Source: a virus
Reading direction: 5' to 3' (one strand)
Length of the DNA: 64,000 nt
Virus record (IMG/VR): IMGVR_UViG_3300021142_002226
Location: 126,178 to 190,177 of that record
Shown: positions 1-64,000 of the stretch, one piece after another
How positions within the stretch are numbered: position 1 is the stretch's first letter
Layout of the letters: each line of letters opens with the position of its first letter
Position numbers and translations under genes: made by a program
The notes under the pieces: model-generated
What the model saw: only the letters and a program-made list of their open reading frames with translations
Told to the model about the DNA's origin: nothing
Database searches by the model: none

Positions 1-52
1 TCACCCTAAAAATATCTCAAACCTATCATCAAGAAAACATCCTTTAGGTAAT

Positions 53-1099
53 TTGCCAATCTATTCCGATAATGATAAAAATTCTCATCAAGAAGAATTA
101 CTTGCTTCAGATAGATATAAGTTTTTAATTGACGAATATTGTCGTACACATAATTGTCAAATTAATGAAATAAAACCTATAAATATTATGATGGAAGCCA
201 GTTTAGGTGGTCATCAATTGATGAGTTTAGAACAATCCCACAGAACCGAATTAATCAAAATTGCTGAAGAAATTGTTAGGTCTGAATATAATTTGGATAA
301 ATCTGAATTATTGTTTGACCTTGAAATTTTGGATACACCAACAACTAATTTTCCTGAAGGTATGAATTCTGAAGATAAATTTGATTTTGAATCAGAAAGT
401 GATATACCAGATAATATAAAAGATGAAATTGTAAAAAGAAGAATTGTTAATTCTCTATGTCAGGGTGCCGCAAAAAAAGGTCACTTTATGTTTCATTTAG
501 CTGGTGATAAATTGAATGATTTAATCCCAGGAATAGTAGATAGTTATCAAAAAATAGTACTATCTAACGATATTCTTTATTACATGATGTCAGATGATGA
601 TTTTAATAACTTCATTGAAAACGACCAAACATCATCATATGTTAAATTGAATTTTGATGGTGATATTCCTGTAATAGAAGCAAAAGCGTTTTCTTTTCCT
701 ATACTTGTTCATGAAATGGTTAAAGGTGTAATTGAATTACTCGCAACTCAAGGTTACCCAAAAGATAAAGATATTGCAAAACAAGTTATCGAAACATGTG
801 ACGTTGTACGTGACGAAATGTGGGGTATCAGAATTGGCCCTGAACTATGGGTTAAATTTCATGAATTAATTCATCCATCAGATTATCATATAAAAAAACT
901 AATCATACGTGACGTGTTCAAACTGCCAGCGGATGAGTTTATTAATTTCTTCTATGATGTTTTAAATGACACAAAATCTGCTGAAAAAAAGGTTAAATAT
1001 ATTACATACAATATATTAGAAAAGATCTCAGAATATGAATTAAATAAAGATTCTGACGAGGATTTACCAGAAGTCGACTTCTCGCAATTTGACATTTAG
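53..1099 (+). CDS. Hypothetical protein upstream of terminase
   Basis: 348-aa ORF, co-oriented with the head module; no motif recognised. Confidence 0.7.
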   Translation: MPIYSDNDKNSHQEELLASDRYKFLIDEYCRTHNCQINEIKPINIMMEASLGGHQLMSLEQSHRTELIKIAEEIVRSEYNLDKSELLFDLEILDTPTTNFPEGMNSEDKFDFESESDIPDNIKDEIVKRRIVNSLCQGAAKKGHFMFHLAGDKLNDLIPGIVDSYQKIVLSNDILYYMMSDDDFNNFIENDQTSSYVKLNFDGDIPVIEAKAFSFPILVHEMVKGVIELLATQGYPKDKDIAKQVIETCDVVRDEMWGIRIGPELWVKFHELIHPSDYHIKKLIIRDVFKLPADEFINFFYDVLNDTKSAEKKVKYITYNILEKISEYELNKDSDEDLPEVDFSQFDI

Positions 1100-1138
1100 T
1101 CTTTACATTAACTATTTATCTATATATTATTATAATAT

Positions 1139-2182
1139 ATGGATAAAAAAGAATTATTAATTGAGTATAGTAAATGTGTTGCTGACCCATGTTATGTTAT
1201 TGAAAATTACTATGTAACATTCGATAAAACAAGGGAAAGTTATGTCCCATTCAAATTATTCGAAAGACAAAAAGAGCTCATAAGAAACTATGAAGCTAAC
1301 AGGTATAACATTGTCTTAAAATACAGACAAGCAGGTATTACAACTGTAACTGCTGCTTATGCGGCGGTTAAAGCGGTAATGGCAAACGCTGAAAACCCTG
1401 AAAGAATATTGATTCTTGCTAATAAGCAAGAAACGGCAATAGAGTTTCTTACAAAGATAACCGACTTTATTAAACAATCACCTAATTGGTTGTTGACAAA
1501 TATCGGAACATTTAATAAAGAGGGTAAAATTGATTTTACAAAGGGTGCCTCTAAACACGTTAAGTTTAAAAATGGTTCTGAAATCAAAGCGGTTGCAACA
1601 TCTAAAGATGCCTTGCGTGGTTACACACCAACAATCATGATTCTGGATGAGGGTGCGTTCATTGAGGGTGGTCAAGAATTATGGTCAGCATGTCTGGCCT
1701 CAGTTTCAACAGGTGGTAAAGTATATCTTATCTCAACACCTAATGGTATGGATGAAATATACTACGAAGCTTATGAAGGTTCTGTTGACGGTACAAACAA
1801 ATTCAAAATTACAGCGATCAAATGGTGGGAAGATCCAAGATATAACAAAGGTTTAAAAATGATAAAAACCGATGATATTATAAACTGGATTCAAAAACCT
1901 GAGGCAGAAAAAAATGAAGAGATTCTCACAGACATTATTCCAGCTGAAGTAAATGGTGTCGTTAAGCCTGATTTATATAAACAAATCATGAATTATATAA
2001 CACAAGGTTATCAACCACATTCACAATGGTTTGAGAATATGTGTCGTGATATGAACTTAAATAAACGAATGATCAACCAAGAGTTGAATTGTGTTATAGG
2101 TCAAACAATGGTTACTATTAGGAATAAAAATACTGGTATTATTGAGAATATATTGATTCAAGATTTAAATAGTAGACTCTAA
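1139..2182 (+). CDS. terL: Terminase large subunit (T4 gp17-like), N-terminal ATPase half, ending in a split-intein N-fragment
   Basis: YRQAGITT (Walker A-like), TIMILDEGAFI (Walker B), LISTPNG (motif C); ends QELN|CVIGQTMVTIRNKNTG... Confidence 0.92.
   Translation: MDKKELLIEYSKCVADPCYVIENYYVTFDKTRESYVPFKLFERQKELIRNYEANRYNIVLKYRQAGITTVTAAYAAVKAVMANAENPERILILANKQETAIEFLTKITDFIKQSPNWLLTNIGTFNKEGKIDFTKGASKHVKFKNGSEIKAVATSKDALRGYTPTIMILDEGAFIEGGQELWSACLASVSTGGKVYLISTPNGMDEIYYEAYEGSVDGTNKFKITAIKWWEDPRYNKGLKMIKTDDIINWIQKPEAEKNEEILTDIIPAEVNGVVKPDLYKQIMNYITQGYQPHSQWFENMCRDMNLNKRMINQELNCVIGQTMVTIRNKNTGIIENILIQDLNSRL
2090..2179 (+). mobile_element. Split intein N-fragment (30 aa) of TerL
   Basis: Cys1 at 2090 starts a block-A-like CVIGQTMVTIR; stop codon follows 30 residues later. 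Confidence 0.88.
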
Positions 2183-2212
2183 CTTCTGATTAAATTTAAA
2201 CTATTTATTATT

Positions 2213-3136
2213 ATGGAAATAATTAATAAAACAAAAAAAGGTTGGATAACATCAAAAGCAAAAATAACAAGTGATATTTATGATAAAGATAAAACAATAA
2301 AAATATTAAAAGAAAATGATTTTTATTTATCGTTATTGGGTCGAGCAAAAAACAGAACACTAATAAAAAATGATAGTGTTTTATATAATTCTATATATGA
2401 GTATACCAAATCTCTGAATGATTTAAATAAAAATAATAATAAATTTTCTATCAGAATTTTATTTTTAGTGAAAGATAGTGGTGATATAGAAAGAATAAAA
2501 TGTAAAAAATGTTTAAATAATTTAACATCATTTAATTATGAAAAAGGTTATTTTAATGAATACTGTTTAAATTGTTTTAATACAAAAAAAATTAAATACC
2601 CAAATATTGACTGGTTTAAAACTAAGTACTCATCTAATTGGGAATATTTCTATAAATTGGATCGTGAGAGAATTAAAAATAAAAAAGTTGGCAGTAAAGA
2701 TTGGTATATTAAAAAATATGGCGAGTTAAATGGTACATTAAAATATGATAATGTTAAAGAAAACAGAATTAATAATCTAACTAATTTAATTGGTGTAAAA
2801 TATTCTAAAATTTCACAAGAAATATTTTGGTTAATTTATAAAGAATTAACAGATGATGAAAAAAATAAATGTTATTTTAAAGAACTAAATCATGAATATT
2901 TCTTAAAAAACGGTAATTCTTGTTTTTTTATTGATTTTAAATGTGGTGATTTTGTCATAGAATATGATGGTGAATATTGGCATAAAAATAGAAAAGAATT
3001 GGATGAATTACGAAATGTGTTTTATAAAAAAAATAAATTAAATCTTTTAATACTTAACGAAAAAGATTATAATAGAACAAACAAAAACGAAGACACAATC
3101 GAAAAATGTTTGGCGTTTATTAGAAATGAATATTAA
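2213..3136 (+). CDS. Free-standing homing endonuclease (Vsr-like/PD-(D/E)XK C-terminal domain) between the terL halves
   Basis: C-terminal FFIDFKCGDFVIEYDGEYWH...D...LLILNEKDY; Cys-pair region CKKC...CLNC; position between intein fragments. Confidence 0.8.
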   Translation: MEIINKTKKGWITSKAKITSDIYDKDKTIKILKENDFYLSLLGRAKNRTLIKNDSVLYNSIYEYTKSLNDLNKNNNKFSIRILFLVKDSGDIERIKCKKCLNNLTSFNYEKGYFNEYCLNCFNTKKIKYPNIDWFKTKYSSNWEYFYKLDRERIKNKKVGSKDWYIKKYGELNGTLKYDNVKENRINNLTNLIGVKYSKISQEIFWLIYKELTDDEKNKCYFKELNHEYFLKNGNSCFFIDFKCGDFVIEYDGEYWHKNRKELDELRNVFYKKNKLNLLILNEKDYNRTNKNEDTIEKCLAFIRNEY

Positions 3137-3452
3137 ATTAAATACTGAATATGAAGTCTTAACACCAAATGGTTTTAAAGATTTTTATGCAATAAAACAA
3201 ATAAAAAAAACCTATTTGAAAATATCATTTAATAACGGTGAAGAAATAGGTATAACACCCAATCACATTTTTGTTATTAACAATGTTGAAATTTTAGCTA
3301 AAGATATTAAAATTGGTGATAAATTACAAGGTATTCATGATGAATTAATAGTAATCTCAATTACACCTGTTGATGAATTTACAGATGTTTATGATTTAAT
3401 AGAAGTGGATGGTGGTAATATATATTATACTAATAATATATTATCTCATAAT
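3126..3452 (+). mobile_element. Split intein C-fragment (109 aa) of TerL
   Basis: Ends His-Asn (cat aat, 3447-3452) followed by Cys+1; splicing would give QELN-CAFIGSG. Confidence 0.88.
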
Positions 3453-4358
3453 TGTGCTTTTATTGGTTCTGGTGATAACGTAATTGATGCGGCAATACTT
3501 GAAAAACAATTACAAATAAATGTACAAGACCCAATAATTAAAGATTCAAGATGGGATAGTACATTATGGATATGGAAATATCCTGAGGAAGGTCACAGAT
3601 ACATTGGTGCCCTTGACGTATCCAGAGGAGATTCCGAGGACGCTACTGGATATAGTATTATCGATTTTGATACTTTTGAACAAGTTCTTGAATACCATGG
3701 TAAGGTTCCACCTGACGTTGCTGCGATAATTGTTGAGCAATATAGTAAAATGTATAATGCATTAACCACTTTCGATATAACTGGTGGTATGGGTATAGCC
3801 GCAATCAATAAGCTGAAGGAAATGAATTTTCCATCTAAACTTTATCATTACGATGATGATAACGATTTAACATTATTTTATGGTGCGGACTCAGACAAAA
3901 CACCTGGAATCAACTTTGCTTCAAAAAATAGACGTGTACAAATAGTACAGGCTCTCGAAGAAGCTGTATGTCGTGGTGGGTTTAAAATTAGAAGTGTTAG
4001 ATTAATAAACGAATTGAAAAAATTTGTATTCAAGAACGGTAAACCTGATCATATGAAAGGTTCACATGATGACCTTATCATGGCCTTGGGTATGTGTTTG
4101 TTTGTCGCAAATACCTCTTTCAAAAGATTATCTGAAAATACTTCTACAACAAAAGCTATGTTAGATAGTTGGAAAGTTCAAACTAATAGCATCCAATCAA
4201 CAGCCGCAAATATGATAAATGATATTAATACGTTAGTCAGTAACGATAAAATTTATGATAATCAGGGTATTTATAGTAATAAAGAAGAAATATTACAAAA
4301 TACTCGTGACTTTTCTTGGTTATTTGGTAATATTAATAAATATAACCCTCAAAATTAA
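3126..4358 (+). CDS. terL: Split-intein C-fragment fused to the terminase large subunit C-terminal nuclease half
   Basis: VLTPNGF, ITPNHIF (block B), VYDL...ILSHN|C (blocks F/G); then nuclease motifs YIGALDVSRG and HDDLIMA. Confidence 0.92.
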   Translation: MNIKLNTEYEVLTPNGFKDFYAIKQIKKTYLKISFNNGEEIGITPNHIFVINNVEILAKDIKIGDKLQGIHDELIVISITPVDEFTDVYDLIEVDGGNIYYTNNILSHNCAFIGSGDNVIDAAILEKQLQINVQDPIIKDSRWDSTLWIWKYPEEGHRYIGALDVSRGDSEDATGYSIIDFDTFEQVLEYHGKVPPDVAAIIVEQYSKMYNALTTFDITGGMGIAAINKLKEMNFPSKLYHYDDDNDLTLFYGADSDKTPGINFASKNRRVQIVQALEEAVCRGGFKIRSVRLINELKKFVFKNGKPDHMKGSHDDLIMALGMCLFVANTSFKRLSENTSTTKAMLDSWKVQTNSIQSTAANMINDINTLVSNDKIYDNQGIYSNKEEILQNTRDFSWLFGNINKYNPQN

Positions 4359-4363
4359 AAACT

Positions 4364-4585
4364 ATGAGTAGACAGTTATTTTCAAGGTTTAACACAGCAG
4401 GTGCTGTAAGACAAAGCGTTAATAGTGCAACAAAAAGTGAAGCTACAAACGTAAATAAAAAGGCTACTTTGGTTTGTTCTAATTATGATGACCCATTTGT
4501 AAATTATGCATATGACGCACAATGGAATATTAAATTACAACGCCAAGTACATAACCCAGTATTCGAATGTGGATACGTTGAATAA
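4364..4585 (+). CDS. Hypothetical protein
   Basis: 73-aa ORF tightly packed between terL and portal. Confidence 0.55.
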   Translation: MSRQLFSRFNTAGAVRQSVNSATKSEATNVNKKATLVCSNYDDPFVNYAYDAQWNIKLQRQVHNPVFECGYVE

Positions 4586-4594
4586 TCTAAACAT

Positions 4595-7402
4595 ATGGCA
4601 AATTTTACAGTATTTCAAAAATTAAATAAAGTTTTAGGTAATGAATTAGAATCACCTAAATATACCATTGACCCAAATTCATTCAAGAATCTTGACGATC
4701 AGGAACTCGAAATGAAACGACTTGAGGCACAGCAGGTCATCTATTTACAGAATCAGTGGAAAAAAATTGATAACGAATTATATCAAAAAGCTGTTTATTA
4801 CGAACCAACCAGAATCGCATCATATTATGATTACGAAGCAATGGAGTTTTGTTTGGCTGGAGAGACTAAAATAGCAACACCAAGCGGATTCATAACCATA
4901 GAAGAGTTAGCTAAAAAGGGTAGGGAGAATGAATTTATTGTTTATTCCTATGACCATAATACTAAAAAAGTTGTACCAGCATGGGCTAAAAACGCACACC
5001 ATACAAGAGATGAAGTGACATATAAGGTTATTTTTGACGATGATTCTTATATTATTGGTACTTTTGACCATAAATTAATGAAAAGAGATGGTAGTTTTTC
5101 AAAAATTTCAGAATTAAAAGAAGGGGATTCTATGATGCCTTTCTATAGAAAATCTTTTTATAATAACCAAAAATATAATTGGGTTTATACTTGTAATTCA
5201 TTAGAAGGTTATAATGGTTGGGTATCTGAACACAATTTAATTGCTGAGTGGTTCTATGAGACTAAAATTAATGAAGATGAAGAGGTTCACCATATAGATT
5301 TTAATGGTAAAAACAATTCCCCTGAAAATTTATCTATTATGAAAATATCTGAGCATAGAGCATACCATGCGAGATTAAATAATAGTAAGCTTTGGGTAAA
5401 TGAGGAATATAGAGCAAAAATGCTTGAAATAAGTAAAAGAACAGATAATAAACACAAATGGAATGGTGCAAGAAGTGGTAAGAATAATCCAGCTTATTTT
5501 AAAATACCTTTTGATTTAATTATTGAAACAGCAAAAAAAATTAAAACACTTAAAGGTACGGCGAAAGAGTTAAATATTTCTCACACAAAATTACAAAGAG
5601 AAATAATGATGGCTGGATATAAAGACTGGAAAACATTTTGTCATGCATATAGTATAGAGTTATCTAAATACTCAACAGCAACCGTTAAAGGTGAACAATA
5701 TGTTCTGAATCATAAAATTAAATCTATTGAACCATATAAAGTTATACCAGTATATGATTTGACAGTACCAGGGTATAAAAATTTTGCAACAGATACAATA
5801 TTTTCACATAATACTCCAGAAATTGCTGCTGCGCTTGATATATTTTCTGAGGAGGCAACAACACCTAATGAAAGTGGTAAAATTCTAACAGTATATTCGG
5901 AAAGTAATCGTATCAAAGACGAATTAACAGACCTTTTTGATAATGTAATCGATATCAATTCAGTTATCACCAGCTGGGCAAGAAACCTATGCAAATATGG
6001 TGATAATTTTTTATATAACAAGGTTATTCCAGGTAAAGGTATTGTGGGTGTAACACAATTACCAAACATCGAAATCACAAGAGCTGAACCAGGTTTCTCA
6101 AAAGTTATGAGTATGGATGATTTCCAAAAAGAAAAGAATGTTAAATTCTTTTGGAAGGAAAAACAACTTGATTTCAACTCATTTGAGATATCTCACTTCA
6201 GACTCATGGGTGATGATAGACGTTTACCTTATGGTACAAGTATGCTCGAAAAAGTTAGAAGAATTTGGAAACAATTACTTTTAGCCGAAGACGCTATGCT
6301 TGTTTATCGTGTTACCAGAGCCCCAGAAAGACGTGTTTACAAAGTTTATGTAGGTAATATGGATGAAAAAGACATCGATGCTTACGTAGATAAAGTCGCT
6401 AATAACTTCAAAAGATCAAATTTGGTAAACTCATCAAACGGACAACAAGATACCAGATATAATGCTATGGCCGTGGATCAAGACTTTTTTATCCCAACCA
6501 GAGACCCTCAATTACCAATGCCAATTGAAACATTACCAGGAGCTCAAAATCTTGGGGAAATAGCTGATATTCAATACATTCAAAATAAAATGTTGGCTGC
6601 TCTAAGAATCCCTAAAACGTTCTTAGGTTTTGATCAAGCTGTTGGTGACGGTAAAAACCTATCCATTCTTGATATACGTTTTGCAAGAGCTGTTTATAGA
6701 TTACAAAGATCTATAATACAAGAGTTAAATAAAATGGCAATCATCCACCTTTATGTTAAAGGTTATGAGGATGATTTACATAATTTTACTCTATCTTTAT
6801 CTAATCCTTCCACCCAAGCAGACATGCTTAAAATCACTAACTGGCAAGCTAAAATACAACTTTACAAAGACGCTGTTACAGATCTTGGTAATGGTTTTGG
6901 GCCTGTATCACAAACTTGGGCTAAGAAAGAAATTCTTGGATTCAGTGATGATGAAATTAAAATTGATGTTCAAAGACAAGTTGTGGAAAAAGCAGCCTCT
7001 GAAGAACTTAAAATGTTGGGTGAAACAATCAAACAAACAGGTATGTTTAGAGATTTGTATAAATTATACAAGATTGATCCTAACAATATGGGACAAGCGC
7101 CTGCTGAAAACCAACAACAAGAAACTCCTCCAGGCGGCGGAACAGGTGGTGGTGTAGCTCAAGATTTCACAGCACCACTCGAAGGTGGAACAACCCCTGA
7201 AATTGGTGGAACGGAAACAACACCAGAAGCTGGTGCTGCACCAGAGGCTGGCACGGCTGAAACCCCAATGCCAGGTACGCCAGGTGAAGAAACACAATTA
7301 CAAGAAAATATGGTAAAAAGGATGTTATTGAATAGAAGACAGTCAATAAGTGAAAATATTTCCAAAACTTTGGATGATATTGACAAAATGTTAAACGAAT
7401 AA
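4595..7402 (+). CDS. Portal protein (T4 gp20-like) containing an intein
   Basis: PEIAAALDIFSEE, LCKYGDNF, EDAMLVYRVTRAPERRVYKV, AALRIPKTFLG motifs typical of gp20-like portals; Pro/Gly/Glu-rich C-terminal tail. Confidence 0.92.
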   Translation: MANFTVFQKLNKVLGNELESPKYTIDPNSFKNLDDQELEMKRLEAQQVIYLQNQWKKIDNELYQKAVYYEPTRIASYYDYEAMEFCLAGETKIATPSGFITIEELAKKGRENEFIVYSYDHNTKKVVPAWAKNAHHTRDEVTYKVIFDDDSYIIGTFDHKLMKRDGSFSKISELKEGDSMMPFYRKSFYNNQKYNWVYTCNSLEGYNGWVSEHNLIAEWFYETKINEDEEVHHIDFNGKNNSPENLSIMKISEHRAYHARLNNSKLWVNEEYRAKMLEISKRTDNKHKWNGARSGKNNPAYFKIPFDLIIETAKKIKTLKGTAKELNISHTKLQREIMMAGYKDWKTFCHAYSIELSKYSTATVKGEQYVLNHKIKSIEPYKVIPVYDLTVPGYKNFATDTIFSHNTPEIAAALDIFSEEATTPNESGKILTVYSESNRIKDELTDLFDNVIDINSVITSWARNLCKYGDNFLYNKVIPGKGIVGVTQLPNIEITRAEPGFSKVMSMDDFQKEKNVKFFWKEKQLDFNSFEISHFRLMGDDRRLPYGTSMLEKVRRIWKQLLLAEDAMLVYRVTRAPERRVYKVYVGNMDEKDIDAYVDKVANNFKRSNLVNSSNGQQDTRYNAMAVDQDFFIPTRDPQLPMPIETLPGAQNLGEIADIQYIQNKMLAALRIPKTFLGFDQAVGDGKNLSILDIRFARAVYRLQRSIIQELNKMAIIHLYVKGYEDDLHNFTLSLSNPSTQADMLKITNWQAKIQLYKDAVTDLGNGFGPVSQTWAKKEILGFSDDEIKIDVQRQVVEKAASEELKMLGETIKQTGMFRDLYKLYKIDPNNMGQAPAENQQQETPPGGGTGGGVAQDFTAPLEGGTTPEIGGTETTPEAGAAPEAGTAETPMPGTPGEETQLQENMVKRMLLNRRQSISENISKTLDDIDKMLNE
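4850..5812 (+). mobile_element. Contiguous intein (321 aa) with HNH endonuclease in the portal
   Basis: MEF|CLAGETKIATP...GTFDHKLM...VHHIDFNGKNNSPENL...EH...VYDLTVPGYKNF...FSHN|TPE. Confidence 0.92.
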
Positions 7403-7446
7403 AACCTTTTACCAAAAAAACAAATATTTATTTAAAACAATCAAAT

Positions 7447-8157
7447 ATGTTCGGTCTACTTAAAGAAAATATTATCAATAATTTAGAAAAAGTCTATCTT
7501 GAGAAAGGAGAAAAAGACTTCAAAAAAGGATTCAATGCGTTTATGAAAACAATTAAAGAATCTAAAGATCTAAAACAAATATATAACATATATTCTTTAT
7601 ATGAGAATATTCATTTTGATAATGAGGTTATTGCAAGAGAATTTGTAAATGAATCAATTAATCAGTTAAAATCATATGACAAGTCTAAATTAAATGACTT
7701 AAAGACTTTGACTGAAACATATGAAAATTTACCTAAAAACTCAAGATATTTTTACTTAGATGAATTGGCCTTCAACGATAAATTATCTTTAAAGAACAAA
7801 GTTGAATATAAAGTGGCGTTAATTAACTCATTAGTTAATGAAACCAAAAACAATGAAAATTTGATCAATCTTATCAATAATGCTGATAAAATTAATGAAA
7901 ATTTAAATACCTTAAGTGAAGCCCAAGTCGAAGCTATAAGTATTTTAGCTGAAAATGATAAAACTAAAGTTAATGAATATTATACCAATTTGATTAACGA
8001 AACACAAGAACTTTTGGATAACAAAATCATTGAATCTAAGAAAGAAACTGAAGCTGTAGTTAAATTGGTGGAGGCTAAGAAAAAACTTAAAGCTATTTCC
8101 AAGGAAGCTAACGTAAATAATATTGAATTAATTTTAGATTTAAAGTCAATCCTATAA
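7447..8157 (+). CDS. Hypothetical helical protein, possibly head-associated
   Basis: 236 aa directly after portal; many (I/L)xE motifs. Confidence 0.6.
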   Translation: MFGLLKENIINNLEKVYLEKGEKDFKKGFNAFMKTIKESKDLKQIYNIYSLYENIHFDNEVIAREFVNESINQLKSYDKSKLNDLKTLTETYENLPKNSRYFYLDELAFNDKLSLKNKVEYKVALINSLVNETKNNENLINLINNADKINENLNTLSEAQVEAISILAENDKTKVNEYYTNLINETQELLDNKIIESKKETEAVVKLVEAKKKLKAISKEANVNNIELILDLKSIL

Positions 8158-8236
8158 GAAAAAATTTGGTTTTATCATTTTATTTTATTACTTTTATTTT
8201 AAATAATAAAAATTTAAATAAAATGATTAAAATCAA

Positions 8237-8674
8237 ATGTTTTGCAAATTCGGCAAAGAAAGAAAGTTATTTACTAACACAAATTTCAGAGTTAAATATG
8301 GGACTATAGATGCCCTTAAACTCAATTCAATATACATAGATATTGAATCCTGGGTTCAGCCAAAAGAACCCTTAAGCTACGAATCTTATATTCGTTTAAT
8401 GCGAAGACAAGTTATTCTTTCGCTCAATAATGAACTTGATTCAAATTTTTTCAATCAAAACTTTATTGTTGATCTTGATTTAAGAGCATCAGGAATGGAT
8501 CCAAAAAGGAAATCATTCATGTTGCTCGAAGTTACTTTATACCCCAAAATCAAACCTAAATTCACATCAAAAGAACTTAATCAAAAGGTTGAAGAAGTAA
8601 CAAATGTTATAATCAATACACTACAAAAAAATAAATTCAATTTTAACTCCAAAAAAAATGAACGTAATAAATAG
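8237..8674 (+). CDS. Hypothetical protein
   Basis: 145-aa ORF in head module. Confidence 0.6.
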   Translation: MFCKFGKERKLFTNTNFRVKYGTIDALKLNSIYIDIESWVQPKEPLSYESYIRLMRRQVILSLNNELDSNFFNQNFIVDLDLRASGMDPKRKSFMLLEVTLYPKIKPKFTSKELNQKVEEVTNVIINTLQKNKFNFNSKKNERNK

Positions 8675-9599
8675 CGATTATATGGACATTGATCTAAATG
8701 AAAATCTCATTAATGAAATCATAATTGAAAATCATTCAGATCTATCTAAGATTGGCGAAAACATGGAAACCTGGTTTTCTATTAATAATAAAGATTATTT
8801 CTTCAATTATAGAAGTATACCTAAATTACCATCTGGCCTATATTCTATCGTATTTACTGAAGCAAATGGTTTTGGATTATCTAAAATGGAATATAAATCT
8901 GAAGATTATTTTGTATTACCCTCGTTACCCCACGAAGAAATTATCTCAGATATCAAGAAATTTTGGGATAGTAAAAAGAACTATGAAAAATACAATCTTA
9001 CTACTAAGAGAGGAATAATTTTGCATGGTGATCCAGGTGGTGGTAAAACATCCCTGATTTATCTTTTGATTGAAGAAATGAAGAAATATGATGGTATTTC
9101 CATATATTTTGATTCACCAAAAACCTGGATTGAGATAGCTAAACTTATTCGTAAAATTGAACCAGACAGACCAATATTGTGCATTATTGAGGATATTGAC
9201 GGTGTAATTGAAAATAATGGTGAAGAAATATTTTTAAATTTCCTTGATGGTCTAAACTCCGTATCAAATATTGTTTATGTTGCAACAACCAATAATTTAA
9301 GGGAAATACCAGATAGGATAAAGAATAGACCATCACGTTTCGATAAAAAATATGAAGTAAAAAAACCAACAGATGAAGATAGGTTAATATATTTCACCAG
9401 AATGGTTTGTGAAGAAGATAAGGATATCTATGACCTTAAAAAACTTGCAAAGGACACGAAAGACTTGAGCATGGCTCATCTTAAAGAATTATTCATATCA
9501 TTATACATATTCAAGAATGATTATGCAAAGAGTCTACAAGATATAAAAAAGGGTAATATAATAGAAAAATCTATTGGGTTTGGCAGAAATGATGACTGA
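8658..9599 (+). CDS. AAA+ ATPase (single domain)
   Basis: GDPGGGKT, ILCIIEDID, ATTNN...RPSRFD (second region of homology). Confidence 0.88.
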   Translation: MNVINSDYMDIDLNENLINEIIIENHSDLSKIGENMETWFSINNKDYFFNYRSIPKLPSGLYSIVFTEANGFGLSKMEYKSEDYFVLPSLPHEEIISDIKKFWDSKKNYEKYNLTTKRGIILHGDPGGGKTSLIYLLIEEMKKYDGISIYFDSPKTWIEIAKLIRKIEPDRPILCIIEDIDGVIENNGEEIFLNFLDGLNSVSNIVYVATTNNLREIPDRIKNRPSRFDKKYEVKKPTDEDRLIYFTRMVCEEDKDIYDLKKLAKDTKDLSMAHLKELFISLYIFKNDYAKSLQDIKKGNIIEKSIGFGRNDD

Positions 9600-9652
9600 A
9601 ACCATCTTTTAATACAATCTTAAATATTTATAATTGAAATATTATATTTATT

Positions 9653-10354
9653 ATGGCTATAAAACTATTAAAAGAGGGTGAAGAAGGATTTATATATACA
9701 TTAACAGACCCAAATACCAACTTGGTTAGATATGTTGGTAAAGCCAAATCTATAGAGAACAGGTTCAAAGAACATATAAAAAAAGCAAAACTGGGAAAAA
9801 CACATAAAAATAATTGGATTAATTCACTTTTAAAAAATAACCAATTACCAATTATAGAAATAATTGATTCTGTAAGTACCGTTGATATTAATTTTTATGA
9901 AATATATTGGATTAATCAATTTAAATCATGGGGGTTCAATTTAACAAATGAAGCTAAAGGTGGTTCTGGTGGGAATTTGGGTGATATGGTTAATAAAAAA
10001 ATTTCAAATAAATTGAAAAATAGAACTTTTAGTCCTGAAACAATAGAAAAAATGAGGCTTGCACGAATAGGAAAAAAAGCATCAACTAAAACAAAAGAAT
10101 TGCTTTCTAAACAAAGATTGGGTAATAAAAATCCAATGTATGGAAAAAAAAGATGCATAATATCCAATTATAAAAAGATAATACAATTGGATATAAATAA
10201 TAAATTTATTAAAGAGTGGGCATCAATAAAAGATGCTTCAGAAAATTTAAAAATAAGTAGACAACTTATTGGCGATGTTCTTCATAATAGAAAATGGAAG
10301 AAAACTGCTGGTGGTTTCAAGTGGGCTTTTAAAAATATAAATAATGAAATATAG
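9653..10354 (+). CDS. GIY-YIG homing endonuclease with NUMOD3- and NUMOD1-like DNA-binding modules
   Basis: FIYTLTDP...RYVGKA...RFKEH, EIYWI...NL; FSPETIEKMR..., GNKNPMYGK; KKIIQLD...KEWASIKDA...TAGGFKW. Confidence 0.88.
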   Translation: MAIKLLKEGEEGFIYTLTDPNTNLVRYVGKAKSIENRFKEHIKKAKLGKTHKNNWINSLLKNNQLPIIEIIDSVSTVDINFYEIYWINQFKSWGFNLTNEAKGGSGGNLGDMVNKKISNKLKNRTFSPETIEKMRLARIGKKASTKTKELLSKQRLGNKNPMYGKKRCIISNYKKIIQLDINNKFIKEWASIKDASENLKISRQLIGDVLHNRKWKKTAGGFKWAFKNINNEI

Positions 10355-11066
10355 TGATATTGGAATTAATGAAAACAATGAATTAGGTGTTTTCAAACTA
10401 CTAATAGAACATGATGCTGGTTTCATTTCAAAAGAATTTACAAAAGGATTCTTAAAAGAGGGAACCATAAACGAAACTCTTGATTTAACTAAACCAATAT
10501 TCTATTATTCAACACTTCAGAAATATGGTGTTGAAAATAGAAATGGTAGAATCTACCCTGAAGACATACTCAAACGTCAAGTTGAGATATACAAAGATGT
10601 TATAAGAAAGAATGCGTCTTTTCATGAAATGGATCACCCAGATTCATCAACAATATCACTTAAAGGTGGTTCACCATACAGAATAGTTGATCTTTTTTGG
10701 AAAGGTAACGCTTTAATTGGTAAGCTTGAGGTACTTGTATCAGACGGTTATAGAAGAAGCGGTATTATATCATGTAATGGTGACCTTTTGGCTCATTATC
10801 TAAGCTATGGCATGACCGTTGGTATATCTTCAAGAGGTATAGGTACATTGAAGAAAGTTAACGGCAAAAACATGGTTCAAGATGATTTTGAACTTATATG
10901 TTGGGATGCTGTTTCAAGCCCATCAACACCTGGTTCCTATCTTTATCAAGATATAAATGATTTTGGTAAATATGATGAGGTTTTACCAGATAAAAAAGAT
11001 GAGATTGAAGAATCAAGCAACGGTAATGATTTTCTTAAGAACCTACAGAAATTTTTGAACAGATAA
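10344..11066 (+). CDS. Prohead protease (T4 gp21-like)
   Basis: ENRNGRIYP, HEMDHPD, GISSRGIGT, DFELICWDAVSSPSTPGSY. Confidence 0.92.
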   Translation: MKYSDIGINENNELGVFKLLIEHDAGFISKEFTKGFLKEGTINETLDLTKPIFYYSTLQKYGVENRNGRIYPEDILKRQVEIYKDVIRKNASFHEMDHPDSSTISLKGGSPYRIVDLFWKGNALIGKLEVLVSDGYRRSGIISCNGDLLAHYLSYGMTVGISSRGIGTLKKVNGKNMVQDDFELICWDAVSSPSTPGSYLYQDINDFGKYDEVLPDKKDEIEESSNGNDFLKNLQKFLNR

Positions 11067-11121
11067 TTTGTTTTTATGGATCTTATTTACTATTATTGTA
11101 GTAATAAAAAAGATATTTAAT

Positions 11122-11355
11122 ATGAAAACTTATTATTGGTACTTAGTTTCATCCCAGGATATTTACACGGATGATAATGGAAGACAGAAGAAGCAAAAGA
11201 AAACAAATTTATTTAAAGCTGTATCTGTTACTGACGCTGAAACACAAGCAATTGCACAACTTAGTAATATGAGTGATGACTTCAGAATCCTCAGTGTTAC
11301 TGAATCAAAGATCGAACAAGTATTCTTTCCAGAAGGTGTTGAGATCAACGATTAA
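11122..11355 (+). CDS. DUF4494-like protein (start revised to MKTYYW)
   Basis: DDNGRQKKQKKTNLFKAVSVTDAE...DFRILSVTESKIEQVF resembles the Bacteroidota DUF4494 family (from memory). Confidence 0.6.
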   Translation: MKTYYWYLVSSQDIYTDDNGRQKKQKKTNLFKAVSVTDAETQAIAQLSNMSDDFRILSVTESKIEQVFFPEGVEIND

Positions 11356-11378
11356 GAAAGTTTAAAAACTTTTTTTTA

Positions 11379-11418
11379 TAAAACCCCAAAAAAAATAACA
11401 TTTTTTGGGGTTTTTTTA
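11379..11418 (+). terminator. Intrinsic terminator
   Basis: aaaaccccaaaaa...ttttttggggttttttt hairpin with U-tract. Confidence 0.65.
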
Positions 11419-11507
11419 TTGTTTTTACTATATAAATTGGTTTTTTGAAAAATATAATATATTTATATCTAAGAAAGCATAATAGTTTTTATTAAAACAA
11501 ATAAAAT

Positions 11508-12707
11508 ATGAGCAAAAGAAGTATATTAGCTGATACTCTAAATGAGGTTCAACAAATTAGAGAAGCTATAGAAAAAAATGCTAATCACGTATTGAAATCT
11601 ACCTTGAAAGAAGAATTGGAAGAAATTATTCACAAGGGTTTAGATGAAATGGGTGATGAGGAACAAGATGAAAACATCGAAGATATGAATCCAGACTCTA
11701 CAGATGGCATGGACTTAGATTCAGAAATGGGTTCTGACTCAGAAGAAATGACCGATAAACCAGACATTGAAGACACCCCAAGTGACGAAATACCTGGTGA
11801 CGAGGTAATTGATCTAACTGATAAATCAGACAAAGAAGTTCTAAAGAGATTTGAACTTATGGAACCTACAGACGAAATCGAAGTTATTCGCACAGGAGAC
11901 GGTATCGAAATTAAATTCCACCCAGAAGGATCTGAAGAAGAACCAGGTGAAATGAGCCCAGAAATGGATCATGAAGCTGGCGAAGAAGAAGATGAAGCTG
12001 GTGAAGAAGAAGACGAAATGGCACCAGCAATGGATGAAGCATCTGAAGAAGATGAGGGTGTTATGTACGAAATCGAAATCGCAGAAGGTGATGAAGAAGA
12101 AGATGAAGCTGTTAAAGAAGCTGAAGGTGAGGAAGAAGATGAAAGCACCATGGATGAAGTAAAGACTACAAGCAAAGTTAAGTTTTTAAAAACTCATACT
12201 GCTGCTCCAGCTGGTCAATCAGAAGGCTTACAAGAAAAACTTGTTAACACAAGAAAAAAATTACAAACTCTTGTTGCAGAAAACAAAAAAATCAAACAAG
12301 AATTAGATGCTTTCAAAACTCTTAAAGAATCATTTGTTTCAAATGAGAAAGAGTATAAGAATGCTATCAAAGTTCTTAAAACACAACTTCAAGAAGTTTC
12401 GTTATTCACTACCAATTTAACATATGCTGTTAAATTGATGACAGAGAACACTACAACTAAAGAAGAAAAATTCCAAATTTTATCGACTTTAGACAAAGCA
12501 AAAACTTTGAATGAATCTCAAAACATAGCAACTACGTTGGAAGAACAATTTAAATCAAAGAAATCAACATCTGCTGCTACAATTCTTGAAAATAAAGTTC
12601 TTGACAAACCTGCTTTCAGCAGCACTTCAGCTTCGATTAACGAATCTACAGTGTACAAGAATCCACAGGTTGAAAGAATGAAAGATTTAATAAATAAAAT
12701 ACAATAA
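11508..12707 (+). CDS. Prohead scaffolding/core protein (gp22-like)
   Basis: Very acidic middle region, C-terminal coiled coil, many (I/L)xE motifs, located between protease and capsid genes. Confidence 0.8.
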   Translation: MSKRSILADTLNEVQQIREAIEKNANHVLKSTLKEELEEIIHKGLDEMGDEEQDENIEDMNPDSTDGMDLDSEMGSDSEEMTDKPDIEDTPSDEIPGDEVIDLTDKSDKEVLKRFELMEPTDEIEVIRTGDGIEIKFHPEGSEEEPGEMSPEMDHEAGEEEDEAGEEEDEMAPAMDEASEEDEGVMYEIEIAEGDEEEDEAVKEAEGEEEDESTMDEVKTTSKVKFLKTHTAAPAGQSEGLQEKLVNTRKKLQTLVAENKKIKQELDAFKTLKESFVSNEKEYKNAIKVLKTQLQEVSLFTTNLTYAVKLMTENTTTKEEKFQILSTLDKAKTLNESQNIATTLEEQFKSKKSTSAATILENKVLDKPAFSSTSASINESTVYKNPQVERMKDLINKIQ

Positions 12708-12743
12708 TAATAACAATAAAACAAAAAACAAAAACCAAATAAA

Positions 12744-14480
12744 ATGGGTGCATTATTAGAATCAGGTAGAGTTGGTAACGTGAGCGTTAACCACTTGAAA
12801 CTTGTAAGAGAAGATGTAATCAACAGATGGGATGACTTAGGTCTTTTAGAAGGTCTTAAAGGTCATGCTAAAGAAAACGTCGCTCAATTATTCGAGAACC
12901 AAGCTTCTTGGATGTTAAACGAATCAACTGCTTTAGGCGTTGAGGGTTCATTTGAAACCGTTGTGTTTCCAATCGTGAGAAGAGTATTCTCAAAATTATT
13001 AGCTAACGAAATCGTTTCGGTACAAGCGTTGAACTTACCTATCGGTAAATTGTTCTACTTCATACCTAAAATCGGTTCATCTGCGTTCAGTGCTACTGGT
13101 ACTAACCAAATGGCAATGGATAGTGGTAACGGTTTCAGCGATAACGTAAATCTTTACGATGCGTTCTATGGTGAAGATGGTATGTATGATAAATCTAAGG
13201 GTGCTGCTGTAGCTATCACTGGTAGCTTAGGTTCTTACTCTGGTGCTACTGCTCATACTTTCGCATACACAAGAACTCCATGGGGTCACTCTCAACCAAA
13301 CGATGGTTTTGCTCCAATAGCTCCATTCGTAGTTAATATTTCTGGTGGTACATCATCAGTTCCAGCAAGCGCTATTGTAAAAGTACAATTTGCACTTTCT
13401 ACAGTTAACCAAGTATTGACATCATTAGGTTTGTCTACTTCTACTTATCAAGGTGAAAATCCTGGTCAGTATTTGTTCGAAAACGCTGAAGAATTCTTGT
13501 CAACATTAAGTTTGACTGCTACTTCTGGTTACGGTGGTGTTGCAGCTGGTGCAGCTTTAGACTTTAATTTCGCTACTCAAAAGTACGGATTACAGTTAAT
13601 GACTGATAACGGTACAAACGCTTACACTTATGTACAGCTTTATAACTATGACACTACTAAATTAGCTCTTTCTAACGTTACTGTAGGTGCTAAAATCTAC
13701 AAATCATTGGAACTTGCTGATGATATGGGTGAAGTAAGCTTCGAGCTTAAATCAGTAACTGTATCTGTTATTGAAAGAAAATTAAGAGCACAATGGTCTC
13801 CAGAACTTGCTCAAGATGTTAGTGCATTCCACAACATTGACGCTGAAGCTGAATTGACAGCTTTATTGTCTGAACAAGTTGCTGCTGAAATCGACAGAGA
13901 AATCTTGCGTGACTTACGTAGAGGTGCTGCTTGGAGATTGGCATGGGATTATAAAGGTTCTACTGGTCGTGGTATCGATACATCAAACAGCGCTGCATTC
14001 TATACTCAAAAAGAATGGAACCAAACTTTGATGACTGCTATCAACCAAGTTTCTGCTCAAATCCATAAAGCAACTTTAAGAGGTGGTGCTAACTTCATCG
14101 TATGCTCTGCTGAAATTTCAGCTATCTTCGATGACTTGGAATATTTCCACGTATCTAACGCTGCTCCTGAGCAAGATAAATATAACATGGGTATCGAAAG
14201 AATCGGTGCTTTAGGTGGTCGCTACCAAGTTTATCGTGATCCTTACTTCCCAGCAGACACAATCCTTATGGGACACAAAGGTACATCATTGTTAGACACT
14301 GGTTATGTGTACGCTCCATACGTGCCAATGCAATTGACACCAACAATGTATAACCCATTCACTTTCGCTCCTGTGAAAGGTTTGATGACAAGGTACGCTA
14401 AGAAAATGGTTAACAACCGTTACTATGGTGTGATCAAAGTTAGAAATGTGGTATCATTTGGTATCGATAGCTTTAGATAA
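12744..14480 (+). CDS. Major capsid protein (T4 gp23-like)
   Basis: FPIVRRVF, VQALNLPIGKLFY, RKLRAQWSPELAQD, EIDREIL, GYVYAPYVP, GLMTRYA. Confidence 0.96.
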   Translation: MGALLESGRVGNVSVNHLKLVREDVINRWDDLGLLEGLKGHAKENVAQLFENQASWMLNESTALGVEGSFETVVFPIVRRVFSKLLANEIVSVQALNLPIGKLFYFIPKIGSSAFSATGTNQMAMDSGNGFSDNVNLYDAFYGEDGMYDKSKGAAVAITGSLGSYSGATAHTFAYTRTPWGHSQPNDGFAPIAPFVVNISGGTSSVPASAIVKVQFALSTVNQVLTSLGLSTSTYQGENPGQYLFENAEEFLSTLSLTATSGYGGVAAGAALDFNFATQKYGLQLMTDNGTNAYTYVQLYNYDTTKLALSNVTVGAKIYKSLELADDMGEVSFELKSVTVSVIERKLRAQWSPELAQDVSAFHNIDAEAELTALLSEQVAAEIDREILRDLRRGAAWRLAWDYKGSTGRGIDTSNSAAFYTQKEWNQTLMTAINQVSAQIHKATLRGGANFIVCSAEISAIFDDLEYFHVSNAAPEQDKYNMGIERIGALGGRYQVYRDPYFPADTILMGHKGTSLLDTGYVYAPYVPMQLTPTMYNPFTFAPVKGLMTRYAKKMVNNRYYGVIKVRNVVSFGIDSFR

Positions 14481-14504
14481 TCGAATTATCTATACACTAT
14501 ACAG

Positions 14505-14532
14505 AAATGGCTGGAAAAAATTCCAGCCATTT
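14505..14532. terminator. Bidirectional intrinsic terminator
   Basis: aaatggctggaa-aaaa-ttccagccattt perfect inverted repeat between convergent genes. Confidence 0.85.
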
Positions 14533-15105
14533 TTATTTTGATACAATATCATTTATAAAAATATTATCAACCTTAAAATATAAATCATCTAATGTACCAT
14601 CATTAATTATTAAATGATTATATTTTATATCAAACATTTCTTTTTCTGATGCGTGGAAATCACCAACGTTCATTCCTGGTCTATCAACTCTCCATATTTC
14701 CCCACCCATTTTTACAATGGAATCAGCTTCATGCATAAATCTAACATCAGATATTACAACACTATTATCTGTATTTGATTTATACCATTGCTCAAATCTT
14801 TTAACCCAAATCAATCTACCTATTTCTTTAAAAGCTGGTATATGATTCTGTAAATCATATTGAGAAACTTCAGTTCCCATAACCTTTAATATATCTCTTG
14901 GAGTACAACCCCATACAGGATCGATAGTATCCTTTGCATCACCAAAGACTTGTTCTTCGGTGAATCCAAACATGGCCATACAACCACGTTTTAGTGGGTC
15001 AGCAAAACTATATTTATTGTATTTGTGATATTTGCAAAGAAAATCAGATATTGTGTCTTTGCCAGAACGAGCTAATCCTATACAACCTATTAATTTTTTT
15101 TTCAT
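14533..15105 (-). CDS. Deoxynucleoside monophosphate kinase (T4 gp1-like)
   Basis: GLARSGKDT, FADPLK, TPRDIL...GTE, VISDVRF..E, HASE. Confidence 0.9.
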   Translation of the reverse strand: MKKKLIGCIGLARSGKDTISDFLCKYHKYNKYSFADPLKRGCMAMFGFTEEQVFGDAKDTIDPVWGCTPRDILKVMGTEVSQYDLQNHIPAFKEIGRLIWVKRFEQWYKSNTDNSVVISDVRFMHEADSIVKMGGEIWRVDRPGMNVGDFHASEKEMFDIKYNHLIINDGTLDDLYFKVDNIFINDIVSK

Positions 15106-15144
15106 ATAATCTATATTTTTTAGTTATTACAATAATAACTAAAA

Positions 15145-15378
15145 TTATTTGAATTTCCAAATATACCCATAAGCTGTTACCACTTCCACACCCATTAACA
15201 AATTTCATAGCATCCTCAATTGATCTGTGTTCTTTAATTAAAGAACCAGTTTTAGTAAATTGTAAAACTGGTTTACAAAACCTTGTTTTTCAATTTTTTC
15301 TTTTGTTAATTCTGATAATTTCTTATCTTTATTTAAAGATGTTGAGCCTTTTTTAAAACAACCAGAGTTAGCTTTAAA
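15145..15378 (-). pseudogene. Decayed homing endonuclease remnant (NUMOD3/NUMOD1 modules)
   Basis: Frame-broken segments NSGCFKKG...KKLSELTKEKI / KPVLQFTKTGSLIKEHRSIEDA / TAYGYIWKFK*; no start codon or nuclease domain. Confidence 0.7.
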
Positions 15379-15392
15379 AAACCAAATAAAAA

Positions 15393-15412
15393 AACCCACA
15401 TTTCTGTGGGTT
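15393..15412 (-). terminator. Intrinsic terminator
   Basis: aacccaca-tttc-tgtgggtt with an A-tract on its left (U-tract on the minus strand), just after the stop of 15417..16658. Confidence 0.7.
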
Positions 15413-15416
15413 AATT

Positions 15417-16658
15417 TTAAGTATTTGTATTATCGTCAGTAGTTGTGGAAGTATTAAATTTTGGTACACCAGTATTGGTTTGATTAGATGGGGCTTTTGA
15501 ATCAGGTTTTTTTTGTTTAGTCGGAGTTTTTTTAGCTACTTTTTTTGGAGCCGCTTTTGCTGGTACAACTTTTTTATTTTGATCAGCATTTTGACTTAAA
15601 ATATTTGTGTTATCTGTACCATTAGCATTAACGTTTGTAATATTATAACCTATATTCAAAGATTTTAATATATCTGTAAGGGCTTTAACACTTATTGTAT
15701 CTCCTTCTTGATTAGCCTTTTGTAACTCCTTCTGTGTTTGTTTCGCAACATCATTTTTTTGATTCGGATCGTTAGACTTTATAGCTTGATTAGCTTTATT
15801 AGCCAAAGATTGAACCTCTGGTTCTTGAGCAGATGGATTGTCAACCCCTTTTTCATCTGATGAAAGTGTTGCTTGAGCCCTTTTTATGATATTGAAAAAA
15901 TTATTTATATCATTCTGTAGTTTTTCTATCTGTTTAAATTCTTCGAACTCAGCACCATTTTTTTGAACATCAACATATAATTTGTTTAACTCAGAAACAA
16001 GCGGTATTAATTTATTCAACGTTGGCATAACCTTATTATTCAAATCTTTAGTAATTCTTTTGGCTATAGAACTCCATCTTTTACCATAAAAATTAAATGT
16101 ATAAGCATTTACACCAGTTTTGAAACCAGTTTTTAAACCCCAATCAGGTGTTCCAATATTTTGTAAAGGTTTTTGTCCTTTTGGTAACCAATATGTTGCA
16201 AGACCTTCATTGATATTGTTTAATCTGTTGATTAAATTTTCAGTTATATTGCTATAATCCTCATCTCCCTTATAATAATCTTCATTCATCCCCCAATCAG
16301 GACTATATCTATTGTACATCCATTCTCTTTCATTTGGATCTGGATAATCTCTTTCGAACCTATCCGCAAAATCATCATTGGATTTTATTCTATAGAAATC
16401 ACGTTCATCATCGCTACGATAATCTTCAGGGTCATCATCGTGATAATCCATATCATCATCGTGATAATCCATGTCATCGTGTTGTTCCTCTGGTTCTGGA
16501 TCTTCCTCCTCAAATTCCTCTAAAGGAATAATACCAAGATCAAGTTTATTACCAGAAAGAGCACCCTTAGCGTCAATATTAACTGATGGATCTAAAAATT
16601 CATTTAAACCCATTAGTTTTCTTTGCTTATTAAGTGATTCTAATAGTTCTTTTTTCAT
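15417..16658 (-). CDS. Leader-tagged hypothetical protein, probable internal head protein
   Basis: N-terminus MKKELLESLNKQRKLMGLNE; acidic DDMDYH repeats; Lys/Pro/Ala-rich tail. Confidence 0.65.
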   Translation of the reverse strand: MKKELLESLNKQRKLMGLNEFLDPSVNIDAKGALSGNKLDLGIIPLEEFEEEDPEPEEQHDDMDYHDDDMDYHDDDPEDYRSDDERDFYRIKSNDDFADRFERDYPDPNEREWMYNRYSPDWGMNEDYYKGDEDYSNITENLINRLNNINEGLATYWLPKGQKPLQNIGTPDWGLKTGFKTGVNAYTFNFYGKRWSSIAKRITKDLNNKVMPTLNKLIPLVSELNKLYVDVQKNGAEFEEFKQIEKLQNDINNFFNIIKRAQATLSSDEKGVDNPSAQEPEVQSLANKANQAIKSNDPNQKNDVAKQTQKELQKANQEGDTISVKALTDILKSLNIGYNITNVNANGTDNTNILSQNADQNKKVVPAKAAPKKVAKKTPTKQKKPDSKAPSNQTNTGVPKFNTSTTTDDNTNT

Positions 16659-16661
16659 ATA

Positions 16662-17405
16662 TTATACTGTTGTTGTTGCAGCTTTATTATTTTTTGCAGC
16701 ATTTCTTGCATTTAATTGACTTTGATTCAACGGTCTACCATTTTTATCAACTTCTGGAGCTGCTTGTGTTTCTGGAGCCTGTGTTGTTGATGCTTGAGTT
16801 TCTGGAGCTTGTGTTGTTGTAGACGTTCCAGTTTGGGTAGTTTGTCCGCTTTGAGCAGTCGCACCCTGAGCGTTAGATTGCGTTGCCGCTTCTTTATCAG
16901 CTTGTGCTGCTCCAGTTGCAGATGCTTGGCTCAATGATGTTACAAATTGTGACATTTGAGCTAAAGAATCTTTTTGAGCTTTCCATGTAGTACCCATGTT
17001 ACCAAATACTGTTGTCATTTGTTTAACGATTGGATCATTAGCACCTAATTGAGCTACTTGCTGTTGCATCGATTTAAGTTGATTAAATTGACCATCACTT
17101 TTGTTCACAAATTGAGTCATTTGTTGAATGGTTTTTTGCAATACTTTAATTTGGTTGTTAATCTTTCTCAATATTATGGCCTTTTTAGCACCTTGCATTG
17201 CACCACCAATAGCACCTTTAATAGCGGTATTTATACCAAAAATTTCATCCAACTCACCCTCTTCTTCGTCATGTTCACTTTCTTCCATTGGTTTAGAATA
17301 TTCAGCGTAGCCACCTTCCTTAAATTCGTAGCTCATTGTTTCGTTCAATCCCATTAGTTTTCTTTGTCTATCAAGGGATTCGTTTAATGATAATTTCTTT
17401 TCCAT
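16662..17405 (-). CDS. Leader-tagged hypothetical protein
   Basis: N-terminus MEKKLSLNESLDRQRKLMGLNE; Gln/Thr/Ala-rich with TQAPE repeats. Confidence 0.65.
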   Translation of the reverse strand: MEKKLSLNESLDRQRKLMGLNETMSYEFKEGGYAEYSKPMEESEHDEEEGELDEIFGINTAIKGAIGGAMQGAKKAIILRKINNQIKVLQKTIQQMTQFVNKSDGQFNQLKSMQQQVAQLGANDPIVKQMTTVFGNMGTTWKAQKDSLAQMSQFVTSLSQASATGAAQADKEAATQSNAQGATAQSGQTTQTGTSTTTQAPETQASTTQAPETQAAPEVDKNGRPLNQSQLNARNAAKNNKAATTTV

Positions 17406-18238
17406 TATATTTTATTTAACTTTTTTTTAATGTCTTTTATTATATTACTATAAATAGTCTGTTTTTCCTCATTAATCATCTTTTGGCTATCTTCCATTTC
17501 ACCAAATTTTACAAGTGAAAGATACACATCTTTACCATCTTCATCAAGATCATTATAACCTCTCAAAAGTGGACTTGGTTTGTACTTAAATTTGTATAAA
17601 ATAGATTCTAAATAGTGGATAAAAGGTATATCCTCATTATAATCATTAATATACACTCTTATTGCGTCAGATATATCGAATGCTAAACTTGCTTGATTTT
17701 CATAATTATCCAAACCAGCCATTTTAACTATTTTGGAAATTATAGGTACAGCCATGAAGTCTTTAACCCATGCGTAAGTGTTGTCTTCATTATCATCATC
17801 TCCTTCTACCTCAGAAAGATTTGCATCTTGTTGAGCCTCTTCTTTACCATTCAATTTATTCATAATCTGTTCCTTGTCCTTATCTGTTAACTTAGTAACA
17901 TCAACAGCGGATAAAACAGAATTAATTATATATTTATATTCTTTATTTGTTAGTTGTTGTGCAATCTCACGCATGTCTTGAGCAAGTTTTCCAGTTGTTT
18001 TTTGTATTTCATTAAATGTCATTTCCTCACCACCTTCAGTACCAGCACCCATATCAGGTGTTGTCATCGGAACTTCTGGGGCAGCTGACGCATTTGGGTC
18101 GGCCATAGGTTGAGGTTGTTGTGAAAAATCAACAGCACCAACATCAGGTGTCGGTGCCGTCATATCTGGTTGAGGGATTGCTTCTTGAGTAGGTTGTACA
18201 GGAATAGATGCTTGTGCAGGTTGTTTAACCTTGATCAC
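17405..18238 (-). CDS. Hypothetical Pro/Gln-rich protein
   Basis: 277-aa ORF translationally coupled to neighbours. Confidence 0.6.
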   Translation of the reverse strand: MIKVKQPAQASIPVQPTQEAIPQPDMTAPTPDVGAVDFSQQPQPMADPNASAAPEVPMTTPDMGAGTEGGEEMTFNEIQKTTGKLAQDMREIAQQLTNKEYKYIINSVLSAVDVTKLTDKDKEQIMNKLNGKEEAQQDANLSEVEGDDDNEDNTYAWVKDFMAVPIISKIVKMAGLDNYENQASLAFDISDAIRVYINDYNEDIPFIHYLESILYKFKYKPSPLLRGYNDLDEDGKDVYLSLVKFGEMEDSQKMINEEKQTIYSNIIKDIKKKLNKI

Positions 18239-18249
18239 AAAACGTTCAT

Positions 18250-18606
18250 CTATACTACTTTTTTTTTTAAAATATCAACCTGTTGAGCGTGTTCATTCAA
18301 TTCGTTGATTTCTTTAAACATCAAATTTAGATGTTTAAGAGCATCAGCAGTTGTTTTATATGAGAATTCTTTAATGTTATTAACACCACTCATATACTCA
18401 TATGATTCGTTAATTTTTTTCTTGATATAAACATATTTGTTCTCTTGAACAATAGCATATTCATCACCATTAGAAGCTGTAGCTTCATGGATGATGGTTG
18501 AACTAACATCATTTTTGTTAGAACTTTCAGTGATGCCAGCAATTTGCTTAATTCTTGCTAATTTATCATCAACATTTTGAATTTTTTCTGAACCAATTGG
18601 TCTCAT
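18250..18606 (-). CDS. Hypothetical protein with a weak leader-like helix
   Basis: DDKLARIKQIAGITES near N-terminus; TATTTAT motif upstream. Confidence 0.6.
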   Translation of the reverse strand: MRPIGSEKIQNVDDKLARIKQIAGITESSNKNDVSSTIIHEATASNGDEYAIVQENKYVYIKKKINESYEYMSGVNNIKEFSYKTTADALKHLNLMFKEINELNEHAQQVDILKKKVV

Positions 18607-18661
18607 ATATAATTAATTTAATATAAATAGTCTTATTCTTATTATAAATAGTTTATAAATA

Positions 18662-19414
18662 CTAAAAAGTATTCATTTCTTCGTTTTCAAGTGATAATTT
18701 CTTATCAATTAATGAGTATTTCAAATCGCTCAATTCTTCATTGAATCCAACCCTTCTTAAGTATTTGAAAACCATGTTTTCTGTGCCAAATTCGCCGTTT
18801 TTATCCAATCCTGACTGTCTATACCTTTTAATCTTTTCCTTCAATTTTTCGATCATTTTAAGCTTGTCATCGGTATTTGCGGAAGCTTTTATATGATCCA
18901 AATCTTTATAAAAAGATTTGACCTTTTTCAATATAGATTCCTTGTCTATTTTCTCACCAGATGTTGTTGGTTCAGATACCCATTTGTTATACAAAACACT
19001 GTACATACCTTTAGATTTTAAATCTTCTCTATTAATATCCTGAACGTACATTTCAATATCAAAACCTTTTATCTTAATATCATGGTTTTGAGTAAATTCT
19101 TTTTTCTTGGTATCTAAAAATTCATCCACAAGATCTTGATTATCACTTATTTTGCTTTTATCAACAACAATATGAATATCCAGGTCTGAAAAACTTGACC
19201 AATTGTAATTACAAATACTACCAACAAGTAGTATATCATGAACATCCAAAAATTCAATATTGATAGACTCAATGAAAACCTGAGCAGCCTCCAACATGTG
19301 TTTTCTGACCTCTGGGTTTAACTTGATCTGAGAAAAATCCTTAGTTTCAACATTATCCCATATTTCTGGTGATAGTGTATCTTTAAATTTGAAACTTTTT
19401 AAAATATTATTCAT
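18662..19414 (-). CDS. Nucleotidyltransferase (Pol-beta superfamily)
   Basis: LLVGSICNYNWSSFSDLDIHIV (hG[S]...DxD) and a third acidic residue in IEMYVQD. Confidence 0.75.
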   Translation of the reverse strand: MNNILKSFKFKDTLSPEIWDNVETKDFSQIKLNPEVRKHMLEAAQVFIESINIEFLDVHDILLVGSICNYNWSSFSDLDIHIVVDKSKISDNQDLVDEFLDTKKKEFTQNHDIKIKGFDIEMYVQDINREDLKSKGMYSVLYNKWVSEPTTSGEKIDKESILKKVKSFYKDLDHIKASANTDDKLKMIEKLKEKIKRYRQSGLDKNGEFGTENMVFKYLRRVGFNEELSDLKYSLIDKKLSLENEEMNTF

Positions 19415-19453
19415 ACCTATAAATATCTTGAAAATAGGTAATATCTATCTTAA

Positions 19454-19915
19454 TTAGATTAATTTGGCATCGTGAACTGATAATGTTATTGCGTGTGTGG
19501 AAATATTATCAATATCATAAGCTAAGTCCGAAGATAAAATCATATCTAAGGAACATGTATATTCCCATTTTTCACGAGACATACCTGTAGGATCAAGCAT
19601 ATCCAAATAAACCACAAATTCATTGTAATCTGGATTACCATTTTTTATATTATCCATGATTTTGTATAGTCTATGTGGTACTGAAAAATCTAATGGATCA
19701 TATAATGTAACTCTCATGGTACTATATTCTATAGTTTGACCAACCATTATATAAGGTCTTTCAACAGATTTTACAATCCATGGTTTTATATCAAAATATT
19801 CTGGGAATGTAAAATAGAATCTATTATTCATTTTCGGTTCCCATGCCTTAGGCATTTCATCTAAATTAGATGTACCACTATTATGTTCTGGTACAATATC
19901 CTCATTAGTATTCAT
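19454..19915 (-). CDS. Tail tube protein-like (gp19-like paralogue)
   Basis: WEPKMNNRF, VTLYDPL, MLDPTG...EKW resemble T4-like gp19 tube proteins. Confidence 0.6.
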   Translation of the reverse strand: MNTNEDIVPEHNSGTSNLDEMPKAWEPKMNNRFYFTFPEYFDIKPWIVKSVERPYIMVGQTIEYSTMRVTLYDPLDFSVPHRLYKIMDNIKNGNPDYNEFVVYLDMLDPTGMSREKWEYTCSLDMILSSDLAYDIDNISTHAITLSVHDAKLI

Positions 19916-19961
19916 AATCTTTTTATTTTAAAAATAAAAAGATATCAACCAAAGTAAAGTA

Positions 19962-20123
19962 TTATCTCTGATTGTATAAATGATATAAAATAAAAAATTG
20001 AATACAAAGAACTATTAGACCTATTAACGTTCTAACAAGTTCCATCCTATTTTTATATCTTCCAAGTTTTTGCTCAAAAGATTCCTTTTTGATTTCTATA
20101 AAATCTCCTGTAACTTCTTCCAT
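19962..20123 (-). CDS. Small membrane protein (53 aa, not in the ORF track)
   Basis: MEEVTGDFIE...VRTLIGLIVLCIQFFILYHLYNQR*; one C-terminal hydrophobic helix. Confidence 0.5.
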   Translation of the reverse strand: MEEVTGDFIEIKKESFEQKLGRYKNRMELVRTLIGLIVLCIQFFILYHLYNQR

Positions 20124-20124
20124 A

Positions 20125-20364
20125 TTAATATTGTACGTATTTGTTTAATAATTCTATTTGTTTTCTTTTTTGTGCAAAGTTTGGATTTTCATCCAAAAAA
20201 ATACCCAATTCATCTTCCGATGCTTTTTCAGCTATTATATCATATTCATCATCGGATATACGATAATAACTTTTAATAACATTATCAAAAGCATCAAAAA
20301 TACCTCCACGACATAAAAGTCCCATATATGAAGGATCTAAATTTCTTCTATTAATTCTACTCAT
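20125..20364 (-). CDS. Hypothetical protein
   Basis: 79-aa ORF in minus-strand operon. Confidence 0.55.
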   Translation of the reverse strand: MSRINRRNLDPSYMGLLCRGGIFDAFDNVIKSYYRISDDEYDIIAEKASEDELGIFLDENPNFAQKRKQIELLNKYVQY

Positions 20365-20587
20365 TTTTATAGATTATAATATGATTATATATGTTTAATA
20401 TATCTAATGTTATTTCAAACGAAGGTTTACGGTTATCTTCATATCGATCCCAATTAATATTTAGTTTTAAAAATGTGATACCGTCTTTTAAAGACCTAAT
20501 AGGTGCTAATAACTGATACTCAAAAAAGTATTTTCTACTTATAGCAAAATATCCGCAAAACCCAATAAATTTTTTACCAAACCTCAT
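20357..20587 (-). CDS. Hypothetical protein
   Basis: 76-aa ORF in minus-strand operon. Confidence 0.5.
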   Translation of the reverse strand: MRFGKKFIGFCGYFAISRKYFFEYQLLAPIRSLKDGITFLKLNINWDRYEDNRKPSFEITLDILNIYNHIIIYKNE

Positions 20588-20596
20588 ATTGTTATA

Positions 20597-20860
20597 TTAT
20601 TCAATATTAAAAGTTATATTACCATCTTCTATTTTGGTTACCACACGTTTTTGATTCACTATCTCACATTCCTGTCCAGCACCGTTAACTAAAGCTTCCT
20701 TTGCCATTTGTTTAAATTCAAGTGCTATTGTATCTAACATCACTTCTAATAAACCCATCGCTCTCATGTCTGACAAATATTCATCAATAAATGTTTGCTG
20801 AAAAGTTAATTGTTTCATTTCTCCCTGTGGAGTTTCGATTTTTTTAATTTGTATTTTCAT
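20597..20860 (-). CDS. Hypothetical protein
   Basis: 87-aa ORF downstream of thyA. Confidence 0.55.
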   Translation of the reverse strand: MKIQIKKIETPQGEMKQLTFQQTFIDEYLSDMRAMGLLEVMLDTIALEFKQMAKEALVNGAGQECEIVNQKRVVTKIEDGNITFNIE

Positions 20861-20865
20861 AAAAT

Positions 20866-22074
20866 TTAATTTGATAATGGCGCTTTAATTGCTGGATGTG
20901 ATTGATAATTTTCTACTCTGAAATCATCAGGATCTAAATGACCAAATAACGATATGTGGTTTGATAAAGATTCAAAAAACGCTGGAGTTTTACCAGTTAT
21001 TAATTTCGGTAATGGATATGGTTCTCTTGTATAATACGGTATTTTAAACGATTCGAAATACTCACTCATACCACCGCCAAACGGCATTAAATCTGAAACA
21101 GCATCTTTATACTTTTCTTCACCCATTGCTGTTTTCAACATTTCTGTTCTTTCTTCTATACTAATTTTTTTACCAATTTGTTCTTTCGCTTGTTCAATGT
21201 GATTCGAATAAAGATGAGTATCACCCAAGTTTCCAATCAATTCATCAGGAACCATGTTAACCATTTTTGCAATTATTTCAAGTAATAAACCATATGAAGC
21301 AATGTTAAATGGTAAACCTAAAAATGTATCCACGCTACGCTGATTCCACATTAATGAAATTGCTCTGGTTGGGATATTATATTTAATATAATCTTCTTCT
21401 GATATTGCAGTCATTTTTCTTTTCTTTGCCGCACATAAATCATATCTCTCATCATCATTTAACTCCCTTGTATAAAATTGGAAAAAGTTATGACATGGAC
21501 GAAGTACCATCTGGTCGAGTTCTCCTACGTTCCATGCTGATACAATTATACCCCTATCATCTGGGTTTGTTTTAAGTTTATTAATTACTTCTGCAATTTG
21601 ATCAATATTGCCATTCCAATTACGCCACTGATGTCCATAGATAGAACCCAAATCACCCCACTTCTTAGCAAAATCATCATCAGTTTTGATTTGGTTGATG
21701 AATTCTACCATTGTCATTAATCTCATGCAATTCTGATTTGGGTCATCTATATGAATATTATAATCTGGCTCTTCCATAGAGCCTGCAATTTTGCAATAAT
21801 TCTTATAAGCGTCACCGTTCCATATATGACAATCGTTTTCTAAGAGATACTCTATTGATGTATCACCTTTTAAAAACCACAATAGTTCGGTTACTACACT
21901 TTTAAAGTGAATTTTCTTTGTGGTGAGCAGTGGAAATTTTCCGTCTTTAAATTTGTACTTAATTTGTCTACCAAAAACACTTAACGTCCCTGTACCAGTC
22001 CTATCTTTTTTCTCCACGCCATTTTCTAAAATGTCTTTTAATAGAGCTTGATAATCTAAATCTAATTGATTCAT
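20866..22074 (-). CDS. thyA: Thymidylate synthase (ThyA) with insertions
   Basis: DRTGTGT, FPLLTTKK, ELLWFLKG, MVLRPCH (catalytic Cys), QRSVDTFLGLPFNIASY, GDTHLYSNH. Confidence 0.96.
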   Translation of the reverse strand: MNQLDLDYQALLKDILENGVEKKDRTGTGTLSVFGRQIKYKFKDGKFPLLTTKKIHFKSVVTELLWFLKGDTSIEYLLENDCHIWNGDAYKNYCKIAGSMEEPDYNIHIDDPNQNCMRLMTMVEFINQIKTDDDFAKKWGDLGSIYGHQWRNWNGNIDQIAEVINKLKTNPDDRGIIVSAWNVGELDQMVLRPCHNFFQFYTRELNDDERYDLCAAKKRKMTAISEEDYIKYNIPTRAISLMWNQRSVDTFLGLPFNIASYGLLLEIIAKMVNMVPDELIGNLGDTHLYSNHIEQAKEQIGKKISIEERTEMLKTAMGEEKYKDAVSDLMPFGGGMSEYFESFKIPYYTREPYPLPKLITGKTPAFFESLSNHISLFGHLDPDDFRVENYQSHPAIKAPLSN

Positions 22075-22295
22075 AATATTATAAATTTAAAATTAATTCC
22101 TTTATTTATTACAGATTCTCTTTTAATAATATTTTTTTCTTTTTCTTTATTAAATGTATATGTTATTATACATCCTTTATTTTTATTATATCTTTTTATA
22201 GTAAGAATACCTTCTGATATTCCTTGATATGTTCCTCTACCAAAAACCTTAATTATTTTCTTTTTCAGTTTACGAGGTAATTTATTTTTATTCAT
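22071..22295 (-). CDS. Hypothetical basic protein
   Basis: 74-aa ORF overlapping thyA start. Confidence 0.45.
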   Translation of the reverse strand: MNKNKLPRKLKKKIIKVFGRGTYQGISEGILTIKRYNKNKGCIITYTFNKEKEKNIIKRESVINKGINFKFIIL

Positions 22296-22298
22296 AAT

Positions 22299-22658
22299 TT
22301 AATATCTTTTTTCTTTCCATTCATCATCTGCTTGATTCTCAAGTTTTGTAACTATTTCATATGCCATTTTTGCTGTTGGTATTTTAACATCGACATTATA
22401 AGCAATTATTCCTATAGAAACAAGTAATAATCTAAAAAGTCTTCGTGGTATTTCTAAAGTTTGTGGCGAATCATATGGAATATTTTGCGCCTCTGGATTA
22501 TTGGATGTGAAGTATAATCCAAAAAAAAATGGTTTAATTATATTTGCTAATTCAATAAACCGTTCTTTAGAAACTCTTTCAAATTCTTTTCTTGATGCGG
22601 AATCTACCCATGTATGAACAGAAGCCCATTCTTCTTTTGTTAATGTTACCTTTATCAT
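22299..22658 (-). CDS. Hypothetical protein
   Basis: 119-aa ORF in operon. Confidence 0.55.
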   Translation of the reverse strand: MIKVTLTKEEWASVHTWVDSASRKEFERVSKERFIELANIIKPFFFGLYFTSNNPEAQNIPYDSPQTLEIPRRLFRLLLVSIGIIAYNVDVKIPTAKMAYEIVTKLENQADDEWKEKRY

Positions 22659-22966
22659 AATTTAATATATTCAATTTTCTTTATATCATTCGGTGGTATA
22701 TAATCTGTAACAAATTCAAAATCTGATTTAATTGGAATACCAGTTGATGTATAAATGTGAGGCTCAACATTATGTGTGTCAATATATATTATAGCAATTT
22801 CTTTCCAATGATTTCTACCTAATTGGGTATCTATTATTTTCCATATGTCATTAGTTAAAAATACTTTTTTATATTTTATACTACCAATTCCTTTTTTATA
22901 ATCTGGTTTTAATCCTTCAATTAAAATATTGGATATATTTTCAGGTTTAGTGATATGATATAACAT
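22655..22966 (-). CDS. Possible ADP-ribosyltransferase-fold (Tpt1/KptA-like) small protein
   Basis: MLYHIT...I..EGLKP...VFLT...IPP..I pattern. Confidence 0.45.
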   Translation of the reverse strand: MLYHITKPENISNILIEGLKPDYKKGIGSIKYKKVFLTNDIWKIIDTQLGRNHWKEIAIIYIDTHNVEPHIYTSTGIPIKSDFEFVTDYIPPNDIKKIEYIKL

Positions 22967-22980
22967 TTATTTATATTTTA

Positions 22981-23229
22981 TTATTGAGATGATAAAGTAC
23001 CTAATTTTTTATATTTGTATTTTGGCATCTTTTTATCTTTAACAAATGATAGCGCCCAACAATCTTTGGTTGTCCAATACCCTTGAGATTTACAAAAGGT
23101 TTTTGCTTCTTCTTCTGATTTGGTATAAGAGTGATATTCATACCCAAAGGCATCACGATTTTCCAATGGGTCGATCCAAGCTTTTAAAATTAAGAAAATA
23201 TCTTCAGTATTATCTAATTTTTTATTCAT
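22981..23229 (-). CDS. Hypothetical protein
   Basis: 82-aa ORF in operon. Confidence 0.55.
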   Translation of the reverse strand: MNKKLDNTEDIFLILKAWIDPLENRDAFGYEYHSYTKSEEEAKTFCKSQGYWTTKDCWALSFVKDKKMPKYKYKKLGTLSSQ

Positions 23230-23231
23230 AA

Positions 23232-23435
23232 TTAAAAGTATATTTTATCTATGTAATAGTTATCATTGTTATATCCATATTTTTCTCTGGCTTCTTGAGC
23301 TTCTTGTTCAGATTTGTATGGTGCAAGTATTACATTATTTATCGCACTACCATGTGCTGGTACCTTTTCATACACAGCATATTGTGGATAATTTTCCTGA
23401 ATAAATGCTTTATAACTTGAATTAACATTGTTCAT
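23232..23435 (-). CDS. Hypothetical protein
   Basis: 67-aa ORF directly after a Bacteroidota-type promoter. Confidence 0.6.
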   Translation of the reverse strand: MNNVNSSYKAFIQENYPQYAVYEKVPAHGSAINNVILAPYKSEQEAQEAREKYGYNNDNYYIDKIYF

Positions 23436-23439
23436 AGAA

Positions 23440-23471
23440 CAAATATACGAAATAATTTTGAATAAAACAAA
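23440..23471 (-). promoter_or_regulatory. Bacteroidota sigma70-type promoter
   Basis: Minus strand TTTG-N20-TATATTTG. Confidence 0.75.
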
Positions 23472-23746
23472 TTAAATTCCGTAATTAGCTCTTTGAGCAT
23501 TAAAGTTTTGTGAAATTTCTGTGGCAGATAAGCCTCTGTTATACATTTGTATTGCACCCATGTAACCTTGATATAGCGCACCACTTCCACTATATCTACC
23601 TAATATACCAAACTTGGGTCAACACCTGACCAATAATCTGTAGTAACAGTTGGGCCATAAGCAATAGTATCGGTACCCAATAAAACATTACCTTTTTTTA
23701 TTGTACCTGTTAAAGAAGTTGCTGAATATTTTACTGCATTACCCAT
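23472..23746 (-). pseudogene. Internally deleted paralogue of the adjacent LamG-domain gene
   Basis: MGNAVKYSATSLTGTIKKGNVLLGTDTIAYGPTVTTDYWSGVDP, then in another frame FGILGRY...MYNRGLSATEISQNFNAQRANYGI*; both ends match 23764..24789. Confidence 0.8.
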
Positions 23747-23763
23747 GTTAATAAATATTAACT

Positions 23764-24789
23764 TTATATACCAAATCTCGACCTCTGAGCATTGAAATTT
23801 TGACTTATTTCTGTTGATGATAATATTCTGTTATATACCTGACATATTGCTATTCTACCAGGAAAAAAATTGGATGTGCCACCACCAGGGCCTCCAAGTC
23901 TTATCAAACCAATACCCAAACTAACACCAGTTGAAGATTGCTCAACAATTGCTGAATTTGATTGGGTTGTTGTGGTCGACCCATTAAGATAAAATATGGC
24001 TGTTTTGGTACTTGTATTCCATGTTACACAAACATAATTCCAAGTATTTAACGTTAATGCTGTACCTGTATCAACTAAATCTTTATTAGCGTGAGGCCAG
24101 AACTGTAATTTATTACTACTGTTTAACCAAAAACCCCATCCCCCATAAGCTGATGATCCTCCGCTACCTGTATTATCATATTCTTTATCAATAATTCCAG
24201 CAACACCACTTGGTGATGATGTGGGATATATCCATGCACACGCTGTTTTATTGGCAACATCCACACCAAGATTATTTGAACCAAAATTTATATAACTTGA
24301 AGCACCATCAAAAGATAAATAACCACCATTACCAGAGTTCCAAGTTGGTGAATTTGTTAAAGTACCAGAAATATTACCTCCAGAAATATCCCACCAAGAA
24401 TTACCATTTTGAGGATATGATTGTATAAAACCTGAATCAATGTTAAAAACAAGTCCGCTTGTTACAATATTTTCATATAATCTATTTGTCACAAGGATAT
24501 TTGATTGCGTTTCAAAATAATTTAACGCACCATTAAATGTTGTTATCCCAGAGCCACCAAGTTGGTTGGCCAAAGTTACAATTTGAGTTGAATCTACATA
24601 ATATATTCTTGGGGCACCAGAAGTCCCAACAAAATAATAAATACAATAATTTGAACCTGGATTAACCGCAGTCCAAAAATCTGTTGTACTTGTTGGCCCA
24701 TACTGAACTTGATTTGCACCAATTGCAACATTATTAGCTCTTAATGCATTCGAGGGTGTTGTTGTTGAATATTTTATACCATTATCCAT
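23764..24789 (-). CDS. LamG/ConA-like domain structural protein (fibre or decoration-like)
   Basis: GLVFNIDSG...SYP..GNSWWDISG, FDG, TACAWI, TWNYVCVTW, FYLNG, YNRILS..EI.QNFNAQRSRFGI. Confidence 0.75.
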   Translation of the reverse strand: MDNGIKYSTTTPSNALRANNVAIGANQVQYGPTSTTDFWTAVNPGSNYCIYYFVGTSGAPRIYYVDSTQIVTLANQLGGSGITTFNGALNYFETQSNILVTNRLYENIVTSGLVFNIDSGFIQSYPQNGNSWWDISGGNISGTLTNSPTWNSGNGGYLSFDGASSYINFGSNNLGVDVANKTACAWIYPTSSPSGVAGIIDKEYDNTGSGGSSAYGGWGFWLNSSNKLQFWPHANKDLVDTGTALTLNTWNYVCVTWNTSTKTAIFYLNGSTTTTQSNSAIVEQSSTGVSLGIGLIRLGGPGGGTSNFFPGRIAICQVYNRILSSTEISQNFNAQRSRFGI

Positions 24790-24828
24790 AAATTATCTTT
24801 ATCTTATGAATAAATATCCATGAAATTA

Positions 24829-25074
24829 TTAAATTACAGCATTCCAAACTGAGGTACCTAATATAGGTAAAATTTCATCATATGTATATACGCCAACTAT
24901 TGTTGTCATATCAGATAAAAATCCTGGAACATCACCATCATACTTCATCAAAACCAAAGTTCCATCAAGTGATTTTCTTATAGTTTCATGACTGTCCTCA
25001 AGAATTTGATTGAAATCAATCTTATCAAGCTCAGAAGCTGAAAATATTACGAAATTTCTATTACTATAATCCAT
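24829..25074 (-). CDS. Hypothetical protein
   Basis: 81-aa ORF upstream of the LamG gene. Confidence 0.6.
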   Translation of the reverse strand: MDYSNRNFVIFSASELDKIDFNQILEDSHETIRKSLDGTLVLMKYDGDVPGFLSDMTTIVGVYTYDEILPILGTSVWNAVI

Positions 25075-25091
25075 ATGTATAAATATCCGTA

Positions 25092-25265
25092 TTATTGGGT
25101 TAATTTATCCAATTCGGATGACAAATCCCTCAATTCCTTTTCAATTTTTGCTTTTTCCAATAAAAGACGATTAAGTTCCTCTTTATCATGTTTACTCAAA
25201 CCGTCCTCATGTTCAAGGATATTATCAATCTGTTGGGTAATTTTTTTTAAAATATCTTTAATCAT
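25092..25265 (-). CDS. Small coiled-coil protein (57 aa, not in the ORF track)
   Basis: MIKDILKKITQQIDNILEHEDG...ELDKLTQ*; fills the gap in the minus-strand operon. Confidence 0.55.
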   Translation of the reverse strand: MIKDILKKITQQIDNILEHEDGLSKHDKEELNRLLLEKAKIEKELRDLSSELDKLTQ

Positions 25266-25266
25266 A

Positions 25267-25746
25267 TTAAATATTATTTAATGTTTTGATTATTTTATTT
25301 TTGATACCATCTTGTTTTATACCGTCATTATCTTTCGAACAAATTACAAAATGGTCGGTTAACCATGTCTTCATATCAAGGTCGTCAATTGCTACCCATG
25401 GTTCATTAATATTATGCACATTTAACCACTGATTGATTTCTTGTGCACGATTAAATTCGAGGGTAGTTGCAACACTATTATTGAATGTACCTGTGAAACC
25501 TATCGGTTGTTTAATCACACCTTGCCAAGAGTACATTTCCCTCATCATAGGTAAAGATAAATCGTATTTCCAATCAGAAGATACAACTATTTCAGCATCA
25601 GGTACTTCTATTAAAATTTCATTTAATATTTGTACACAACCCTTATCAAAATAATCAACATCATATTTGTTTGGTCTTTTCGCTCTTGAACCCCATTGCG
25701 GTTGAAGACACATCACGCCATCATGATCAAGAAATATTAGTTTCAT
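25267..25746 (-). CDS. HAD-family phosphatase (HAD_SAK-like)
   Basis: LIFLDHDGVM, IVVSSDWK, WVAIDD. Confidence 0.8.
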   Translation of the reverse strand: MKLIFLDHDGVMCLQPQWGSRAKRPNKYDVDYFDKGCVQILNEILIEVPDAEIVVSSDWKYDLSLPMMREMYSWQGVIKQPIGFTGTFNNSVATTLEFNRAQEINQWLNVHNINEPWVAIDDLDMKTWLTDHFVICSKDNDGIKQDGIKNKIIKTLNNI

Positions 25747-25982
25747 TTTTTTCTAAATGTAAATTTTTTATTTATATTTTTGTTAAAGTGTTTACCCTGG
25801 CTTTCTGCCATGTCAAACTCCGTAAATGTTTTATGGTCTACATTATCATATTCATAAGTTGAACCATTACTAAACGTAATTTCGAGTAATTTAGACTCAA
25901 TATCATATTGAGCTTTATGAATATTTGAAGAGTCATATTCACATAAGATTTTAGTACCTAAGATAGCTTTTGATTTATTCAT
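25743..25982 (-). CDS. KTSC-domain protein
   Basis: SSNIHKAQYD...LEITFSNGSTYEY..V......F..AES.GK.FN. Confidence 0.85.
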   Translation of the reverse strand: MNKSKAILGTKILCEYDSSNIHKAQYDIESKLLEITFSNGSTYEYDNVDHKTFTEFDMAESQGKHFNKNINKKFTFRKK

Positions 25983-26053
25983 AACAATATTTATTTTATA
26001 TTATTACAAATATACTAAAAAAAGCGGATAAAAACAATTTTTGATAAAAACAT

Positions 26054-26084
26054 TTTGTTGTTTCGGAAATTATTATTACATTTG
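26054..26084 (+). promoter_or_regulatory. Bacteroidota-type promoter for the clpC N-half
   Basis: TTTG(26054)-N19-TACATTTG(26077). Confidence 0.7.
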
Positions 26085-26102
26085 TATAAAATCAAATTAT
26101 AG

Positions 26103-26879
26103 ATGCAAGAAAAAATGAGCAACGAGCTGAGGATAGCTTTTCAAAAGGGTTATAAATCAGCAATAATTTTAAATGATAGTCTAATTAGAATTGAACACGT
26201 TCTGTACGGTATACTCACTACAAACAATATCATCAGTGAAATAATTAGTAAAAAACTTGAGGATTTTGATGTTTTCATAAATGACATTGAAGATCATAAC
26301 AGAAGTATATCGGAAGATATTGACCCAGAATTAAGGACAGAAAAAGTTCTTAATTTCGAAGATTCTCTTAAGGTATTGGTAAAAAAATGTGCCCAAAAAT
26401 CTAATGATGCAATTACAGTCAACACATTTTTTATGAGTTGTTTTGATCTCGATAATCAAATCATCAAAATAATGAACGAATACGGTATAACAAAATCATT
26501 TATGCAAAGAAGACTTAAACAACTAACACCAACTGCCTCTACATTCCCACTCGATGAAAACTTCGAAAAGAGATATGATGGCAATAATTCAAATAGACAA
26601 AAATCTAAAACCCCAGTTTTGGATAACTTCAGTCGTGATTTAACCATTCTTGCAACTGAGGGTAAACTCGATCCTGTAATTGGTAGAGAAGCTGAAGTTG
26701 AACGTGTTGCCCAAATCCTCACCAGACGCAAAAAGAACAACCCAGTTCTTATTGGTGATCCAGGTGTTGGTAAATGCTATATTAAAGAAACTAATATATG
26801 TTTACGAAATGACCTAACTGGTGAAATTTTTAGTATATCAGTCAATGATTTTTTAACATCGCTTACCGATGCCAAGTAA
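26103..26879 (+). CDS. clpC: ClpC-type Hsp100 ATPase, N-terminal half ending in a split-intein N-fragment
   Basis: Clp-N domain (IEHVLYGIL), [44 protein letters not shown]|C. Confidence 0.92.
26775..26876 (+). mobile_element. Split intein N-fragment (34 aa) of ClpC
   Basis: Cys1 immediately after the Walker A GK: [18 protein letters not shown]...; then stop. Confidence 0.88.
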
Positions 26880-26934
26880 TCTTTTTTTTAAATAATTGAT
26901 TTACTTTCTTAATTTTTATACTATTTATTGTGGT

Positions 26935-28389
26935 ATGAGAATTGTAACAAAAAAAGAAAGTTTTGATTTTAAAGAATATTTTAAAACTGTTAATGATTTA
27001 AAAACATTTATCAAAGAAAATAATGAATTTGTAAATGTTGAAGGTATTGGTGAAAAGATAGGTAAATTATATGATGATTTATCCGAATTAGATATTTCTT
27101 TAAAATCATCGGTTTTACCTGAAAGATTAATTTATTATCTTGGTTTTAAGAATAGGTCAGCATTTAAGTTGGATTTTTGGTTGGAGCGTGGTAATACTAT
27201 AACCGAATTTAATACTTGGTTATTAAAAAGGAGAAATATTGAACCAGTTAAATCTTTGGAATGTGGTAACGTAAATAAATTCGAATACGGTGAGTTTAAA
27301 TTTACGTTTGATGGTAGACCAGTTTGTAATTTATGTAAATCCGATTTAACATTTGATGTTTTAACCGATAGGTATGTGATAAAAAATTGTCAAAATGATG
27401 GTTGTCCAACACACAAAAATCAAGATCAATACTTCATAAGGCAACTGGCTTATTTGCCTATTGATATTTTTAAAAATAAAAATAAGAGAACTAACATAGA
27501 ATCGAGGATTCATCCTTATTTTTGGTTGTTGTCTGGTTTAACTTATGATGAGTCGTTGAAAAAATGTGAAGAGATAAAAACCACACTTAAAAATAAAATA
27601 AAGGGGTCAGATGAATATTATAAGATTTTATTTGGTTTGACTGATGAAATGGCTTTAGATAGGGCTTTAGCACCAACTCAAATTAGGTTTTGGGTTAATA
27701 GGGGTTTTTCGGAGGAGGATGCTAAGATCAAAGTGTCTGAAAACCAAAAGAATGCGGCTAAATCTGTTGATTTTGAGAAACGGTTATTACCATCAAATAT
27801 TGAGTATTGGATTAAAAGGGGTTTAACGGAAGATGACGCTAAGGTTGAAGTATCTAATCATCAGAGGACGTTTACACTTCAAAAATGTATTGATAAACAT
27901 GGTGAAGGAACTGGTAACCTTATCTATACTAAACGACAAGTTAAGTGGCAAACTTCATTAATTGAAAATGGGAATTTAAAATGTGGGTTTTCAAGAATAT
28001 CACAAGAATTATTTTATCGACTATTAGACGAATATTCATTTAAAGAAAAAATTGACGTTTTTTTTGCTACAAAAAATAAAGAATATTTTATATCTTTAAA
28101 GGGTGGTGAATTTTATCAATATGATTTTGTTGATAGGAATAAAATGAAAATTATCGAATTTAACGGTGACTGTTATCATGCAAACCCAATTAAATATAAT
28201 GAAAATGATAAGCCCAATCCGTTTAGACAAAACCTAACAGCATCAGATATATGGGCTAAAGATAAAAGAAAAACGGAAGTTGCTATTGAAAACGGTTTTC
28301 AGCTCTTAACAATATGGGAATCGGAGTATAAAAAGAATAAAGAGTTAACAATAAAAAAATGTTTGGATTTTTTGGAAATCCGAGAATAA
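26935..28389 (+). CDS. Free-standing homing endonuclease (Vsr-like C-terminal domain) between the clpC halves (start revised)
   Basis: Repeated (F/Y)WxxRG(F/L)xEEDAK units; C-terminal YDFVD...IIEFNGDCYHAN...D..K...A..NGF..LTIWE. Confidence 0.82.
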   Translation: MRIVTKKESFDFKEYFKTVNDLKTFIKENNEFVNVEGIGEKIGKLYDDLSELDISLKSSVLPERLIYYLGFKNRSAFKLDFWLERGNTITEFNTWLLKRRNIEPVKSLECGNVNKFEYGEFKFTFDGRPVCNLCKSDLTFDVLTDRYVIKNCQNDGCPTHKNQDQYFIRQLAYLPIDIFKNKNKRTNIESRIHPYFWLLSGLTYDESLKKCEEIKTTLKNKIKGSDEYYKILFGLTDEMALDRALAPTQIRFWVNRGFSEEDAKIKVSENQKNAAKSVDFEKRLLPSNIEYWIKRGLTEDDAKVEVSNHQRTFTLQKCIDKHGEGTGNLIYTKRQVKWQTSLIENGNLKCGFSRISQELFYRLLDEYSFKEKIDVFFATKNKEYFISLKGGEFYQYDFVDRNKMKIIEFNGDCYHANPIKYNENDKPNPFRQNLTASDIWAKDKRKTEVAIENGFQLLTIWESEYKKNKELTIKKCLDFLEIRE

Positions 28390-28402
28390 ATAACTAAATT
28401 TG
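28371..28402 (+). promoter_or_regulatory. Bacteroidota-type promoter for the clpC C-half, overlapping the endonuclease 3' end
   Basis: TTTG(28371)-N20-TAAATTTG(28395). Confidence 0.6.
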
Positions 28403-28409
28403 CAAAAAA

Positions 28410-28889
28410 ATGACAATGAATTACTACGAATTTTATGAACAAGAGTCGTTGGCTCAGTTAGATAAGGATTACCCAAATGAAGAGGGGCATAAAAAATTCA
28501 CCAAAACTTGGAATATCGAAAATTTTAGTGTTTTAACGGACAATGGATTTCAAAAAATTGATAAACTACATGAAACAATATCGTACAATGTTTATCATTT
28601 AATATTGGATAATGGATTTGAACTTAAATGCGCTGATAACCATATTGTTATGTTACCTCGTATGGTTAACATGGTAAGACAACTCGATAATATGAGTGAA
28701 TCGACAGAACCTATTGAATGTTATGTTAAAAATTTGAAACCAGGTGACTTAGTTCATACTAATGATGATATTGGTTGTGCCTCTGTTGTATCCGTAACCA
28801 ATCTTGGATATCAAGAGAATATGTATGATTTGCAATTATCAGACGATTCTAACCACAGATATTACACTAATGGTATATTGAGCCATAAT
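28410..28889 (+). mobile_element. Split intein C-fragment (about 160 aa) of ClpC
   Basis: VLTDNGF, CADNHIV (block B), MYDLQL...[10 protein letters not shown]|T; splicing restores Walker A GDPGVGK-T. Confidence 0.88.
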
Positions 28890-30680
28890 ACAGCTATCGT
28901 TGAAGGATTGGCCATTAAAATAGCAAATAACGATTGTCCCAGAACATTGCAAGGTAAGCGTCTTGTTACGCTCGACCTAACCTCAATGGTTGCTGGTACA
29001 AAATATCGTGGCCAGTTTGAAGAACGCATAAAAGCGTTACTTGATGAAGTTCGTGATAACGATCAGGTTATATTATTCATTGATGAACTACACACAATGG
29101 TTGGTGCTGGCAATTCATCTGGTTCCCTTGATGCTGCAAATGTATTCAAACCAGCTCTTGCTCGTGGTGAAATACAATGCATTGGTGCAACAACTCTTGA
29201 CGAATATCGTGAACACATTGAAAAAGATGGTGCACTTGATAGAAGATTTCAGAAAGTAATGGTTAACCCACCATCAATTACTGAAACCAGAGATATTTTA
29301 ATGAACATAAAAAACAAGTATGAGGACTATCATAAAGTAACTTATACTGAAGATGCTGTTGATGAAATTGTAAGACTTGCTGATAGGTATATTACCAATC
29401 GTGAATTTCCAGACAAAGCTATTGATATACTTGATGAAGCTGGCTCACGCACACACATTAATATAAAACCACCTCAAATCATTAAAGATCTACAAGACGA
29501 GATTAATGAAATTAAAGTTGAGAAACAAAATGTTGTTAAAACACAAAATTTTGAAAAAGCAGCAGACCTTAGAGATAAGGAAAAGAAACTATTAACACAA
29601 CTTGATAAAGAATCTGGTATTTGGAAAAAAAGTCTTGAAATAGATAGAGTTGTTATCGATGAAAACATGATAGCTGATGTTGTATCATCAATGACTGGTA
29701 TACCTGTAAGTAGGGTTTCACAAAACGAAATTCAAAGATTACTTCAAATAGACACTGAATTAAAAGATTCTGTGATAGGTCAAGATGAAGCAATTCAAAA
29801 AGTTGCTTCAGCTATCAGACGTAATAGAACTGGTATAAGCAGAAAAAGTAGACCAATTGGTTCTTTCATGTTTATAGGCCCTTCAGGTGTTGGTAAAACG
29901 GAACTTGCCAAAACTCTCGCTGAAAAAATCTTCGGAACACAAGATGCTTTAATCAGATTTGATATGTCTGAATTCGGTGAGAAATTTAATGTAAGTAAAC
30001 TTATAGGTTCACCTCCAGGATATGTTGGTTATGAAGAAGGCGGCCAACTTACAGAAAAAATTAAGAATAAACCCTATTCATTAATATTGTTCGATGAAAT
30101 CGAGAAAGCGCACCCAGATGTTTTTAATATCCTACTCCAATTACTGGATGAAGGTCATCTTTCAGATTCATCAGGTAGAAAAATAAACTTTAAAAATACC
30201 ATCGTCATTATGACATCTAATATCGGTATTAGAGAAGTTCAAGATTTCGGAACCAAAATTGGTTTTAGCGCCGATGGTTCAGAAGATGATTTGAAAAACG
30301 CAAATTATATCATAGAAAAAGCTTTGAAAAAGCAATTCAAACCAGAGTTTTTAAATAGGTTAGATGATATAATTTACTTTAATTATCTTAAAGATGAAAG
30401 TATATTAAAAATTATCGATATACAATTAAACGATCTTGAAGAGAGATTACTCGAATCTTGTTATACACTTGAAATTGGTAAAAACGTTAAAGAATACGTA
30501 TTAAAACAAGGTTATGACAAAAATTACGGAGCCAGAGAAATTCAACGAACAGTTCAAAAATACCTCGAAGATCCTATTTCCGAGGAATTGTTAAAAGAAC
30601 ATATGCCTAAATTTGCACATATTACCGTTGGTTACGATAAGAAAAATGATAAGCTAAATATCAAAATAACCACTACTTAA
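28410..30680 (+). CDS. clpC: Split-intein C-fragment fused to the remainder of ClpC (NBD1, UVR-like middle domain, NBD2)
   Basis: ILSHN|[54 protein letters not shown] ClpP-docking loop. Confidence 0.93.
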
Positions 30681-30712
30681 TTTGGATATTTACACACTAT
30701 TTAGTATATTTG
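30681..30712 (+). promoter_or_regulatory. Bacteroidota-type promoter
   Basis: TTTG-N20-TATATTTG upstream of the transglycosylase. Confidence 0.7.
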
Positions 30713-30759
30713 TGCCACTTAGCAATAAGTGGTATATTTATTTTTAAAAACTATAACAT

Positions 30760-31293
30760 ATGAAAAAGAAATTGTTTGTAATTGTTTTGTCGGTTATTTC
30801 GATTGGATTATGCTCATGGTTCTCATATAATAATTTTATCAGATCTGAGAAATTTACCCATTTTCCAGAATCGGTTAAAATGTATTTCTACATTGAGAAA
30901 TATTCAAAAGAATATGGTATTCCAAGAAATATTGCTTATGGTATACCTTATTATGAAACTAATTATAAAGGCCCTACTGATACTACATATAACCCAAAAA
31001 GAACCTCAAAATCTAAGGCTTATGGGGCAATGCAGCTAAAGTTGAAGACGGCCAATGCTGTATGCGATTCAACTATCACGAGAAAAGAACTATTGAATAA
31101 TACTGAACTTAATGTAATACTTTCATTCAAACTACTGAAGACTCTACATGACAAATATGGGAGTTGGAAATTGGCTTTGGGTGCATATAATACAGGTAAA
31201 CCTGTTGTAAACAAGTATTCAAAAAATATAACCAAATTCAGTTTAAGAAAAATATTTAAGACACAGAATTACCTATATGCAACAACAAATTAA
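30760..31293 (+). CDS. Lytic transglycosylase (SLT-like) with N-terminal membrane/signal segment
   Basis: YYETNY (catalytic Glu), AYGAMQL, ALGAYNTG. Confidence 0.85.
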   Translation: MKKKLFVIVLSVISIGLCSWFSYNNFIRSEKFTHFPESVKMYFYIEKYSKEYGIPRNIAYGIPYYETNYKGPTDTTYNPKRTSKSKAYGAMQLKLKTANAVCDSTITRKELLNNTELNVILSFKLLKTLHDKYGSWKLALGAYNTGKPVVNKYSKNITKFSLRKIFKTQNYLYATTN

Positions 31294-32131
31294 AAATTTA
31301 ATAGATATATTATCAACCCCAACATATTTTGCAAATGAAGAAAAATTGGTTGAGAAAATATGTAATATTTTAAAAGAAAATGATGTATCGTATGAAGTTG
31401 ATGATGTCGGTAACATTTATGTAACAAAAGGAGAAGCTGAATTTTACCCTTGTGTTGTTGCCCATACAGATACAGTACATGAATTGGAATCAATAAATAT
31501 CAGAGAGACATTAGATCATGGAATGTTATGTCTATCAGCATACAACGATAGCGGTATGCCCACAGGTATTGGGGGAGATGATAAATGTGGCGTTTTTGTT
31601 TGTCTTGAGGTTATCAAATCCTTAAACAATATTAAGGCTGTATTTCTGGTAGGTGAAGAATTCGGTTGTTATGGCGCAAGAATGGCCAACCCTATTTTTT
31701 TTGATAATGTTGGGTATGCAATACAATTCGATGCCCCATATCATAACTGGGTATCACATGTTTCCTACGGTGTCAAATTGTTTGATGAAAATGGTGAATT
31801 CTACAATCATATACAACCAATACTTGAAAAATATATGGGTAAATACACTCTTGGTAATCATCCATATACAGACGTATGTGTGTTAAAAAATAAATACGAT
31901 TTTAGTTGTATCAATATTTCTGTTGGATATCACAACATGCACACAAGAGAAGAATTTGTTGATGTTAACACAACTCTCAGAACTGTTGAAATTGCTAAAG
32001 ACATGATCAATACATTAGGAACAAAAAAATATGAATTTATATCTAAAACCAGGGATGTCTTATTTGAACATATTGATAGTATACAACAATTAAAATACAA
32101 ATTTTTATCCAGAAAAACAAAAAGCGACTAA
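31277..32131 (+). CDS. M28/M20-type metallopeptidase
   Basis: AHTDTVH, GGDDKCG, GEEFG, QFD, GYH zinc-ligand motifs. Confidence 0.85.
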   Translation: MQQQIKNLIDILSTPTYFANEEKLVEKICNILKENDVSYEVDDVGNIYVTKGEAEFYPCVVAHTDTVHELESINIRETLDHGMLCLSAYNDSGMPTGIGGDDKCGVFVCLEVIKSLNNIKAVFLVGEEFGCYGARMANPIFFDNVGYAIQFDAPYHNWVSHVSYGVKLFDENGEFYNHIQPILEKYMGKYTLGNHPYTDVCVLKNKYDFSCINISVGYHNMHTREEFVDVNTTLRTVEIAKDMINTLGTKKYEFISKTRDVLFEHIDSIQQLKYKFLSRKTKSD

Positions 32132-32145
32132 GAATAGTCGCTTTT
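32120..32145. terminator. Intrinsic terminator between convergent genes
   Basis: aaaagcgacta-agaa-tagtcgctttt. Confidence 0.85.
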
Positions 32146-32169
32146 TTTTGTGATATTGCCAATTAAATA

Positions 32170-32913
32170 TTATTTCTTGTCCATTTTAGCGTTCATAGCT
32201 TCCATAGCCTCTTTTTTCTTGTCTTTCATTTGCTTTGGTGTTAAAGACTCTTTTTTCTCTTCATTAACTGTACCAGTTTTTGCATTTTCCCAAGTACCAG
32301 TTTTAGCTTTTGCGGATTCGATATCTTTCATACCACCTGCACTTTTCAACGATTTTTCAACGTGCTTAGTAGCTTCTTTAGCAACACCTGATGTTGCTTT
32401 TGCTGTATCTTTAGTTGCACTCTTTGGAGCACCCATAGAATTTTTAACCTCACCAGCTTTCATTCCTTTAACCATGTGAGCTGTAGCATCTGCTGATTTT
32501 TTGCTCACACCATCCCATACACCAGTAGCTGCTTTTGCCTTCTCAATATCTGTAGATTTACCACCAGATTTGATACCATCCTTAGGTGTTTTACCACTCT
32601 TCACATTTTTATCCCAAGTACCTTCACCTTTAGTTCCAGCTACCTTTGTACCAGTAAATTTTTCTTTACCAACTTCTTCATGCATAGAACCTTTAGCCAT
32701 GTGCTTTGGATTGTGAGCTTCTGGAGCATAAGGTTTCTTAGGTAAAGCAGTTGCTTCAGCTTCCTTAACTGTTTCATCTTCCTCTTCTTCAGTTTCCATC
32801 ATAGCTTCATCTTCCATAGGAGTTTCCATCATGGATTCGTCTTCAACAGATTCGTTTAAGTGTTTATGAATGCTCATCAATTGAGCTTCTGTAATTCTAT
32901 ATTTTACTGCCAT
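32170..32913 (-). CDS. Lys/Ala-rich low-complexity protein, possible internal head protein (start revised to MAVKYRITEAQL)
   Basis: ITE/LNE/VNE motifs; repeated KAKTG(T/V)W-like units; TATTTAT upstream. Confidence 0.6.
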   Translation of the reverse strand: MAVKYRITEAQLMSIHKHLNESVEDESMMETPMEDEAMMETEEEEDETVKEAEATALPKKPYAPEAHNPKHMAKGSMHEEVGKEKFTGTKVAGTKGEGTWDKNVKSGKTPKDGIKSGGKSTDIEKAKAATGVWDGVSKKSADATAHMVKGMKAGEVKNSMGAPKSATKDTAKATSGVAKEATKHVEKSLKSAGGMKDIESAKAKTGTWENAKTGTVNEEKKESLTPKQMKDKKKEAMEAMNAKMDKK

Positions 32914-33014
32914 AATAAATGATATTTTTATAATAAATAGTTTATATTTAGCTAAAAGACATAAAAAAAGTGATATTTCTATCACTTTTTCTTGGAACCT
33001 CGTAGATTTTATTA

Positions 33015-33794
33015 TTATTTTAATTTATTCCCACATTTTGGGCAAAAATTGTAGGATTCTTTCTTAATTTTGGTACCGCAAGAAGTACAATAGTTCTGCA
33101 CAGCAGCATATTGCACAGGTTCTTGTGATTGCGGCATTATTTTCCAGTAGGTTCTGGTTGAGTAATAGGTGTTAAAACTACCATTAACTTCTGTAAATGA
33201 TTGGTTTGAAACGTCACCCTTTTCAATTCTACCTGTTTCAATACTTTCTAATGAATCCATGGTTGCTGAACTATTAGAACTTGAACTACGTAATATTCTT
33301 GAGCTAACTTGACCAACCATACTCGTGTTATTCAAAGTATTGGTAGCGGTAGTCATAACAGTTGGGTTATTTAGAAAGTTATTGGATATTGGTTGACTTG
33401 AATACCAGAAAGTATTAGTTGTCAATATTGGGGCAATGTATTCATCATAAAATTCGATTTCAACATCACCATTATTAGCTATTGCCTTTTTAACCTCATT
33501 CGAAGCACCAACTTCATATGTTGAAAATAAAAATTTATTGTTATTATCAATAAATCTATCCAAGAATATGCGTTGACCTGGTTTCAAATAGATACCTCTG
33601 GTTGAGATATAATTTCCGTTTAATTTTATTTTTACGAGAACAGATGTGGTTTTTGGATTGAACAGTTCAATCTCGAATTCTTGTTTATCATTCATGTAAA
33701 CAGTATTGTTGTACTGTTTAACTCTGTTTTTACCGACTGTTAAATATGCAGACGGTGTTGACCCATTGTTATAGGTGTACGTTGTGTGATACAT
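33015..33794 (-). CDS. Hypothetical protein with C-terminal zinc ribbon (start revised)
   Basis: EFEIELFNP...; CTSCG...CPKCG. Confidence 0.65.
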   Translation of the reverse strand: MYHTTYTYNNGSTPSAYLTVGKNRVKQYNNTVYMNDKQEFEIELFNPKTTSVLVKIKLNGNYISTRGIYLKPGQRIFLDRFIDNNNKFLFSTYEVGASNEVKKAIANNGDVEIEFYDEYIAPILTTNTFWYSSQPISNNFLNNPTVMTTATNTLNNTSMVGQVSSRILRSSSSNSSATMDSLESIETGRIEKGDVSNQSFTEVNGSFNTYYSTRTYWKIMPQSQEPVQYAAVQNYCTSCGTKIKKESYNFCPKCGNKLK

Positions 33795-33930
33795 ATATTT
33801 TTCCTCTTTTTTTAATTTACCTACCTTTTTGTTGCCAGTTAGACAACTCCAAAGCCACAAGGACTCAAGGCAAATAACACGAGGTTCCAGCAATAAATAT
33901 AATAATGGGTCAAAAAAAATAAACATTATT

Positions 33931-33961
33931 TTTGTGTTTTGGAAAATATTTCTTACATTTG
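33931..33961 (+). promoter_or_regulatory. Bacteroidota-type promoter for the helicase
   Basis: TTTG-N19-TACATTTG; supports a start at 33982. Confidence 0.7.
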
Positions 33962-33981
33962 TTGAAAATAGAAAAAATATC

Positions 33982-36423
33982 ATGGCAAATTACACCGATG
34001 AACAATTAGATTTTATCAATTATTCTGGCACCGATTCAATAATTCTTTCCGCAACAGCTGGCTCAGGTAAAGAACAACCTTTATTTTGTAAAGTTTTAAC
34101 GCCAAATGGTTGGGTTAGAATGGGCGACCTTAAATGTGGCGATGAAGTTTTAACACCAACAGGTGAAATTAGTAAAATAACTAATATATATCCACAAGGT
34201 ATAAAAGAAGTATTTAAAATAACTTTTAGTGATGGTTCATTTACTTATGCTGGACACGAACACCTTTGGAAAGTTCAAACCAGAAACCAAAGATCCACAT
34301 ATAGTAAGAATTATAGTGTTTTAACAACTGATAAAATAGCACAAAAATTGTTTAAAACTGATTCAAGAGGTATTAAATATAAATTTTATTATATACCCTT
34401 GACTGACATAGCATATAAAGAAAAAAACTTACCAATAGACCCATATTTATTAGGTTGTTTACTTGGTGATGGTGGTATGAGTCGTAATTCACAAGTAACT
34501 TTTACCAATAGTGATCAGTTAATTTTAGATGAAATAAAAAAATTAATTGAAAAATATGATTTGAAATTAAAAGAAAAAAAAGGTGATCCTGGAAATTACT
34601 ATATATCTAAAGAAATACCTAATCATAAAAATGAATTAATCGATCAATTAAGATCATTAGGTTTAATGGAACATCTATCGGTTGGTAAATTTATACCAAA
34701 AGAATATTTAACAGCATCTAAAGAACAAAGATTAAGGTTATTAAACGGTTTATTAGATACAGATGGTTATGTTGATAAAAATTCGGTGTACATAACATTA
34801 TCTTCAAAACAAATGTCGGATGATATTGTTGAATTGGTTAATTCTATTGGTGGAATTGTTTATGTTACATTAAAAAAAGGTAGATATAAAAAAAATGGTA
34901 TATATGTAGATTGTAATCAGGCTTATGTAATGTCTATATGTCTTCCTAAAGAATTAAAATATAAAGCATTTACACTACCAAGGAAAAAAGATTTATTAGC
35001 TGATAAGGGTAAGACATATATACCCTATAGAGCTTTTGATAAAATTGAGTTTTATGATAATGTTGAATGTCAATGTATTGAAATAGATCACACCGATCAT
35101 CTTTATGTAACAGATAATCATATTGTTACACATAATACACATTCAACTGTTGGTAGATTAAATAAAATGGTTGACGATGGAGTGGATCCTCAAAAAATCA
35201 TATTTTTTAGCTTTACAAATGACGCTGTTGATGAATTAAAACGCCGTATCAAACATGACGTTAAAATCACAACAATTCATAGTTTCACAGCTTCTTTACT
35301 TGGCAAAATGGGCAGATTTAAAAAGATTGCCACATTTTATGATTTTGTGAACTGGTATAAAGAAAAATATAAACCAGCTCCAAGAGCACCCAAAAATATT
35401 AAAGATGAATATCAACAAATGTTAACCTTCTTTTATGAAGAAGGAAATCAGGTATCAGCATCGTTCTCAGCGTTTAAATTACAAACATCAGATGGATTCA
35501 AATTACCAAAGCCTGAACATTACGTTGATTACGATAAATTCCTAAGAGAAACTCAATCAAGAGATTTTGCTGACATGTTGATAGACACTGAAAAGCTATC
35601 ACGTGATCCAAAATATATTAAATATTTTGAGGGTCTTTACGACCACATATTTGTTGATGAATACCAAGATACATCAACTTTACAACTAAAAATATTGTTG
35701 GCTATAAAAGCCAAACAATACTATCTTATTGGTGACGAAAATCAATCTATTTATGGGTTCTCAGGTGCAAACTGTGATATGATTGAACAACTACTTACAT
35801 CAAAACATAAGACCACAAGAATGACCTTAACAAAAAACTTCAGGTCTGATAAAAAAATAGTTGAACACGCTAATAAGTACAGTAAAATCACAGCTATACC
35901 ACACTCTGAAAATGATGGTAGTGTTAAATATGATCTTATTGATAAGTTTGATTTAATTGAAATGATAAATGATGATAGACCATTGGCAATTCTTGTTAGA
36001 ACCAATAATGTTATTAAAGACCTCGAAGAATATTGTCTTAAAAGTAAACTTAAGATAAGATATAATAATTTTATAACTAATGATGAGCTTAGGCATATTA
36101 AGGAAAACAATATAAATCCATCGTTGAAACGTAGATTGGATAGAATTACCTCATATTTTGTTAGCGTTGAAAAACTGGTACAGTTTATTGAAGCAAACAA
36201 AGAGTCAATGAAATTTATTACCAGTATCCACAAAAGTAAGGGTAGAGAATTCCCAAGATGTGTTATTGTTAATTCGCTCGATCCAGAATTAGCAGAAAGA
36301 TATGGTGTTGATGATGATTACACTTACTTAACTAAAGATGGTGACATTGACCAAGAAGAAAGAAATGTTCACTATGTGGCCGTAACAAGACCAATGCACG
36401 AAGTTTACTTCATGATATTTTAA
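33982..36423 (+). CDS. uvrD: UvrD/Rep-like SF1 helicase containing an intein (start revised)
   Basis: ATAGSGK|T, FSFTNDA, VDEYQD, IGDENQSIYGF, NFRS, SIHKSKGREF, HYVAVTR. Confidence 0.9.
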   Translation: MANYTDEQLDFINYSGTDSIILSATAGSGKEQPLFCKVLTPNGWVRMGDLKCGDEVLTPTGEISKITNIYPQGIKEVFKITFSDGSFTYAGHEHLWKVQTRNQRSTYSKNYSVLTTDKIAQKLFKTDSRGIKYKFYYIPLTDIAYKEKNLPIDPYLLGCLLGDGGMSRNSQVTFTNSDQLILDEIKKLIEKYDLKLKEKKGDPGNYYISKEIPNHKNELIDQLRSLGLMEHLSVGKFIPKEYLTASKEQRLRLLNGLLDTDGYVDKNSVYITLSSKQMSDDIVELVNSIGGIVYVTLKKGRYKKNGIYVDCNQAYVMSICLPKELKYKAFTLPRKKDLLADKGKTYIPYRAFDKIEFYDNVECQCIEIDHTDHLYVTDNHIVTHNTHSTVGRLNKMVDDGVDPQKIIFFSFTNDAVDELKRRIKHDVKITTIHSFTASLLGKMGRFKKIATFYDFVNWYKEKYKPAPRAPKNIKDEYQQMLTFFYEEGNQVSASFSAFKLQTSDGFKLPKPEHYVDYDKFLRETQSRDFADMLIDTEKLSRDPKYIKYFEGLYDHIFVDEYQDTSTLQLKILLAIKAKQYYLIGDENQSIYGFSGANCDMIEQLLTSKHKTTRMTLTKNFRSDKKIVEHANKYSKITAIPHSENDGSVKYDLIDKFDLIEMINDDRPLAILVRTNNVIKDLEEYCLKSKLKIRYNNFITNDELRHIKENNINPSLKRRLDRITSYFVSVEKLVQFIEANKESMKFITSIHKSKGREFPRCVIVNSLDPELAERYGVDDDYTYLTKDGDIDQEERNVHYVAVTRPMHEVYFMIF
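34072..35136 (+). mobile_element. Contiguous LAGLIDADG intein (355 aa), class-3-like
   Basis: Starts EQPL (no nucleophile); HEHLW, CQCIEI, VTHN|T; LLGCLLGDG and LLNGLLDTDG motifs. Confidence 0.9.
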
Positions 36424-36426
36424 AAG

Positions 36427-36455
36427 AAAAACCCAACTTAATGTTGGGTTTTTTT
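36427..36455. terminator. Intrinsic terminator between convergent genes
   Basis: aaaaacccaac-ttaat-gttgggttttt. Confidence 0.8.
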
Positions 36456-36457
36456 AA

Positions 36458-36598
36458 TTAACGACCTTGTCCTCTATAACGTTTCAAATAATTTTTAGAA
36501 CCTTTGTTCCTACCAGCTTTGTTTTTCGAGTGAATTCCTGGTCTTCTTCTTGATTCTTTCCTTGCGAAAGTTCCTGCATTTGATGTTTCTTTTGCCAT
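36458..36598 (-). CDS. Small basic peptide (46 aa, not in the ORF track)
   Basis: MAKETSNAGTFARKESRRRPGIHSKNKAGRNKGSKNYLKRYRGQGR*. Confidence 0.7.
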   Translation of the reverse strand: MAKETSNAGTFARKESRRRPGIHSKNKAGRNKGSKNYLKRYRGQGR

Positions 36599-36601
36599 TT
36601 T

Positions 36602-37042
36602 TTAGAATAGTTTTTTAATCTTATTTATTTCCTCATTTAAACTGCCTTCAGTAGGCATTTCCTTACATTTCTTTCCGCAATGGGAACAATATTCATTATT
36701 TACAATTTCTTGTTGGCAACATTGTGATAATCTTGGAGCTTCGCCAAATACCTCACCTAAAGCTCCAGCTCTCGTACTCATCCATGATGATTCGCTTATA
36801 TCTCCTTGAAAATCATAGTTTTTAGTATATTTTCCAGATTCTTCAGCATCATGCTTGTTAATCATAGTATCTTCAAAACCCTTATCTATATTTTTATAAA
36901 CTTTATTGATATCCTCGACACACATTTCTTGAAAACGTTGAGCTGACACAATATTAATTGTGAATTTTTCACCGTTTTTTGCTTTTTCCATGGCCTGATT
37001 CAGATTCCAGCCTATATTCCTGATTAATTCTTCAAAATTCAT
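36602..37042 (-). CDS. Hypothetical protein with Cys cluster and a C-terminal copy of the leader motif
   Basis: CCQ...YCSHCGKKC; ends SLNEEINKIKKLF. Confidence 0.6.
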   Translation of the reverse strand: MNFEELIRNIGWNLNQAMEKAKNGEKFTINIVSAQRFQEMCVEDINKVYKNIDKGFEDTMINKHDAEESGKYTKNYDFQGDISESSWMSTRAGALGEVFGEAPRLSQCCQQEIVNNEYCSHCGKKCKEMPTEGSLNEEINKIKKLF

Positions 37043-37087
37043 GTTCTTTTGATTTAATATAAATATTTATAAATAAATTAAAAGTTT

Positions 37088-37669
37088 ATGACAAAAGAAT
37101 TAATTATCAAAACAACAGGTTGCTCAGACGCATTGGCTGAGAAATTCTTACCACATATCATAGAAACATGTGCTAAGTATGAAATTAACACCCCAGCAAG
37201 ACAAGTTGCTTTTTTAGCACAAGTTGGGCATGAATCAGGTAGTCTTTTCTACACTGAAGAACTTGCTTCAGGTGAAGCATATAATAACAGAAAAGATCTT
37301 GGAAACATCAACCCAGGTGACGGCCCTAAATACAAGGGTAGAGGTCTTATCCAAATCACTGGTAAAGCTAACTACAAATCTTTATCTGAATCTTTTGGAA
37401 CTGACTTTGTCAACAACCCAACACTTTTGGGTGGTAAAAGTTCTAAGGTATCATCTGATGAACAATTGAAATGGTCTACAATGTCTGCTGGTTGGTTCTG
37501 GAACAAAACTCATTTGAATGAACTTGCTGATAAATTGGATTTAACCAAAAAGGTTACTGATGAACCAAATCTTACTAACTTCAAAACAATCACTAAAAAA
37601 ATCAATGGTGGTTACAACGGACTTGAAGATAGACAAGCTCGATTCGAAAAAGGAAGAACAATAGCTTAA
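37088..37669 (+). CDS. Glycoside hydrolase family 19 endolysin
   Basis: AFLAQVGHES, YKGRGLIQITG..NY, ITKKINGGYNGLEDR. Confidence 0.92.
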   Translation: MTKELIIKTTGCSDALAEKFLPHIIETCAKYEINTPARQVAFLAQVGHESGSLFYTEELASGEAYNNRKDLGNINPGDGPKYKGRGLIQITGKANYKSLSESFGTDFVNNPTLLGGKSSKVSSDEQLKWSTMSAGWFWNKTHLNELADKLDLTKKVTDEPNLTNFKTITKKINGGYNGLEDRQARFEKGRTIA

Positions 37670-37672
37670 ATG

Positions 37673-37700
37673 AAAAAGGGATCAAATTTGATCCCTTTTT
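37673..37700. terminator. Bidirectional terminator (perfect palindrome)
   Basis: aaaaagggatcaaa|tttgatcccttttt. Confidence 0.85.
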
Positions 37701-38525
37701 TTATTTCTTTTTCTTATCTTCACCAACCATCTTGGATACTGGTTTATTTGACCATGTCTTACAAGCCCAATATCTTGCCTTCCAACGAGGGCCTGGATTC
37801 TCACAATGGTGTCTTGCCCTAAAACTTTTCTTTCTCTTTGGATTGTCTCTTTTAATTTCCATATTAGGATCCCCAAATTCAACCTTTACCACATTACCCT
37901 TACCGTTTTTAACGTGAACCTTATATTTCTTAACATCACCTTTGGAAATCTTTCCAAGCGATACTTTTCTACCTTTATATTCAGCTTCGTTTAGGTTTTC
38001 TTCTGTCATCATATAATATTCTGCCAAAGCTTCATTAACCATATCAGTTAACTTATTAGGAGTAATTTTACCTTCACAAAGTCTACCATTAGTAACCACC
38101 AAATCCTCAATAGCATATTCACCAGTTTCTTCCTTGATAATTTCATCAACCAGAGCAAAGAAATTTTCATTAGTAAAACCCAAAGCCATATTTGTCGGAG
38201 CCTTATCGTTACCAGCACCCTTGAATTCGTTCATGATAAAATCAAATACTTGATCAATACTTTCTTTAGCTGTAGCCATGTGATCTTCAGCCCAATCATG
38301 ACCATTTTCAAGCAACTCATGAACTTCTTCTTTATTTAATTCCAATAATTTACCTGTTTGTCTGTGAATTTGCATCAAATTACCAAAAAACATGTATCTA
38401 TCGGTCATATCACCTTCTGACTTATCTTCCATGTCAGGCATTTCAGCTTCGTTGACTTTAGACTTTTTAGACAACAAACTACCATTCTTTCCTTCATTTA
38501 TAATCTTGATATTCTTGATTCTCAT
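37701..38525 (-). CDS. Hypothetical multidomain protein, possibly virion-associated
   Basis: INE/VNE/LNE motifs; C-terminal KSFRARHHC...ARYWAC domain. Confidence 0.6.
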   Translation of the reverse strand: MRIKNIKIINEGKNGSLLSKKSKVNEAEMPDMEDKSEGDMTDRYMFFGNLMQIHRQTGKLLELNKEEVHELLENGHDWAEDHMATAKESIDQVFDFIMNEFKGAGNDKAPTNMALGFTNENFFALVDEIIKEETGEYAIEDLVVTNGRLCEGKITPNKLTDMVNEALAEYYMMTEENLNEAEYKGRKVSLGKISKGDVKKYKVHVKNGKGNVVKVEFGDPNMEIKRDNPKRKKSFRARHHCENPGPRWKARYWACKTWSNKPVSKMVGEDKKKK

Positions 38526-38613
38526 AATTAATTTGTTTTATAATAAATAGTTTCCTCAAATCAAAAATTTAGCCACATTTTAATATATTTATAAGTAATA
38601 ATATTATCTATAT

Positions 38614-39912
38614 ATGGCTAATAAAAAGGGACTCAATGAAGAGTTATTAAAAATAAAAAAATATATGCGTCTTCTTGAGAACTATGAAATTCCAGGTGAA
38701 GATGATACCAACGAATTTACTGGTGCTGTACAATACCCTGTATATGAAGAAGAAGATGAAAATGAGGAAGTAATCCCATCAGCATATGATGAAAACAAAG
38801 TTTCAGAATATTTTGATGAAACTGGTGCAAGCACACCATATGGTGAAGACACTGGAGTTATAACACCAGAATTTGTTGAAGAAGCGCCAAGAAGTAAATC
38901 GTTTACTAAAGACATATATCATAAAACTTTAAGGGCAGCTCTTGAAAAAGCTGAGGAATACGCTGCTAAAAAGGGTTACACGATTGATCCTGAAGAAATG
39001 TTTAGACTTTTCGGAACTGGTGGAGTTTCATACGAAACAACTAAAAAAGGAAGTTTGACTTTATATAAAGACGGTGTACCTCAAAAAAAGATGCTACATA
39101 TTCAAATATATAGAATGCCTTCTGGTAATTATGAATTAAATGATTATATCAATGAAAAACATTTATCAACACCAGAAGAACATGATGAATATGAAGAGCA
39201 ACTCGGTTTCCAAAAATTAATCAACCTTATAAATTCTGAGAATCCAGAATTGGATTTGATTAAAAAAACATTGTATAGTAATGGACTATATATGAAACTT
39301 TTAAAACTTAAGTCTGGAAAAAAACTTGACGATAAAAATGAAGTTTTAAAAGGTCTTGAAAATATCGTACTTAAAATGGAAAATCCTGAGTATGAACATA
39401 TTAAGGATGAAATATTACATTTGGTTGATGAATTAATGGATCCTCAATTGGCTGAAACATCATGCGGTTGTGATGAAATGTATGAATCAATCAAAACAAT
39501 TTCCAAAGCAAGTCTTATAACTGAAGCTATTGTAGAATCAGAAAAATTACCAACATTTGATAAATTAATCTCAATACTATTACATTCAGATCCACAAGTT
39601 CAAATATTCCACAGACAAACAAAATCATACTCAGAACATAAAGCTTTGAATGAATATTATGATGAAATAGTTGATCTTATAGATGGATTAATAGAATCTT
39701 GGCAAGGAACCCATGGATTGATCAAAAAATATAAAAATTTTGAATATATGGAATATGTGGATAATAAAGCCACAATAGCTTATTTCACAGAACTATATGA
39801 CATTATCCAAAAATTGAGACAAGATATTGAAGAGTCCTGGATCCAAAATCAAATTGATAACGTTTGCGAACTTATCTCAACAACAATATATAAATTAACA
39901 TATCTTAAATAA
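38614..39912 (+). CDS. Leader-tagged multidomain protein with a C-terminal ferritin/Dps-like helical domain
   Basis: MANKKGLNEELLKIKKYMRLLE; C-terminal FHRQTKSYSEHKALNEYYDEIVDLIDGLIE..QG. Confidence 0.6.
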   Translation: MANKKGLNEELLKIKKYMRLLENYEIPGEDDTNEFTGAVQYPVYEEEDENEEVIPSAYDENKVSEYFDETGASTPYGEDTGVITPEFVEEAPRSKSFTKDIYHKTLRAALEKAEEYAAKKGYTIDPEEMFRLFGTGGVSYETTKKGSLTLYKDGVPQKKMLHIQIYRMPSGNYELNDYINEKHLSTPEEHDEYEEQLGFQKLINLINSENPELDLIKKTLYSNGLYMKLLKLKSGKKLDDKNEVLKGLENIVLKMENPEYEHIKDEILHLVDELMDPQLAETSCGCDEMYESIKTISKASLITEAIVESEKLPTFDKLISILLHSDPQVQIFHRQTKSYSEHKALNEYYDEIVDLIDGLIESWQGTHGLIKKYKNFEYMEYVDNKATIAYFTELYDIIQKLRQDIEESWIQNQIDNVCELISTTIYKLTYLK

Positions 39913-39917
39913 AAATT

Positions 39918-41393
39918 ATGAAAAAAAATATATTAAATGAACAAGTCTCAAGAATGAGAGCAATGATGGGACTTAACGAATTTTTCTCAATGCCAACTGG
40001 TGAATCAGCTGAGTCTGGTGCAATCCAAGAAGATGAAAAAGCAAAATATGCTAAAACAATTGCTATGATTGATAAAATTGGTTCAAGACCTGTTGCCATG
40101 AAAATGGTTGATGGTTATTTGTCAAAAATGATTGGATTAACAGCTTCTGATTTAGCAGATACTGCAACTTATGCTAATGGTTTGGATTCAATCGAAGAAC
40201 TTTTAGATGATGAAAAATATTCACAAGCTTATGCTGAAGCAAAGGAAACTGCAAAAGCTATGATAGAAGATGAAGGTTTTGGTGGTATGTTTGACGAAGA
40301 ACTAAAAGGTAAACAACATAAAATTGACGCTAACCACAATGGTAAGATAGACGCTGACGACTTTAAATTATTACGCAAAGACGAAGCTCTTCATGGTGAT
40401 CAAGATAAAATCGATGCTAACCATAACGGTAAAATAGATGCTGACGATTTCAAAATGCTACGTAAGCAAAAATGCAATGAATGCGGTGTTGGTTACATGG
40501 AAGAAGGTAAATGTGATGAATGTGGTTATATGGAAGAAGGTTTTAATATAGCTGATTTATTAGCAGGGGACGGACCTAAATATGACAATAGTGGTGGTGG
40601 ATTACCAGATGTTAATCATGAAGTAATCAAAAATATTATAAATGTTATTGAAAAAAGACATAGAATGGGTAAAGGTGGGGTAACACCAGCCGATGTTTAC
40701 GAAATGTTAAATAATGATGAAGAATTACCAAATAACACAACAATAGAACTTTTATTGAAAAAATTGGCTGAAAAAGGATTATTGTTTTATGGCCAGAATA
40801 ACAAAAATAAAATTGATCCAAAAGATGCCTCAAAATATGTTAATACTGACCTTTCAGGTAAATCATCTTTCCACAATGTTGCAACTGATAAAAGAATACC
40901 AGAACCTAATATGAACGAATCATATATAATGGAAAAGAAAGATATCATCAAGAAATTCCAACAACAATATGGTAAAAAGAAAGGTGAAAAAATTTATTAC
41001 GCAACAGCAAATAAACAAGATAGAAACCCAGAAACATTCAAACAAAAAGATGAAGAAAGTGTTAATGAGCTTTTAGACTTTAGTTGGGACAATGTAACGA
41101 CTAATAGCAATAATTCAGATAGCTTCAACAACAAAGATCGTTTTAACACTACAACATATAATCAAAAAGATGATGATAGCGAAGATGATGATAGCGAAAA
41201 TGTGAACGAAAAAAAATGGATAAAAACTGATTCAAACAAAAAAGGTATGTTCAAAGGTAGAAGTTTAGATTCATTGAAAGCTGAATTAGAAAAACTAAAG
41301 AAAACTACTAATAAGACAGAAGCTCTTAAGAAAAAAGAACACGAATTAATGTTCGCAATTAGAGCAAAAAAAGGACACGGTTTTGAAAACTAA
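39918..41393 (+). CDS. Leader-tagged mosaic protein with two EF-hand-like repeats
   Basis: MKKNILNEQVSRMRAMMGLNE; KIDANHNGKIDADDFK twice; CxxC pairs. Confidence 0.65.
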   Translation: MKKNILNEQVSRMRAMMGLNEFFSMPTGESAESGAIQEDEKAKYAKTIAMIDKIGSRPVAMKMVDGYLSKMIGLTASDLADTATYANGLDSIEELLDDEKYSQAYAEAKETAKAMIEDEGFGGMFDEELKGKQHKIDANHNGKIDADDFKLLRKDEALHGDQDKIDANHNGKIDADDFKMLRKQKCNECGVGYMEEGKCDECGYMEEGFNIADLLAGDGPKYDNSGGGLPDVNHEVIKNIINVIEKRHRMGKGGVTPADVYEMLNNDEELPNNTTIELLLKKLAEKGLLFYGQNNKNKIDPKDASKYVNTDLSGKSSFHNVATDKRIPEPNMNESYIMEKKDIIKKFQQQYGKKKGEKIYYATANKQDRNPETFKQKDEESVNELLDFSWDNVTTNSNNSDSFNNKDRFNTTTYNQKDDDSEDDDSENVNEKKWIKTDSNKKGMFKGRSLDSLKAELEKLKKTTNKTEALKKKEHELMFAIRAKKGHGFEN

Positions 41394-41400
41394 TTAATAT

Positions 41401-41748
41401 ATGAAACTATTAGATATTATCAAAGAGGCCAAAATAACAGATGAGTCTTTCATGGAATTCTCGAAGAAAAGACTCGATGGCGCAACAAAGATAACAAATA
41501 ATGCAAAGGAGAAAGGTGGTGCAGCAATGCTTACCTTTCATCACTTTAACGTGAAATTGCCTTATTATAAAAAAGCATCCGAAGGTAATTTGGATCTTGA
41601 AAAATCTAAAGAAGAGTTTAAATCATTTCTATCTGAACTTTGTAAGTTAACAGAAGATGTTGAAATGAAACAAATCGATTTCCAAAAACTTGTTGGAAAA
41701 ATAGAAGTACTTGGCGAACTTATTATAAAAGATAAGGAAATTAATTAA
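41401..41748 (+). CDS. Hypothetical protein
   Basis: 115 aa; begins MKLLDIIKE. Confidence 0.6.
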   Translation: MKLLDIIKEAKITDESFMEFSKKRLDGATKITNNAKEKGGAAMLTFHHFNVKLPYYKKASEGNLDLEKSKEEFKSFLSELCKLTEDVEMKQIDFQKLVGKIEVLGELIIKDKEIN

Positions 41749-42419
41749 ACCAAGTCAAACAAAATTACTTCCGACTCAACATCACTGGCAATTATATCAA
41801 GTGATTCCTCCCCCACAAAACTTAAACCATCCCCTTCAACTAAAGAAACATTATTAATTATAATGTTACCTGATATTACATATAAATAATATCTACGTTC
41901 CACATTCAATTGATATTGATAATCTTGATTAAATATACCTGCCAATAATCTTGCATCTTGTTTTATAGGTAACTTAGCTGTGATGTCGCAAAATTGATTA
42001 AGTTTTTCTTCTCTTGTAAATTGATACCATTCATGTATCGGTTCAGTATCAAAAACATTAGGTCTAATCCATAACTGAAGATAACGATTTGGTTTATCTG
42101 AAGCGTTTCCCTCTGTGTGTTTAATACCACTTCCTGTACTCATTCTTTGCACAGCTCCAGCAGGTATATCTAATATATTACCATGACTGTCTGTGTGTCT
42201 ACAAACCCCTTCAACAACATAACCAAAGATTTCCATATTCCTATGTTCATGTATTGGCACATGACCACCAGGTTGTACCCTATCATCGTTGATGGTTTGT
42301 AAATGACTAAAATTCATATATCTTGCATCATAATATGATGGAAATGAAAAAGTTCTATATGAATTAATCCAATCAGCTCTCGGATTACCCCTTGTATGTG
42401 CTGGTCTATGTGTTATCAT
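41745..42419 (-). CDS. Pirin-family protein (YhhW-like)
   Basis: TFSF..YYD...F..L..INDD, H.H.NMEI, VQRMS.G.GI.H.E, LQLWI. Confidence 0.92.
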   Translation of the reverse strand: MITHRPAHTRGNPRADWINSYRTFSFPSYYDARYMNFSHLQTINDDRVQPGGHVPIHEHRNMEIFGYVVEGVCRHTDSHGNILDIPAGAVQRMSTGSGIKHTEGNASDKPNRYLQLWIRPNVFDTEPIHEWYQFTREEKLNQFCDITAKLPIKQDARLLAGIFNQDYQYQLNVERRYYLYVISGNIIINNVSLVEGDGLSFVGEESLDIIASDVESEVILFDLV

Positions 42420-42430
42420 AATATCTTAAA

Positions 42431-43966
42431 TTAACACCAATTAGCTCCAAAAGAAGTAATAGGTTTGTATAAAGTAAATGTTGCAGGGAAATTATATGTT
42501 CCTGGTGCAAGAGAAATAGCACCAGCCCCACCATTACCAAGACCATTATATGTATTTGCGCCAGAAACTTGCCAGTTGTTATCCCCTGTATAAACAGTTC
42601 CTATTCTGAAATAAGCTTGTGTAGGTGAATTATAATCTAAAGCTATAATAACCTTGTACGAAGTAGGTTCCGAACCAGACCCATCCCAACTTACATGAAA
42701 TATGTATTCTGTATTATCTGGAGATAATCCGTTATTAATAAAGTAATTGTAAATTTCTGCTAATTTAGTATCACTTCCACCATTTGTGGAACCTAAATAT
42801 GCTGAATAACAAGCCTGTGACGGCCCTATATAAGAATTTGCATTCACAGAAAATCCTATATTACCATTACTATAATTTCCAGAACCGCTGCCATAATTAT
42901 TAAAATCTGATGAATTTAACGTGAAACCAGTAAACCCAAATCGATCTTTACTCACATTCCAATTATCATTAATTACAGATGGTTGTATAGCACCATTATA
43001 AATGTCTACCTTTGACAAATAACCACCCCAGTAATCTGGGAGATCCCATCTCATCATTAATCTTATACCACCCTGAGATGATATAGCTAACCCTGCATAA
43101 TTTACACTACTAATTAATGTGTTATTAACATATAAGTTTATATTTGAGCCATCATAAGTACCAACAATATAATACCAATTATTTGGTGTTAATGTATAAC
43201 CACCTGTAATTTCCCATCCACCATTAAAAAATCCAGCACTAAATGTACCAAGATTATTACCTAATGAATAATTTATATTGCCTGTAGTACCAGGATAAAT
43301 TTCAGTCACTATACAAGGTGCGCCACCTATTTCTGTTCCATCATAATAATGCCAAACACCAACTGACCAAGAATTTAAATCTGGTAAACTTGAAGAACAT
43401 TCGGCATACTGACTATTACCAGAAATGAAATGAAATTTACCACCATTTGCTGAGTCATACCCAACACCATTATTTAAATTAAATTGTTTTCCGCCAACGG
43501 TATCTGTCCAAACAGTACCAGAACCAGGATAACTCGACATGTTACCAGCATCGAGGGATAAAACCAAAGTAGCATTAAATATATCATTTAAAATGCCATA
43601 TATACCAGATGTGGAAATCCAGTTCTTTGCTGTAGCCACATCAGTAAAGTTACCTGGGGAGCCAGGCAATCTATTGATCGTTGAAATTAATGAGGCTTCA
43701 GACAAATCATCTGAACTCCAAAATAATGGTGAATCTGCCGCAGCAGGTGCTCCAGTACCACCACCAGTACCAGCTCCAACTAAATTATCAGATGTTGTAT
43801 CAGATACTATTATATACCTGTAATCATTATTTACTCCACCATACCATGTTCCCACAGTATAATCAGGAACTCCTGTAGCAACCGCAAGTTTTGCTGATTG
43901 TTTAGCACCAGCAATCGGAGCCAAACTTGGATTATATTCTACATCATATCCTTTACTTATCGACAT
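42431..43966 (-). CDS. LamG/ConA-like domain structural protein
   Basis: LVLSLDAG...SYPGSGTVWTD, WYYIVGTYDG...LYVNN; N-terminal module shared with 44328..46595. Confidence 0.7.
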   Translation of the reverse strand: MSISKGYDVEYNPSLAPIAGAKQSAKLAVATGVPDYTVGTWYGGVNNDYRYIIVSDTTSDNLVGAGTGGGTGAPAAADSPLFWSSDDLSEASLISTINRLPGSPGNFTDVATAKNWISTSGIYGILNDIFNATLVLSLDAGNMSSYPGSGTVWTDTVGGKQFNLNNGVGYDSANGGKFHFISGNSQYAECSSSLPDLNSWSVGVWHYYDGTEIGGAPCIVTEIYPGTTGNINYSLGNNLGTFSAGFFNGGWEITGGYTLTPNNWYYIVGTYDGSNINLYVNNTLISSVNYAGLAISSQGGIRLMMRWDLPDYWGGYLSKVDIYNGAIQPSVINDNWNVSKDRFGFTGFTLNSSDFNNYGSGSGNYSNGNIGFSVNANSYIGPSQACYSAYLGSTNGGSDTKLAEIYNYFINNGLSPDNTEYIFHVSWDGSGSEPTSYKVIIALDYNSPTQAYFRIGTVYTGDNNWQVSGANTYNGLGNGGAGAISLAPGTYNFPATFTLYKPITSFGANWC

Positions 43967-43969
43967 ATA

Positions 43970-44305
43970 TTAGTATTTAAATTTATAACCTTTTAACCCA
44001 GACGTAACAGAACTTCCAGATGTTCCAGCTGTACCAGCGGTACCTGAAGTACCTGATGAACCACTTACATAATAAATATCATATTCGATACCAGTAACAA
44101 ACTGAATAATTTCATTGTTTTTCATTTCATCATTACCAATATAAATTATTTCTTTGGAAACAGTGAGTTTTGATTCTGGTAACTTCGATTTAATTAAAGC
44201 TTTAAGATCCGTTACATTCAATGCGGCATTACTATCATAATTACACAATGCTCTGCTTTTTAAATCACCATCAATGATGATTCTTGTATCTATATTATAT
44301 ATCAT
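43970..44305 (-). CDS. Hypothetical protein with SGTSGTAG repeats
   Basis: 111 aa; Ser/Gly/Thr repeat near C-terminus. Confidence 0.55.
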   Translation of the reverse strand: MIYNIDTRIIIDGDLKSRALCNYDSNAALNVTDLKALIKSKLPESKLTVSKEIIYIGNDEMKNNEIIQFVTGIEYDIYYVSGSSGTSGTAGTAGTSGSSVTSGLKGYKFKY

Positions 44306-44327
44306 ATTTTATATTTTATATTTTTAA

Positions 44328-46595
44328 TTAACACCACCAAGTTATTATATCATTAATCGTTCTATCAATACTATTATTGTAGCTAACAGATTTTACATCT
44401 GTAGGTGACATCATATATAATGTATACGTACCATCAACATGACCCATCTCAACTAATGAAGTATTTTTAGAAACAGTCTGCCTATTTATATTGTCACTTC
44501 CAGGTACACTTAATGTTTGCAGAACATTACCATTAAAGTCATATAAAACTATACCGTAATTTTCAATATTCTGAGCATAAATAAATTGAAAAAAGTTAAT
44601 ACCTAAATTTAAATCAAATCCAGCAACATAGTCTGAAGGAAAATTAAATTCACCACTTATACCAGTTTGATTTATCACGTTAAAAACACCCCTTGTTGTG
44701 TTTATTAATACAATGCGTCCAGATGTTTTATAAGTATCATCAACATAATTAGTATTAGTATTTTGGGCATAGTCATAATAATTAATATCTGTAAAGACAT
44801 TACTATCATTAAAATATTTATTCTGTGTTTTATAAGTATTATCATTTTTAACATATAAAACATTATAGTCATGTTCAAAACTAAGATTTACATTTGAGCC
44901 AGTATCACCAGTAAATGTGAAAGAATCAATTGTTGTACCACTACTATTTAACACATGAACTGTTTCATTGTATAATGTGTTACTATATCTATCATTTTGT
45001 AAAAAAGGTGCTACTAAAAATTTATCACCAAAAACATCTGAATATGAATTGTCAATAGATGATGCTGAACCAATAGACTCAAAATAATTTGTACCATCAT
45101 TTTTAAATGTCAATATACCATAACTACCATCCATTTTAACCTCAAGAAATATTGCCGCACCTTTAAAGACTTCTTTTAAACCACGAGTTTTTGTTCCAGA
45201 TGTTTGATTTGTAGCAAAACTATATGTTACTGGAGTATTATCTTCTGTAAAGAATATAAAATCTTGATTAGTAAAATAATTATAACCATAGTCTTCATAA
45301 TCGCTTGAATTACTATTAAACGACACCAAAGCCATTTCATGTTTGTAATAATCAACACCGTAGTTATTTCTTGACCAAAAATTAATATTTACATAATCAA
45401 CACCCCTTGGATGTGTTAAATTATGGGATATATTTGTTGCTGAGTTATATGTATAAATACCATAATCCACATTTACATCACTACCATTGTGGAATATCAT
45501 GTGCATCTTATTGGAACCAAAGAAATTAAAAGTATACGCCGTATAATCAAACCCAGTCAAATCATGAACAGCCAATCTTGGTACTGCCAAAGTAGGGTCT
45601 AAAATACACAACTCAATATACTTATTTGTTGAATTACTATATACCCATTCTACAATAAAATCTGATGAAACTGTTGTAGCGTATGTAACATTAAAATCAC
45701 TTGAATTCCAAGTCAGCAAAGAAGCTGATAATGAACCATCAAAACTATTAATAATGTATGTATCATTATTATTTGTATTAGAATTATTAACCTGAAGTAA
45801 AGCATAATTATCTGATGTTGTAGAATCATACCACCATAAAATACTAACACTTTGGTAGCTCGGATCATAATTATATTGGTAATTATTTATACCATTAAAA
45901 TAATTAAAAACACCGTTTGTTTCATCATTGAAAACAAGCCATTTACCATCATAATCATTAAGATACCAATTGGTTGATACCGATGTTGTATAATCTCCTA
46001 TAATACTTCCATTATCATTTATGAACTGTACTTTTTTATACCCATTACTGTTGTCATAGTAATTTGCAGCATAACCAAAATCAGTTGTTGGAAATAAAAC
46101 AGCTTCAGACCAAACTGTGGCATCTATTCCACTATCGATTAATGTTGCCGTATTTGTTGTATAATTTAAAACAGCATAAAAATAGTTATTGGAGTAACTA
46201 ACGTTCACAATATAAACCCATGTTTTATTACCTGTGGGTTTTAAAAAATAATATTGTGTGCTACTATTTACCCAACCAATCGCTTCAGCGGCAATCGTGA
46301 AAGGTGTCATTCCTCTTCTACCAGGTAATCCGTTTATAATCTTTAATAAATTAACATCACTTTTATCATTTGTTTGCCAAAAAATAGGTCTTGCCGATGA
46401 CATATCACCTAAACCAACATCGTATGTATTAGAATAAATTACATATTGACTACTTGGATCCAATGAATTATACCATTTTAACCCCCCTAAATTACTACCG
46501 AAATCACCAGTTGATAAGCCAACTTCATTAAGACCTCTTTTTTCCCCAAATGTTGTCTGGACTCCGTTATTAAATGTAACTGGTTTTGTGCTCAT
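44328..46595 (-). CDS. Large beta-rich structural protein (fibre or spike-like)
   Basis: 755 aa, rich in Asn/Tyr/Ser/Thr; N-terminal module shared with the LamG proteins. Confidence 0.6.
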   Translation of the reverse strand: MSTKPVTFNNGVQTTFGEKRGLNEVGLSTGDFGSNLGGLKWYNSLDPSSQYVIYSNTYDVGLGDMSSARPIFWQTNDKSDVNLLKIINGLPGRRGMTPFTIAAEAIGWVNSSTQYYFLKPTGNKTWVYIVNVSYSNNYFYAVLNYTTNTATLIDSGIDATVWSEAVLFPTTDFGYAANYYDNSNGYKKVQFINDNGSIIGDYTTSVSTNWYLNDYDGKWLVFNDETNGVFNYFNGINNYQYNYDPSYQSVSILWWYDSTTSDNYALLQVNNSNTNNNDTYIINSFDGSLSASLLTWNSSDFNVTYATTVSSDFIVEWVYSNSTNKYIELCILDPTLAVPRLAVHDLTGFDYTAYTFNFFGSNKMHMIFHNGSDVNVDYGIYTYNSATNISHNLTHPRGVDYVNINFWSRNNYGVDYYKHEMALVSFNSNSSDYEDYGYNYFTNQDFIFFTEDNTPVTYSFATNQTSGTKTRGLKEVFKGAAIFLEVKMDGSYGILTFKNDGTNYFESIGSASSIDNSYSDVFGDKFLVAPFLQNDRYSNTLYNETVHVLNSSGTTIDSFTFTGDTGSNVNLSFEHDYNVLYVKNDNTYKTQNKYFNDSNVFTDINYYDYAQNTNTNYVDDTYKTSGRIVLINTTRGVFNVINQTGISGEFNFPSDYVAGFDLNLGINFFQFIYAQNIENYGIVLYDFNGNVLQTLSVPGSDNINRQTVSKNTSLVEMGHVDGTYTLYMMSPTDVKSVSYNNSIDRTINDIITWWC

Positions 46596-46622
46596 TTTCT
46601 TGTTTGTTTTATATAAATAGTT

Positions 46623-47207
46623 TTATTTCTTATCATTTATCTTCTCTGAAGTATATTTAATACCCATTATTGTACCAATAATACTAAATGAGTTAGTTAA
46701 CAATATACCAAACATATTACTCCAAGACGACTCCAATATTTTTGTATCATAATGATTAACCATAGCAAATAAATATAGACCAGTCGTAATCAAACCAACA
46801 CCTATTATTACCATCAAAGCGCTTTTAACAATCTTACCAATTAATTCAAACTGAGTTCTTTTCTGCAAACTATCTAAATCCTCAACAGCAACATCCCTCA
46901 ATTTCTCAGCCTCAAGCCTTGCTTTCTTAGATTCCTCAAGAGCATCTTGCAACTCATCCATTAATTTATTATTCTCATTCTGAGCCCTCGTTAATTCATT
47001 GTTACGTTGCTGAATTTGCTTAGTTATATCCAAACGCTTTTTTCTGGTTTCTTTATCAAGCTTATTAGCCGTTTCTAAATATTCAGTAAACTCTTTATCC
47101 TCTGGATCCTCTTCAACAACCTTCAATAAATTACCCTCCAAATATAATCTTTTGGTTTCTGCTAATTCAATCAGTTGGTCTTTAATTTCTTTGCAAAATT
47201 TAATCAT
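46623..47207 (-). CDS. Coiled-coil membrane protein, last gene of the signalling operon
   Basis: Long coiled coil plus two C-terminal hydrophobic helices; start overlaps the response regulator stop. Confidence 0.65.
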   Translation of the reverse strand: MIKFCKEIKDQLIELAETKRLYLEGNLLKVVEEDPEDKEFTEYLETANKLDKETRKKRLDITKQIQQRNNELTRAQNENNKLMDELQDALEESKKARLEAEKLRDVAVEDLDSLQKRTQFELIGKIVKSALMVIIGVGLITTGLYLFAMVNHYDTKILESSWSNMFGILLTNSFSIIGTIMGIKYTSEKINDKK

Positions 47208-47650
47208 TATTTATATATCTTGAATGGTGCCGTTCTATTTTTATATTTTGGAAAATCCTTTTTAAATTCTTCCAATCTTGGCTCAATCTCATCAGATTTG
47301 ATAATCCAAAATTGAGCACCAGCTTTAACGGCTTTAGTTTGTTCATCAGTTTCGTTGCTTGATGATATAATACCAATAACAACATTATTTCCATGTTCAA
47401 AATTAATTCTTCTGATTAATTCAATACCATCGAATGATGAACCAATTATATTTAAATCAACAAAAACACACTCAGGTCTTTCATGTAGATTTTTATATTT
47501 TGTTTTAAACAATTTTTCAGCATCATCAGCGCTATTAATTGTTTCTAACGTAAGTGTTATATCAAGAAGACTACAAGCGTCCTCAAACACAAGATGAAAT
47601 AAATCTTCATCATCAACGAGTAAAATAGAATCTATAAACTTTTTTTCCAT
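47207..47650 (-). CDS. Single-domain response regulator (CheY-like receiver)
   Basis: ILLVDDE, VFVDLN (phosphoacceptor Asp), DGIELI, IISSS, GA..WIIK. Confidence 0.9.
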   Translation of the reverse strand: MEKKFIDSILLVDDEDLFHLVFEDACSLLDITLTLETINSADDAEKLFKTKYKNLHERPECVFVDLNIIGSSFDGIELIRRINFEHGNNVVIGIISSSNETDEQTKAVKAGAQFWIIKSDEIEPRLEEFKKDFPKYKNRTAPFKIYK

Positions 47651-47653
47651 AAA

Positions 47654-48178
47654 TTAAATTTCAATCATTTGAACATTAAGTAATAATTTAATCTCATCCC
47701 CAACTAACGCATTACCCTTACCACTTAATACATTAAACATTAACCCAAAATCATTACGACTTATTTTACCTGATAACTCAAAACCATGTTTTATCTGACC
47801 ATACGGATCGATATCACTACCATTATAAACACCATTTAAGATTACAGATTTGGTTGTATCCTTAATGGTTAATTCACCAGTAATCACATAACCAGAATCA
47901 CCTGTTTTTGTGATATTTGTTGATACAAAACTAACTTTCGGATATTGACTAACATTGAAAAAATCTTCAGTTTTTAAATGCGCATCTCTGTCAGAAATGT
48001 TAGTTGATATCGAATCAACATCAGCATCAAAAGTTATTTTAGCATCTGTGAAATCTTCACTTGAGGACTCCATTGTCGCATCAAATGACTTAAAATTCCC
48101 ATAAACGTTGGAAATCATTAAGTGTTTTACCTTAAACCCAATCTCGCTGTGCATTGGGTCGATTTTGTAATTTTTCAT
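47654..48178 (-). CDS. yceI: YceI-family lipid/isoprenoid-binding protein
   Basis: YKIDPMHSEIGFKVKHLMISNVYG.F, RDAHLK..DFF, GELTIKD.TK. Confidence 0.92.
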   Translation of the reverse strand: MKNYKIDPMHSEIGFKVKHLMISNVYGNFKSFDATMESSSEDFTDAKITFDADVDSISTNISDRDAHLKTEDFFNVSQYPKVSFVSTNITKTGDSGYVITGELTIKDTTKSVILNGVYNGSDIDPYGQIKHGFELSGKISRNDFGLMFNVLSGKGNALVGDEIKLLLNVQMIEI

Positions 48179-48185
48179 ATAATTT

Positions 48186-49949
48186 TTATTTAATCTTTAT
48201 TTTCATCAAAGTACCGCTTTCATTTTTTTCACACGATACCTCAAAACCATGCTCTTTCAATATTGCTATACAAATACTTAAACCTAAACCAGTACCAACC
48301 TCTTTTTGGTTACTTTTCCTGATATAAGGCTTAGATAAATGTTCAAATTCTTGTTGCGTCATACCCCTACCATTATCCTGAATACCAATATGCTCGTCAT
48401 CTAACATAAATATAGCGACCATTTTAAATTCACTATCATTATACTTCAAACCATTTCTAATCAAATTATCAATGGCTGTACAAAATAATGAGGGGTTTAC
48501 ATCAATCGTTGGTAAATAATCAATAGCCACCTGCTTAACATAAGCGGTGTTACTCAAATAATCATCCAATATTTTCTTCAAATCGCAAGACTCTTTTTCA
48601 AGAACCGTATCCTTCTTAACCAAATTCGTAAATTCATAAACCCCTTTATAAATTCTCTGAGTATGCTTCAAACCCTCTTTAATCATTTTCAACGGCGAAT
48701 CCAATTTATATTGTTTTATAATTTCAGGATTCAATCTCCTTTCCAATGATGAAATACCTCTTGGCATATAAGTATTAATACCACTATGCATATCATGACG
48801 CAAAATCTTTGCCGCATGTTCCAAATATGTATTCTTTTTTTCAATCTCAAATATACTCTTGATAAGTTCTGTTACATCATATCTTATTGAGGTATAACCA
48901 ATTAATTTTCCTGTAACATTATCAAAATCCGCTTTTATATATGAATCAACCCAATAAAGTTCACCATTTTTATTCTTATTAGTGATAATTTTATTCCAAA
49001 CCTTTTTTTCCTTCAATATGACGTTAAACATATCATTCCAAAAAGCTTTACTATGATCACCTGATTTGAAAAAACTATGATCCTTACCAATTATATCCTC
49101 ATAACCCCAACCAGAAACTTCCTGGAATTTCTTGTTAACATAAGTTATCTTACCAGATACATCTGATTTAGAAACCAAAACAGATCTGTCAATAAATTTC
49201 TCAAACTCAATTAAATCCTTAGCCGTCAAATTATTCTGATAAACAGCATAACCAAAAGAATATGTGGAAGTTAATAATTGGACAAAATCTATCTCCTCCT
49301 TCAACCACTCCCTATTATTATGATTCTCAAAACTTATCATACCAATAACATCACCCTTGAACCAAATAGGAACAATTACACAAGAATTAATTTTATTTCT
49401 TTGTATGTAATTTACAGAATGAATAACGTTATCCTTATTATTTTCAAGTAAAATATACGGATTAGACTTTAACTCCTCGAAAAATATCTTATTAGAACTC
49501 ACCAGTATTATATCATTAGTCCTAAAAGAATTTGTATTCTTAATGAAAATTTCATTGCAAACCATTTTCTTCTTTTGACCATCATATAACCAAACACCCA
49601 CTCTATCAATACCCAAACCATTACACGCAGACTGAGTCAATACCTTTGCAGCATTCAAAATATCACCCTCATAATATAAATCATTATTAATCTGATCAAC
49701 CAATAAAGTATTCAACTTGGACGTGTAATCCCTCGATTTCTTAATCTCATTAGAACGTGCCACCAACTCCCTCATCAAATAACAAAACATCGGCACAAAA
49801 AATACAAAACAACCCAACTCAACCCACTTAAAATATTGAAAAGTAGGAAAAAAATCAAAAATAACACTTACCTTCACAATCATAAAAATGAACATAAGTA
49901 TAGCACAACCAATAATTGCTGATCTCACTTTATTACACATATTACTCAT
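48186..49949 (-). CDS. Membrane sensor histidine kinase (TM-GAF-PAS-HisKA-HATPase; start revised)
   Basis: Two N-terminal TM helices; GAF (VGVWLY, IVPI..KG.VIG); PAS (DVSGKITYVN); LRHDMH (H-box), NLIRNG, DNGRG, GTGLGL. Confidence 0.9.
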   Translation of the reverse strand: MSNMCNKVRSAIIGCAILMFIFMIVKVSVIFDFFPTFQYFKWVELGCFVFFVPMFCYLMRELVARSNEIKKSRDYTSKLNTLLVDQINNDLYYEGDILNAAKVLTQSACNGLGIDRVGVWLYDGQKKKMVCNEIFIKNTNSFRTNDIILVSSNKIFFEELKSNPYILLENNKDNVIHSVNYIQRNKINSCVIVPIWFKGDVIGMISFENHNNREWLKEEIDFVQLLTSTYSFGYAVYQNNLTAKDLIEFEKFIDRSVLVSKSDVSGKITYVNKKFQEVSGWGYEDIIGKDHSFFKSGDHSKAFWNDMFNVILKEKKVWNKIITNKNKNGELYWVDSYIKADFDNVTGKLIGYTSIRYDVTELIKSIFEIEKKNTYLEHAAKILRHDMHSGINTYMPRGISSLERRLNPEIIKQYKLDSPLKMIKEGLKHTQRIYKGVYEFTNLVKKDTVLEKESCDLKKILDDYLSNTAYVKQVAIDYLPTIDVNPSLFCTAIDNLIRNGLKYNDSEFKMVAIFMLDDEHIGIQDNGRGMTQQEFEHLSKPYIRKSNQKEVGTGLGLSICIAILKEHGFEVSCEKNESGTLMKIKIK

Positions 49950-50044
49950 AATTATATTTGTTTTATATCGAACTTTAGTTAAGTTACCTATAAATACTTT
50001 AAAATATACCATTAAATTAAACTATTTATAAAAAATACATTTCC

Positions 50045-50518
50045 GTGCATTTAAACGAACAATTAAATAAAATTAAGTCAATGATGGGCATAAAACCATT
50101 AAATGAATACATTGACCCAAAAACGGTGCTTAACGACCAAAATTCCTTAGAATCAATATATTCTGGAAAAAGAAATGTTGGAACCATAGTTAAACATGGT
50201 GGTGTTAGAAATAAAAGCTGGGAAGAAACACTTAAAGATATCGAAAAACATGGCCTTAATTTGATGAAAGTTGAATCAAACCCATATGACCTTTATATTG
50301 TATATAAAAAATATGCGCATTTCCAAGCAAAAGAATTGCATGATATAGCTGAAAAAAATGAGGGCTACCTATCAGTAAACGCATCAATAGAAGATTCAGT
50401 CAGAATCGGTGAGTTGTTGGAATATAACCCAGAATCAATAAAACAATATATAATTAAGAACTACCCAGCAGAAGAAGTTCGAAAATATTATACAAATAAA
50501 AACAATTTTGATATATAA
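50045..50518 (+). CDS. Leader-tagged hypothetical protein
   Basis: MHLNEQLNKIKSMMGIKPLNE. Confidence 0.65.
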   Translation: MHLNEQLNKIKSMMGIKPLNEYIDPKTVLNDQNSLESIYSGKRNVGTIVKHGGVRNKSWEETLKDIEKHGLNLMKVESNPYDLYIVYKKYAHFQAKELHDIAEKNEGYLSVNASIEDSVRIGELLEYNPESIKQYIIKNYPAEEVRKYYTNKNNFDI

Positions 50519-51067
50519 TGAAATTGAACGAACAAATACATAGAATGAAATCAATGATGGGGTTAAATGAAGGTTTGGGTGGAGAATCATTCGAACAATA
50601 TTTTAAAAGGAGAATCCCTTTTTTGAAAGAATTTGTTGACCTATCAACAGATGACGAACATTTGAATTTTCAAAATACAACTGAAAATCAAAACGTTAAA
50701 ATCTATATACCGTCATCCGAACTAATTTATACACTACCACAATTTGATATTATAACACAATTCAAATTTAACAAAATGGGTGATAAATATGAATTAGCAT
50801 TTTATTTCAATTTTGATATAGAATACCCAAAAGATATGGATGAGCAATTCAAAAGAACCTTTGATGAACAAGCCAGTACTTTGGCTCAAATGAACTCTAT
50901 GGAATTTGATGATGCTCAAATCAGTCCAGAATTTATTAATTTTGTGATCAGGAAAATCAACGAAAACATTTTCAAAATGCCTGAATTGATTAATAAGTAT
51001 TTGATGATACCAGATATAAACACCCAACTTGATATATAATGAAATTGAACGAACAAATACATAGAAT
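50508..51067 (+). repeat. Identical 39-nt direct repeat (50508-50546 and 51029-51067) spanning stop/start junctions
   Basis: ttgatatataatgaaattgaacgaacaaatacatagaat. Confidence 0.95.
50518..51039 (+). CDS. Leader-tagged hypothetical protein
   Basis: MKLNEQIHRMKSMMGLNE. Confidence 0.65.
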   Translation: MKLNEQIHRMKSMMGLNEGLGGESFEQYFKRRIPFLKEFVDLSTDDEHLNFQNTTENQNVKIYIPSSELIYTLPQFDIITQFKFNKMGDKYELAFYFNFDIEYPKDMDEQFKRTFDEQASTLAQMNSMEFDDAQISPEFINFVIRKINENIFKMPELINKYLMIPDINTQLDI

Positions 51068-51893
51068 TAAAGAAATGATGGGCTTACAACCCATTAATGA
51101 ATACGTCACACAAAATGATGTTTATCTCCGTGATTATTTTAATATGTCAGACGAACAAAAAAAATCTGGTCTCCCTTATGAATACTCATTTCTATTTGAT
51201 GATTTCCTTGTGGAAAACGATATAGTGTTTGAAAAACCAACGCATTCATTCATCAGTACTGACGGTGAAGAACCTGGAGACACATACGAAGATTACGAAA
51301 TAGTTGAATGGCTAAACCAACATAAAAAACCATTATTTGATCAATTTGCTACTTATCTATACAATAGAGTCAATGATCACACCCTACCAGTATCTGATGC
51401 CGAATACCCAGCCTGGTCATTCTTTAGCTCCGCAACATTAATCAAAAACCAATGGCTCATCCATTTTACCAATGATCCATGGGGCATCGCAAAGAACGGT
51501 TTCACCAAAGGCGTTTCAGAAATTGAAAAACTCGGACTCACAACATATCTTGGAGAATTCGAGAAAAAATACGGAGGTTACAATTTTGCATTTAGAGCGA
51601 ATATATATAACAGATACGCAAAAGGTAGCCACGGATACAAATACGGTGAAGAAGCCGTGATGTTCATTGGTTCAGGCATGGAAATGCACCACTATGGTGA
51701 CGAAGAACCACAAGTCATCTTCTGGGGCAAAAAAGCTAAAAACATAGTGCCGATAACAAAAGAATACGGTGACGATTATGCTGTACATAACCTAAAGAAG
51801 GGTGGTATAGTTTATAAAAGCCAAGATCTCGATGACGTGGTTTCTTGGGTTATGAGAAATTACCAACAATACCAAAATAGATTACATTATTAA
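51039..51893 (+). CDS. Leader-tagged protein, possible ADP-ribosyltransferase-like fold
   Basis: MKLNEQIHRIKEMMGLQPINE; LIHFT...IAKNGF...YNFAF...GDEEPQVIF. Confidence 0.5.
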   Translation: MKLNEQIHRIKEMMGLQPINEYVTQNDVYLRDYFNMSDEQKKSGLPYEYSFLFDDFLVENDIVFEKPTHSFISTDGEEPGDTYEDYEIVEWLNQHKKPLFDQFATYLYNRVNDHTLPVSDAEYPAWSFFSSATLIKNQWLIHFTNDPWGIAKNGFTKGVSEIEKLGLTTYLGEFEKKYGGYNFAFRANIYNRYAKGSHGYKYGEEAVMFIGSGMEMHHYGDEEPQVIFWGKKAKNIVPITKEYGDDYAVHNLKKGGIVYKSQDLDDVVSWVMRNYQQYQNRLHY

Positions 51894-51908
51894 AAAAAAG
51901 AAATAATA

Positions 51909-53093
51909 ATGAACTTACACGAACAAATACATAGGATTAAAGAAATGATGGGTTTGAAAGAATCCAATTATGATGGCAAAACCTTGATTAATGTCGATAT
52001 TCAACCAGAATATAAAAACTATCTTTCATTCGACCCAAATGATTGGGTTGAAATGTTAAATAATCATAGAGGTAAAATTGTATTCCTATATAATGGAGAA
52101 GACACACTTGGAATGATCAATTTACACGATTACCAATATTGGTTATTAGATCATGGTGTTGATGAACATGTGATAGAAAACGCAACCTTCTATGATAAAG
52201 GTTACGCTTTCTTTAGATATTGTATAGACGAAAAAATTGAAGAAAAACAAATTATAGATCTAATAAAATTCATGATCGAAAAAGATGTGAACGATTCACG
52301 TGATTTGAATGAAGAATTTTGGGACGAATTCATATCAAATTATTCACATGACGATATCAGAAAACTTCTCGAAATGAGCGATGATTGTATCAATATACCA
52401 GATCTTATGGATTTCCTAAAAAATTATAACAATATTGTTATTTGCGGCGGAGGTGCAAACGAATGCCTGAAAGAAGTTGAAATAGCACTACACGCACTCG
52501 GAAAATCATTTGACACATATCATGATTTTGTATATGAAAAAAACTATATAAACGAAGAAGAAATTCAAATAGAAAAAGACTCTAACCTAAATACAGTAAA
52601 CGAAAACGTATCACAAATCACATCAGGCGAAGCGGTATGGAACCATATCGTATCAATCACACCAGATGAAGAAGATATACCATGGGGTTTCGAAAAAATC
52701 ATCAAACAAAACTCATTCATCCCAATAGATGACTTTGACCTAAGATCACTGCTTACAACAGACCCAGATTTCAAACAATTCTATGAACATAACAAAGATA
52801 ATGAATATTTTAGATACGACCCATCAGAAGTTAATAGCAATGAATTAGACCAAGAAATTGTTGTCGTAAACGGAGAACTACTTGACGGTTACTCAAGAGC
52901 AGCAACAAAACTTGCAAACGGTGAAACAAAAACAAACGCATTCGTTGCATCAAAAGGAACCATCAAAATAGATGAAAAAGTAACAAAAAATGAAATCATC
53001 TGCGATAAATGTGGATGGAAATGGAAAAAGGAAGACGGAGGAAAAGATCTATATATCTGCCACAAATGTAACCACAACAACAAACCTAAGTAA
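51909..53093 (+). CDS. Leader-tagged mosaic protein: cysteine-hydrolase (isochorismatase/nicotinamidase-like) domain, ParB-like segment, zinc ribbon
   Basis: LINVDIQP...IVICGGGANECL; LLDGYSR; CDKC...CHKC. Confidence 0.55.
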   Translation: MNLHEQIHRIKEMMGLKESNYDGKTLINVDIQPEYKNYLSFDPNDWVEMLNNHRGKIVFLYNGEDTLGMINLHDYQYWLLDHGVDEHVIENATFYDKGYAFFRYCIDEKIEEKQIIDLIKFMIEKDVNDSRDLNEEFWDEFISNYSHDDIRKLLEMSDDCINIPDLMDFLKNYNNIVICGGGANECLKEVEIALHALGKSFDTYHDFVYEKNYINEEEIQIEKDSNLNTVNENVSQITSGEAVWNHIVSITPDEEDIPWGFEKIIKQNSFIPIDDFDLRSLLTTDPDFKQFYEHNKDNEYFRYDPSEVNSNELDQEIVVVNGELLDGYSRAATKLANGETKTNAFVASKGTIKIDEKVTKNEIICDKCGWKWKKEDGGKDLYICHKCNHNNKPK

Positions 53094-53142
53094 CAACACA
53101 CGCCGAAGGCGGCGGACTATATACCTTTTCTACAAAAAAAAT

Positions 53143-53163
53143 AACCCCAGATATCCTGGGGTT
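53143..53163. terminator. Intrinsic terminator between convergent genes
   Basis: aaccccag-atatc-ctggggtt flanked by A/T tracts. Confidence 0.75.
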
Positions 53164-53166
53164 TTA

Positions 53167-53483
53167 TTATTTTATATGAATTATGCTCGGATTATATATA
53201 ATATAATGCTTTATGGGCTCATTATACCTACCACCCTTCGGATTTTCAGTCAATAATTTCCTCGGAGTTATCACAGCCTCATAAACATGCTCACCATAAT
53301 GCTGAGCATTCTCCCTCGATGAACTGAAATATATGCCAGGCCCCCCAAGATCCTCAGCATCCCTGCCACCAACAAAATCATCCACAAATGAACTTATCTT
53401 GGTATTGGAACCATGATACACAGTTATCGAACCAATACCCTCATGGATTTCATTCTGGAAATCTGTTCATTTAAATTTTTCAT
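53167..53483 (-). pseudogene. Frameshifted leader-tagged ART-like gene
   Basis: MKNLNEQISRMKSM, then a 1-nt deletion (atg a[t]g ggt), then GIGSITVYHGS...GPGIYFS...A..YG..VYE. Confidence 0.7.
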
Positions 53484-54061
53484 ATGTTATTTGACTTTAT
53501 ATTAATTAATGTCTTCTTTCTTTTTGGATCCTCATTATATCCGTCAATTAACTCCTCAGCAATATTCCATAACTTATACCAAACCTGAGCAGCATCATAC
53601 ATATCTGAAGATAAATAATATAAACTATTTCTATATTTTGAAATTTCATCAATCACCTTATTATCATAACCATACTTCTCATGAAAAGTATCAATCTTAT
53701 CTTGATAATATTCCTCTCGTGCATTATAATAATCATTCGCCTTCTCAAGCTCCCTTTCCTTCTGCTTTGCCATATCAATATTTTTAACAATATCATCTAA
53801 CACAGCACCAGCCATCAATTTAGTTGCCTCAATGTCAATATACTTCTTGGCCTTGGCATAATCATCCATGACCTCACTCAAAACCTTACCAATCTCATCA
53901 TTAACACTTGGAACCTGGTCATCAGGAACTTCCTCAGCATATGGAATATCCTCATCCGTCTCAGCAACCATTGGAACATCTGGCTCCAAATCACTGTACC
54001 CAGATTCACCTAAACCCATCATCGATTTCATCTTTGAAATCTGTTCATTAAGATTTTTCAT
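53480..54061 (-). CDS. Leader-tagged hypothetical helical protein (start revised)
   Basis: MKNLNEQISKMKSMMGLGE. Confidence 0.65.
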   Translation of the reverse strand: MKNLNEQISKMKSMMGLGESGYSDLEPDVPMVAETDEDIPYAEEVPDDQVPSVNDEIGKVLSEVMDDYAKAKKYIDIEATKLMAGAVLDDIVKNIDMAKQKERELEKANDYYNAREEYYQDKIDTFHEKYGYDNKVIDEISKYRNSLYYLSSDMYDAAQVWYKLWNIAEELIDGYNEDPKRKKTLINIKSNNI

Positions 54062-54173
54062 ACGCCTTCTTAAGCTCACTTAATATTCTTTGATTCTCAG
54101 AAAGCCTCTTGATATTCTTCAAAACATTCTTTCTAACCTTTAATTTATGCAATTGCTTCTTTCTCCTTGCCAT
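54048..54173 (-). CDS. Small basic peptide (41 aa, not in the ORF track)
   Basis: MARRKKQLHKLKVRKNVLKNIKRLSENQRILSELKKAYEKS*; TATTTAT upstream. Confidence 0.5.
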   Translation of the reverse strand: MARRKKQLHKLKVRKNVLKNIKRLSENQRILSELKKAYEKS

Positions 54174-54275
54174 ATTAGTACATTTATATTATACATAAAT
54201 AGTTATAAAATTAATAAAATTATTGCACCTTTCAAAATCCCAATTTTCCAAAAAAATATCTATTTATATTTACAT

Positions 54276-54797
54276 ATGGCACTCAACGAACAAATAAATA
54301 GAATCAAAGAAATGATGGGCTTGAATAATCGATATGAATACAAAATAGTATCCTATGAAGAATTTGAAGACAAATTATTAGATATCACAACACTAAATTT
54401 GGAAGATGATCAAGTAAGAATACCACAATTTGATCAAAATAAAGATTATCACCTACTCAATATAAATGATGTTGACCTATATATCAGAAATAGAAAACAA
54501 CTCCCAGAAAGCGGTTCCTACGAATTATTTATCTCTAATATCGATGGCGATGATATAGGGTTTATCCGTGGTACAAAATTAAACAACATACTTTCATTTA
54601 ATCTCATTTATATCACCCCAGAACACAGAGGCGAAGGTATAGGAACTGAAATATATGAATATTTCCTAAATCATGGATATATAATCAAATCTGACTCAGA
54701 AATCACTGATAGTACATATAGCATCTACACAAAACTCGCAAAGTCAATTTATAAACCAATTATATTTAATGACGGTAGAGTAGGATTAACCAAATAA
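54276..54797 (+). CDS. Leader-tagged GNAT acetyltransferase (start revised)
   Basis: MALNEQINRIKEMMGL; IYITPEHRGEGIGTEIY (GNAT motif A). Confidence 0.7.
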   Translation: MALNEQINRIKEMMGLNNRYEYKIVSYEEFEDKLLDITTLNLEDDQVRIPQFDQNKDYHLLNINDVDLYIRNRKQLPESGSYELFISNIDGDDIGFIRGTKLNNILSFNLIYITPEHRGEGIGTEIYEYFLNHGYIIKSDSEITDSTYSIYTKLAKSIYKPIIFNDGRVGLTK

Positions 54798-54900
54798 AAA
54801 GTCCAAATTTTTGGGTGATTTTTTTTCCAAAAAATTTTTTGACTTTTCAGTAAAAAAAGGACCCCAAAATTTTTTTTTCAAAAACAATTCATTTAGAGGT

Positions 54901-54967
54901 TTGACCCCCTATACACCCCCCACCTGACAGGGTGGCAGGGAAGGGGATACCTACACCCCCCCACCCA
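54901..54967. other. GC-rich non-coding island with poly-C tracts and a TACACCCCCC(C)ACC direct repeat
   Basis: Sharp compositional outlier in AT-rich DNA at the boundary between gene regions. Confidence 0.7.
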
Positions 54968-55183
54968 TGACAACATGGCAGATATTATAAAACGAAATAT
55001 GCAAGTGATTGTGTATATATTTTTTATAACTAATTGTAAATTAATATACTATCTATTTTAAGCTATCAAATTTGCTCTATAATTGTGTTACCTATATCAA
55101 TACCTTAGTTTTATATTATCGTTTAAATTTGGGCAAATAAATAGGCAAAGAATAACATTGTGTTTATAGGTATGGGCATAAAA

Positions 55184-55204
55184 AAAGTAGGCAATGCCTA
55201 CTTT
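55184..55204 (-). terminator. Intrinsic terminator
   Basis: aaagtaggc-aat-gcctacttt. Confidence 0.7.
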
Positions 55205-55228
55205 CTTTATATTAAGATTAAAACTATA

Positions 55229-55897
55229 CTATGATAGTTCTAAAGTGTCACCATTAACTTTAATATTGCCCAATATATTAGGGATTGCAATAGTACGAAT
55301 GTCGGATTTTTTTAATGTATCACGTATTATATTTTTTGCTACTGTAAGCGGTGCGCTTGCTGTCTTTTTAAATTCGCCCTTTACAATAGTATTTTTTGTA
55401 ATAACTTGCCCAAAAATAAGCAGGTTATTGGTTACAGTATTAAACTTTAACACATTATGAAAATGTATATTATTGTCTGCTTTCGGCTTATCCTTTGCGC
55501 TATCTTGTTTCAATGCGATTAAAGCCATAGGTAACAAATTAAGTATTTCAATATGTGGGTTTTTTTGGTCGGCAAATTTACACAAATCATATTTGCTAAA
55601 GTTATGATTTATTACATTATCCTTTAATATATCGGTTATTGTTTCACTATCATAACTATTTAAAGTTATTGTGTCCTTACCTATCATATTTTCATATGAT
55701 ATACCAATGTTAATAAGCAAATCGGCTATTTCGGTATTATCTGATTTATCCGAATTATAACCCTTAATGTTAATAAACTTACAGCCCCTTACACTTGTAG
55801 CGTCTATAAGTTGCTTTAAAGTTTCAACGTTTATGTGATTGTATGTACTAATCACTTGAAGCAAAAATTGTTCGGTTACATTAATATTTTGTACCAT
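55229..55897 (-). CDS. Hypothetical early-type protein (start revised)
   Basis: MVQNINV...; own TAnnTTTG promoter at 55932. Confidence 0.6.
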   Translation of the reverse strand: MVQNINVTEQFLLQVISTYNHINVETLKQLIDATSVRGCKFINIKGYNSDKSDNTEIADLLINIGISYENMIGKDTITLNSYDSETITDILKDNVINHNFSKYDLCKFADQKNPHIEILNLLPMALIALKQDSAKDKPKADNNIHFHNVLKFNTVTNNLLIFGQVITKNTIVKGEFKKTASAPLTVAKNIIRDTLKKSDIRTIAIPNILGNIKVNGDTLELS

Positions 55898-56145
55898 ATG
55901 TATAACTGCCTTGTTTTGTTTTGCAGTGATGCAAAAATACAACTATTTTCTGAAATAAAACAATATCACAAATATATTTGTTTTTATAATGGGATAATAC
56001 CATTGCTAAGCATATATTATATAAATTGTTAATAGATTAAATGCTCTGGTTATTGGTATGTTTGTTATCTGTTTGCAATGCCTGTTTATTTGCCTGTTAT
56101 TGCCCTGTTACCTGTATGCCTGTATGTTTGAGTATGGATATAAAA

Positions 56146-56170
56146 AAAAGGAGCTAATTTAGCTCCTTTT
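56146..56170 (-). terminator. Intrinsic terminator
   Basis: aaaaggagctaa-t-ttagctcctttt. Confidence 0.75.
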
Positions 56171-56191
56171 AGTTTGGTTAAAGCAATAACA

Positions 56192-57190
56192 CTATGATAG
56201 TGTTAATGCCGTACCCATCTTTGCGGCAATCATATCAAAGGCTATTTGCCTTTGTTTGCGAATATCCCCCTCAAGTACAGAAAGGAATTTGCTGTTATCG
56301 TCTACATTAGCCATATTATGACTAAAAAAGTGCGTTATACCATTATACAAACCCCATGCCGTACCTATAATTTCAGATTGTCCTGCACCTTTAAGGTAGA
56401 TATGCTTAACTGCATTAAGCCTATCCAATTTTTTAGGTGTAAAATCCTTACCTTCTTTTTGGTCAGGTGCAAAGATGGCTGTGATAACTTCATCAGCAAA
56501 GCTATCTTTGATACTGAAATCAGCCATACGGTTAGCAATGGTATTAAATTCGGTTATGTAGTTGTTAGTGATACCCAACACTTTATGGGCCTCTCTCAAG
56601 TTTTCAACTGCATTTGTACGGTGTGTAATGCTTACCATGTTTGTATGTTGTCTTAACGCTGCATTTAGCGTATTTTGGCATACAACACGAACAGGTGTAA
56701 TAAGTGCCTTAATTGCACCTTCACCATTGTGCGACATGGTTAACACTACATAAACTTTTGTAATATCATTAGTACCTGCAATTTGGATATATTCAGGCAT
56801 TTGTGCGCATAAAAATATGCGTTCACCTGCGCCCAATACCCCTGCTGTGGTATAAAATGCTTCGCTGCTTTCAATAATGTTATCAAAAAACTTAAAGCCT
56901 TCAATATTTTGTACCACTTGATACCTGTTACCCACTACGCCCAAAATAGCCCCTGTATCTTTGCGGTAAGTAGCTTGTTTCCCTTTTACAGGTACATTAA
57001 TGCCGTTAACCGATGCGGATAAATCAGCCTTAGCAACTTCATAATCAATTTTTATATGTTTGATTACTTCCTCTGCTGTTGCAAAATCAGGTTTCAATAC
57101 AGTACCCAATCCATGCCATGCAGTTTGATTGTTCATAGATAAGAAATCGTAATTTCCTGTTTCACCGTTTAAATGAATATTATGTGCCAT
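56192..57190 (-). CDS. DUF932/DUF945-family protein
   Basis: AWHGLG, LGVVGNRY..VQN.E.F.F, AGVL..GE.IF, TPVRVVC.NTL, AWGLYNGIT. Confidence 0.85.
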   Translation of the reverse strand: MAHNIHLNGETGNYDFLSMNNQTAWHGLGTVLKPDFATAEEVIKHIKIDYEVAKADLSASVNGINVPVKGKQATYRKDTGAILGVVGNRYQVVQNIEGFKFFDNIIESSEAFYTTAGVLGAGERIFLCAQMPEYIQIAGTNDITKVYVVLTMSHNGEGAIKALITPVRVVCQNTLNAALRQHTNMVSITHRTNAVENLREAHKVLGITNNYITEFNTIANRMADFSIKDSFADEVITAIFAPDQKEGKDFTPKKLDRLNAVKHIYLKGAGQSEIIGTAWGLYNGITHFFSHNMANVDDNSKFLSVLEGDIRKQRQIAFDMIAAKMGTALTLS

Positions 57191-57511
57191 ATGAGATATA
57201 TGTCGTTGGTTTTATACGACAGGACAAAAGTACAACTTAGTTTGGATAAACCAAATTTTTTTTTCAGCCAAACCATATATTTGTTTTTGTAATGTGTGCT
57301 ATAAGTTACATAACATTTTTGGTATTTCAAAATATTTTGGTATATATTTTTTTGTGTAATGTGTATATTTAGGCTACCTTTGATTTCTTCACTTTGTCAG
57401 CGCCCTGCCTACTATGTGTCCTTCAGCTGAAGCAAAGATACAACAATATTTTTAAACTACAAAATATTTCTCAAACATTTTTTTTTATAATATAATGATC
57501 GATGCAAAAAA

Positions 57512-57535
57512 AAAGCTATCCATTTGGATAGCTTT
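57512..57535 (-). terminator. Intrinsic terminator
   Basis: aaagctatcca-tt-tggatagcttt. Confidence 0.7.
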
Positions 57536-57544
57536 GTAGTTTTT

Positions 57545-57793
57545 TTATTTGATGCCTGCGATAGCTTTTAGTTCCTTCTTTATTCGCTTTGCAGTTTCGC
57601 CTCTCCATTTGCTTGAATTTCCCAAAAAATAAATAATAATTGACTTGGCAGAATCGGCACCATAGTTGTCGGTTATTTTGTCCAAACTGTATAAGGCGTT
57701 CAAATAAGGTCTTGCGCCAAAATATACATTTTTCCAATCTTGGTTAATTTCCTTTGCTACTTCGTGTAGTGGTCTTACTGTTGTTGTTGTCAT
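57545..57793 (-). CDS. Phage hypothetical protein
   Basis: 82 aa (RPLHEVAKEI..DWKNVYFGARPYL); own promoter and terminator. Confidence 0.7.
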   Translation of the reverse strand: MTTTTVRPLHEVAKEINQDWKNVYFGARPYLNALYSLDKITDNYGADSAKSIIIYFLGNSSKWRGETAKRIKKELKAIAGIK

Positions 57794-57932
57794 ATGTTTT
57801 ATATTTTTTTGTTACTGCAAAGATATGTAATAGTATTCAAACTACAAAATTTATTTTCAGTTTAGCCAAAGCATTCAAACATTATAGCATTCAATACATG
57901 GATCGCTGGGTATAAAGCATTCAATAAAAAAA

Positions 57933-57954
57933 GGGACTGTAAGAATACAGTCCC
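57933..57954 (-). terminator. Intrinsic terminator
   Basis: gggactgta...tacagtccc with an A-tract on its left. Confidence 0.7.
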
Positions 57955-57980
57955 ATATATAACCCATTAAACAACAAAGA

Positions 57981-58835
57981 CTATTCTTGTCTGTTCATTT
58001 CCACGAAACAATCAGCAAAGAACTTTTGGTAGTCATCTCTTCCGCCCAATTTTTTATCGGTCATTACCCTTTTTTCACCCAATTTTTTTGCCACTGCGAG
58101 GAACTTGTTTTCTATCTTGTAATATCTTTCCTCTCCACACCATGCAATAAAAGAAAGCAATCCTTTACTTGCATAGGCATTGTATAGAAACCCTGTTTTG
58201 TTATGAAAGTTATCAATAGCTTGTATGCGTCTTTCACCCCTTGCCATATCCAATGCAGAGAACCTGCCTGACTTGATAAGATTTTTTGCTTCAGCCGAAC
58301 CTAAACCTGTAAGTAATTCGGCTATAACGGAATAGGTAAGATGATATTTTTCTTTGAAATCTATAAGGACACAATATCCTTTTTTGTAGTTAACCCATGA
58401 CTTAATGAACTGTGCAAGGCTCCAATTTTTTGCACTATCATTCATTCGTGTAATAATGCCCAATGCTTCAATTTCACTATCGGCTTCAATAATCATGCAG
58501 ACGATAGGCACATTTAAGTTCATTAAAGCCTGACTAAGATGTTGCCCATCACCCCATACACATTTATCTTGTATTTTGATGATTAAGGGATAGCGTAAAA
58601 TACTCTCCAATGATGATATTGAGCTTGCCATTTTAGCAACGTGAGAACCTGCGATAGGTCGGTTTGATTTGAATAAACCGATAAGTTGCGGATTGCTTAC
58701 TTCTACTAATTTTGGATATGTAATAACATCTCCGTTAATAGTTTTTACTTTCCTTTCAGCCAAAATAAGTTTGAACTTCAAAGTTTGGTTTGGCGTAATT
58801 GCTTGTGGCTGTTGTTGTGTTTTTTTGTTTGACAT
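57981..58835 (-). CDS. ParB-like N-terminal domain protein
   Basis: NRPI...HV.KM..SI......P.II......GDGQHL..A. Confidence 0.55.
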   Translation of the reverse strand: MSNKKTQQQPQAITPNQTLKFKLILAERKVKTINGDVITYPKLVEVSNPQLIGLFKSNRPIAGSHVAKMASSISSLESILRYPLIIKIQDKCVWGDGQHLSQALMNLNVPIVCMIIEADSEIEALGIITRMNDSAKNWSLAQFIKSWVNYKKGYCVLIDFKEKYHLTYSVIAELLTGLGSAEAKNLIKSGRFSALDMARGERRIQAIDNFHNKTGFLYNAYASKGLLSFIAWCGEERYYKIENKFLAVAKKLGEKRVMTDKKLGGRDDYQKFFADCFVEMNRQE

Positions 58836-59016
58836 TGTTTTTTGTTTTTAAAGGATTAAATAATGTTGTTTTGTTACTGCAAAGGTAATACTATTTTTGA
58901 TACTACCAAACATATTTTTAAAAATATATGTTTTAGATCTAAAGAAAAAAGTTTAGTTTAGCCAAAGTAAAAAAAGTGATAGGGTATAGGTTTTCACATA
59001 TGGCTATACAAAAAGT

Positions 59017-59229
59017 TTAATATGTTCTTAGTTTGGATAAAAATATATCTTTACATTGGTGATGTACATAAAATGGTGCTTTAGCAAAAAACTTTACCAC
59101 ATGTGTATTGCTGTTCCGCCGTATGCTTATATTACATTCTGCGCATACCAATCCTCCCCTATAAAATATAGGTTCGGTATTAATTAGTTCGGATTTTTTT
59201 GGGTATAGTTTCATGGTACAATTATACAT
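59017..59229 (-). CDS. Hypothetical protein
   Basis: 70 aa with CxxC...HxxC. Confidence 0.45.
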   Translation of the reverse strand: MYNCTMKLYPKKSELINTEPIFYRGGLVCAECNISIRRNSNTHVVKFFAKAPFYVHHQCKDIFLSKLRTY

Positions 59230-59426
59230 TGTTTATTTTCAAATTCCCTATATACTTGTTGCCAATACTTGAAATAACCTTTAGGATGTCGCCTACCTGC
59301 TTTAGTTAAGCGATAGTAACCCAACCCAAAAATGCCGCTCGGATAAAAAGCATATTTTTTAGGTTCATAACCAATATTGGTGTATGCAACGTTAGGCTTA
59401 AGCCTACCGAATTCTATTAATGTCAT
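59211..59426 (-). CDS. Hypothetical protein
   Basis: 71-aa ORF. Confidence 0.5.
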   Translation of the reverse strand: MTLIEFGRLKPNVAYTNIGYEPKKYAFYPSGIFGLGYYRLTKAGRRHPKGYFKYWQQVYREFENKQCIIVP

Positions 59427-59474
59427 AACTTGGTTTGGTTAAACTGAATTAAAAAAGTGATAGGGTTTATATAA

Positions 59475-59738
59475 TTAGAATTTATATACTCGTTCCAATA
59501 CCAACTTGTTCTTGTTGGCAATGTTATTACTTAGCGGAGAAACCTCAAACCTTGAAAATGATTTGCCAAAACGGAATTTCTTGCTCCATTCAGCCAAAGC
59601 CTTTTTGTCTTCAGGATTATAGCCTTCAGGTACTATTGTTTTTAGTTTGGCTGAACCTAACATTGTGTTAATTGGTTCACCGATTGTGTTAGTACGGATT
59701 TTTTGCTTTGTGCCAAAGATGTGAATTAGTTTTTTCAT
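59475..59738 (-). CDS. Hypothetical protein
   Basis: 87 aa; own promoter at 59764. Confidence 0.6.
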   Translation of the reverse strand: MKKLIHIFGTKQKIRTNTIGEPINTMLGSAKLKTIVPEGYNPEDKKALAEWSKKFRFGKSFSRFEVSPLSNNIANKNKLVLERVYKF

Positions 59739-59816
59739 ATAGTATTTTATTTTTGTGTTAGTGCAAAGGTACTACAATTTTTGATACTTGCAATACCCTT
59801 GCACATATATTTGTTT

Positions 59817-60056
59817 TTATACTGCGATAAGCCAATCGGTAACGCCATGATTTACGTTACATGAAACAGTATACCCCTCCTTTCTTAATCGGTCTGCAAC
59901 TGTGGGCATATACAAATATTCCTCAACACTCCAACCATGTGCTGGAGCACATGATGATGTCATGAACATTGTGGATAAGGATTTAGCAGATAATCTGCTT
60001 TTAATTTTGTCCATCATGCTTAGGATGAACTGCTCTTTTGCTTCTTGTGGTGTCAT
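59817..60056 (-). CDS. Hypothetical protein (start revised to MTPQEAK)
   Basis: The longer ORF call reads through the promoter at 60078. Confidence 0.6.
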   Translation of the reverse strand: MTPQEAKEQFILSMMDKIKSRLSAKSLSTMFMTSSCAPAHGWSVEEYLYMPTVADRLRKEGYTVSCNVNHGVTDWLIAV

Positions 60057-60193
60057 GTTATTGTTGTTTTGTTGGTGCAAAGATAATACCATTATTTCAA
60101 TCAAACAAATATTTGTTTATATAATATAAAAAAAGACCTACATAAAAATGCAGGTCTTAACAAACAACAACAATGTATATATGATACACTTTT

Positions 60194-60415
60194 TTATGCA
60201 AGCTCAACTTGTATGTTCCATTCCTCATCGGAAGGGCGTACATAGTTTGTGGTTAGCACACTACTTGCGCCGTATGCAATACATTCCTCGTCCTTGAAAT
60301 TGCAATAAAAGATTTCCTCCGTAATCGGATGTTTGAATTTAGTATTTTTTCTCAATTGATTAAAAACAATCAATTTAGGTTCTTTGGGTTTGTTACCCTT
60401 GAAATTATTTGACAT
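60194..60415 (-). CDS. Hypothetical protein
   Basis: 73 aa; own promoter at 60433. Confidence 0.55.
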   Translation of the reverse strand: MSNNFKGNKPKEPKLIVFNQLRKNTKFKHPITEEIFYCNFKDEECIAYGASSVLTTNYVRPSDEEWNIQVELA

Positions 60416-60472
60416 TTTATTTTAGTTTTTTACAAATATAAACAATCTATTTGAAATAAACAAGTATTTTTT

Positions 60473-60664
60473 TTAATTAAGATTTATGTAGGTTGCACAA
60501 ATAACATCACCCAGGTTTTCAAATTCTACACCGCTATCCATAATTGCATCAAGAAACATTAACATCAATGGCACAACTTGCACCATTTGCGTCATGGTTC
60601 TTTCCTCGCCATTATGAAAGAATATTGGTTCAATGTTTTCAATGTGTTGGTCAGCTTTATTCAT
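60473..60664 (-). CDS. Hypothetical protein
   Basis: 63-aa ORF. Confidence 0.5.
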   Translation of the reverse strand: MNKADQHIENIEPIFFHNGEERTMTQMVQVVPLMLMFLDAIMDSGVEFENLGDVICATYINLN

Positions 60665-60860
60665 TATACAAAAGTAATGAATTTATTTTACATTATGAAA
60701 TAAAGTTGATATATTTGTTCTTCAGTCAAACCTTTTATATTCACGTTCTTTGACTTGAACCATAAAACAAGTTCAGCCAAAGTAACTTCAGACTTCAATT
60801 GGATTAGCACCTCTTGTTCAGCCAAAGATAGGGTTATTTCTTGTTCCATATTAGAATTAA

Positions 60861-61073
60861 TTAGTTTTCGTCAACTTCAATCTCAATTATTCGGCAATAA
60901 CCCATTAATTCATCCAAAGGAATTCTGCCATTGGCTGAAGAATAATACCCTTGTTTTTCATAGCGTTTAGCCCATTCCTTGAATGCTTGTTCCGCTTGTT
61001 CAATTGTGTCATATGTGTCTTCAAAATCAATTGAAAATCCATCAGGACTGAGAACGTCAAATTTTTTTGCCAT
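60861..61073 (-). CDS. Hypothetical protein (start revised to MAKKFDV)
   Basis: Own promoter at 61095. Confidence 0.6.
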   Translation of the reverse strand: MAKKFDVLSPDGFSIDFEDTYDTIEQAEQAFKEWAKRYEKQGYYSSANGRIPLDELMGYCRIIEIEVDEN

Positions 61074-61127
61074 TGTGTTGTTGTTTTGTTTCAGCAAAGG
61101 TAATTCATTATTTTTAAACCGCCAAAT

Positions 61128-61361
61128 TTATTTTTCCAAAATTTCATAGGTACTAAAGCCCTCACGCACAAATAACTTAGCAACCAATTCGGCTTCTCTT
61201 TTGTTATAAAACCTCATAGCTCTTCGTTTATCACTGGTAACATGTTCCCTATACTTATTATCCGCACCAATGTTCTCTGGAGTTATATCCATTTTTTCAT
61301 GGTACAACGTTAAAAAATCGTCATTAAATTTTGAGTTATATTTGATAATGTAATATTTCAT
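61128..61361 (-). CDS. Hypothetical protein
   Basis: 77-aa ORF. Confidence 0.55.
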   Translation of the reverse strand: MKYYIIKYNSKFNDDFLTLYHEKMDITPENIGADNKYREHVTSDKRRAMRFYNKREAELVAKLFVREGFSTYEILEK

Positions 61362-61375
61362 ATTATCTATCAGTA

Positions 61376-61600
61376 TTAATTAATTGTAATATAAGTTAGC
61401 CAATAAAGCTCCAAGTTAATCTCTTGGTTGTTACATTCATCCATGAATACCGAAAGGTCAAATATTAAAGCTTCATCACCGAACACATCACGAGCTTCAT
61501 TGTATGTTTCAAATACCGCATTCTCATAAGCATCAGCTACTTCGGTTCTGTCGTATTTGTTAATATCTAAAAGGACTATTTTTACTTTTGGTTGTTCCAT
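61376..61600 (-). CDS. Hypothetical acidic protein
   Basis: 74 aa; own promoter at 61617. Confidence 0.55.
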   Translation of the reverse strand: MEQPKVKIVLLDINKYDRTEVADAYENAVFETYNEARDVFGDEALIFDLSVFMDECNNQEINLELYWLTYITIN

Positions 61601-61664
61601 AATTGTTTTGTTTCAGCAAAGGTAATTCATTATTTTTAAACCACCAAATTTATTTTTATTATTG

Positions 61665-61750
61665 TAGTCAGTACAGGATTCGAACCTGCATACCTACTGT
61701 AATGGATTCGAACCCATCTACCAGTTGTCTACCAATTGCACCACCTGACT
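61665..61750 (-). tRNA. Degenerate tRNA-like RNA (Leu-type D-loop; anticodon undetermined)
   Basis: AGTCAGG/ACTGACT acceptor stem (6 bp plus a mismatch), TG, D-loop AATTGGTAGAC, T-arm GCAGG-TTCGAAT-CCTGT; no canonical anticodon arm. Confidence 0.65.
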
Positions 61751-61758
61751 ATTTTAAT

Positions 61759-61802
61759 CAGCCACCGCCACATGATGTTTCCATTGCATGTATTGGTGAC
61801 TG
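61759..61802 (-). ncRNA. Structured hairpin RNA 5' of the tRNA-like element
   Basis: CAGTCACC..ACATG..ATG-GAAA-CAT-CATGT..GGTGGCTG nested stems with a GNRA loop, directly after the promoter at 61816. Confidence 0.45.
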
Positions 61803-61854
61803 AAATTTCTTATTGCAAAGATACAATACTATTTTGAACTTTCCAAATTTATTT

Positions 61855-62154
61855 TTACCAAAGATAAGTTTCCTGAAATTTTACTTTTGTCTTTATCCAG
61901 TCCATGATCTGTCCAGCATAGTAACTTGTGGTCAGGTCATGTAGGAAATTGTCTATTGTCCTTGCAGCTTCTTTCAGGTCAAGGTTGACTTCTTTCCTTG
62001 TAAATTCTTTTGCATTGCTTTGGTCGGAGCTTTTTTTCGAGCCTTTTGAATAATCCCACTCCTTACCGATTACCTTAACGGTCTTACCGTTTGCTTCAAC
62101 GGTAATTACACCCCCCTTACATAGCTCACCCAATTTCCATGTTTTTGTTGCCAT
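61855..62154 (-). CDS. Hypothetical protein
   Basis: 99 aa; own promoter at 62177. Confidence 0.65.
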   Translation of the reverse strand: MATKTWKLGELCKGGVITVEANGKTVKVIGKEWDYSKGSKKSSDQSNAKEFTRKEVNLDLKEAARTIDNFLHDLTTSYYAGQIMDWIKTKVKFQETYLW

Positions 62155-62209
62155 TGTTTTAGTTATTTTGTTTCAACAAAGATACAATACTATTTTGAAC
62201 TTTCCAAAT

Positions 62210-62431
62210 TTATTTAAAAACTAATTTACATTCGGTCAATTTCGCATTCTTGAATTTGGTTTTAATTACTTCTTCCCATGACTTTGCACTCTTTTTATCC
62301 CCCCATACGGTTGCCTCATTTGGGCTTTGTACACTAACATACTCAAATGAAATTCTACCCTTTGGAATTCGGTTTATCCTAACACAATTATCAGTTCCGT
62401 CATTAACCTTAAATACAAAATATTTACCCAT
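62210..62431 (-). CDS. Hypothetical protein
   Basis: 73-aa ORF. Confidence 0.55.
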   Translation of the reverse strand: MGKYFVFKVNDGTDNCVRINRIPKGRISFEYVSVQSPNEATVWGDKKSAKSWEEVIKTKFKNAKLTECKLVFK

Positions 62432-62437
62432 AACATA

Positions 62438-62962
62438 TTACAATTTATTATGTATGAAAATAGGTTTGCCGAATTTCATCATAATATCACCATAGGTAGC
62501 AAAATTGGTTGCTTTTAAAGCCGACAAACCTCTATAATCCAAACATTGTTGTAATAATGTTTCGTTAAGATTTTCCTTTGGTGGATAACGTAAAATAACA
62601 TTACGTTTTGGGTTATATGCTATTGCAATACTGTTAAAGCATTTAACTTTAAATGTTTCATCGCCAAAATCCTCTAATGTAATTTCTCTCTCAATAACCA
62701 TATCACCATTCATCAGTTCAGCCAAAAGAACATATCCATTCAACGCACCTTTGTAGGCATCGTTAAATCCTTGTACCCTTTGTTTTGGTTGTCGGTAGGT
62801 AATATCACCAACGGTATTGGTATTGCCACCACAATAATCACAATGCAATGATACATATATTTCGGTATCTATTGGCATTTGGTCGTCATTAGTTGCCAAC
62901 GGTTGGTGGTCAATAATTTTAACTTGGTCGGAGCCACATAGTGGGCAGTAAAGTACTTTCAT
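62438..62962 (-). CDS. Hypothetical protein with N-terminal zinc ribbon (start revised)
   Basis: CPLCG...CDYCG; own promoter at 62984. Confidence 0.6.
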   Translation of the reverse strand: MKVLYCPLCGSDQVKIIDHQPLATNDDQMPIDTEIYVSLHCDYCGGNTNTVGDITYRQPKQRVQGFNDAYKGALNGYVLLAELMNGDMVIEREITLEDFGDETFKVKCFNSIAIAYNPKRNVILRYPPKENLNETLLQQCLDYRGLSALKATNFATYGDIMMKFGKPIFIHNKL

Positions 62963-63027
62963 GTTATTGTTGTTTTGTTTCTGCAAAGATAATACGTTTA
63001 ATTCAATCAAACAAATATTTGTTTTTA

Positions 63028-63855
63028 TTATGTATTATCATTTGGCACTTTGAATACTTTTTTATTACATTTGATAACCTTGCCAATCAATTCATCAATG
63101 AAATAACCACCATTGCCCTCACAATAAAATCTTTGGTCATCACTCCAATTCTCTGGGTTATTAAGCAGTTCATAGGTTTCTTTGGCATTTATGCGTTCTT
63201 GTCTGCCCCAATTATCGATAGTTTCAAGGCAACCAACAATCTTTAATACTTCCGTAAACTTTATATCCCCACAACGGATTGTATTTGTTGGCTGTTCATT
63301 CCAACCAAAGTAACATTCACCATAAGGCAAACCAATTTTTTCCATGAATAATATCCTACCTTTATCCTCACCTATTCCATTATCCTCATGCCATGTGGTA
63401 TTGTCATACCTAATAATACCAAAGCCCCTCTCATTCGCACTTTCAATTTCATCATCCACAAGGTCATTGTACTGGATAATAGCCTTAGCTTTGTTCCAAA
63501 ATGATATTGTGCTTTCATCCACATACTCGCTGAAATCGGCAACGTAATGGGTAACATCATCATTCACTTTGGCTGAACCAATTTGGTAACAATGATTAAC
63601 CCCACCAATTAATTCATCCAAAGCAACATTCTCCCCACCATTGAACCGCCACATACTAACATTGCCCTTGGCATCAATATCAGTTGTAGGAAAATAAACT
63701 TCACCCTCGACAAGTTGTTCATCCAAACAAACCTTTAATAATGGATTTGTTTCGGCAATGAAATAATCTCTTGCTTTGGCTGAACTATCAAAGAATAAAA
63801 CCTCACTATCACCAGTAAGGTGCTTTGTTATCATAACGTAGTGCAATGTTTTCAT
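63028..63855 (-). CDS. Hypothetical protein (start revised to MKTLHY)
   Basis: Own promoter at 63877. Confidence 0.6.
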   Translation of the reverse strand: MKTLHYVMITKHLTGDSEVLFFDSSAKARDYFIAETNPLLKVCLDEQLVEGEVYFPTTDIDAKGNVSMWRFNGGENVALDELIGGVNHCYQIGSAKVNDDVTHYVADFSEYVDESTISFWNKAKAIIQYNDLVDDEIESANERGFGIIRYDNTTWHEDNGIGEDKGRILFMEKIGLPYGECYFGWNEQPTNTIRCGDIKFTEVLKIVGCLETIDNWGRQERINAKETYELLNNPENWSDDQRFYCEGNGGYFIDELIGKVIKCNKKVFKVPNDNT

Positions 63856-64000
63856 TATTATGTTGTTTTGTTGTTGCAAAGATAAGTAAGAATATTCAAA
63901 CCACCAAATTTATTAAAATAAGTAGTTTTTGATTTATAATGAATTTCCAGTACCTTTATAAATTAAAGTAATTACATTTCTTGGTATATTATCGTATGTA

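Follow-up and report, generated by a model that had tools for sequence, protein, structure and literature searches.

Copies of one helical motif at the scaffold C-terminus and on N-terminal cargo leaders of T4-like phages: a probable prohead address

The C-terminal tail of the scaffolding protein of a T4-like phage and the N-terminal leaders of a set of unrelated proteins encoded in the same genome are probably copies of one portable, detachable helix, also carried by the prohead protease, that would address proteins to the prohead. Hundreds of uncultured relatives share this scaffold tail. The identity of the motif, its terminal position, its conservation and the cleavage motifs flanking it were observed directly, and its helicity was predicted. 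The stretch of DNA analyzed (hereafter the window) comprises the final 64 kb of a phage genome of 190,177 bp with a G+C content of 31%.

The genome codes for a gp21-family S77 protease, a T4-type portal and a major capsid protein (PF03420, PF07230, PF07068). The portal gene of the head module contains an intein (PF07230), and the portal region is separated from the protease gene by genes for an AAA ATPase and a GIY-YIG/NUMOD homing endonuclease (8658-10354, +). The T4 gp21-like prohead core serine protease of the Peptidase_S77 family (10344..11066, +; PF03420, E 1.9e-18) is followed by an ORF of 399 aa (11508..12707, +) and by the gene of the major capsid protein (MCP) of the gp23 family (12744..14480, +; PF07068, E 1.8e-72). 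No Pfam or PHROG family matched the 399-aa ORF. Judged from its position, which is that of T4 gene 22 in a protease-scaffold-MCP gene order, and from the acidic, helical composition of its product, this ORF encodes the head scaffolding protein, i.e., the equivalent of T4 gene 22.

The scaffold gene ends as quoted in the initial annotation, with positions 12636-12707 comprising 23 codons and the stop codon. This end contains I-N-E (12636..12644, +), a candidate cleavage site for the prohead protease (L/I-x-E), and the tail helix K-N-P-Q-V-E-R-M-K-D-L-I-N-K-I-Q (12657..12704, +), a look-alike of the leaders that was recognized by conservation, profile match and predicted helicity. AF2 modeling of the C-terminal 175 residues of the scaffold gave long helices (mean pLDDT of 80.5), with a disordered linker at residues 142-161 of the fragment, which includes the I-N-E motif, and a terminal helix at residues 162-174 (pLDDT of about 83). 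Thus, the tail is predicted to be a short helix on a flexible tether, set apart from the body of the protein. When a profile of the same 175 residues was compared with PDB sequences, only coiled-coil noise was obtained (E ≥0.28), and the scaffold C-terminus had no sequence homology to any solved scaffold in this search.

Conservation of the tail was analyzed in 80 loci obtained by a capsid-protein search of IMG/VR (52-70% identity; clade A). The tail was almost invariant and was present in 78 of these 80 loci, in the ORF that precedes the capsid gene, with the consensus [LI]-x-E-[ST]-K-x-Y-E-N-P-Q-F-x-R-M-K-D-L-M-x-K-I-K followed by the stop codon. The I-x-E motif described in the initial annotation as preceding the helix is likewise conserved: [LI]-x-E was found within the preceding 8 residues in 69 of 69 tails of relatives. 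In alignments of the relatives, the extreme C-terminus was conserved more strongly than the remaining protein; the scaffold also possesses a strongly conserved helical segment (invariant columns in alignment A5). One clade-A scaffold ends with R-I-K-E-M-M, which is exactly the leader core. All leader-bearing relatives with a readable head module possessed such a scaffold tail, including a complete phage of 321 kb that carries at least 15 leaders.

At least 10 ORFs of the window open with a leader of the consensus L-N-E-Q-I-x-R-I-K-x-M-M-G-L-N-E, and weaker copies occur elsewhere in the genome, outside this main set. Leaders are present at the N-termini of an EF-hand-containing protein of 491 aa (39918..39980, +; ending with G-L-N-E), a protein of roughly 157 aa with a GTG start (50045..50104, +), proteins of 173 aa (50518..50571, +; G-L-N-E), 284 aa (51039..51101, +; I-N-E), 394 aa (51909..51962, +; L-K-E) and 193 aa (54005..54061, -; L-G-E), and a GNAT-like protein of 173 aa (54276..54326, +). 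Diverged leaders belong to a DUF5856 protein of 432 aa (38614..38682, +), to a protein of 413 aa encoded just downstream of the MCP gene (16599..16658, -; …K-Q-R-K-L-M-G-L-N-E) and to a protein of 247 aa, where the leader is again N-terminal (17340..17405, -; …D-R-Q-R-K-L-M-G-L-N-E). The cores N-E-Q-V-S-R-M-R-A-M (39918) and N-E-Q-I-S-K-M-K-S-M (54061, -) were read exactly as first reported. For the leader at 50518, AF2 placed an 11-residue helix at residues 3-13 and predicted the adjoining stretch with G-L-N-E to be non-helical. A phage-encoded two-component pair (47207-50012, -), which Pfam identified as a histidine kinase of 608 aa with GAF and PAS domains and a 147-aa protein with a receiver domain, is located immediately ahead of the leader-gene array.

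In the relatives, 33 distinct leaders were found, and nearly all copies of the motif were located at ORF starts. The bodies of the leader-bearing proteins are unrelated (EF-hand, DUF5856, GNAT, or without any family). L/I-x-E follows the helix in 28 of the 33 leaders, as compared to 9.7% of random 11-residue windows. Among 212 pairs of identical leader residues, 78 used different codons. Since the residues are kept in spite of differing codons, selection acts on the peptide, and a cause of leader conservation at the DNA level was rejected.

The motif is not restricted to N-termini. The top non-leader match both of the leader HMM and of the leader PSSM was L-N-E-E-I-N-K-I-K-K-L-F (36605..36640, -) at the C-terminal end of a protein of 146 aa, and the other top non-leader matches of the PSSM were likewise located at extreme protein C-termini. 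Several otherwise unrelated proteins carry such a C-terminal motif (L-N-E-x-I-x-K-I-K-K-hydrophobic), namely those encoded at 36602-37042 (-) in the window, at 104551-105066 (+) and 14112-15818 (-) in genome G000, and in loci L084 and L017. As the motif is also found at C-termini of unrelated proteins, the helix seems to be functional at either end of the chain.

The N-terminal leaders and the last 16 residues of the scaffold can be aligned in the register given in the initial annotation. For the window genome taken alone, this match was not significant and is only suggestive: the leader HMM did not reach the scaffold tail in the phage's own genome, BLASTP-short with the tail against this genome returned leader 39918 at E 13, and the leader PSSM (10-12 residues) ranked the tail 12th to 17th among about 65,600 windows. 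Addition of the relatives raised the resemblance above chance, as judged by profile scores, by a second clade and by a BLASTP-short match in phage immuto (see below). An HMM built only from tails of relatives and applied to all six frames of the window genome ranked the scaffold at the top, followed by three leaders, which were aligned in the register of the initial annotation. The comparison of scaffold C-termini with leaders across relatives, which the initial annotation had proposed as a check, yielded 15.2 bits for the clade-A tail and clade-A leader profiles, while the maximum of the null, i.e., 5,712 diagonals through 18 conserved protein families of the same loci, was 10.7 bits. The extrapolated p value was about 2.5e-4 for this pair, corresponding to an E value of 0.08-0.2 if treated as a search. 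Shuffling of columns with composition kept attained the score in 1 of 5,000 cases, and the reversed profile scored 7.9 bits.

Independent and stronger evidence for the match between tail and leaders than that from clade A is supplied by clade B, i.e., Flavobacterium phage vB_FspM_immuto_3-5A and its relatives. The capsid protein of immuto is about 40% identical to that of the window. Its scaffold ends with …I-S-E followed by V-S-E-Q-V-S-R-W-Q-K-L-A-G-I-I-K, and two of its proteins, immuto35A_42 and immuto35A_187, begin with M-K-K-Q-I-L-S-E-Q-F-[KR]-R-M-Q-x-L-A-G-I-I-T-E. Tail and N-termini share S-E-Q-x-x-R-x-Q-K-L-A-G-I-I, with 11 of 16 residues being identical, and BLASTP-short with the immuto scaffold tail found an N-terminal leader at E 0.002. 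A loose regular expression for the core matched at only three places in the 160-kb immuto genome, namely the tail and these two N-termini. A search of the immuto genome with the leader alignment gave no match; the immuto leaders were found by scanning the record directly. The immuto scaffold gene (MW353176.1 125582-126823) carries the annotation "DNA polymerase phi-like protein"; position, composition and conserved tail identify its product as the scaffold.

In 80 immuto-like contigs, the scaffold ends with …R-M-Q-K-L-A-G-I-I-K. The regular expression for the motif, applied to these contigs (606 kb) in six frames, gave 76 matches, comprising 74 scaffold C-termini and 2 N-termini, and no internal copy. 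The clade-B tails were picked without reference to the leaders of the window. The clade-B tail profile matched the clade-A leader profile with 16.1 bits (null maximum of about 10.6), the clade-A tail matched the clade-B leaders with 12.4 bits, and the two tail profiles matched each other with 13.0 bits. Thus, the two tail and two leader profiles all scored above the null pairwise, the pair of clade-B tail and clade-B leader being circular; the 22 bits of this pair were discarded, since one regular expression had chosen both sets. Strict co-variation clade by clade is not claimed, because, in the match to the clade-A leaders, the tail of clade A has no advantage over that of clade B (15.2 vs. 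16.1 bits). One immuto-like contig (L179 1263-1847) carries a leader-bearing gene directly upstream of the scaffold gene, and its leader and the scaffold tail of the same contig have the rarer variant R-W-Q in common. In the 484-kb phage LR756508, an exact DNA pattern for R-M-Q-K-L-A found the scaffold tail only, while a looser pattern gave two weak N-terminal look-alikes (…R-F-Q-E-L-A-G-V and …R-L-Q-E-L-A-G-I), which are leads only.

The protease is a further carrier of the motif. In most relatives, its tail reads D-R-M-K-K-L-M-G-x-L or K-S-V-D-L-M-K-K-L, and the profiles of scaffold tail and protease tail matched with 17.3 bits (E 0.014 as a search). The protease tail of the window phage itself (11025-11063, +) has lost the R-M-K core and represents a diverged form of such a helix. 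The protease ORF comprises 600 aa in the 321-kb relative and 574 aa in LR756508, and thus contains large insertions or extensions in these phages.

These findings suggest the following mechanism, in which packaging, cleavage and receptor are inferred from sequence. A portable amphipathic helix at one end of the chain would address proteins to the interior of the assembling prohead; its users would be the scaffold, at least a dozen unrelated cargo proteins and, in most relatives, the protease. A short "hook" of G and hydrophobic residues follows the helix in some lineages. According to the models, a non-helical stretch follows the helix in the leader and precedes it in the scaffold tail. L/I-x-E, the cleavage rule of T4 gp21 (PMC9026906), bounds the helix, and a T4-type S77 protease could clip the helix off here, thereby freeing the protein or letting the scaffold leave.

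The arrangement resembles the capsid targeting sequence (CTS) of T4, which is found on IPI-III and Alt and is processed by gp21, in that a short N-terminal leader ending with L/I-x-E heads unrelated proteins, the head genes belong to the gp20, gp21 and gp23 families, and the leader is presumably clipped after loading. It differs in size, with 10 residues in T4 as compared to a helix of 13-18 residues with an R-[IM]-K-x-M-M-G core, in the much larger number of cargo genes (no fewer than 10-15 in each genome), and in the look-alike at the scaffold C-terminus and the copies at C-termini of other proteins. The leaders of T4 IPII and IPIII (NC_000866) had nothing in common with those of the window beyond the terminal x-E. 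By this comparison, the window leaders are an analogue of the T4 CTS and not a sequence relative. The N-terminus of T4 gp22 (…E-Q-L-I-A-E followed by A) resembles the CTS of the internal proteins (…Q-E-F-I-A-E followed by A); this short, weak match may be a weak hint at the same principle. T4 gp21 ends with amphipathic …A-M-K-K-A-L, a weak likeness.

In P22 and herpesviruses, the C-terminal helix of the scaffold binds the coat protein. In herpesviruses (UL26/UL26.5) and lambda (C/Nu3), a C-terminal capsid-binding tail is common to protease and scaffold; it derives from nested in-frame genes and is cut at maturation. Similarly, in most of the relatives the protease has a tail like that of the scaffold, with a protease site just upstream, but the two genes are separate here and the motif has also spread to the N-termini of cargo proteins. 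In phage 80alpha, the last 16 scaffold residues form an 11-residue helix and an R-I-I-K hook that bind to the N-arm of the capsid protein as well as to the A/P cleft; this scaffold element is copied by CpmB of SaPI1, which makes the same contacts (PMC5644958). As in 80alpha and CpmB, the last approximately 16 residues of the scaffolds studied here would be an amphipathic helix with a hook (G-I-I-K or G-K-I-K), a disordered stretch serves as its tether, and unrelated proteins possess a copy of the terminal motif. However, no sequence homology to the 80alpha scaffold was detectable. In contrast to CpmB, where the copy is at the C-terminus of a rival scaffold and redirects capsid size, most copies are at cargo N-termini, and their presumed purpose is loading. 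The analogy to P22, herpesviruses and 80alpha provides a reasonable prior for the function of the scaffold tail.

By analogy to the helix-and-hook of 80alpha, we tentatively place the receptor of the helix on the inner face of the MCP, in its N-arm or propeptide region; this assignment has somewhat less than an even chance of being right. Cargo would then take up scaffold sites on the coat. This reading is based on the tether-plus-helix build and the clade-B ending G-I-I-K, which fit the picture known from 80alpha, and on the first 60 residues of the MCP (12744-12923), which were almost invariant among 69 sequences (alignment A2). These 60 residues are likely the propeptide and a candidate docking surface. 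They end with L-N-E followed by S-T, similar to I-N-E followed by S-T in the scaffold. Complex prediction for the MCP (alignment A2) and the leader (residues 1-32 of alignment A4) gave a score of 0.00, with the fold of the partner being uncertain, and was counted neither for nor against binding. Of the proposal in the initial annotation that the leaders copy the coat-binding helix of the scaffold, the part stating that leaders and tail belong to one motif family stood, as supported by the profiles, the near-identity in immuto, the terminal positions and L/I-x-E, while coat binding is retained only as the tentative reading described here.

A coat receptor is only slightly preferred to the scaffolding core, which might be the receptor with a chance of about one in three. 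The same module would then bind the conserved helical patch of the scaffold or form a homotypic helix bundle, and cargo and protease would co-polymerize with the scaffold before or during shell formation, with the coat not being the partner. Binding of like to like would directly account for the resemblance of leader and tail, the conserved helical segment of the scaffold (invariant columns in A5) could serve as the receptor, and the protease, a resident of the core, possesses the same tail in relatives. Stoichiometry also supports the core. The T4 head contains about 930 gp23 and 55 gp24 subunits. With about 1,090 internal proteins and about 580 copies of gp22 (PMC9958956), internal proteins and gp22 outnumber the coat sites of T4, so that abundant cargo could not all occupy them. 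Moreover, according to reviews of T4, the leaders of its internal proteins show affinity for the scaffolding core, these proteins are purified together with gp22, and the proteins of the core are recruited ahead of the shell (PMC9026906). On the other hand, the flexible linker of 20 residues before the helix has the look of a tether reaching the shell. To our knowledge, every structurally resolved scaffold terminus binds coat (80alpha, and P22 and herpesviruses from established knowledge), which argues for the MCP rather than the core.

It is improbable that the helix instead serves the S77 prohead protease as a docking element (exosite), marking the adjacent L/I-x-E rather than providing a packaging address. 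L/I-x-E always adjoins the helix, and in T4 the scaffold and the propeptide-bearing proteins are protease substrates (PMC9026906). However, the protease itself bears the motif in relatives, which suits co-localization better than substrate recognition, the MCP propeptide is also a substrate but lacks the helix motif, and the targeting and processing residues of the T4 leader are separable (PMC9026906). A lack of any common function, with short R/K/M/L-rich amphipathic helices being alike through composition, periodicity or convergence for different partners, would agree with the non-significant match within the window genome and with a motif of merely 10-13 residues against null noise of about 10 bits, but has little probability and is already disfavored by the composition-keeping shuffles and the reversed profile, by the agreement of two independent clades, by the near-identity in immuto (E 0.002) and by the restriction of the motif to termini (76 of 76 in the clade-B loci).

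Encapsulins also use a short terminal peptide to send unrelated cargo into a shell of the HK97 fold, but they lack scaffold, protease and DNA, and their cargo-loading peptides have another consensus. Engineered P22 virus-like particles, in which cargo is fused to the coat-binding domain of the scaffold, are a synthetic system that achieves by design what seems to occur in nature in this phage group. The new element presented here is the link between CTS-like cargo leaders and the scaffold terminus; a literature search found no report of cargo leaders copying a scaffold terminus, and a recent review terms core localization "mysterious". If the link holds true, cargo loading would be scaffold mimicry, the first concrete mechanism for capsid targeting of the T4 type would be at hand, and nanoreactors engineered by scaffold fusion would have a counterpart in nature. 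In its widest form, which we regard as possible and hold with less than even confidence, one universal "prohead address" helix would operate in a large group of uncultured T4-like phages with Bacteroidota-type hosts, and scaffold, protease and dozens of swappable cargo enzymes would be competitors for a single receptor site within the shell.

If the leaders copy the scaffold helix, the question becomes accessible to peptides, truncations and cryo-EM of protease-deficient proheads, and a culturable member is available with Flavobacterium phage immuto on Flavobacterium sp. LMO8. The motif provides a sequence rule for listing proteins that are probably carried in the heads of these abundant environmental phages and injected, and it suggests a minimal tag of natural origin with which proteins could be loaded into large capsids.

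In the relatives, many small genes start with N-terminal leaders of a second family (M-K-I-I-I-T-E-S-Q-L-K-x-x-I and similar sequences). These genes are often arrayed beside the head module, as in L081-L083 and at 152.4-156.4 kb of LR756508. In the window, one candidate of this second family, M-A-V-K-Y-R-I-T-E-A-Q-L…, was found at the start of 32170-32913 (-).

Follow-up and report, generated by a model that had tools for sequence, protein, structure and literature searches.

Background

The capsid-targeting sequence (CTS) of bacteriophage T4 is carried by the internal proteins IPI, IPII and IPIII and by Alt, and is removed by the prohead protease gp21 (Mullaney & Black 1996; PMC9026906, PMC3012670, PMC5694885), which cleaves after L/I-x-E; the T4 CTSs are propeptides of 10-20 residues (PMC9026906, PMC5694885). 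The DNA analysed here (the window, a whole stretch of 64,000 nucleotides), from an uncultured, large T4-like phage, resembles T4 in that unrelated proteins begin with a short N-terminal segment, the leader, which ends in [L/I]-x-E; in that a head module of the gp20-gp21-gp22-gp23 type is encoded; and in that an ADP-ribosyltransferase and probable counter-defence proteins are among the candidate cargo, the set of which varies among related phages. Unlike the T4 CTS (MKTYQEFIAE), to which it has no sequence similarity, the leader is about twice as long, has 16 core residues that hardly vary throughout a broad uncultured clade, occurs in 10-11 copies per genome as against 4 in T4, precedes more than 50 body families, resembles the C-terminal tail of the scaffold and also serves as an internal joint. 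A leader HMM gave no match to the N-termini of the T4 internal proteins, its only matches lying elsewhere in IPII and IPIII and scoring below 0 bits.

In SaPI1, the CpmB protein carries a copy of the phage 80alpha scaffold C-terminal capsid-binding motif (RIIK) (PMC5644958); there as here, a second protein bears the sequence motif of a scaffold C-terminal end. CpmB, however, is a size-redirecting scaffold of a satellite, with a C-terminal motif whose binding was shown by cryo-EM and genetics (PMC5644958), whereas the leader is an N-terminal tag on many of the phage's own candidate cargoes, with a sequence likeness to the scaffold tail and a putative binding role. Polyvalent proteins, which occur in phages and conjugative elements, are proposed effectors delivered with DNA (Iyer et al. 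2017, PMC5512222); the leader-bearing proteins share with them a repertoire of ART-PolyVal/DUF3990, GNAT, NUDIX and ParB_N domains as well as the proposed delivery role, but whereas each polyvalent protein combines two to fifteen effector domains, the leader-bearing proteins are mostly separate small genes with a tag apiece, and only some leader-bearing relatives chain two or three modules, joined by internal leaders. In the giant phages phiKZ, 201phi2-1 and SPN3US, a protease related to gp21 cleaves ejection proteins and other proteins inside the head after x-x-E (PMC5694885, PMC10052503). Paralogues among these proteins share conserved N-termini, as the leader-bearing proteins share theirs; unlike the leader, the giant-phage propeptides mostly exceed 100 residues, include no single portable tag and have had their cleavage shown by mass spectrometry. 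The cargo-loading peptide of encapsulins is a further short terminal peptide found on unrelated cargo, including ferritin-like proteins, and binds inside an HK97-fold shell; it differs from the leader in having another motif, in being usually C-terminal, and in involving neither removal by a protease nor DNA packaging and injection.

Leader motif and tagged genes

A consensus of 16 residues, L-N-E-Q-[IV]-x-[RK]-[IM]-K-x-M-M-G-L-N-E (written out, LNEQISRIKSMMGLNE), opens ten genes of the window, nine intact and one frameshifted, and an eleventh probably carries a divergent copy:

15417..16658, minus strand: candidate cargo or core gene, intact leader MKKELLESLNKQRKLMGLNE at 16599-16658, 15.7 bits
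16662..17405, minus strand: candidate cargo or core gene, intact leader MEKKLSLNESLDRQRKLMGLNE at 17340-17405, 23.3 bits
38614..39912, plus strand: gene with probable divergent leader MANKKGLNEELLKIKKYMRLLE at 38614-38679, from position-matrix (PSSM) rank and HMM (5.7 bits)
39918..41393, plus strand: candidate cargo gene, intact leader MKKNILNEQVSRMRAMMGLNE at 39918-39980, 35.0 bits
50045..50518, plus strand: candidate cargo gene with GTG start, intact leader VHLNEQLNKIKSMMGIKPLNE at 50045-50107, 30.6 bits
50518..51039, plus strand: candidate cargo gene, intact leader and best copy MKLNEQIHRMKSMMGLNE at 50518-50571, 38.6 bits
51039..51893, plus strand: candidate cargo gene, intact leader MKLNEQIHRIKEMMGLQPINE at 51039-51101, 33.6 bits
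51909..53093, plus strand: candidate cargo gene, intact leader MNLHEQIHRIKEMMGLKE at 51909-51962, 31.8 bits
53167..53483, minus strand: frameshifted leader MKNLNEQISRMKSM and truncated ART-PolyVal fragment (PF18760)
53480..54061, minus strand: candidate cargo gene, intact leader MKNLNEQISKMKSMMGLGE at 54005-54061, 31.6 bits
54276..54797, plus strand: candidate cargo gene, intact leader MALNEQINRIKEMMGLNNRYE at 54276-54338, 31.7 bits

Two leader profiles, one built from the window copies and the other from 116 database proteins, both recover the nine intact N-terminal copies, all of which begin 2-7 residues past the start codon. These copies score 15.7-38.6 bits, far above the next best match in the whole 190,177-bp genome (12.4 bits), and the profile scan finds no copy in the remaining 126 kb. 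The scans bear out the central observation of the first-pass annotation, a shared N-terminal leader on unrelated proteins, and retain from its list the nine intact genes and the frameshifted gene at 53483. The gene at 38614, which was also listed, is non-significant by HMM (5.7 bits, E 2) and ranks 9 of 56,287 windows by position matrix. The 'weaker copy' that had been proposed at 18606 is rejected: it scores -1.5, and the protein is kept in two related phages without the M-G-L-x-E part. An [LI]-x-E motif lies at most 6 residues after M-M-G in eight of the nine intact copies; the copy at 54276 has none directly after M-G-L. The earlier description of two [LI]-x-E motifs on either side of a helix stands. 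The hydrophobic moment of the leader helix is unremarkable.

The bodies behind the leaders show no BLAST similarity to one another at E<0.05, in agreement with their first description as unrelated, and the tagged genes of the window are single-module by domain search. Pfam matches support several of the families first suggested: the 54276 body is a GNAT acetyltransferase (PF13508/PF00583), of which the homologue P0023 begins at the leader; the 39918 body is a pair of EF-hands, matched by EF-hand families; the 38614 protein ends in a DUF5856/Dps-like domain (PF19174, 7e-20; phrog_858); and the frame at 53483, which breaks within the M-M-G codons, leads on to an ART-PolyVal fragment of 84 residues at 53167-53421 (PF18760, E 4.5e-7), the whole of 53167..53483 being probably a pseudogene. 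The label 'cysteine-hydrolase-like' for the 394-residue 51909 body, which has a zinc-ribbon-like C-terminal end, is unconfirmed because the AF2 model is poor (pLDDT 55.6) and yields no significant fold match. The 51039 protein, also with a poor AF2 model, has a body conserved in the relatives P0004, P0008, P0009 and P0011 (homologues 69-80% identical). The 50045 gene, which is the first of a 50045-53093 operon, has the homologue P0012; the 50518 body matches no Pfam or PHROG family; and the remaining bodies are acidic and helical (54061), Q/T/A-rich and of low complexity (17405), or acidic and of low complexity (16658, homologue P0113).

Head module and scaffold tail

The window contains a T4-like head module, with gene order as in T4:

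10344..11066, plus strand: prohead serine protease of the T4 gp21 family (PF03420 Peptidase_S77, E 1.9e-18)
11508..12707, plus strand: gp22-like scaffolding protein, from its T4 gp22-like position and composition and from synteny
12744..14480, plus strand: major capsid protein of the gp23 family (PF07068, 1.8e-72)

The gp21-like protease noted in the first reading is thus confirmed, and it is presumed to be the enzyme that removes the leader. In the alignments, the site at which T4 gp23 is matured, L-T-E↓A, falls on capsid residues 57-60, M-L-N-E (12912-12923), so placed that the site here reads M-L-N-E↓S; it is [LI]-N-E in 80 of 80 relatives, with N59 and E60 invariant in 36. The leader ends in the same [LI]-x-E as this aligned capsid site, and the head protease probably cuts there.

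To the earlier description we add that the leader helix, by profile comparison, resembles the conserved C-terminal tail of the scaffold. The last 20 scaffold residues (about 12645-12704, after S-I-N-E↓S) contain N-P-Q-V-E-R-M-K-D-L-I-N-K-I-Q, similar to leader positions 2-13; this tail is kept in 79 loci, with [LI]-x-E↓[ST] just before it. Profile-profile comparison of leader and tail gives 12.2 bits against a null of -6.5 ± 4.3, a score reached by 1 of 5000 shuffles, with in-register matches at N2, Q4, R7, [IM]8, K9, M12 and G/S13. The tail ranks 14th of 57,112 windows, outscored by the leaders and by a small number of helices resembling them, and the leader HMM alone misses it; the similarity spans about 11 positions, and other windows reach similar scores.

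Distribution among uncultured viruses

A word-based database search returned 116 tagged proteins in at least 50 body clusters, among them GNAT, ART-PolyVal, NUDIX, ParB_N, Acb1 and EF-hand. Of these proteins, 111 have a leader beginning at residue 2-7, 91 have N15 and 101 have E16, and conservation ends at E16; in an exhaustive profile search, 95 of the matches in 104 cluster representatives start by residue 12. The leader occurs on 19 IMG/VR contigs in 1-8 copies each, and in about 11 copies in a complete 321-kb relative; it has no match in 185,579 prokaryote genomes (596 Gb) and was not found in cultured phages. It persists between phages that share only about 52-77% identity in their capsid proteins, and the tagged bodies differ from phage to phage. 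In multi-module proteins, internal leaders coincide exactly with the joints between modules, the same modules being stand-alone tagged genes elsewhere; fusions and swaps fall exactly at the leader, marking the borders of cassettes.

The capsid protein is common to at least 591 IMG/VR contigs. Many of these capsid relatives are without a strong leader, on contigs that are fragments, 5-47% complete; the capsid gene is present on only two of the 19 leader-bearing fragments, and leader and head module are therefore seen together in only four genomes.

Proposed role of the leader

The common leader, its likeness to the scaffold tail and the probable protease site make it most likely that the leader acts as an address tag for bringing enzymes into the capsid. 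Judged on its sequence, the leader is probably a propeptide that targets the capsid in the manner of the T4 CTS, and it would likely represent a new, scaffold-mimicking form of that targeting sequence; we infer that the tagged proteins are docked, cleaved, packaged and injected. The first-pass proposal of a packaging and injection tag is partly supported and keeps its T4 analogy wherever sequence can tell: the tag stands at the N-terminus of unrelated proteins, it ends in an [LI]-x-E like that of the inferred capsid cut site, the protease, scaffold and capsid module is of T4 type, the domains are of effector type, and the tag is portable and also used as a joint within multi-module proteins. 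ART-PolyVal, GNAT, NUDIX, ParB_N and Acb1 are domain types for which injection is predicted or known (PMC5512222).

Under the proposed mechanism, cargo proteins would be made late in infection with the N-terminal helix L-N-E-Q-[IV]-x-R-[IM]-K-x-M-M-G-L; this helix would mimic the last ~15 scaffold residues, N-P-Q-F/V-x-R-M-K-D-L-M-x-K-I, and so, we propose, would dock at the scaffold-tail site in the assembling prohead, on the inner face or propeptide of the capsid protein or in the scaffold core. The S77 prohead protease would then cleave after [LI]-N-E, taking off the propeptide of the capsid protein (M-L-N-E↓S), the tail of the scaffold ([LI]-N-E↓S-T) and the leader of the cargo (G-L-N-E↓x). 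The cargo would thereby be freed inside the head, from which it would probably exit along with the DNA when the next cell is infected. The cargo set would comprise an acetyltransferase, an ADP-ribosyltransferase, NUDIX, ParB-like, Acb1-like, EF-hand and Dps-like proteins, and many bodies without an assigned family.

The tagged proteins might instead be packaged mainly as prohead core or inner-body material (auxiliary scaffold) rather than injected, the leader serving as a signal for core assembly and clearance, as could be suggested by the scaffold-like acidic, Q/T/A-rich, low-complexity bodies of the copies nearest the head genes (15417-17405) and by the T4 core proteins gp67 and gp68, which are likewise processed by gp21. 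We consider this unlikely: the majority of the bodies are folded domains of enzyme-like or binding type (GNAT, ART, NUDIX, Acb1, ParB_N, EF-hand), and their variation from phage to phage is unexpected for structural core parts.

AAA+ proteases usually select their substrates by short terminal tags, and the phage encodes such machines:

28410-30680: ClpC/Lon-like gene
8658-9599: AAA ATPase, within the head module

A Clp-like gene is present in two further leader-bearing genomes. A reading in which the leader helix binds a partner outside the prohead, either a phage AAA+ machine or a host chaperone, in control of folding, timing or degradation is nevertheless unlikely, for this would leave unexplained both the match between leader and scaffold tail and the identity of the leader end with the capsid cut site; the head-module AAA ATPase, moreover, is missing from one leader-bearing genome (G007) and present in a 141-kb fragment without the leader (G003).

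The position of the leader at cassette borders, exactly where fusions and swaps fall, and the common 48-nt stretches, which could favour recombination, are what might be expected of a DNA- or RNA-level module, either a recombination site for cassette swaps or a translation-initiation element. Codon analysis largely refutes this very improbable reading: the residues stay constant as synonymous codons change freely (L1 is encoded by 5 codons, G13 by all 4 and L14 by 3), which places the constraint on the protein, not on the nucleotide sequence; the leader also persists despite the divergence of the capsid proteins, and internal in-frame copies retain the peptide. A secretion or membrane-targeting signal, for which the leader is suitably N-terminal and looks removable, is scarcely credible, since the consensus has no hydrophobic core (at least 7 residues after a basic n-region), is charged or polar at 9 of 16 positions, contains neither twin-arginine nor lipobox, and is in none of the 185,579 prokaryote genomes.

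The capsid-targeting reading can be extended, tentatively, to an uncultured T4-like clade that may load its heads by one portable address copied from the docking tail of the scaffold. If so, any gene gaining these 16 codons would become virion cargo, and the leader would double as a cut-here joint within multi-module proteins. The tag would allow the full injected arsenal (anti-CBASS Acb1-like proteins, ART, NUDIX and dozens of uncharacterised families) to be read from sequence, as an inventory of the proteins injected ahead of gene expression by a large uncultured aquatic T4-like group; most of the >50 body families, being without assigned function, would be candidate host-takeover or counter-defence factors. 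Imitation of the scaffold tail would offer a concrete route by which a CTS finds the prohead, and the leader would be a second well-conserved natural tag for putting foreign proteins into phage heads.

A promoter-like motif, TATTTATA, is a further pointer to the head: it sits 15-51 nt upstream of the operons that carry leaders at 38614 (28 nt), 50045 (22 nt), 54276 and 17405, and it also precedes the genes for scaffold, baseplate, tail tube and adaptor.

Leader copies and their proteins

Sequence comparison points to the 16-residue N-terminal leader (L1 to E16) of otherwise unrelated proteins as a probable capsid-targeting propeptide that is removed by a protease. The window is the final 64 kb of a 190,177-bp IMG/VR virus record that has a G+C content of 30.5% and is estimated to be about 64% complete. 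Regular-expression and profile-HMM searches (two HMMs) recover nine intact copies of L-N-E-Q-[IVL]-x-[RK]-[IMQ]-[KR]-x-[ML]-M-G-[LI], usually followed directly by x-E, all of them at ORFs where the first-pass annotation had placed a leader and all beginning 2-7 residues past the start codon; they score 15.7-38.6 bits, against 12.4 bits for the best other match when all 2,423 six-frame ORFs of the entire genome are scanned.

Leader ORFs of the window, by start, with bodies assigned by Pfam/PHROGs
16658 (-), intact leader
17405 (-), intact leader
38614, divergent leader; DUF5856/Dps-like body
39918, intact leader; EF-hand pair body
50045 (GTG start), intact leader
50518, intact leader
51039, intact leader
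51909, intact leader
53483 (-), frameshifted leader
53167-53421, ART-PolyVal
54061 (-), intact leader
54276, intact leader; GNAT body

The copy at 53483(-), already described as frameshifted, breaks frame within its M-M-G codons, and the downstream frame encodes a partial ART-PolyVal ADP-ribosyltransferase of 84 residues; this gene is probably a pseudogene. The divergent copy at 38614 is upheld by a position matrix (rank 9 of 56,287) and not by the HMM, with which it scores only 5.7 bits. A weaker copy proposed at 18606 was rejected: this stretch is a conserved protein N-terminus that lacks the M-G-L-x-E half in two relatives, where the protein is fused with the following ORF. The two ORFs concerned (18250-18606 and 17405-18238; window 17405-18606, -) form a single continuous gene in two related virus genomes (G001 and G007) and are split here by a stop or frame change. 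Beyond the window, an extra weak N-terminal candidate lies in a GP88-family protein (genome 95945-97048).

The bodies have no mutual BLAST similarity at E<0.05, as expected from the claim that they are unrelated, and the GNAT, ART-like, EF-hand-like and ferritin-like labels agree with the Pfam/PHROGs families listed; the remaining bodies match no family in either. The cysteine-hydrolase-like label of 51909 found no confirmation: AF2 models of two cargo proteins are poor (pLDDT 43.5 and 55.6), and Foldseek with the better model returned nothing at E<=0.001.

Distribution of the leader

Among 5.8 billion proteins, a word-seeded profile search yielded 154 matches; among 1.84 billion cluster representatives, searched exhaustively with HMMER, at least 104 pass E<=0.001, which is a minimum, the profile being so short. 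The match begins by residue 12 in 95 of these 104, and the core begins at residue 2-7 in 111 of 116 retrieved proteins, whose consensus is L-N-E-Q-[IV]-S-R-[IM]-K-S-M-M-G-L-N-E and whose conservation collapses past E16. BLAST divides their bodies into at least 50 clusters. A Pfam scan of 133 proteins found NUDIX, GNAT, DUF3990/ART-PolyVal, Acb1 (anti-CBASS), ParB_N, 2H phosphoesterase, EF-hand and PG_binding domains in a few, and most have none. One widespread leader-tagged database protein (P0055; 188 aa, 209 member sequences) matches Acb1, an anti-CBASS phosphodiesterase (E 1.3e-7), which suggests a counter-defence enzyme pre-loaded in virions.

Scanning this and related genomes with a leader HMM, a check proposed in the first-pass annotation, gave, besides the nine intact copies here, about 11 leader genes in G001, a complete 321-kb relative. 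A degenerate DNA pattern matches 19 IMG/VR contigs, with 1-8 leader genes each, and has zero matches in 185,579 prokaryote genomes. No cultured phage was found by tblastn of the 24-residue leader, the sensitivity of which is low at such query length; profile and tail searches found no leader copies in Flavobacterium phage vB_FspM_immuto, and a literature search with the motif string found no paper. Co-occurrence of leader and head module is checkable in four long-enough genomes (G000, G001, G007 and G025), because most contigs are fragments.

Several database proteins carry an internal leader exactly at the start point of another phage's stand-alone tagged protein. In P0122, a NUDIX module is followed by a leader and a body like that of P0012, then by a leader and a body like that of P0060, both tagged database proteins; in P0126, homologues of window genes 50045 and 51039 are joined. 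These are database gene calls, among which gene-calling artefacts are possible; the DNA of G001 contains an intact ORF with both an N-terminal and an internal leader.

Head module and probable cut site

The window encodes a T4-type head module in T4 gene order, including the gp21-like protease that had been reported there.

Head module of the window
4595-7402, +, portal, with HNH/intein-like insert
downstream of the portal, two small genes
8658-9599, +, AAA ATPase, between portal and protease
between the AAA ATPase and the protease, homing endonuclease
10344-11066, S77 prohead protease (PF03420, E 1.9e-18)
between protease and scaffold, 95-residue gene
11508-12707, acidic scaffold of 399 residues
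12744-14480, capsid protein of the gp23 family (PF07068, E 1.8e-72)

The nearest cultured phage is immuto, with a capsid protein about 40% identical, and relatives of the capsid protein are encoded on at least 591 IMG/VR contigs. The host probably belongs to the Bacteroidota. The 935-codon portal gene has an HNH-endonuclease-like segment (residues ~177-285) ahead of the portal domain that resembles an intein; in G001, inserts seem to be present in the protease and AAA genes as well. G001 and G003 have the AAA ATPase of the head module, and G007 and immuto lack it; a link between it and the leader was rejected, its presence not being correlated with the leader.

In T4, gp21 cuts after L/I-x-E, the capsid protein gp23 sheds a 65-residue propeptide, and internal proteins carry N-terminal capsid targeting sequences (CTSs) of 10-20 residues that are later removed (PMC9026906, PMC5694885). 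The gp23 site F-L-T-E|A aligns onto W-M-L-N-E|S of the phage capsid protein; [LI]-N-E occupies the aligned site in 80 of 80 fetched relatives, and an alignment of 36 sequences shows no variation at N59 or E60. The last residues of the leader are G-L-N-E, the N being found in 91 and the E in 101 of the 116 proteins, so that its end is the same tripeptide as the capsid maturation site inferred from homology. Two copies reading M-G-[LI]-x-P have [LI]-N-E three residues further on. The density of [LI]-N-E per protein is only slightly raised in head proteins and carries no decisive weight.

Resemblance of the leader to the scaffold tail

The scaffold tail is conserved in 79 loci as [LI]-x-E|[ST]-K-x-Y-E-N-P-Q-F-x-R-M-K-D-L-M-x-K-I-K, and in the subclade of this phage as L-N-E|S-T-x-Y-x-N-P-Q-[LIV]-S-R-[IM]-L-D-I-I-G-K-I-K. 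An ungapped tail profile scores 12.2 bits against leader positions 2-13 (N2, Q4, R7, [IM]8, K9, M12, G/S13); column-shuffled tails score -6.5 +/- 4.3 and reach the observed score in 1 of 5000. With helix-core matrices the tail ranks 14th of 57,112 genome windows, outranked by the leaders and a few helices that resemble them. These matrices and the profile-profile test alone reveal the match, and we regard the similarity as real but only modest, because the plain leader HMM misses the tail. A cut just upstream of the scaffold tail would detach the tail, as a cut after the leader would detach the cargo. A precedent for a scaffold-tail mimic that uses the same capsid-protein site as the scaffold is SaPI1 CpmB, set against 80alpha SP (PMC5644958). 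A complex prediction for capsid protein (36-row alignment) and leader (17-row alignment) scored 0.00, which weighs neither way, and a hydrophobic-moment test did not find the leader helix unusually amphipathic.

The immuto scaffold tail (L003:8850-8939) ends in SEQVSRWQKLAGIIK and is nearer by eye to the leader (NEQVSRIKSMMGLNE) than is the phage's own tail, yet immuto has no tagged genes. In three proteins without a Pfam family, the C-terminus is a leader-like helix (SLNEEINKIKKLF, LMEQINKIKKIIYLID and LNEKIDRQIERMRKLF), which may be a C-terminal version of the tag, like the scaffold tail.

Proteins with a C-terminal leader-like helix
window 36602-37042, -
genome 104593-105069, +
genome 14109-15806, -

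Proposed mechanism and alternatives

In the proposed mechanism, the leader helix would take the docking site of the scaffold tail in the prohead; the S77 protease, cutting at [LI]-N-E, would then take off the propeptide of the capsid protein, the scaffold tail and the leader of the cargo; and the cargo would remain in the head and exit with the DNA. Use of the scaffold's own site is advanced tentatively, and for injection of the cargo the balance is about even. The leader may work like the T4 CTS but is not its sequence relative: it is longer, far more conserved between phages, present in more copies per genome and tied to the scaffold tail. In its repertoire the cargo overlaps with polyvalent proteins (PMC5512222), whereas here it consists mostly of unlinked, single tagged genes.

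One alternative, possible for the two low-complexity proteins adjoining the head genes, is that tagged proteins are instead building blocks of the core or inner body. In another, the leader would be recognised as a tag by an AAA+ machine or by a chaperone. A secretion signal would also be N-terminal, but the leader has no hydrophobic core. A DNA-level recombination module is contradicted by codon use over the nine copies: L1 is encoded by five codons, G13 by all four and L14 by three while the residues are kept, which argues for a constraint at the level of the peptide rather than of DNA or RNA.

Promoter-like motif and neighbouring genes

At the leader operons 38614, 50045, 54276 and 17405, the motif TATTTATA is found 15-51 nt upstream, and it also stands ahead of genes for the scaffold, baseplate wedge, tail tube, tape-measure-like protein, head-tail adaptor and some homing endonucleases. 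Sites in the window are at 11460, 18629-18661, 19425, 37064-37075, 38586, 46619, 50023 and 54261, with many more in the rest of the genome, and at these the motif precedes start codons by 18-28 nt; the total count equals chance, and placement alone is notable. The motif looks like a candidate late promoter element, in which case cargo would be made at the time of head assembly.

A two-component-like set occupies window 41745-50012(-), and a glycoside hydrolase gene, likely an endolysin, is flanked by the helicase region and the first leader operon.

Neighbouring genes
48186-50012, -, GAF-PAS-HATPase histidine kinase with N-terminal membrane segments
47654-48178, -, YceI-like protein
47207-47650, -, receiver-domain protein
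41745-42419, -, pirin
37088-37669, +, glycoside hydrolase family 19 (chitinase/lysozyme-like)
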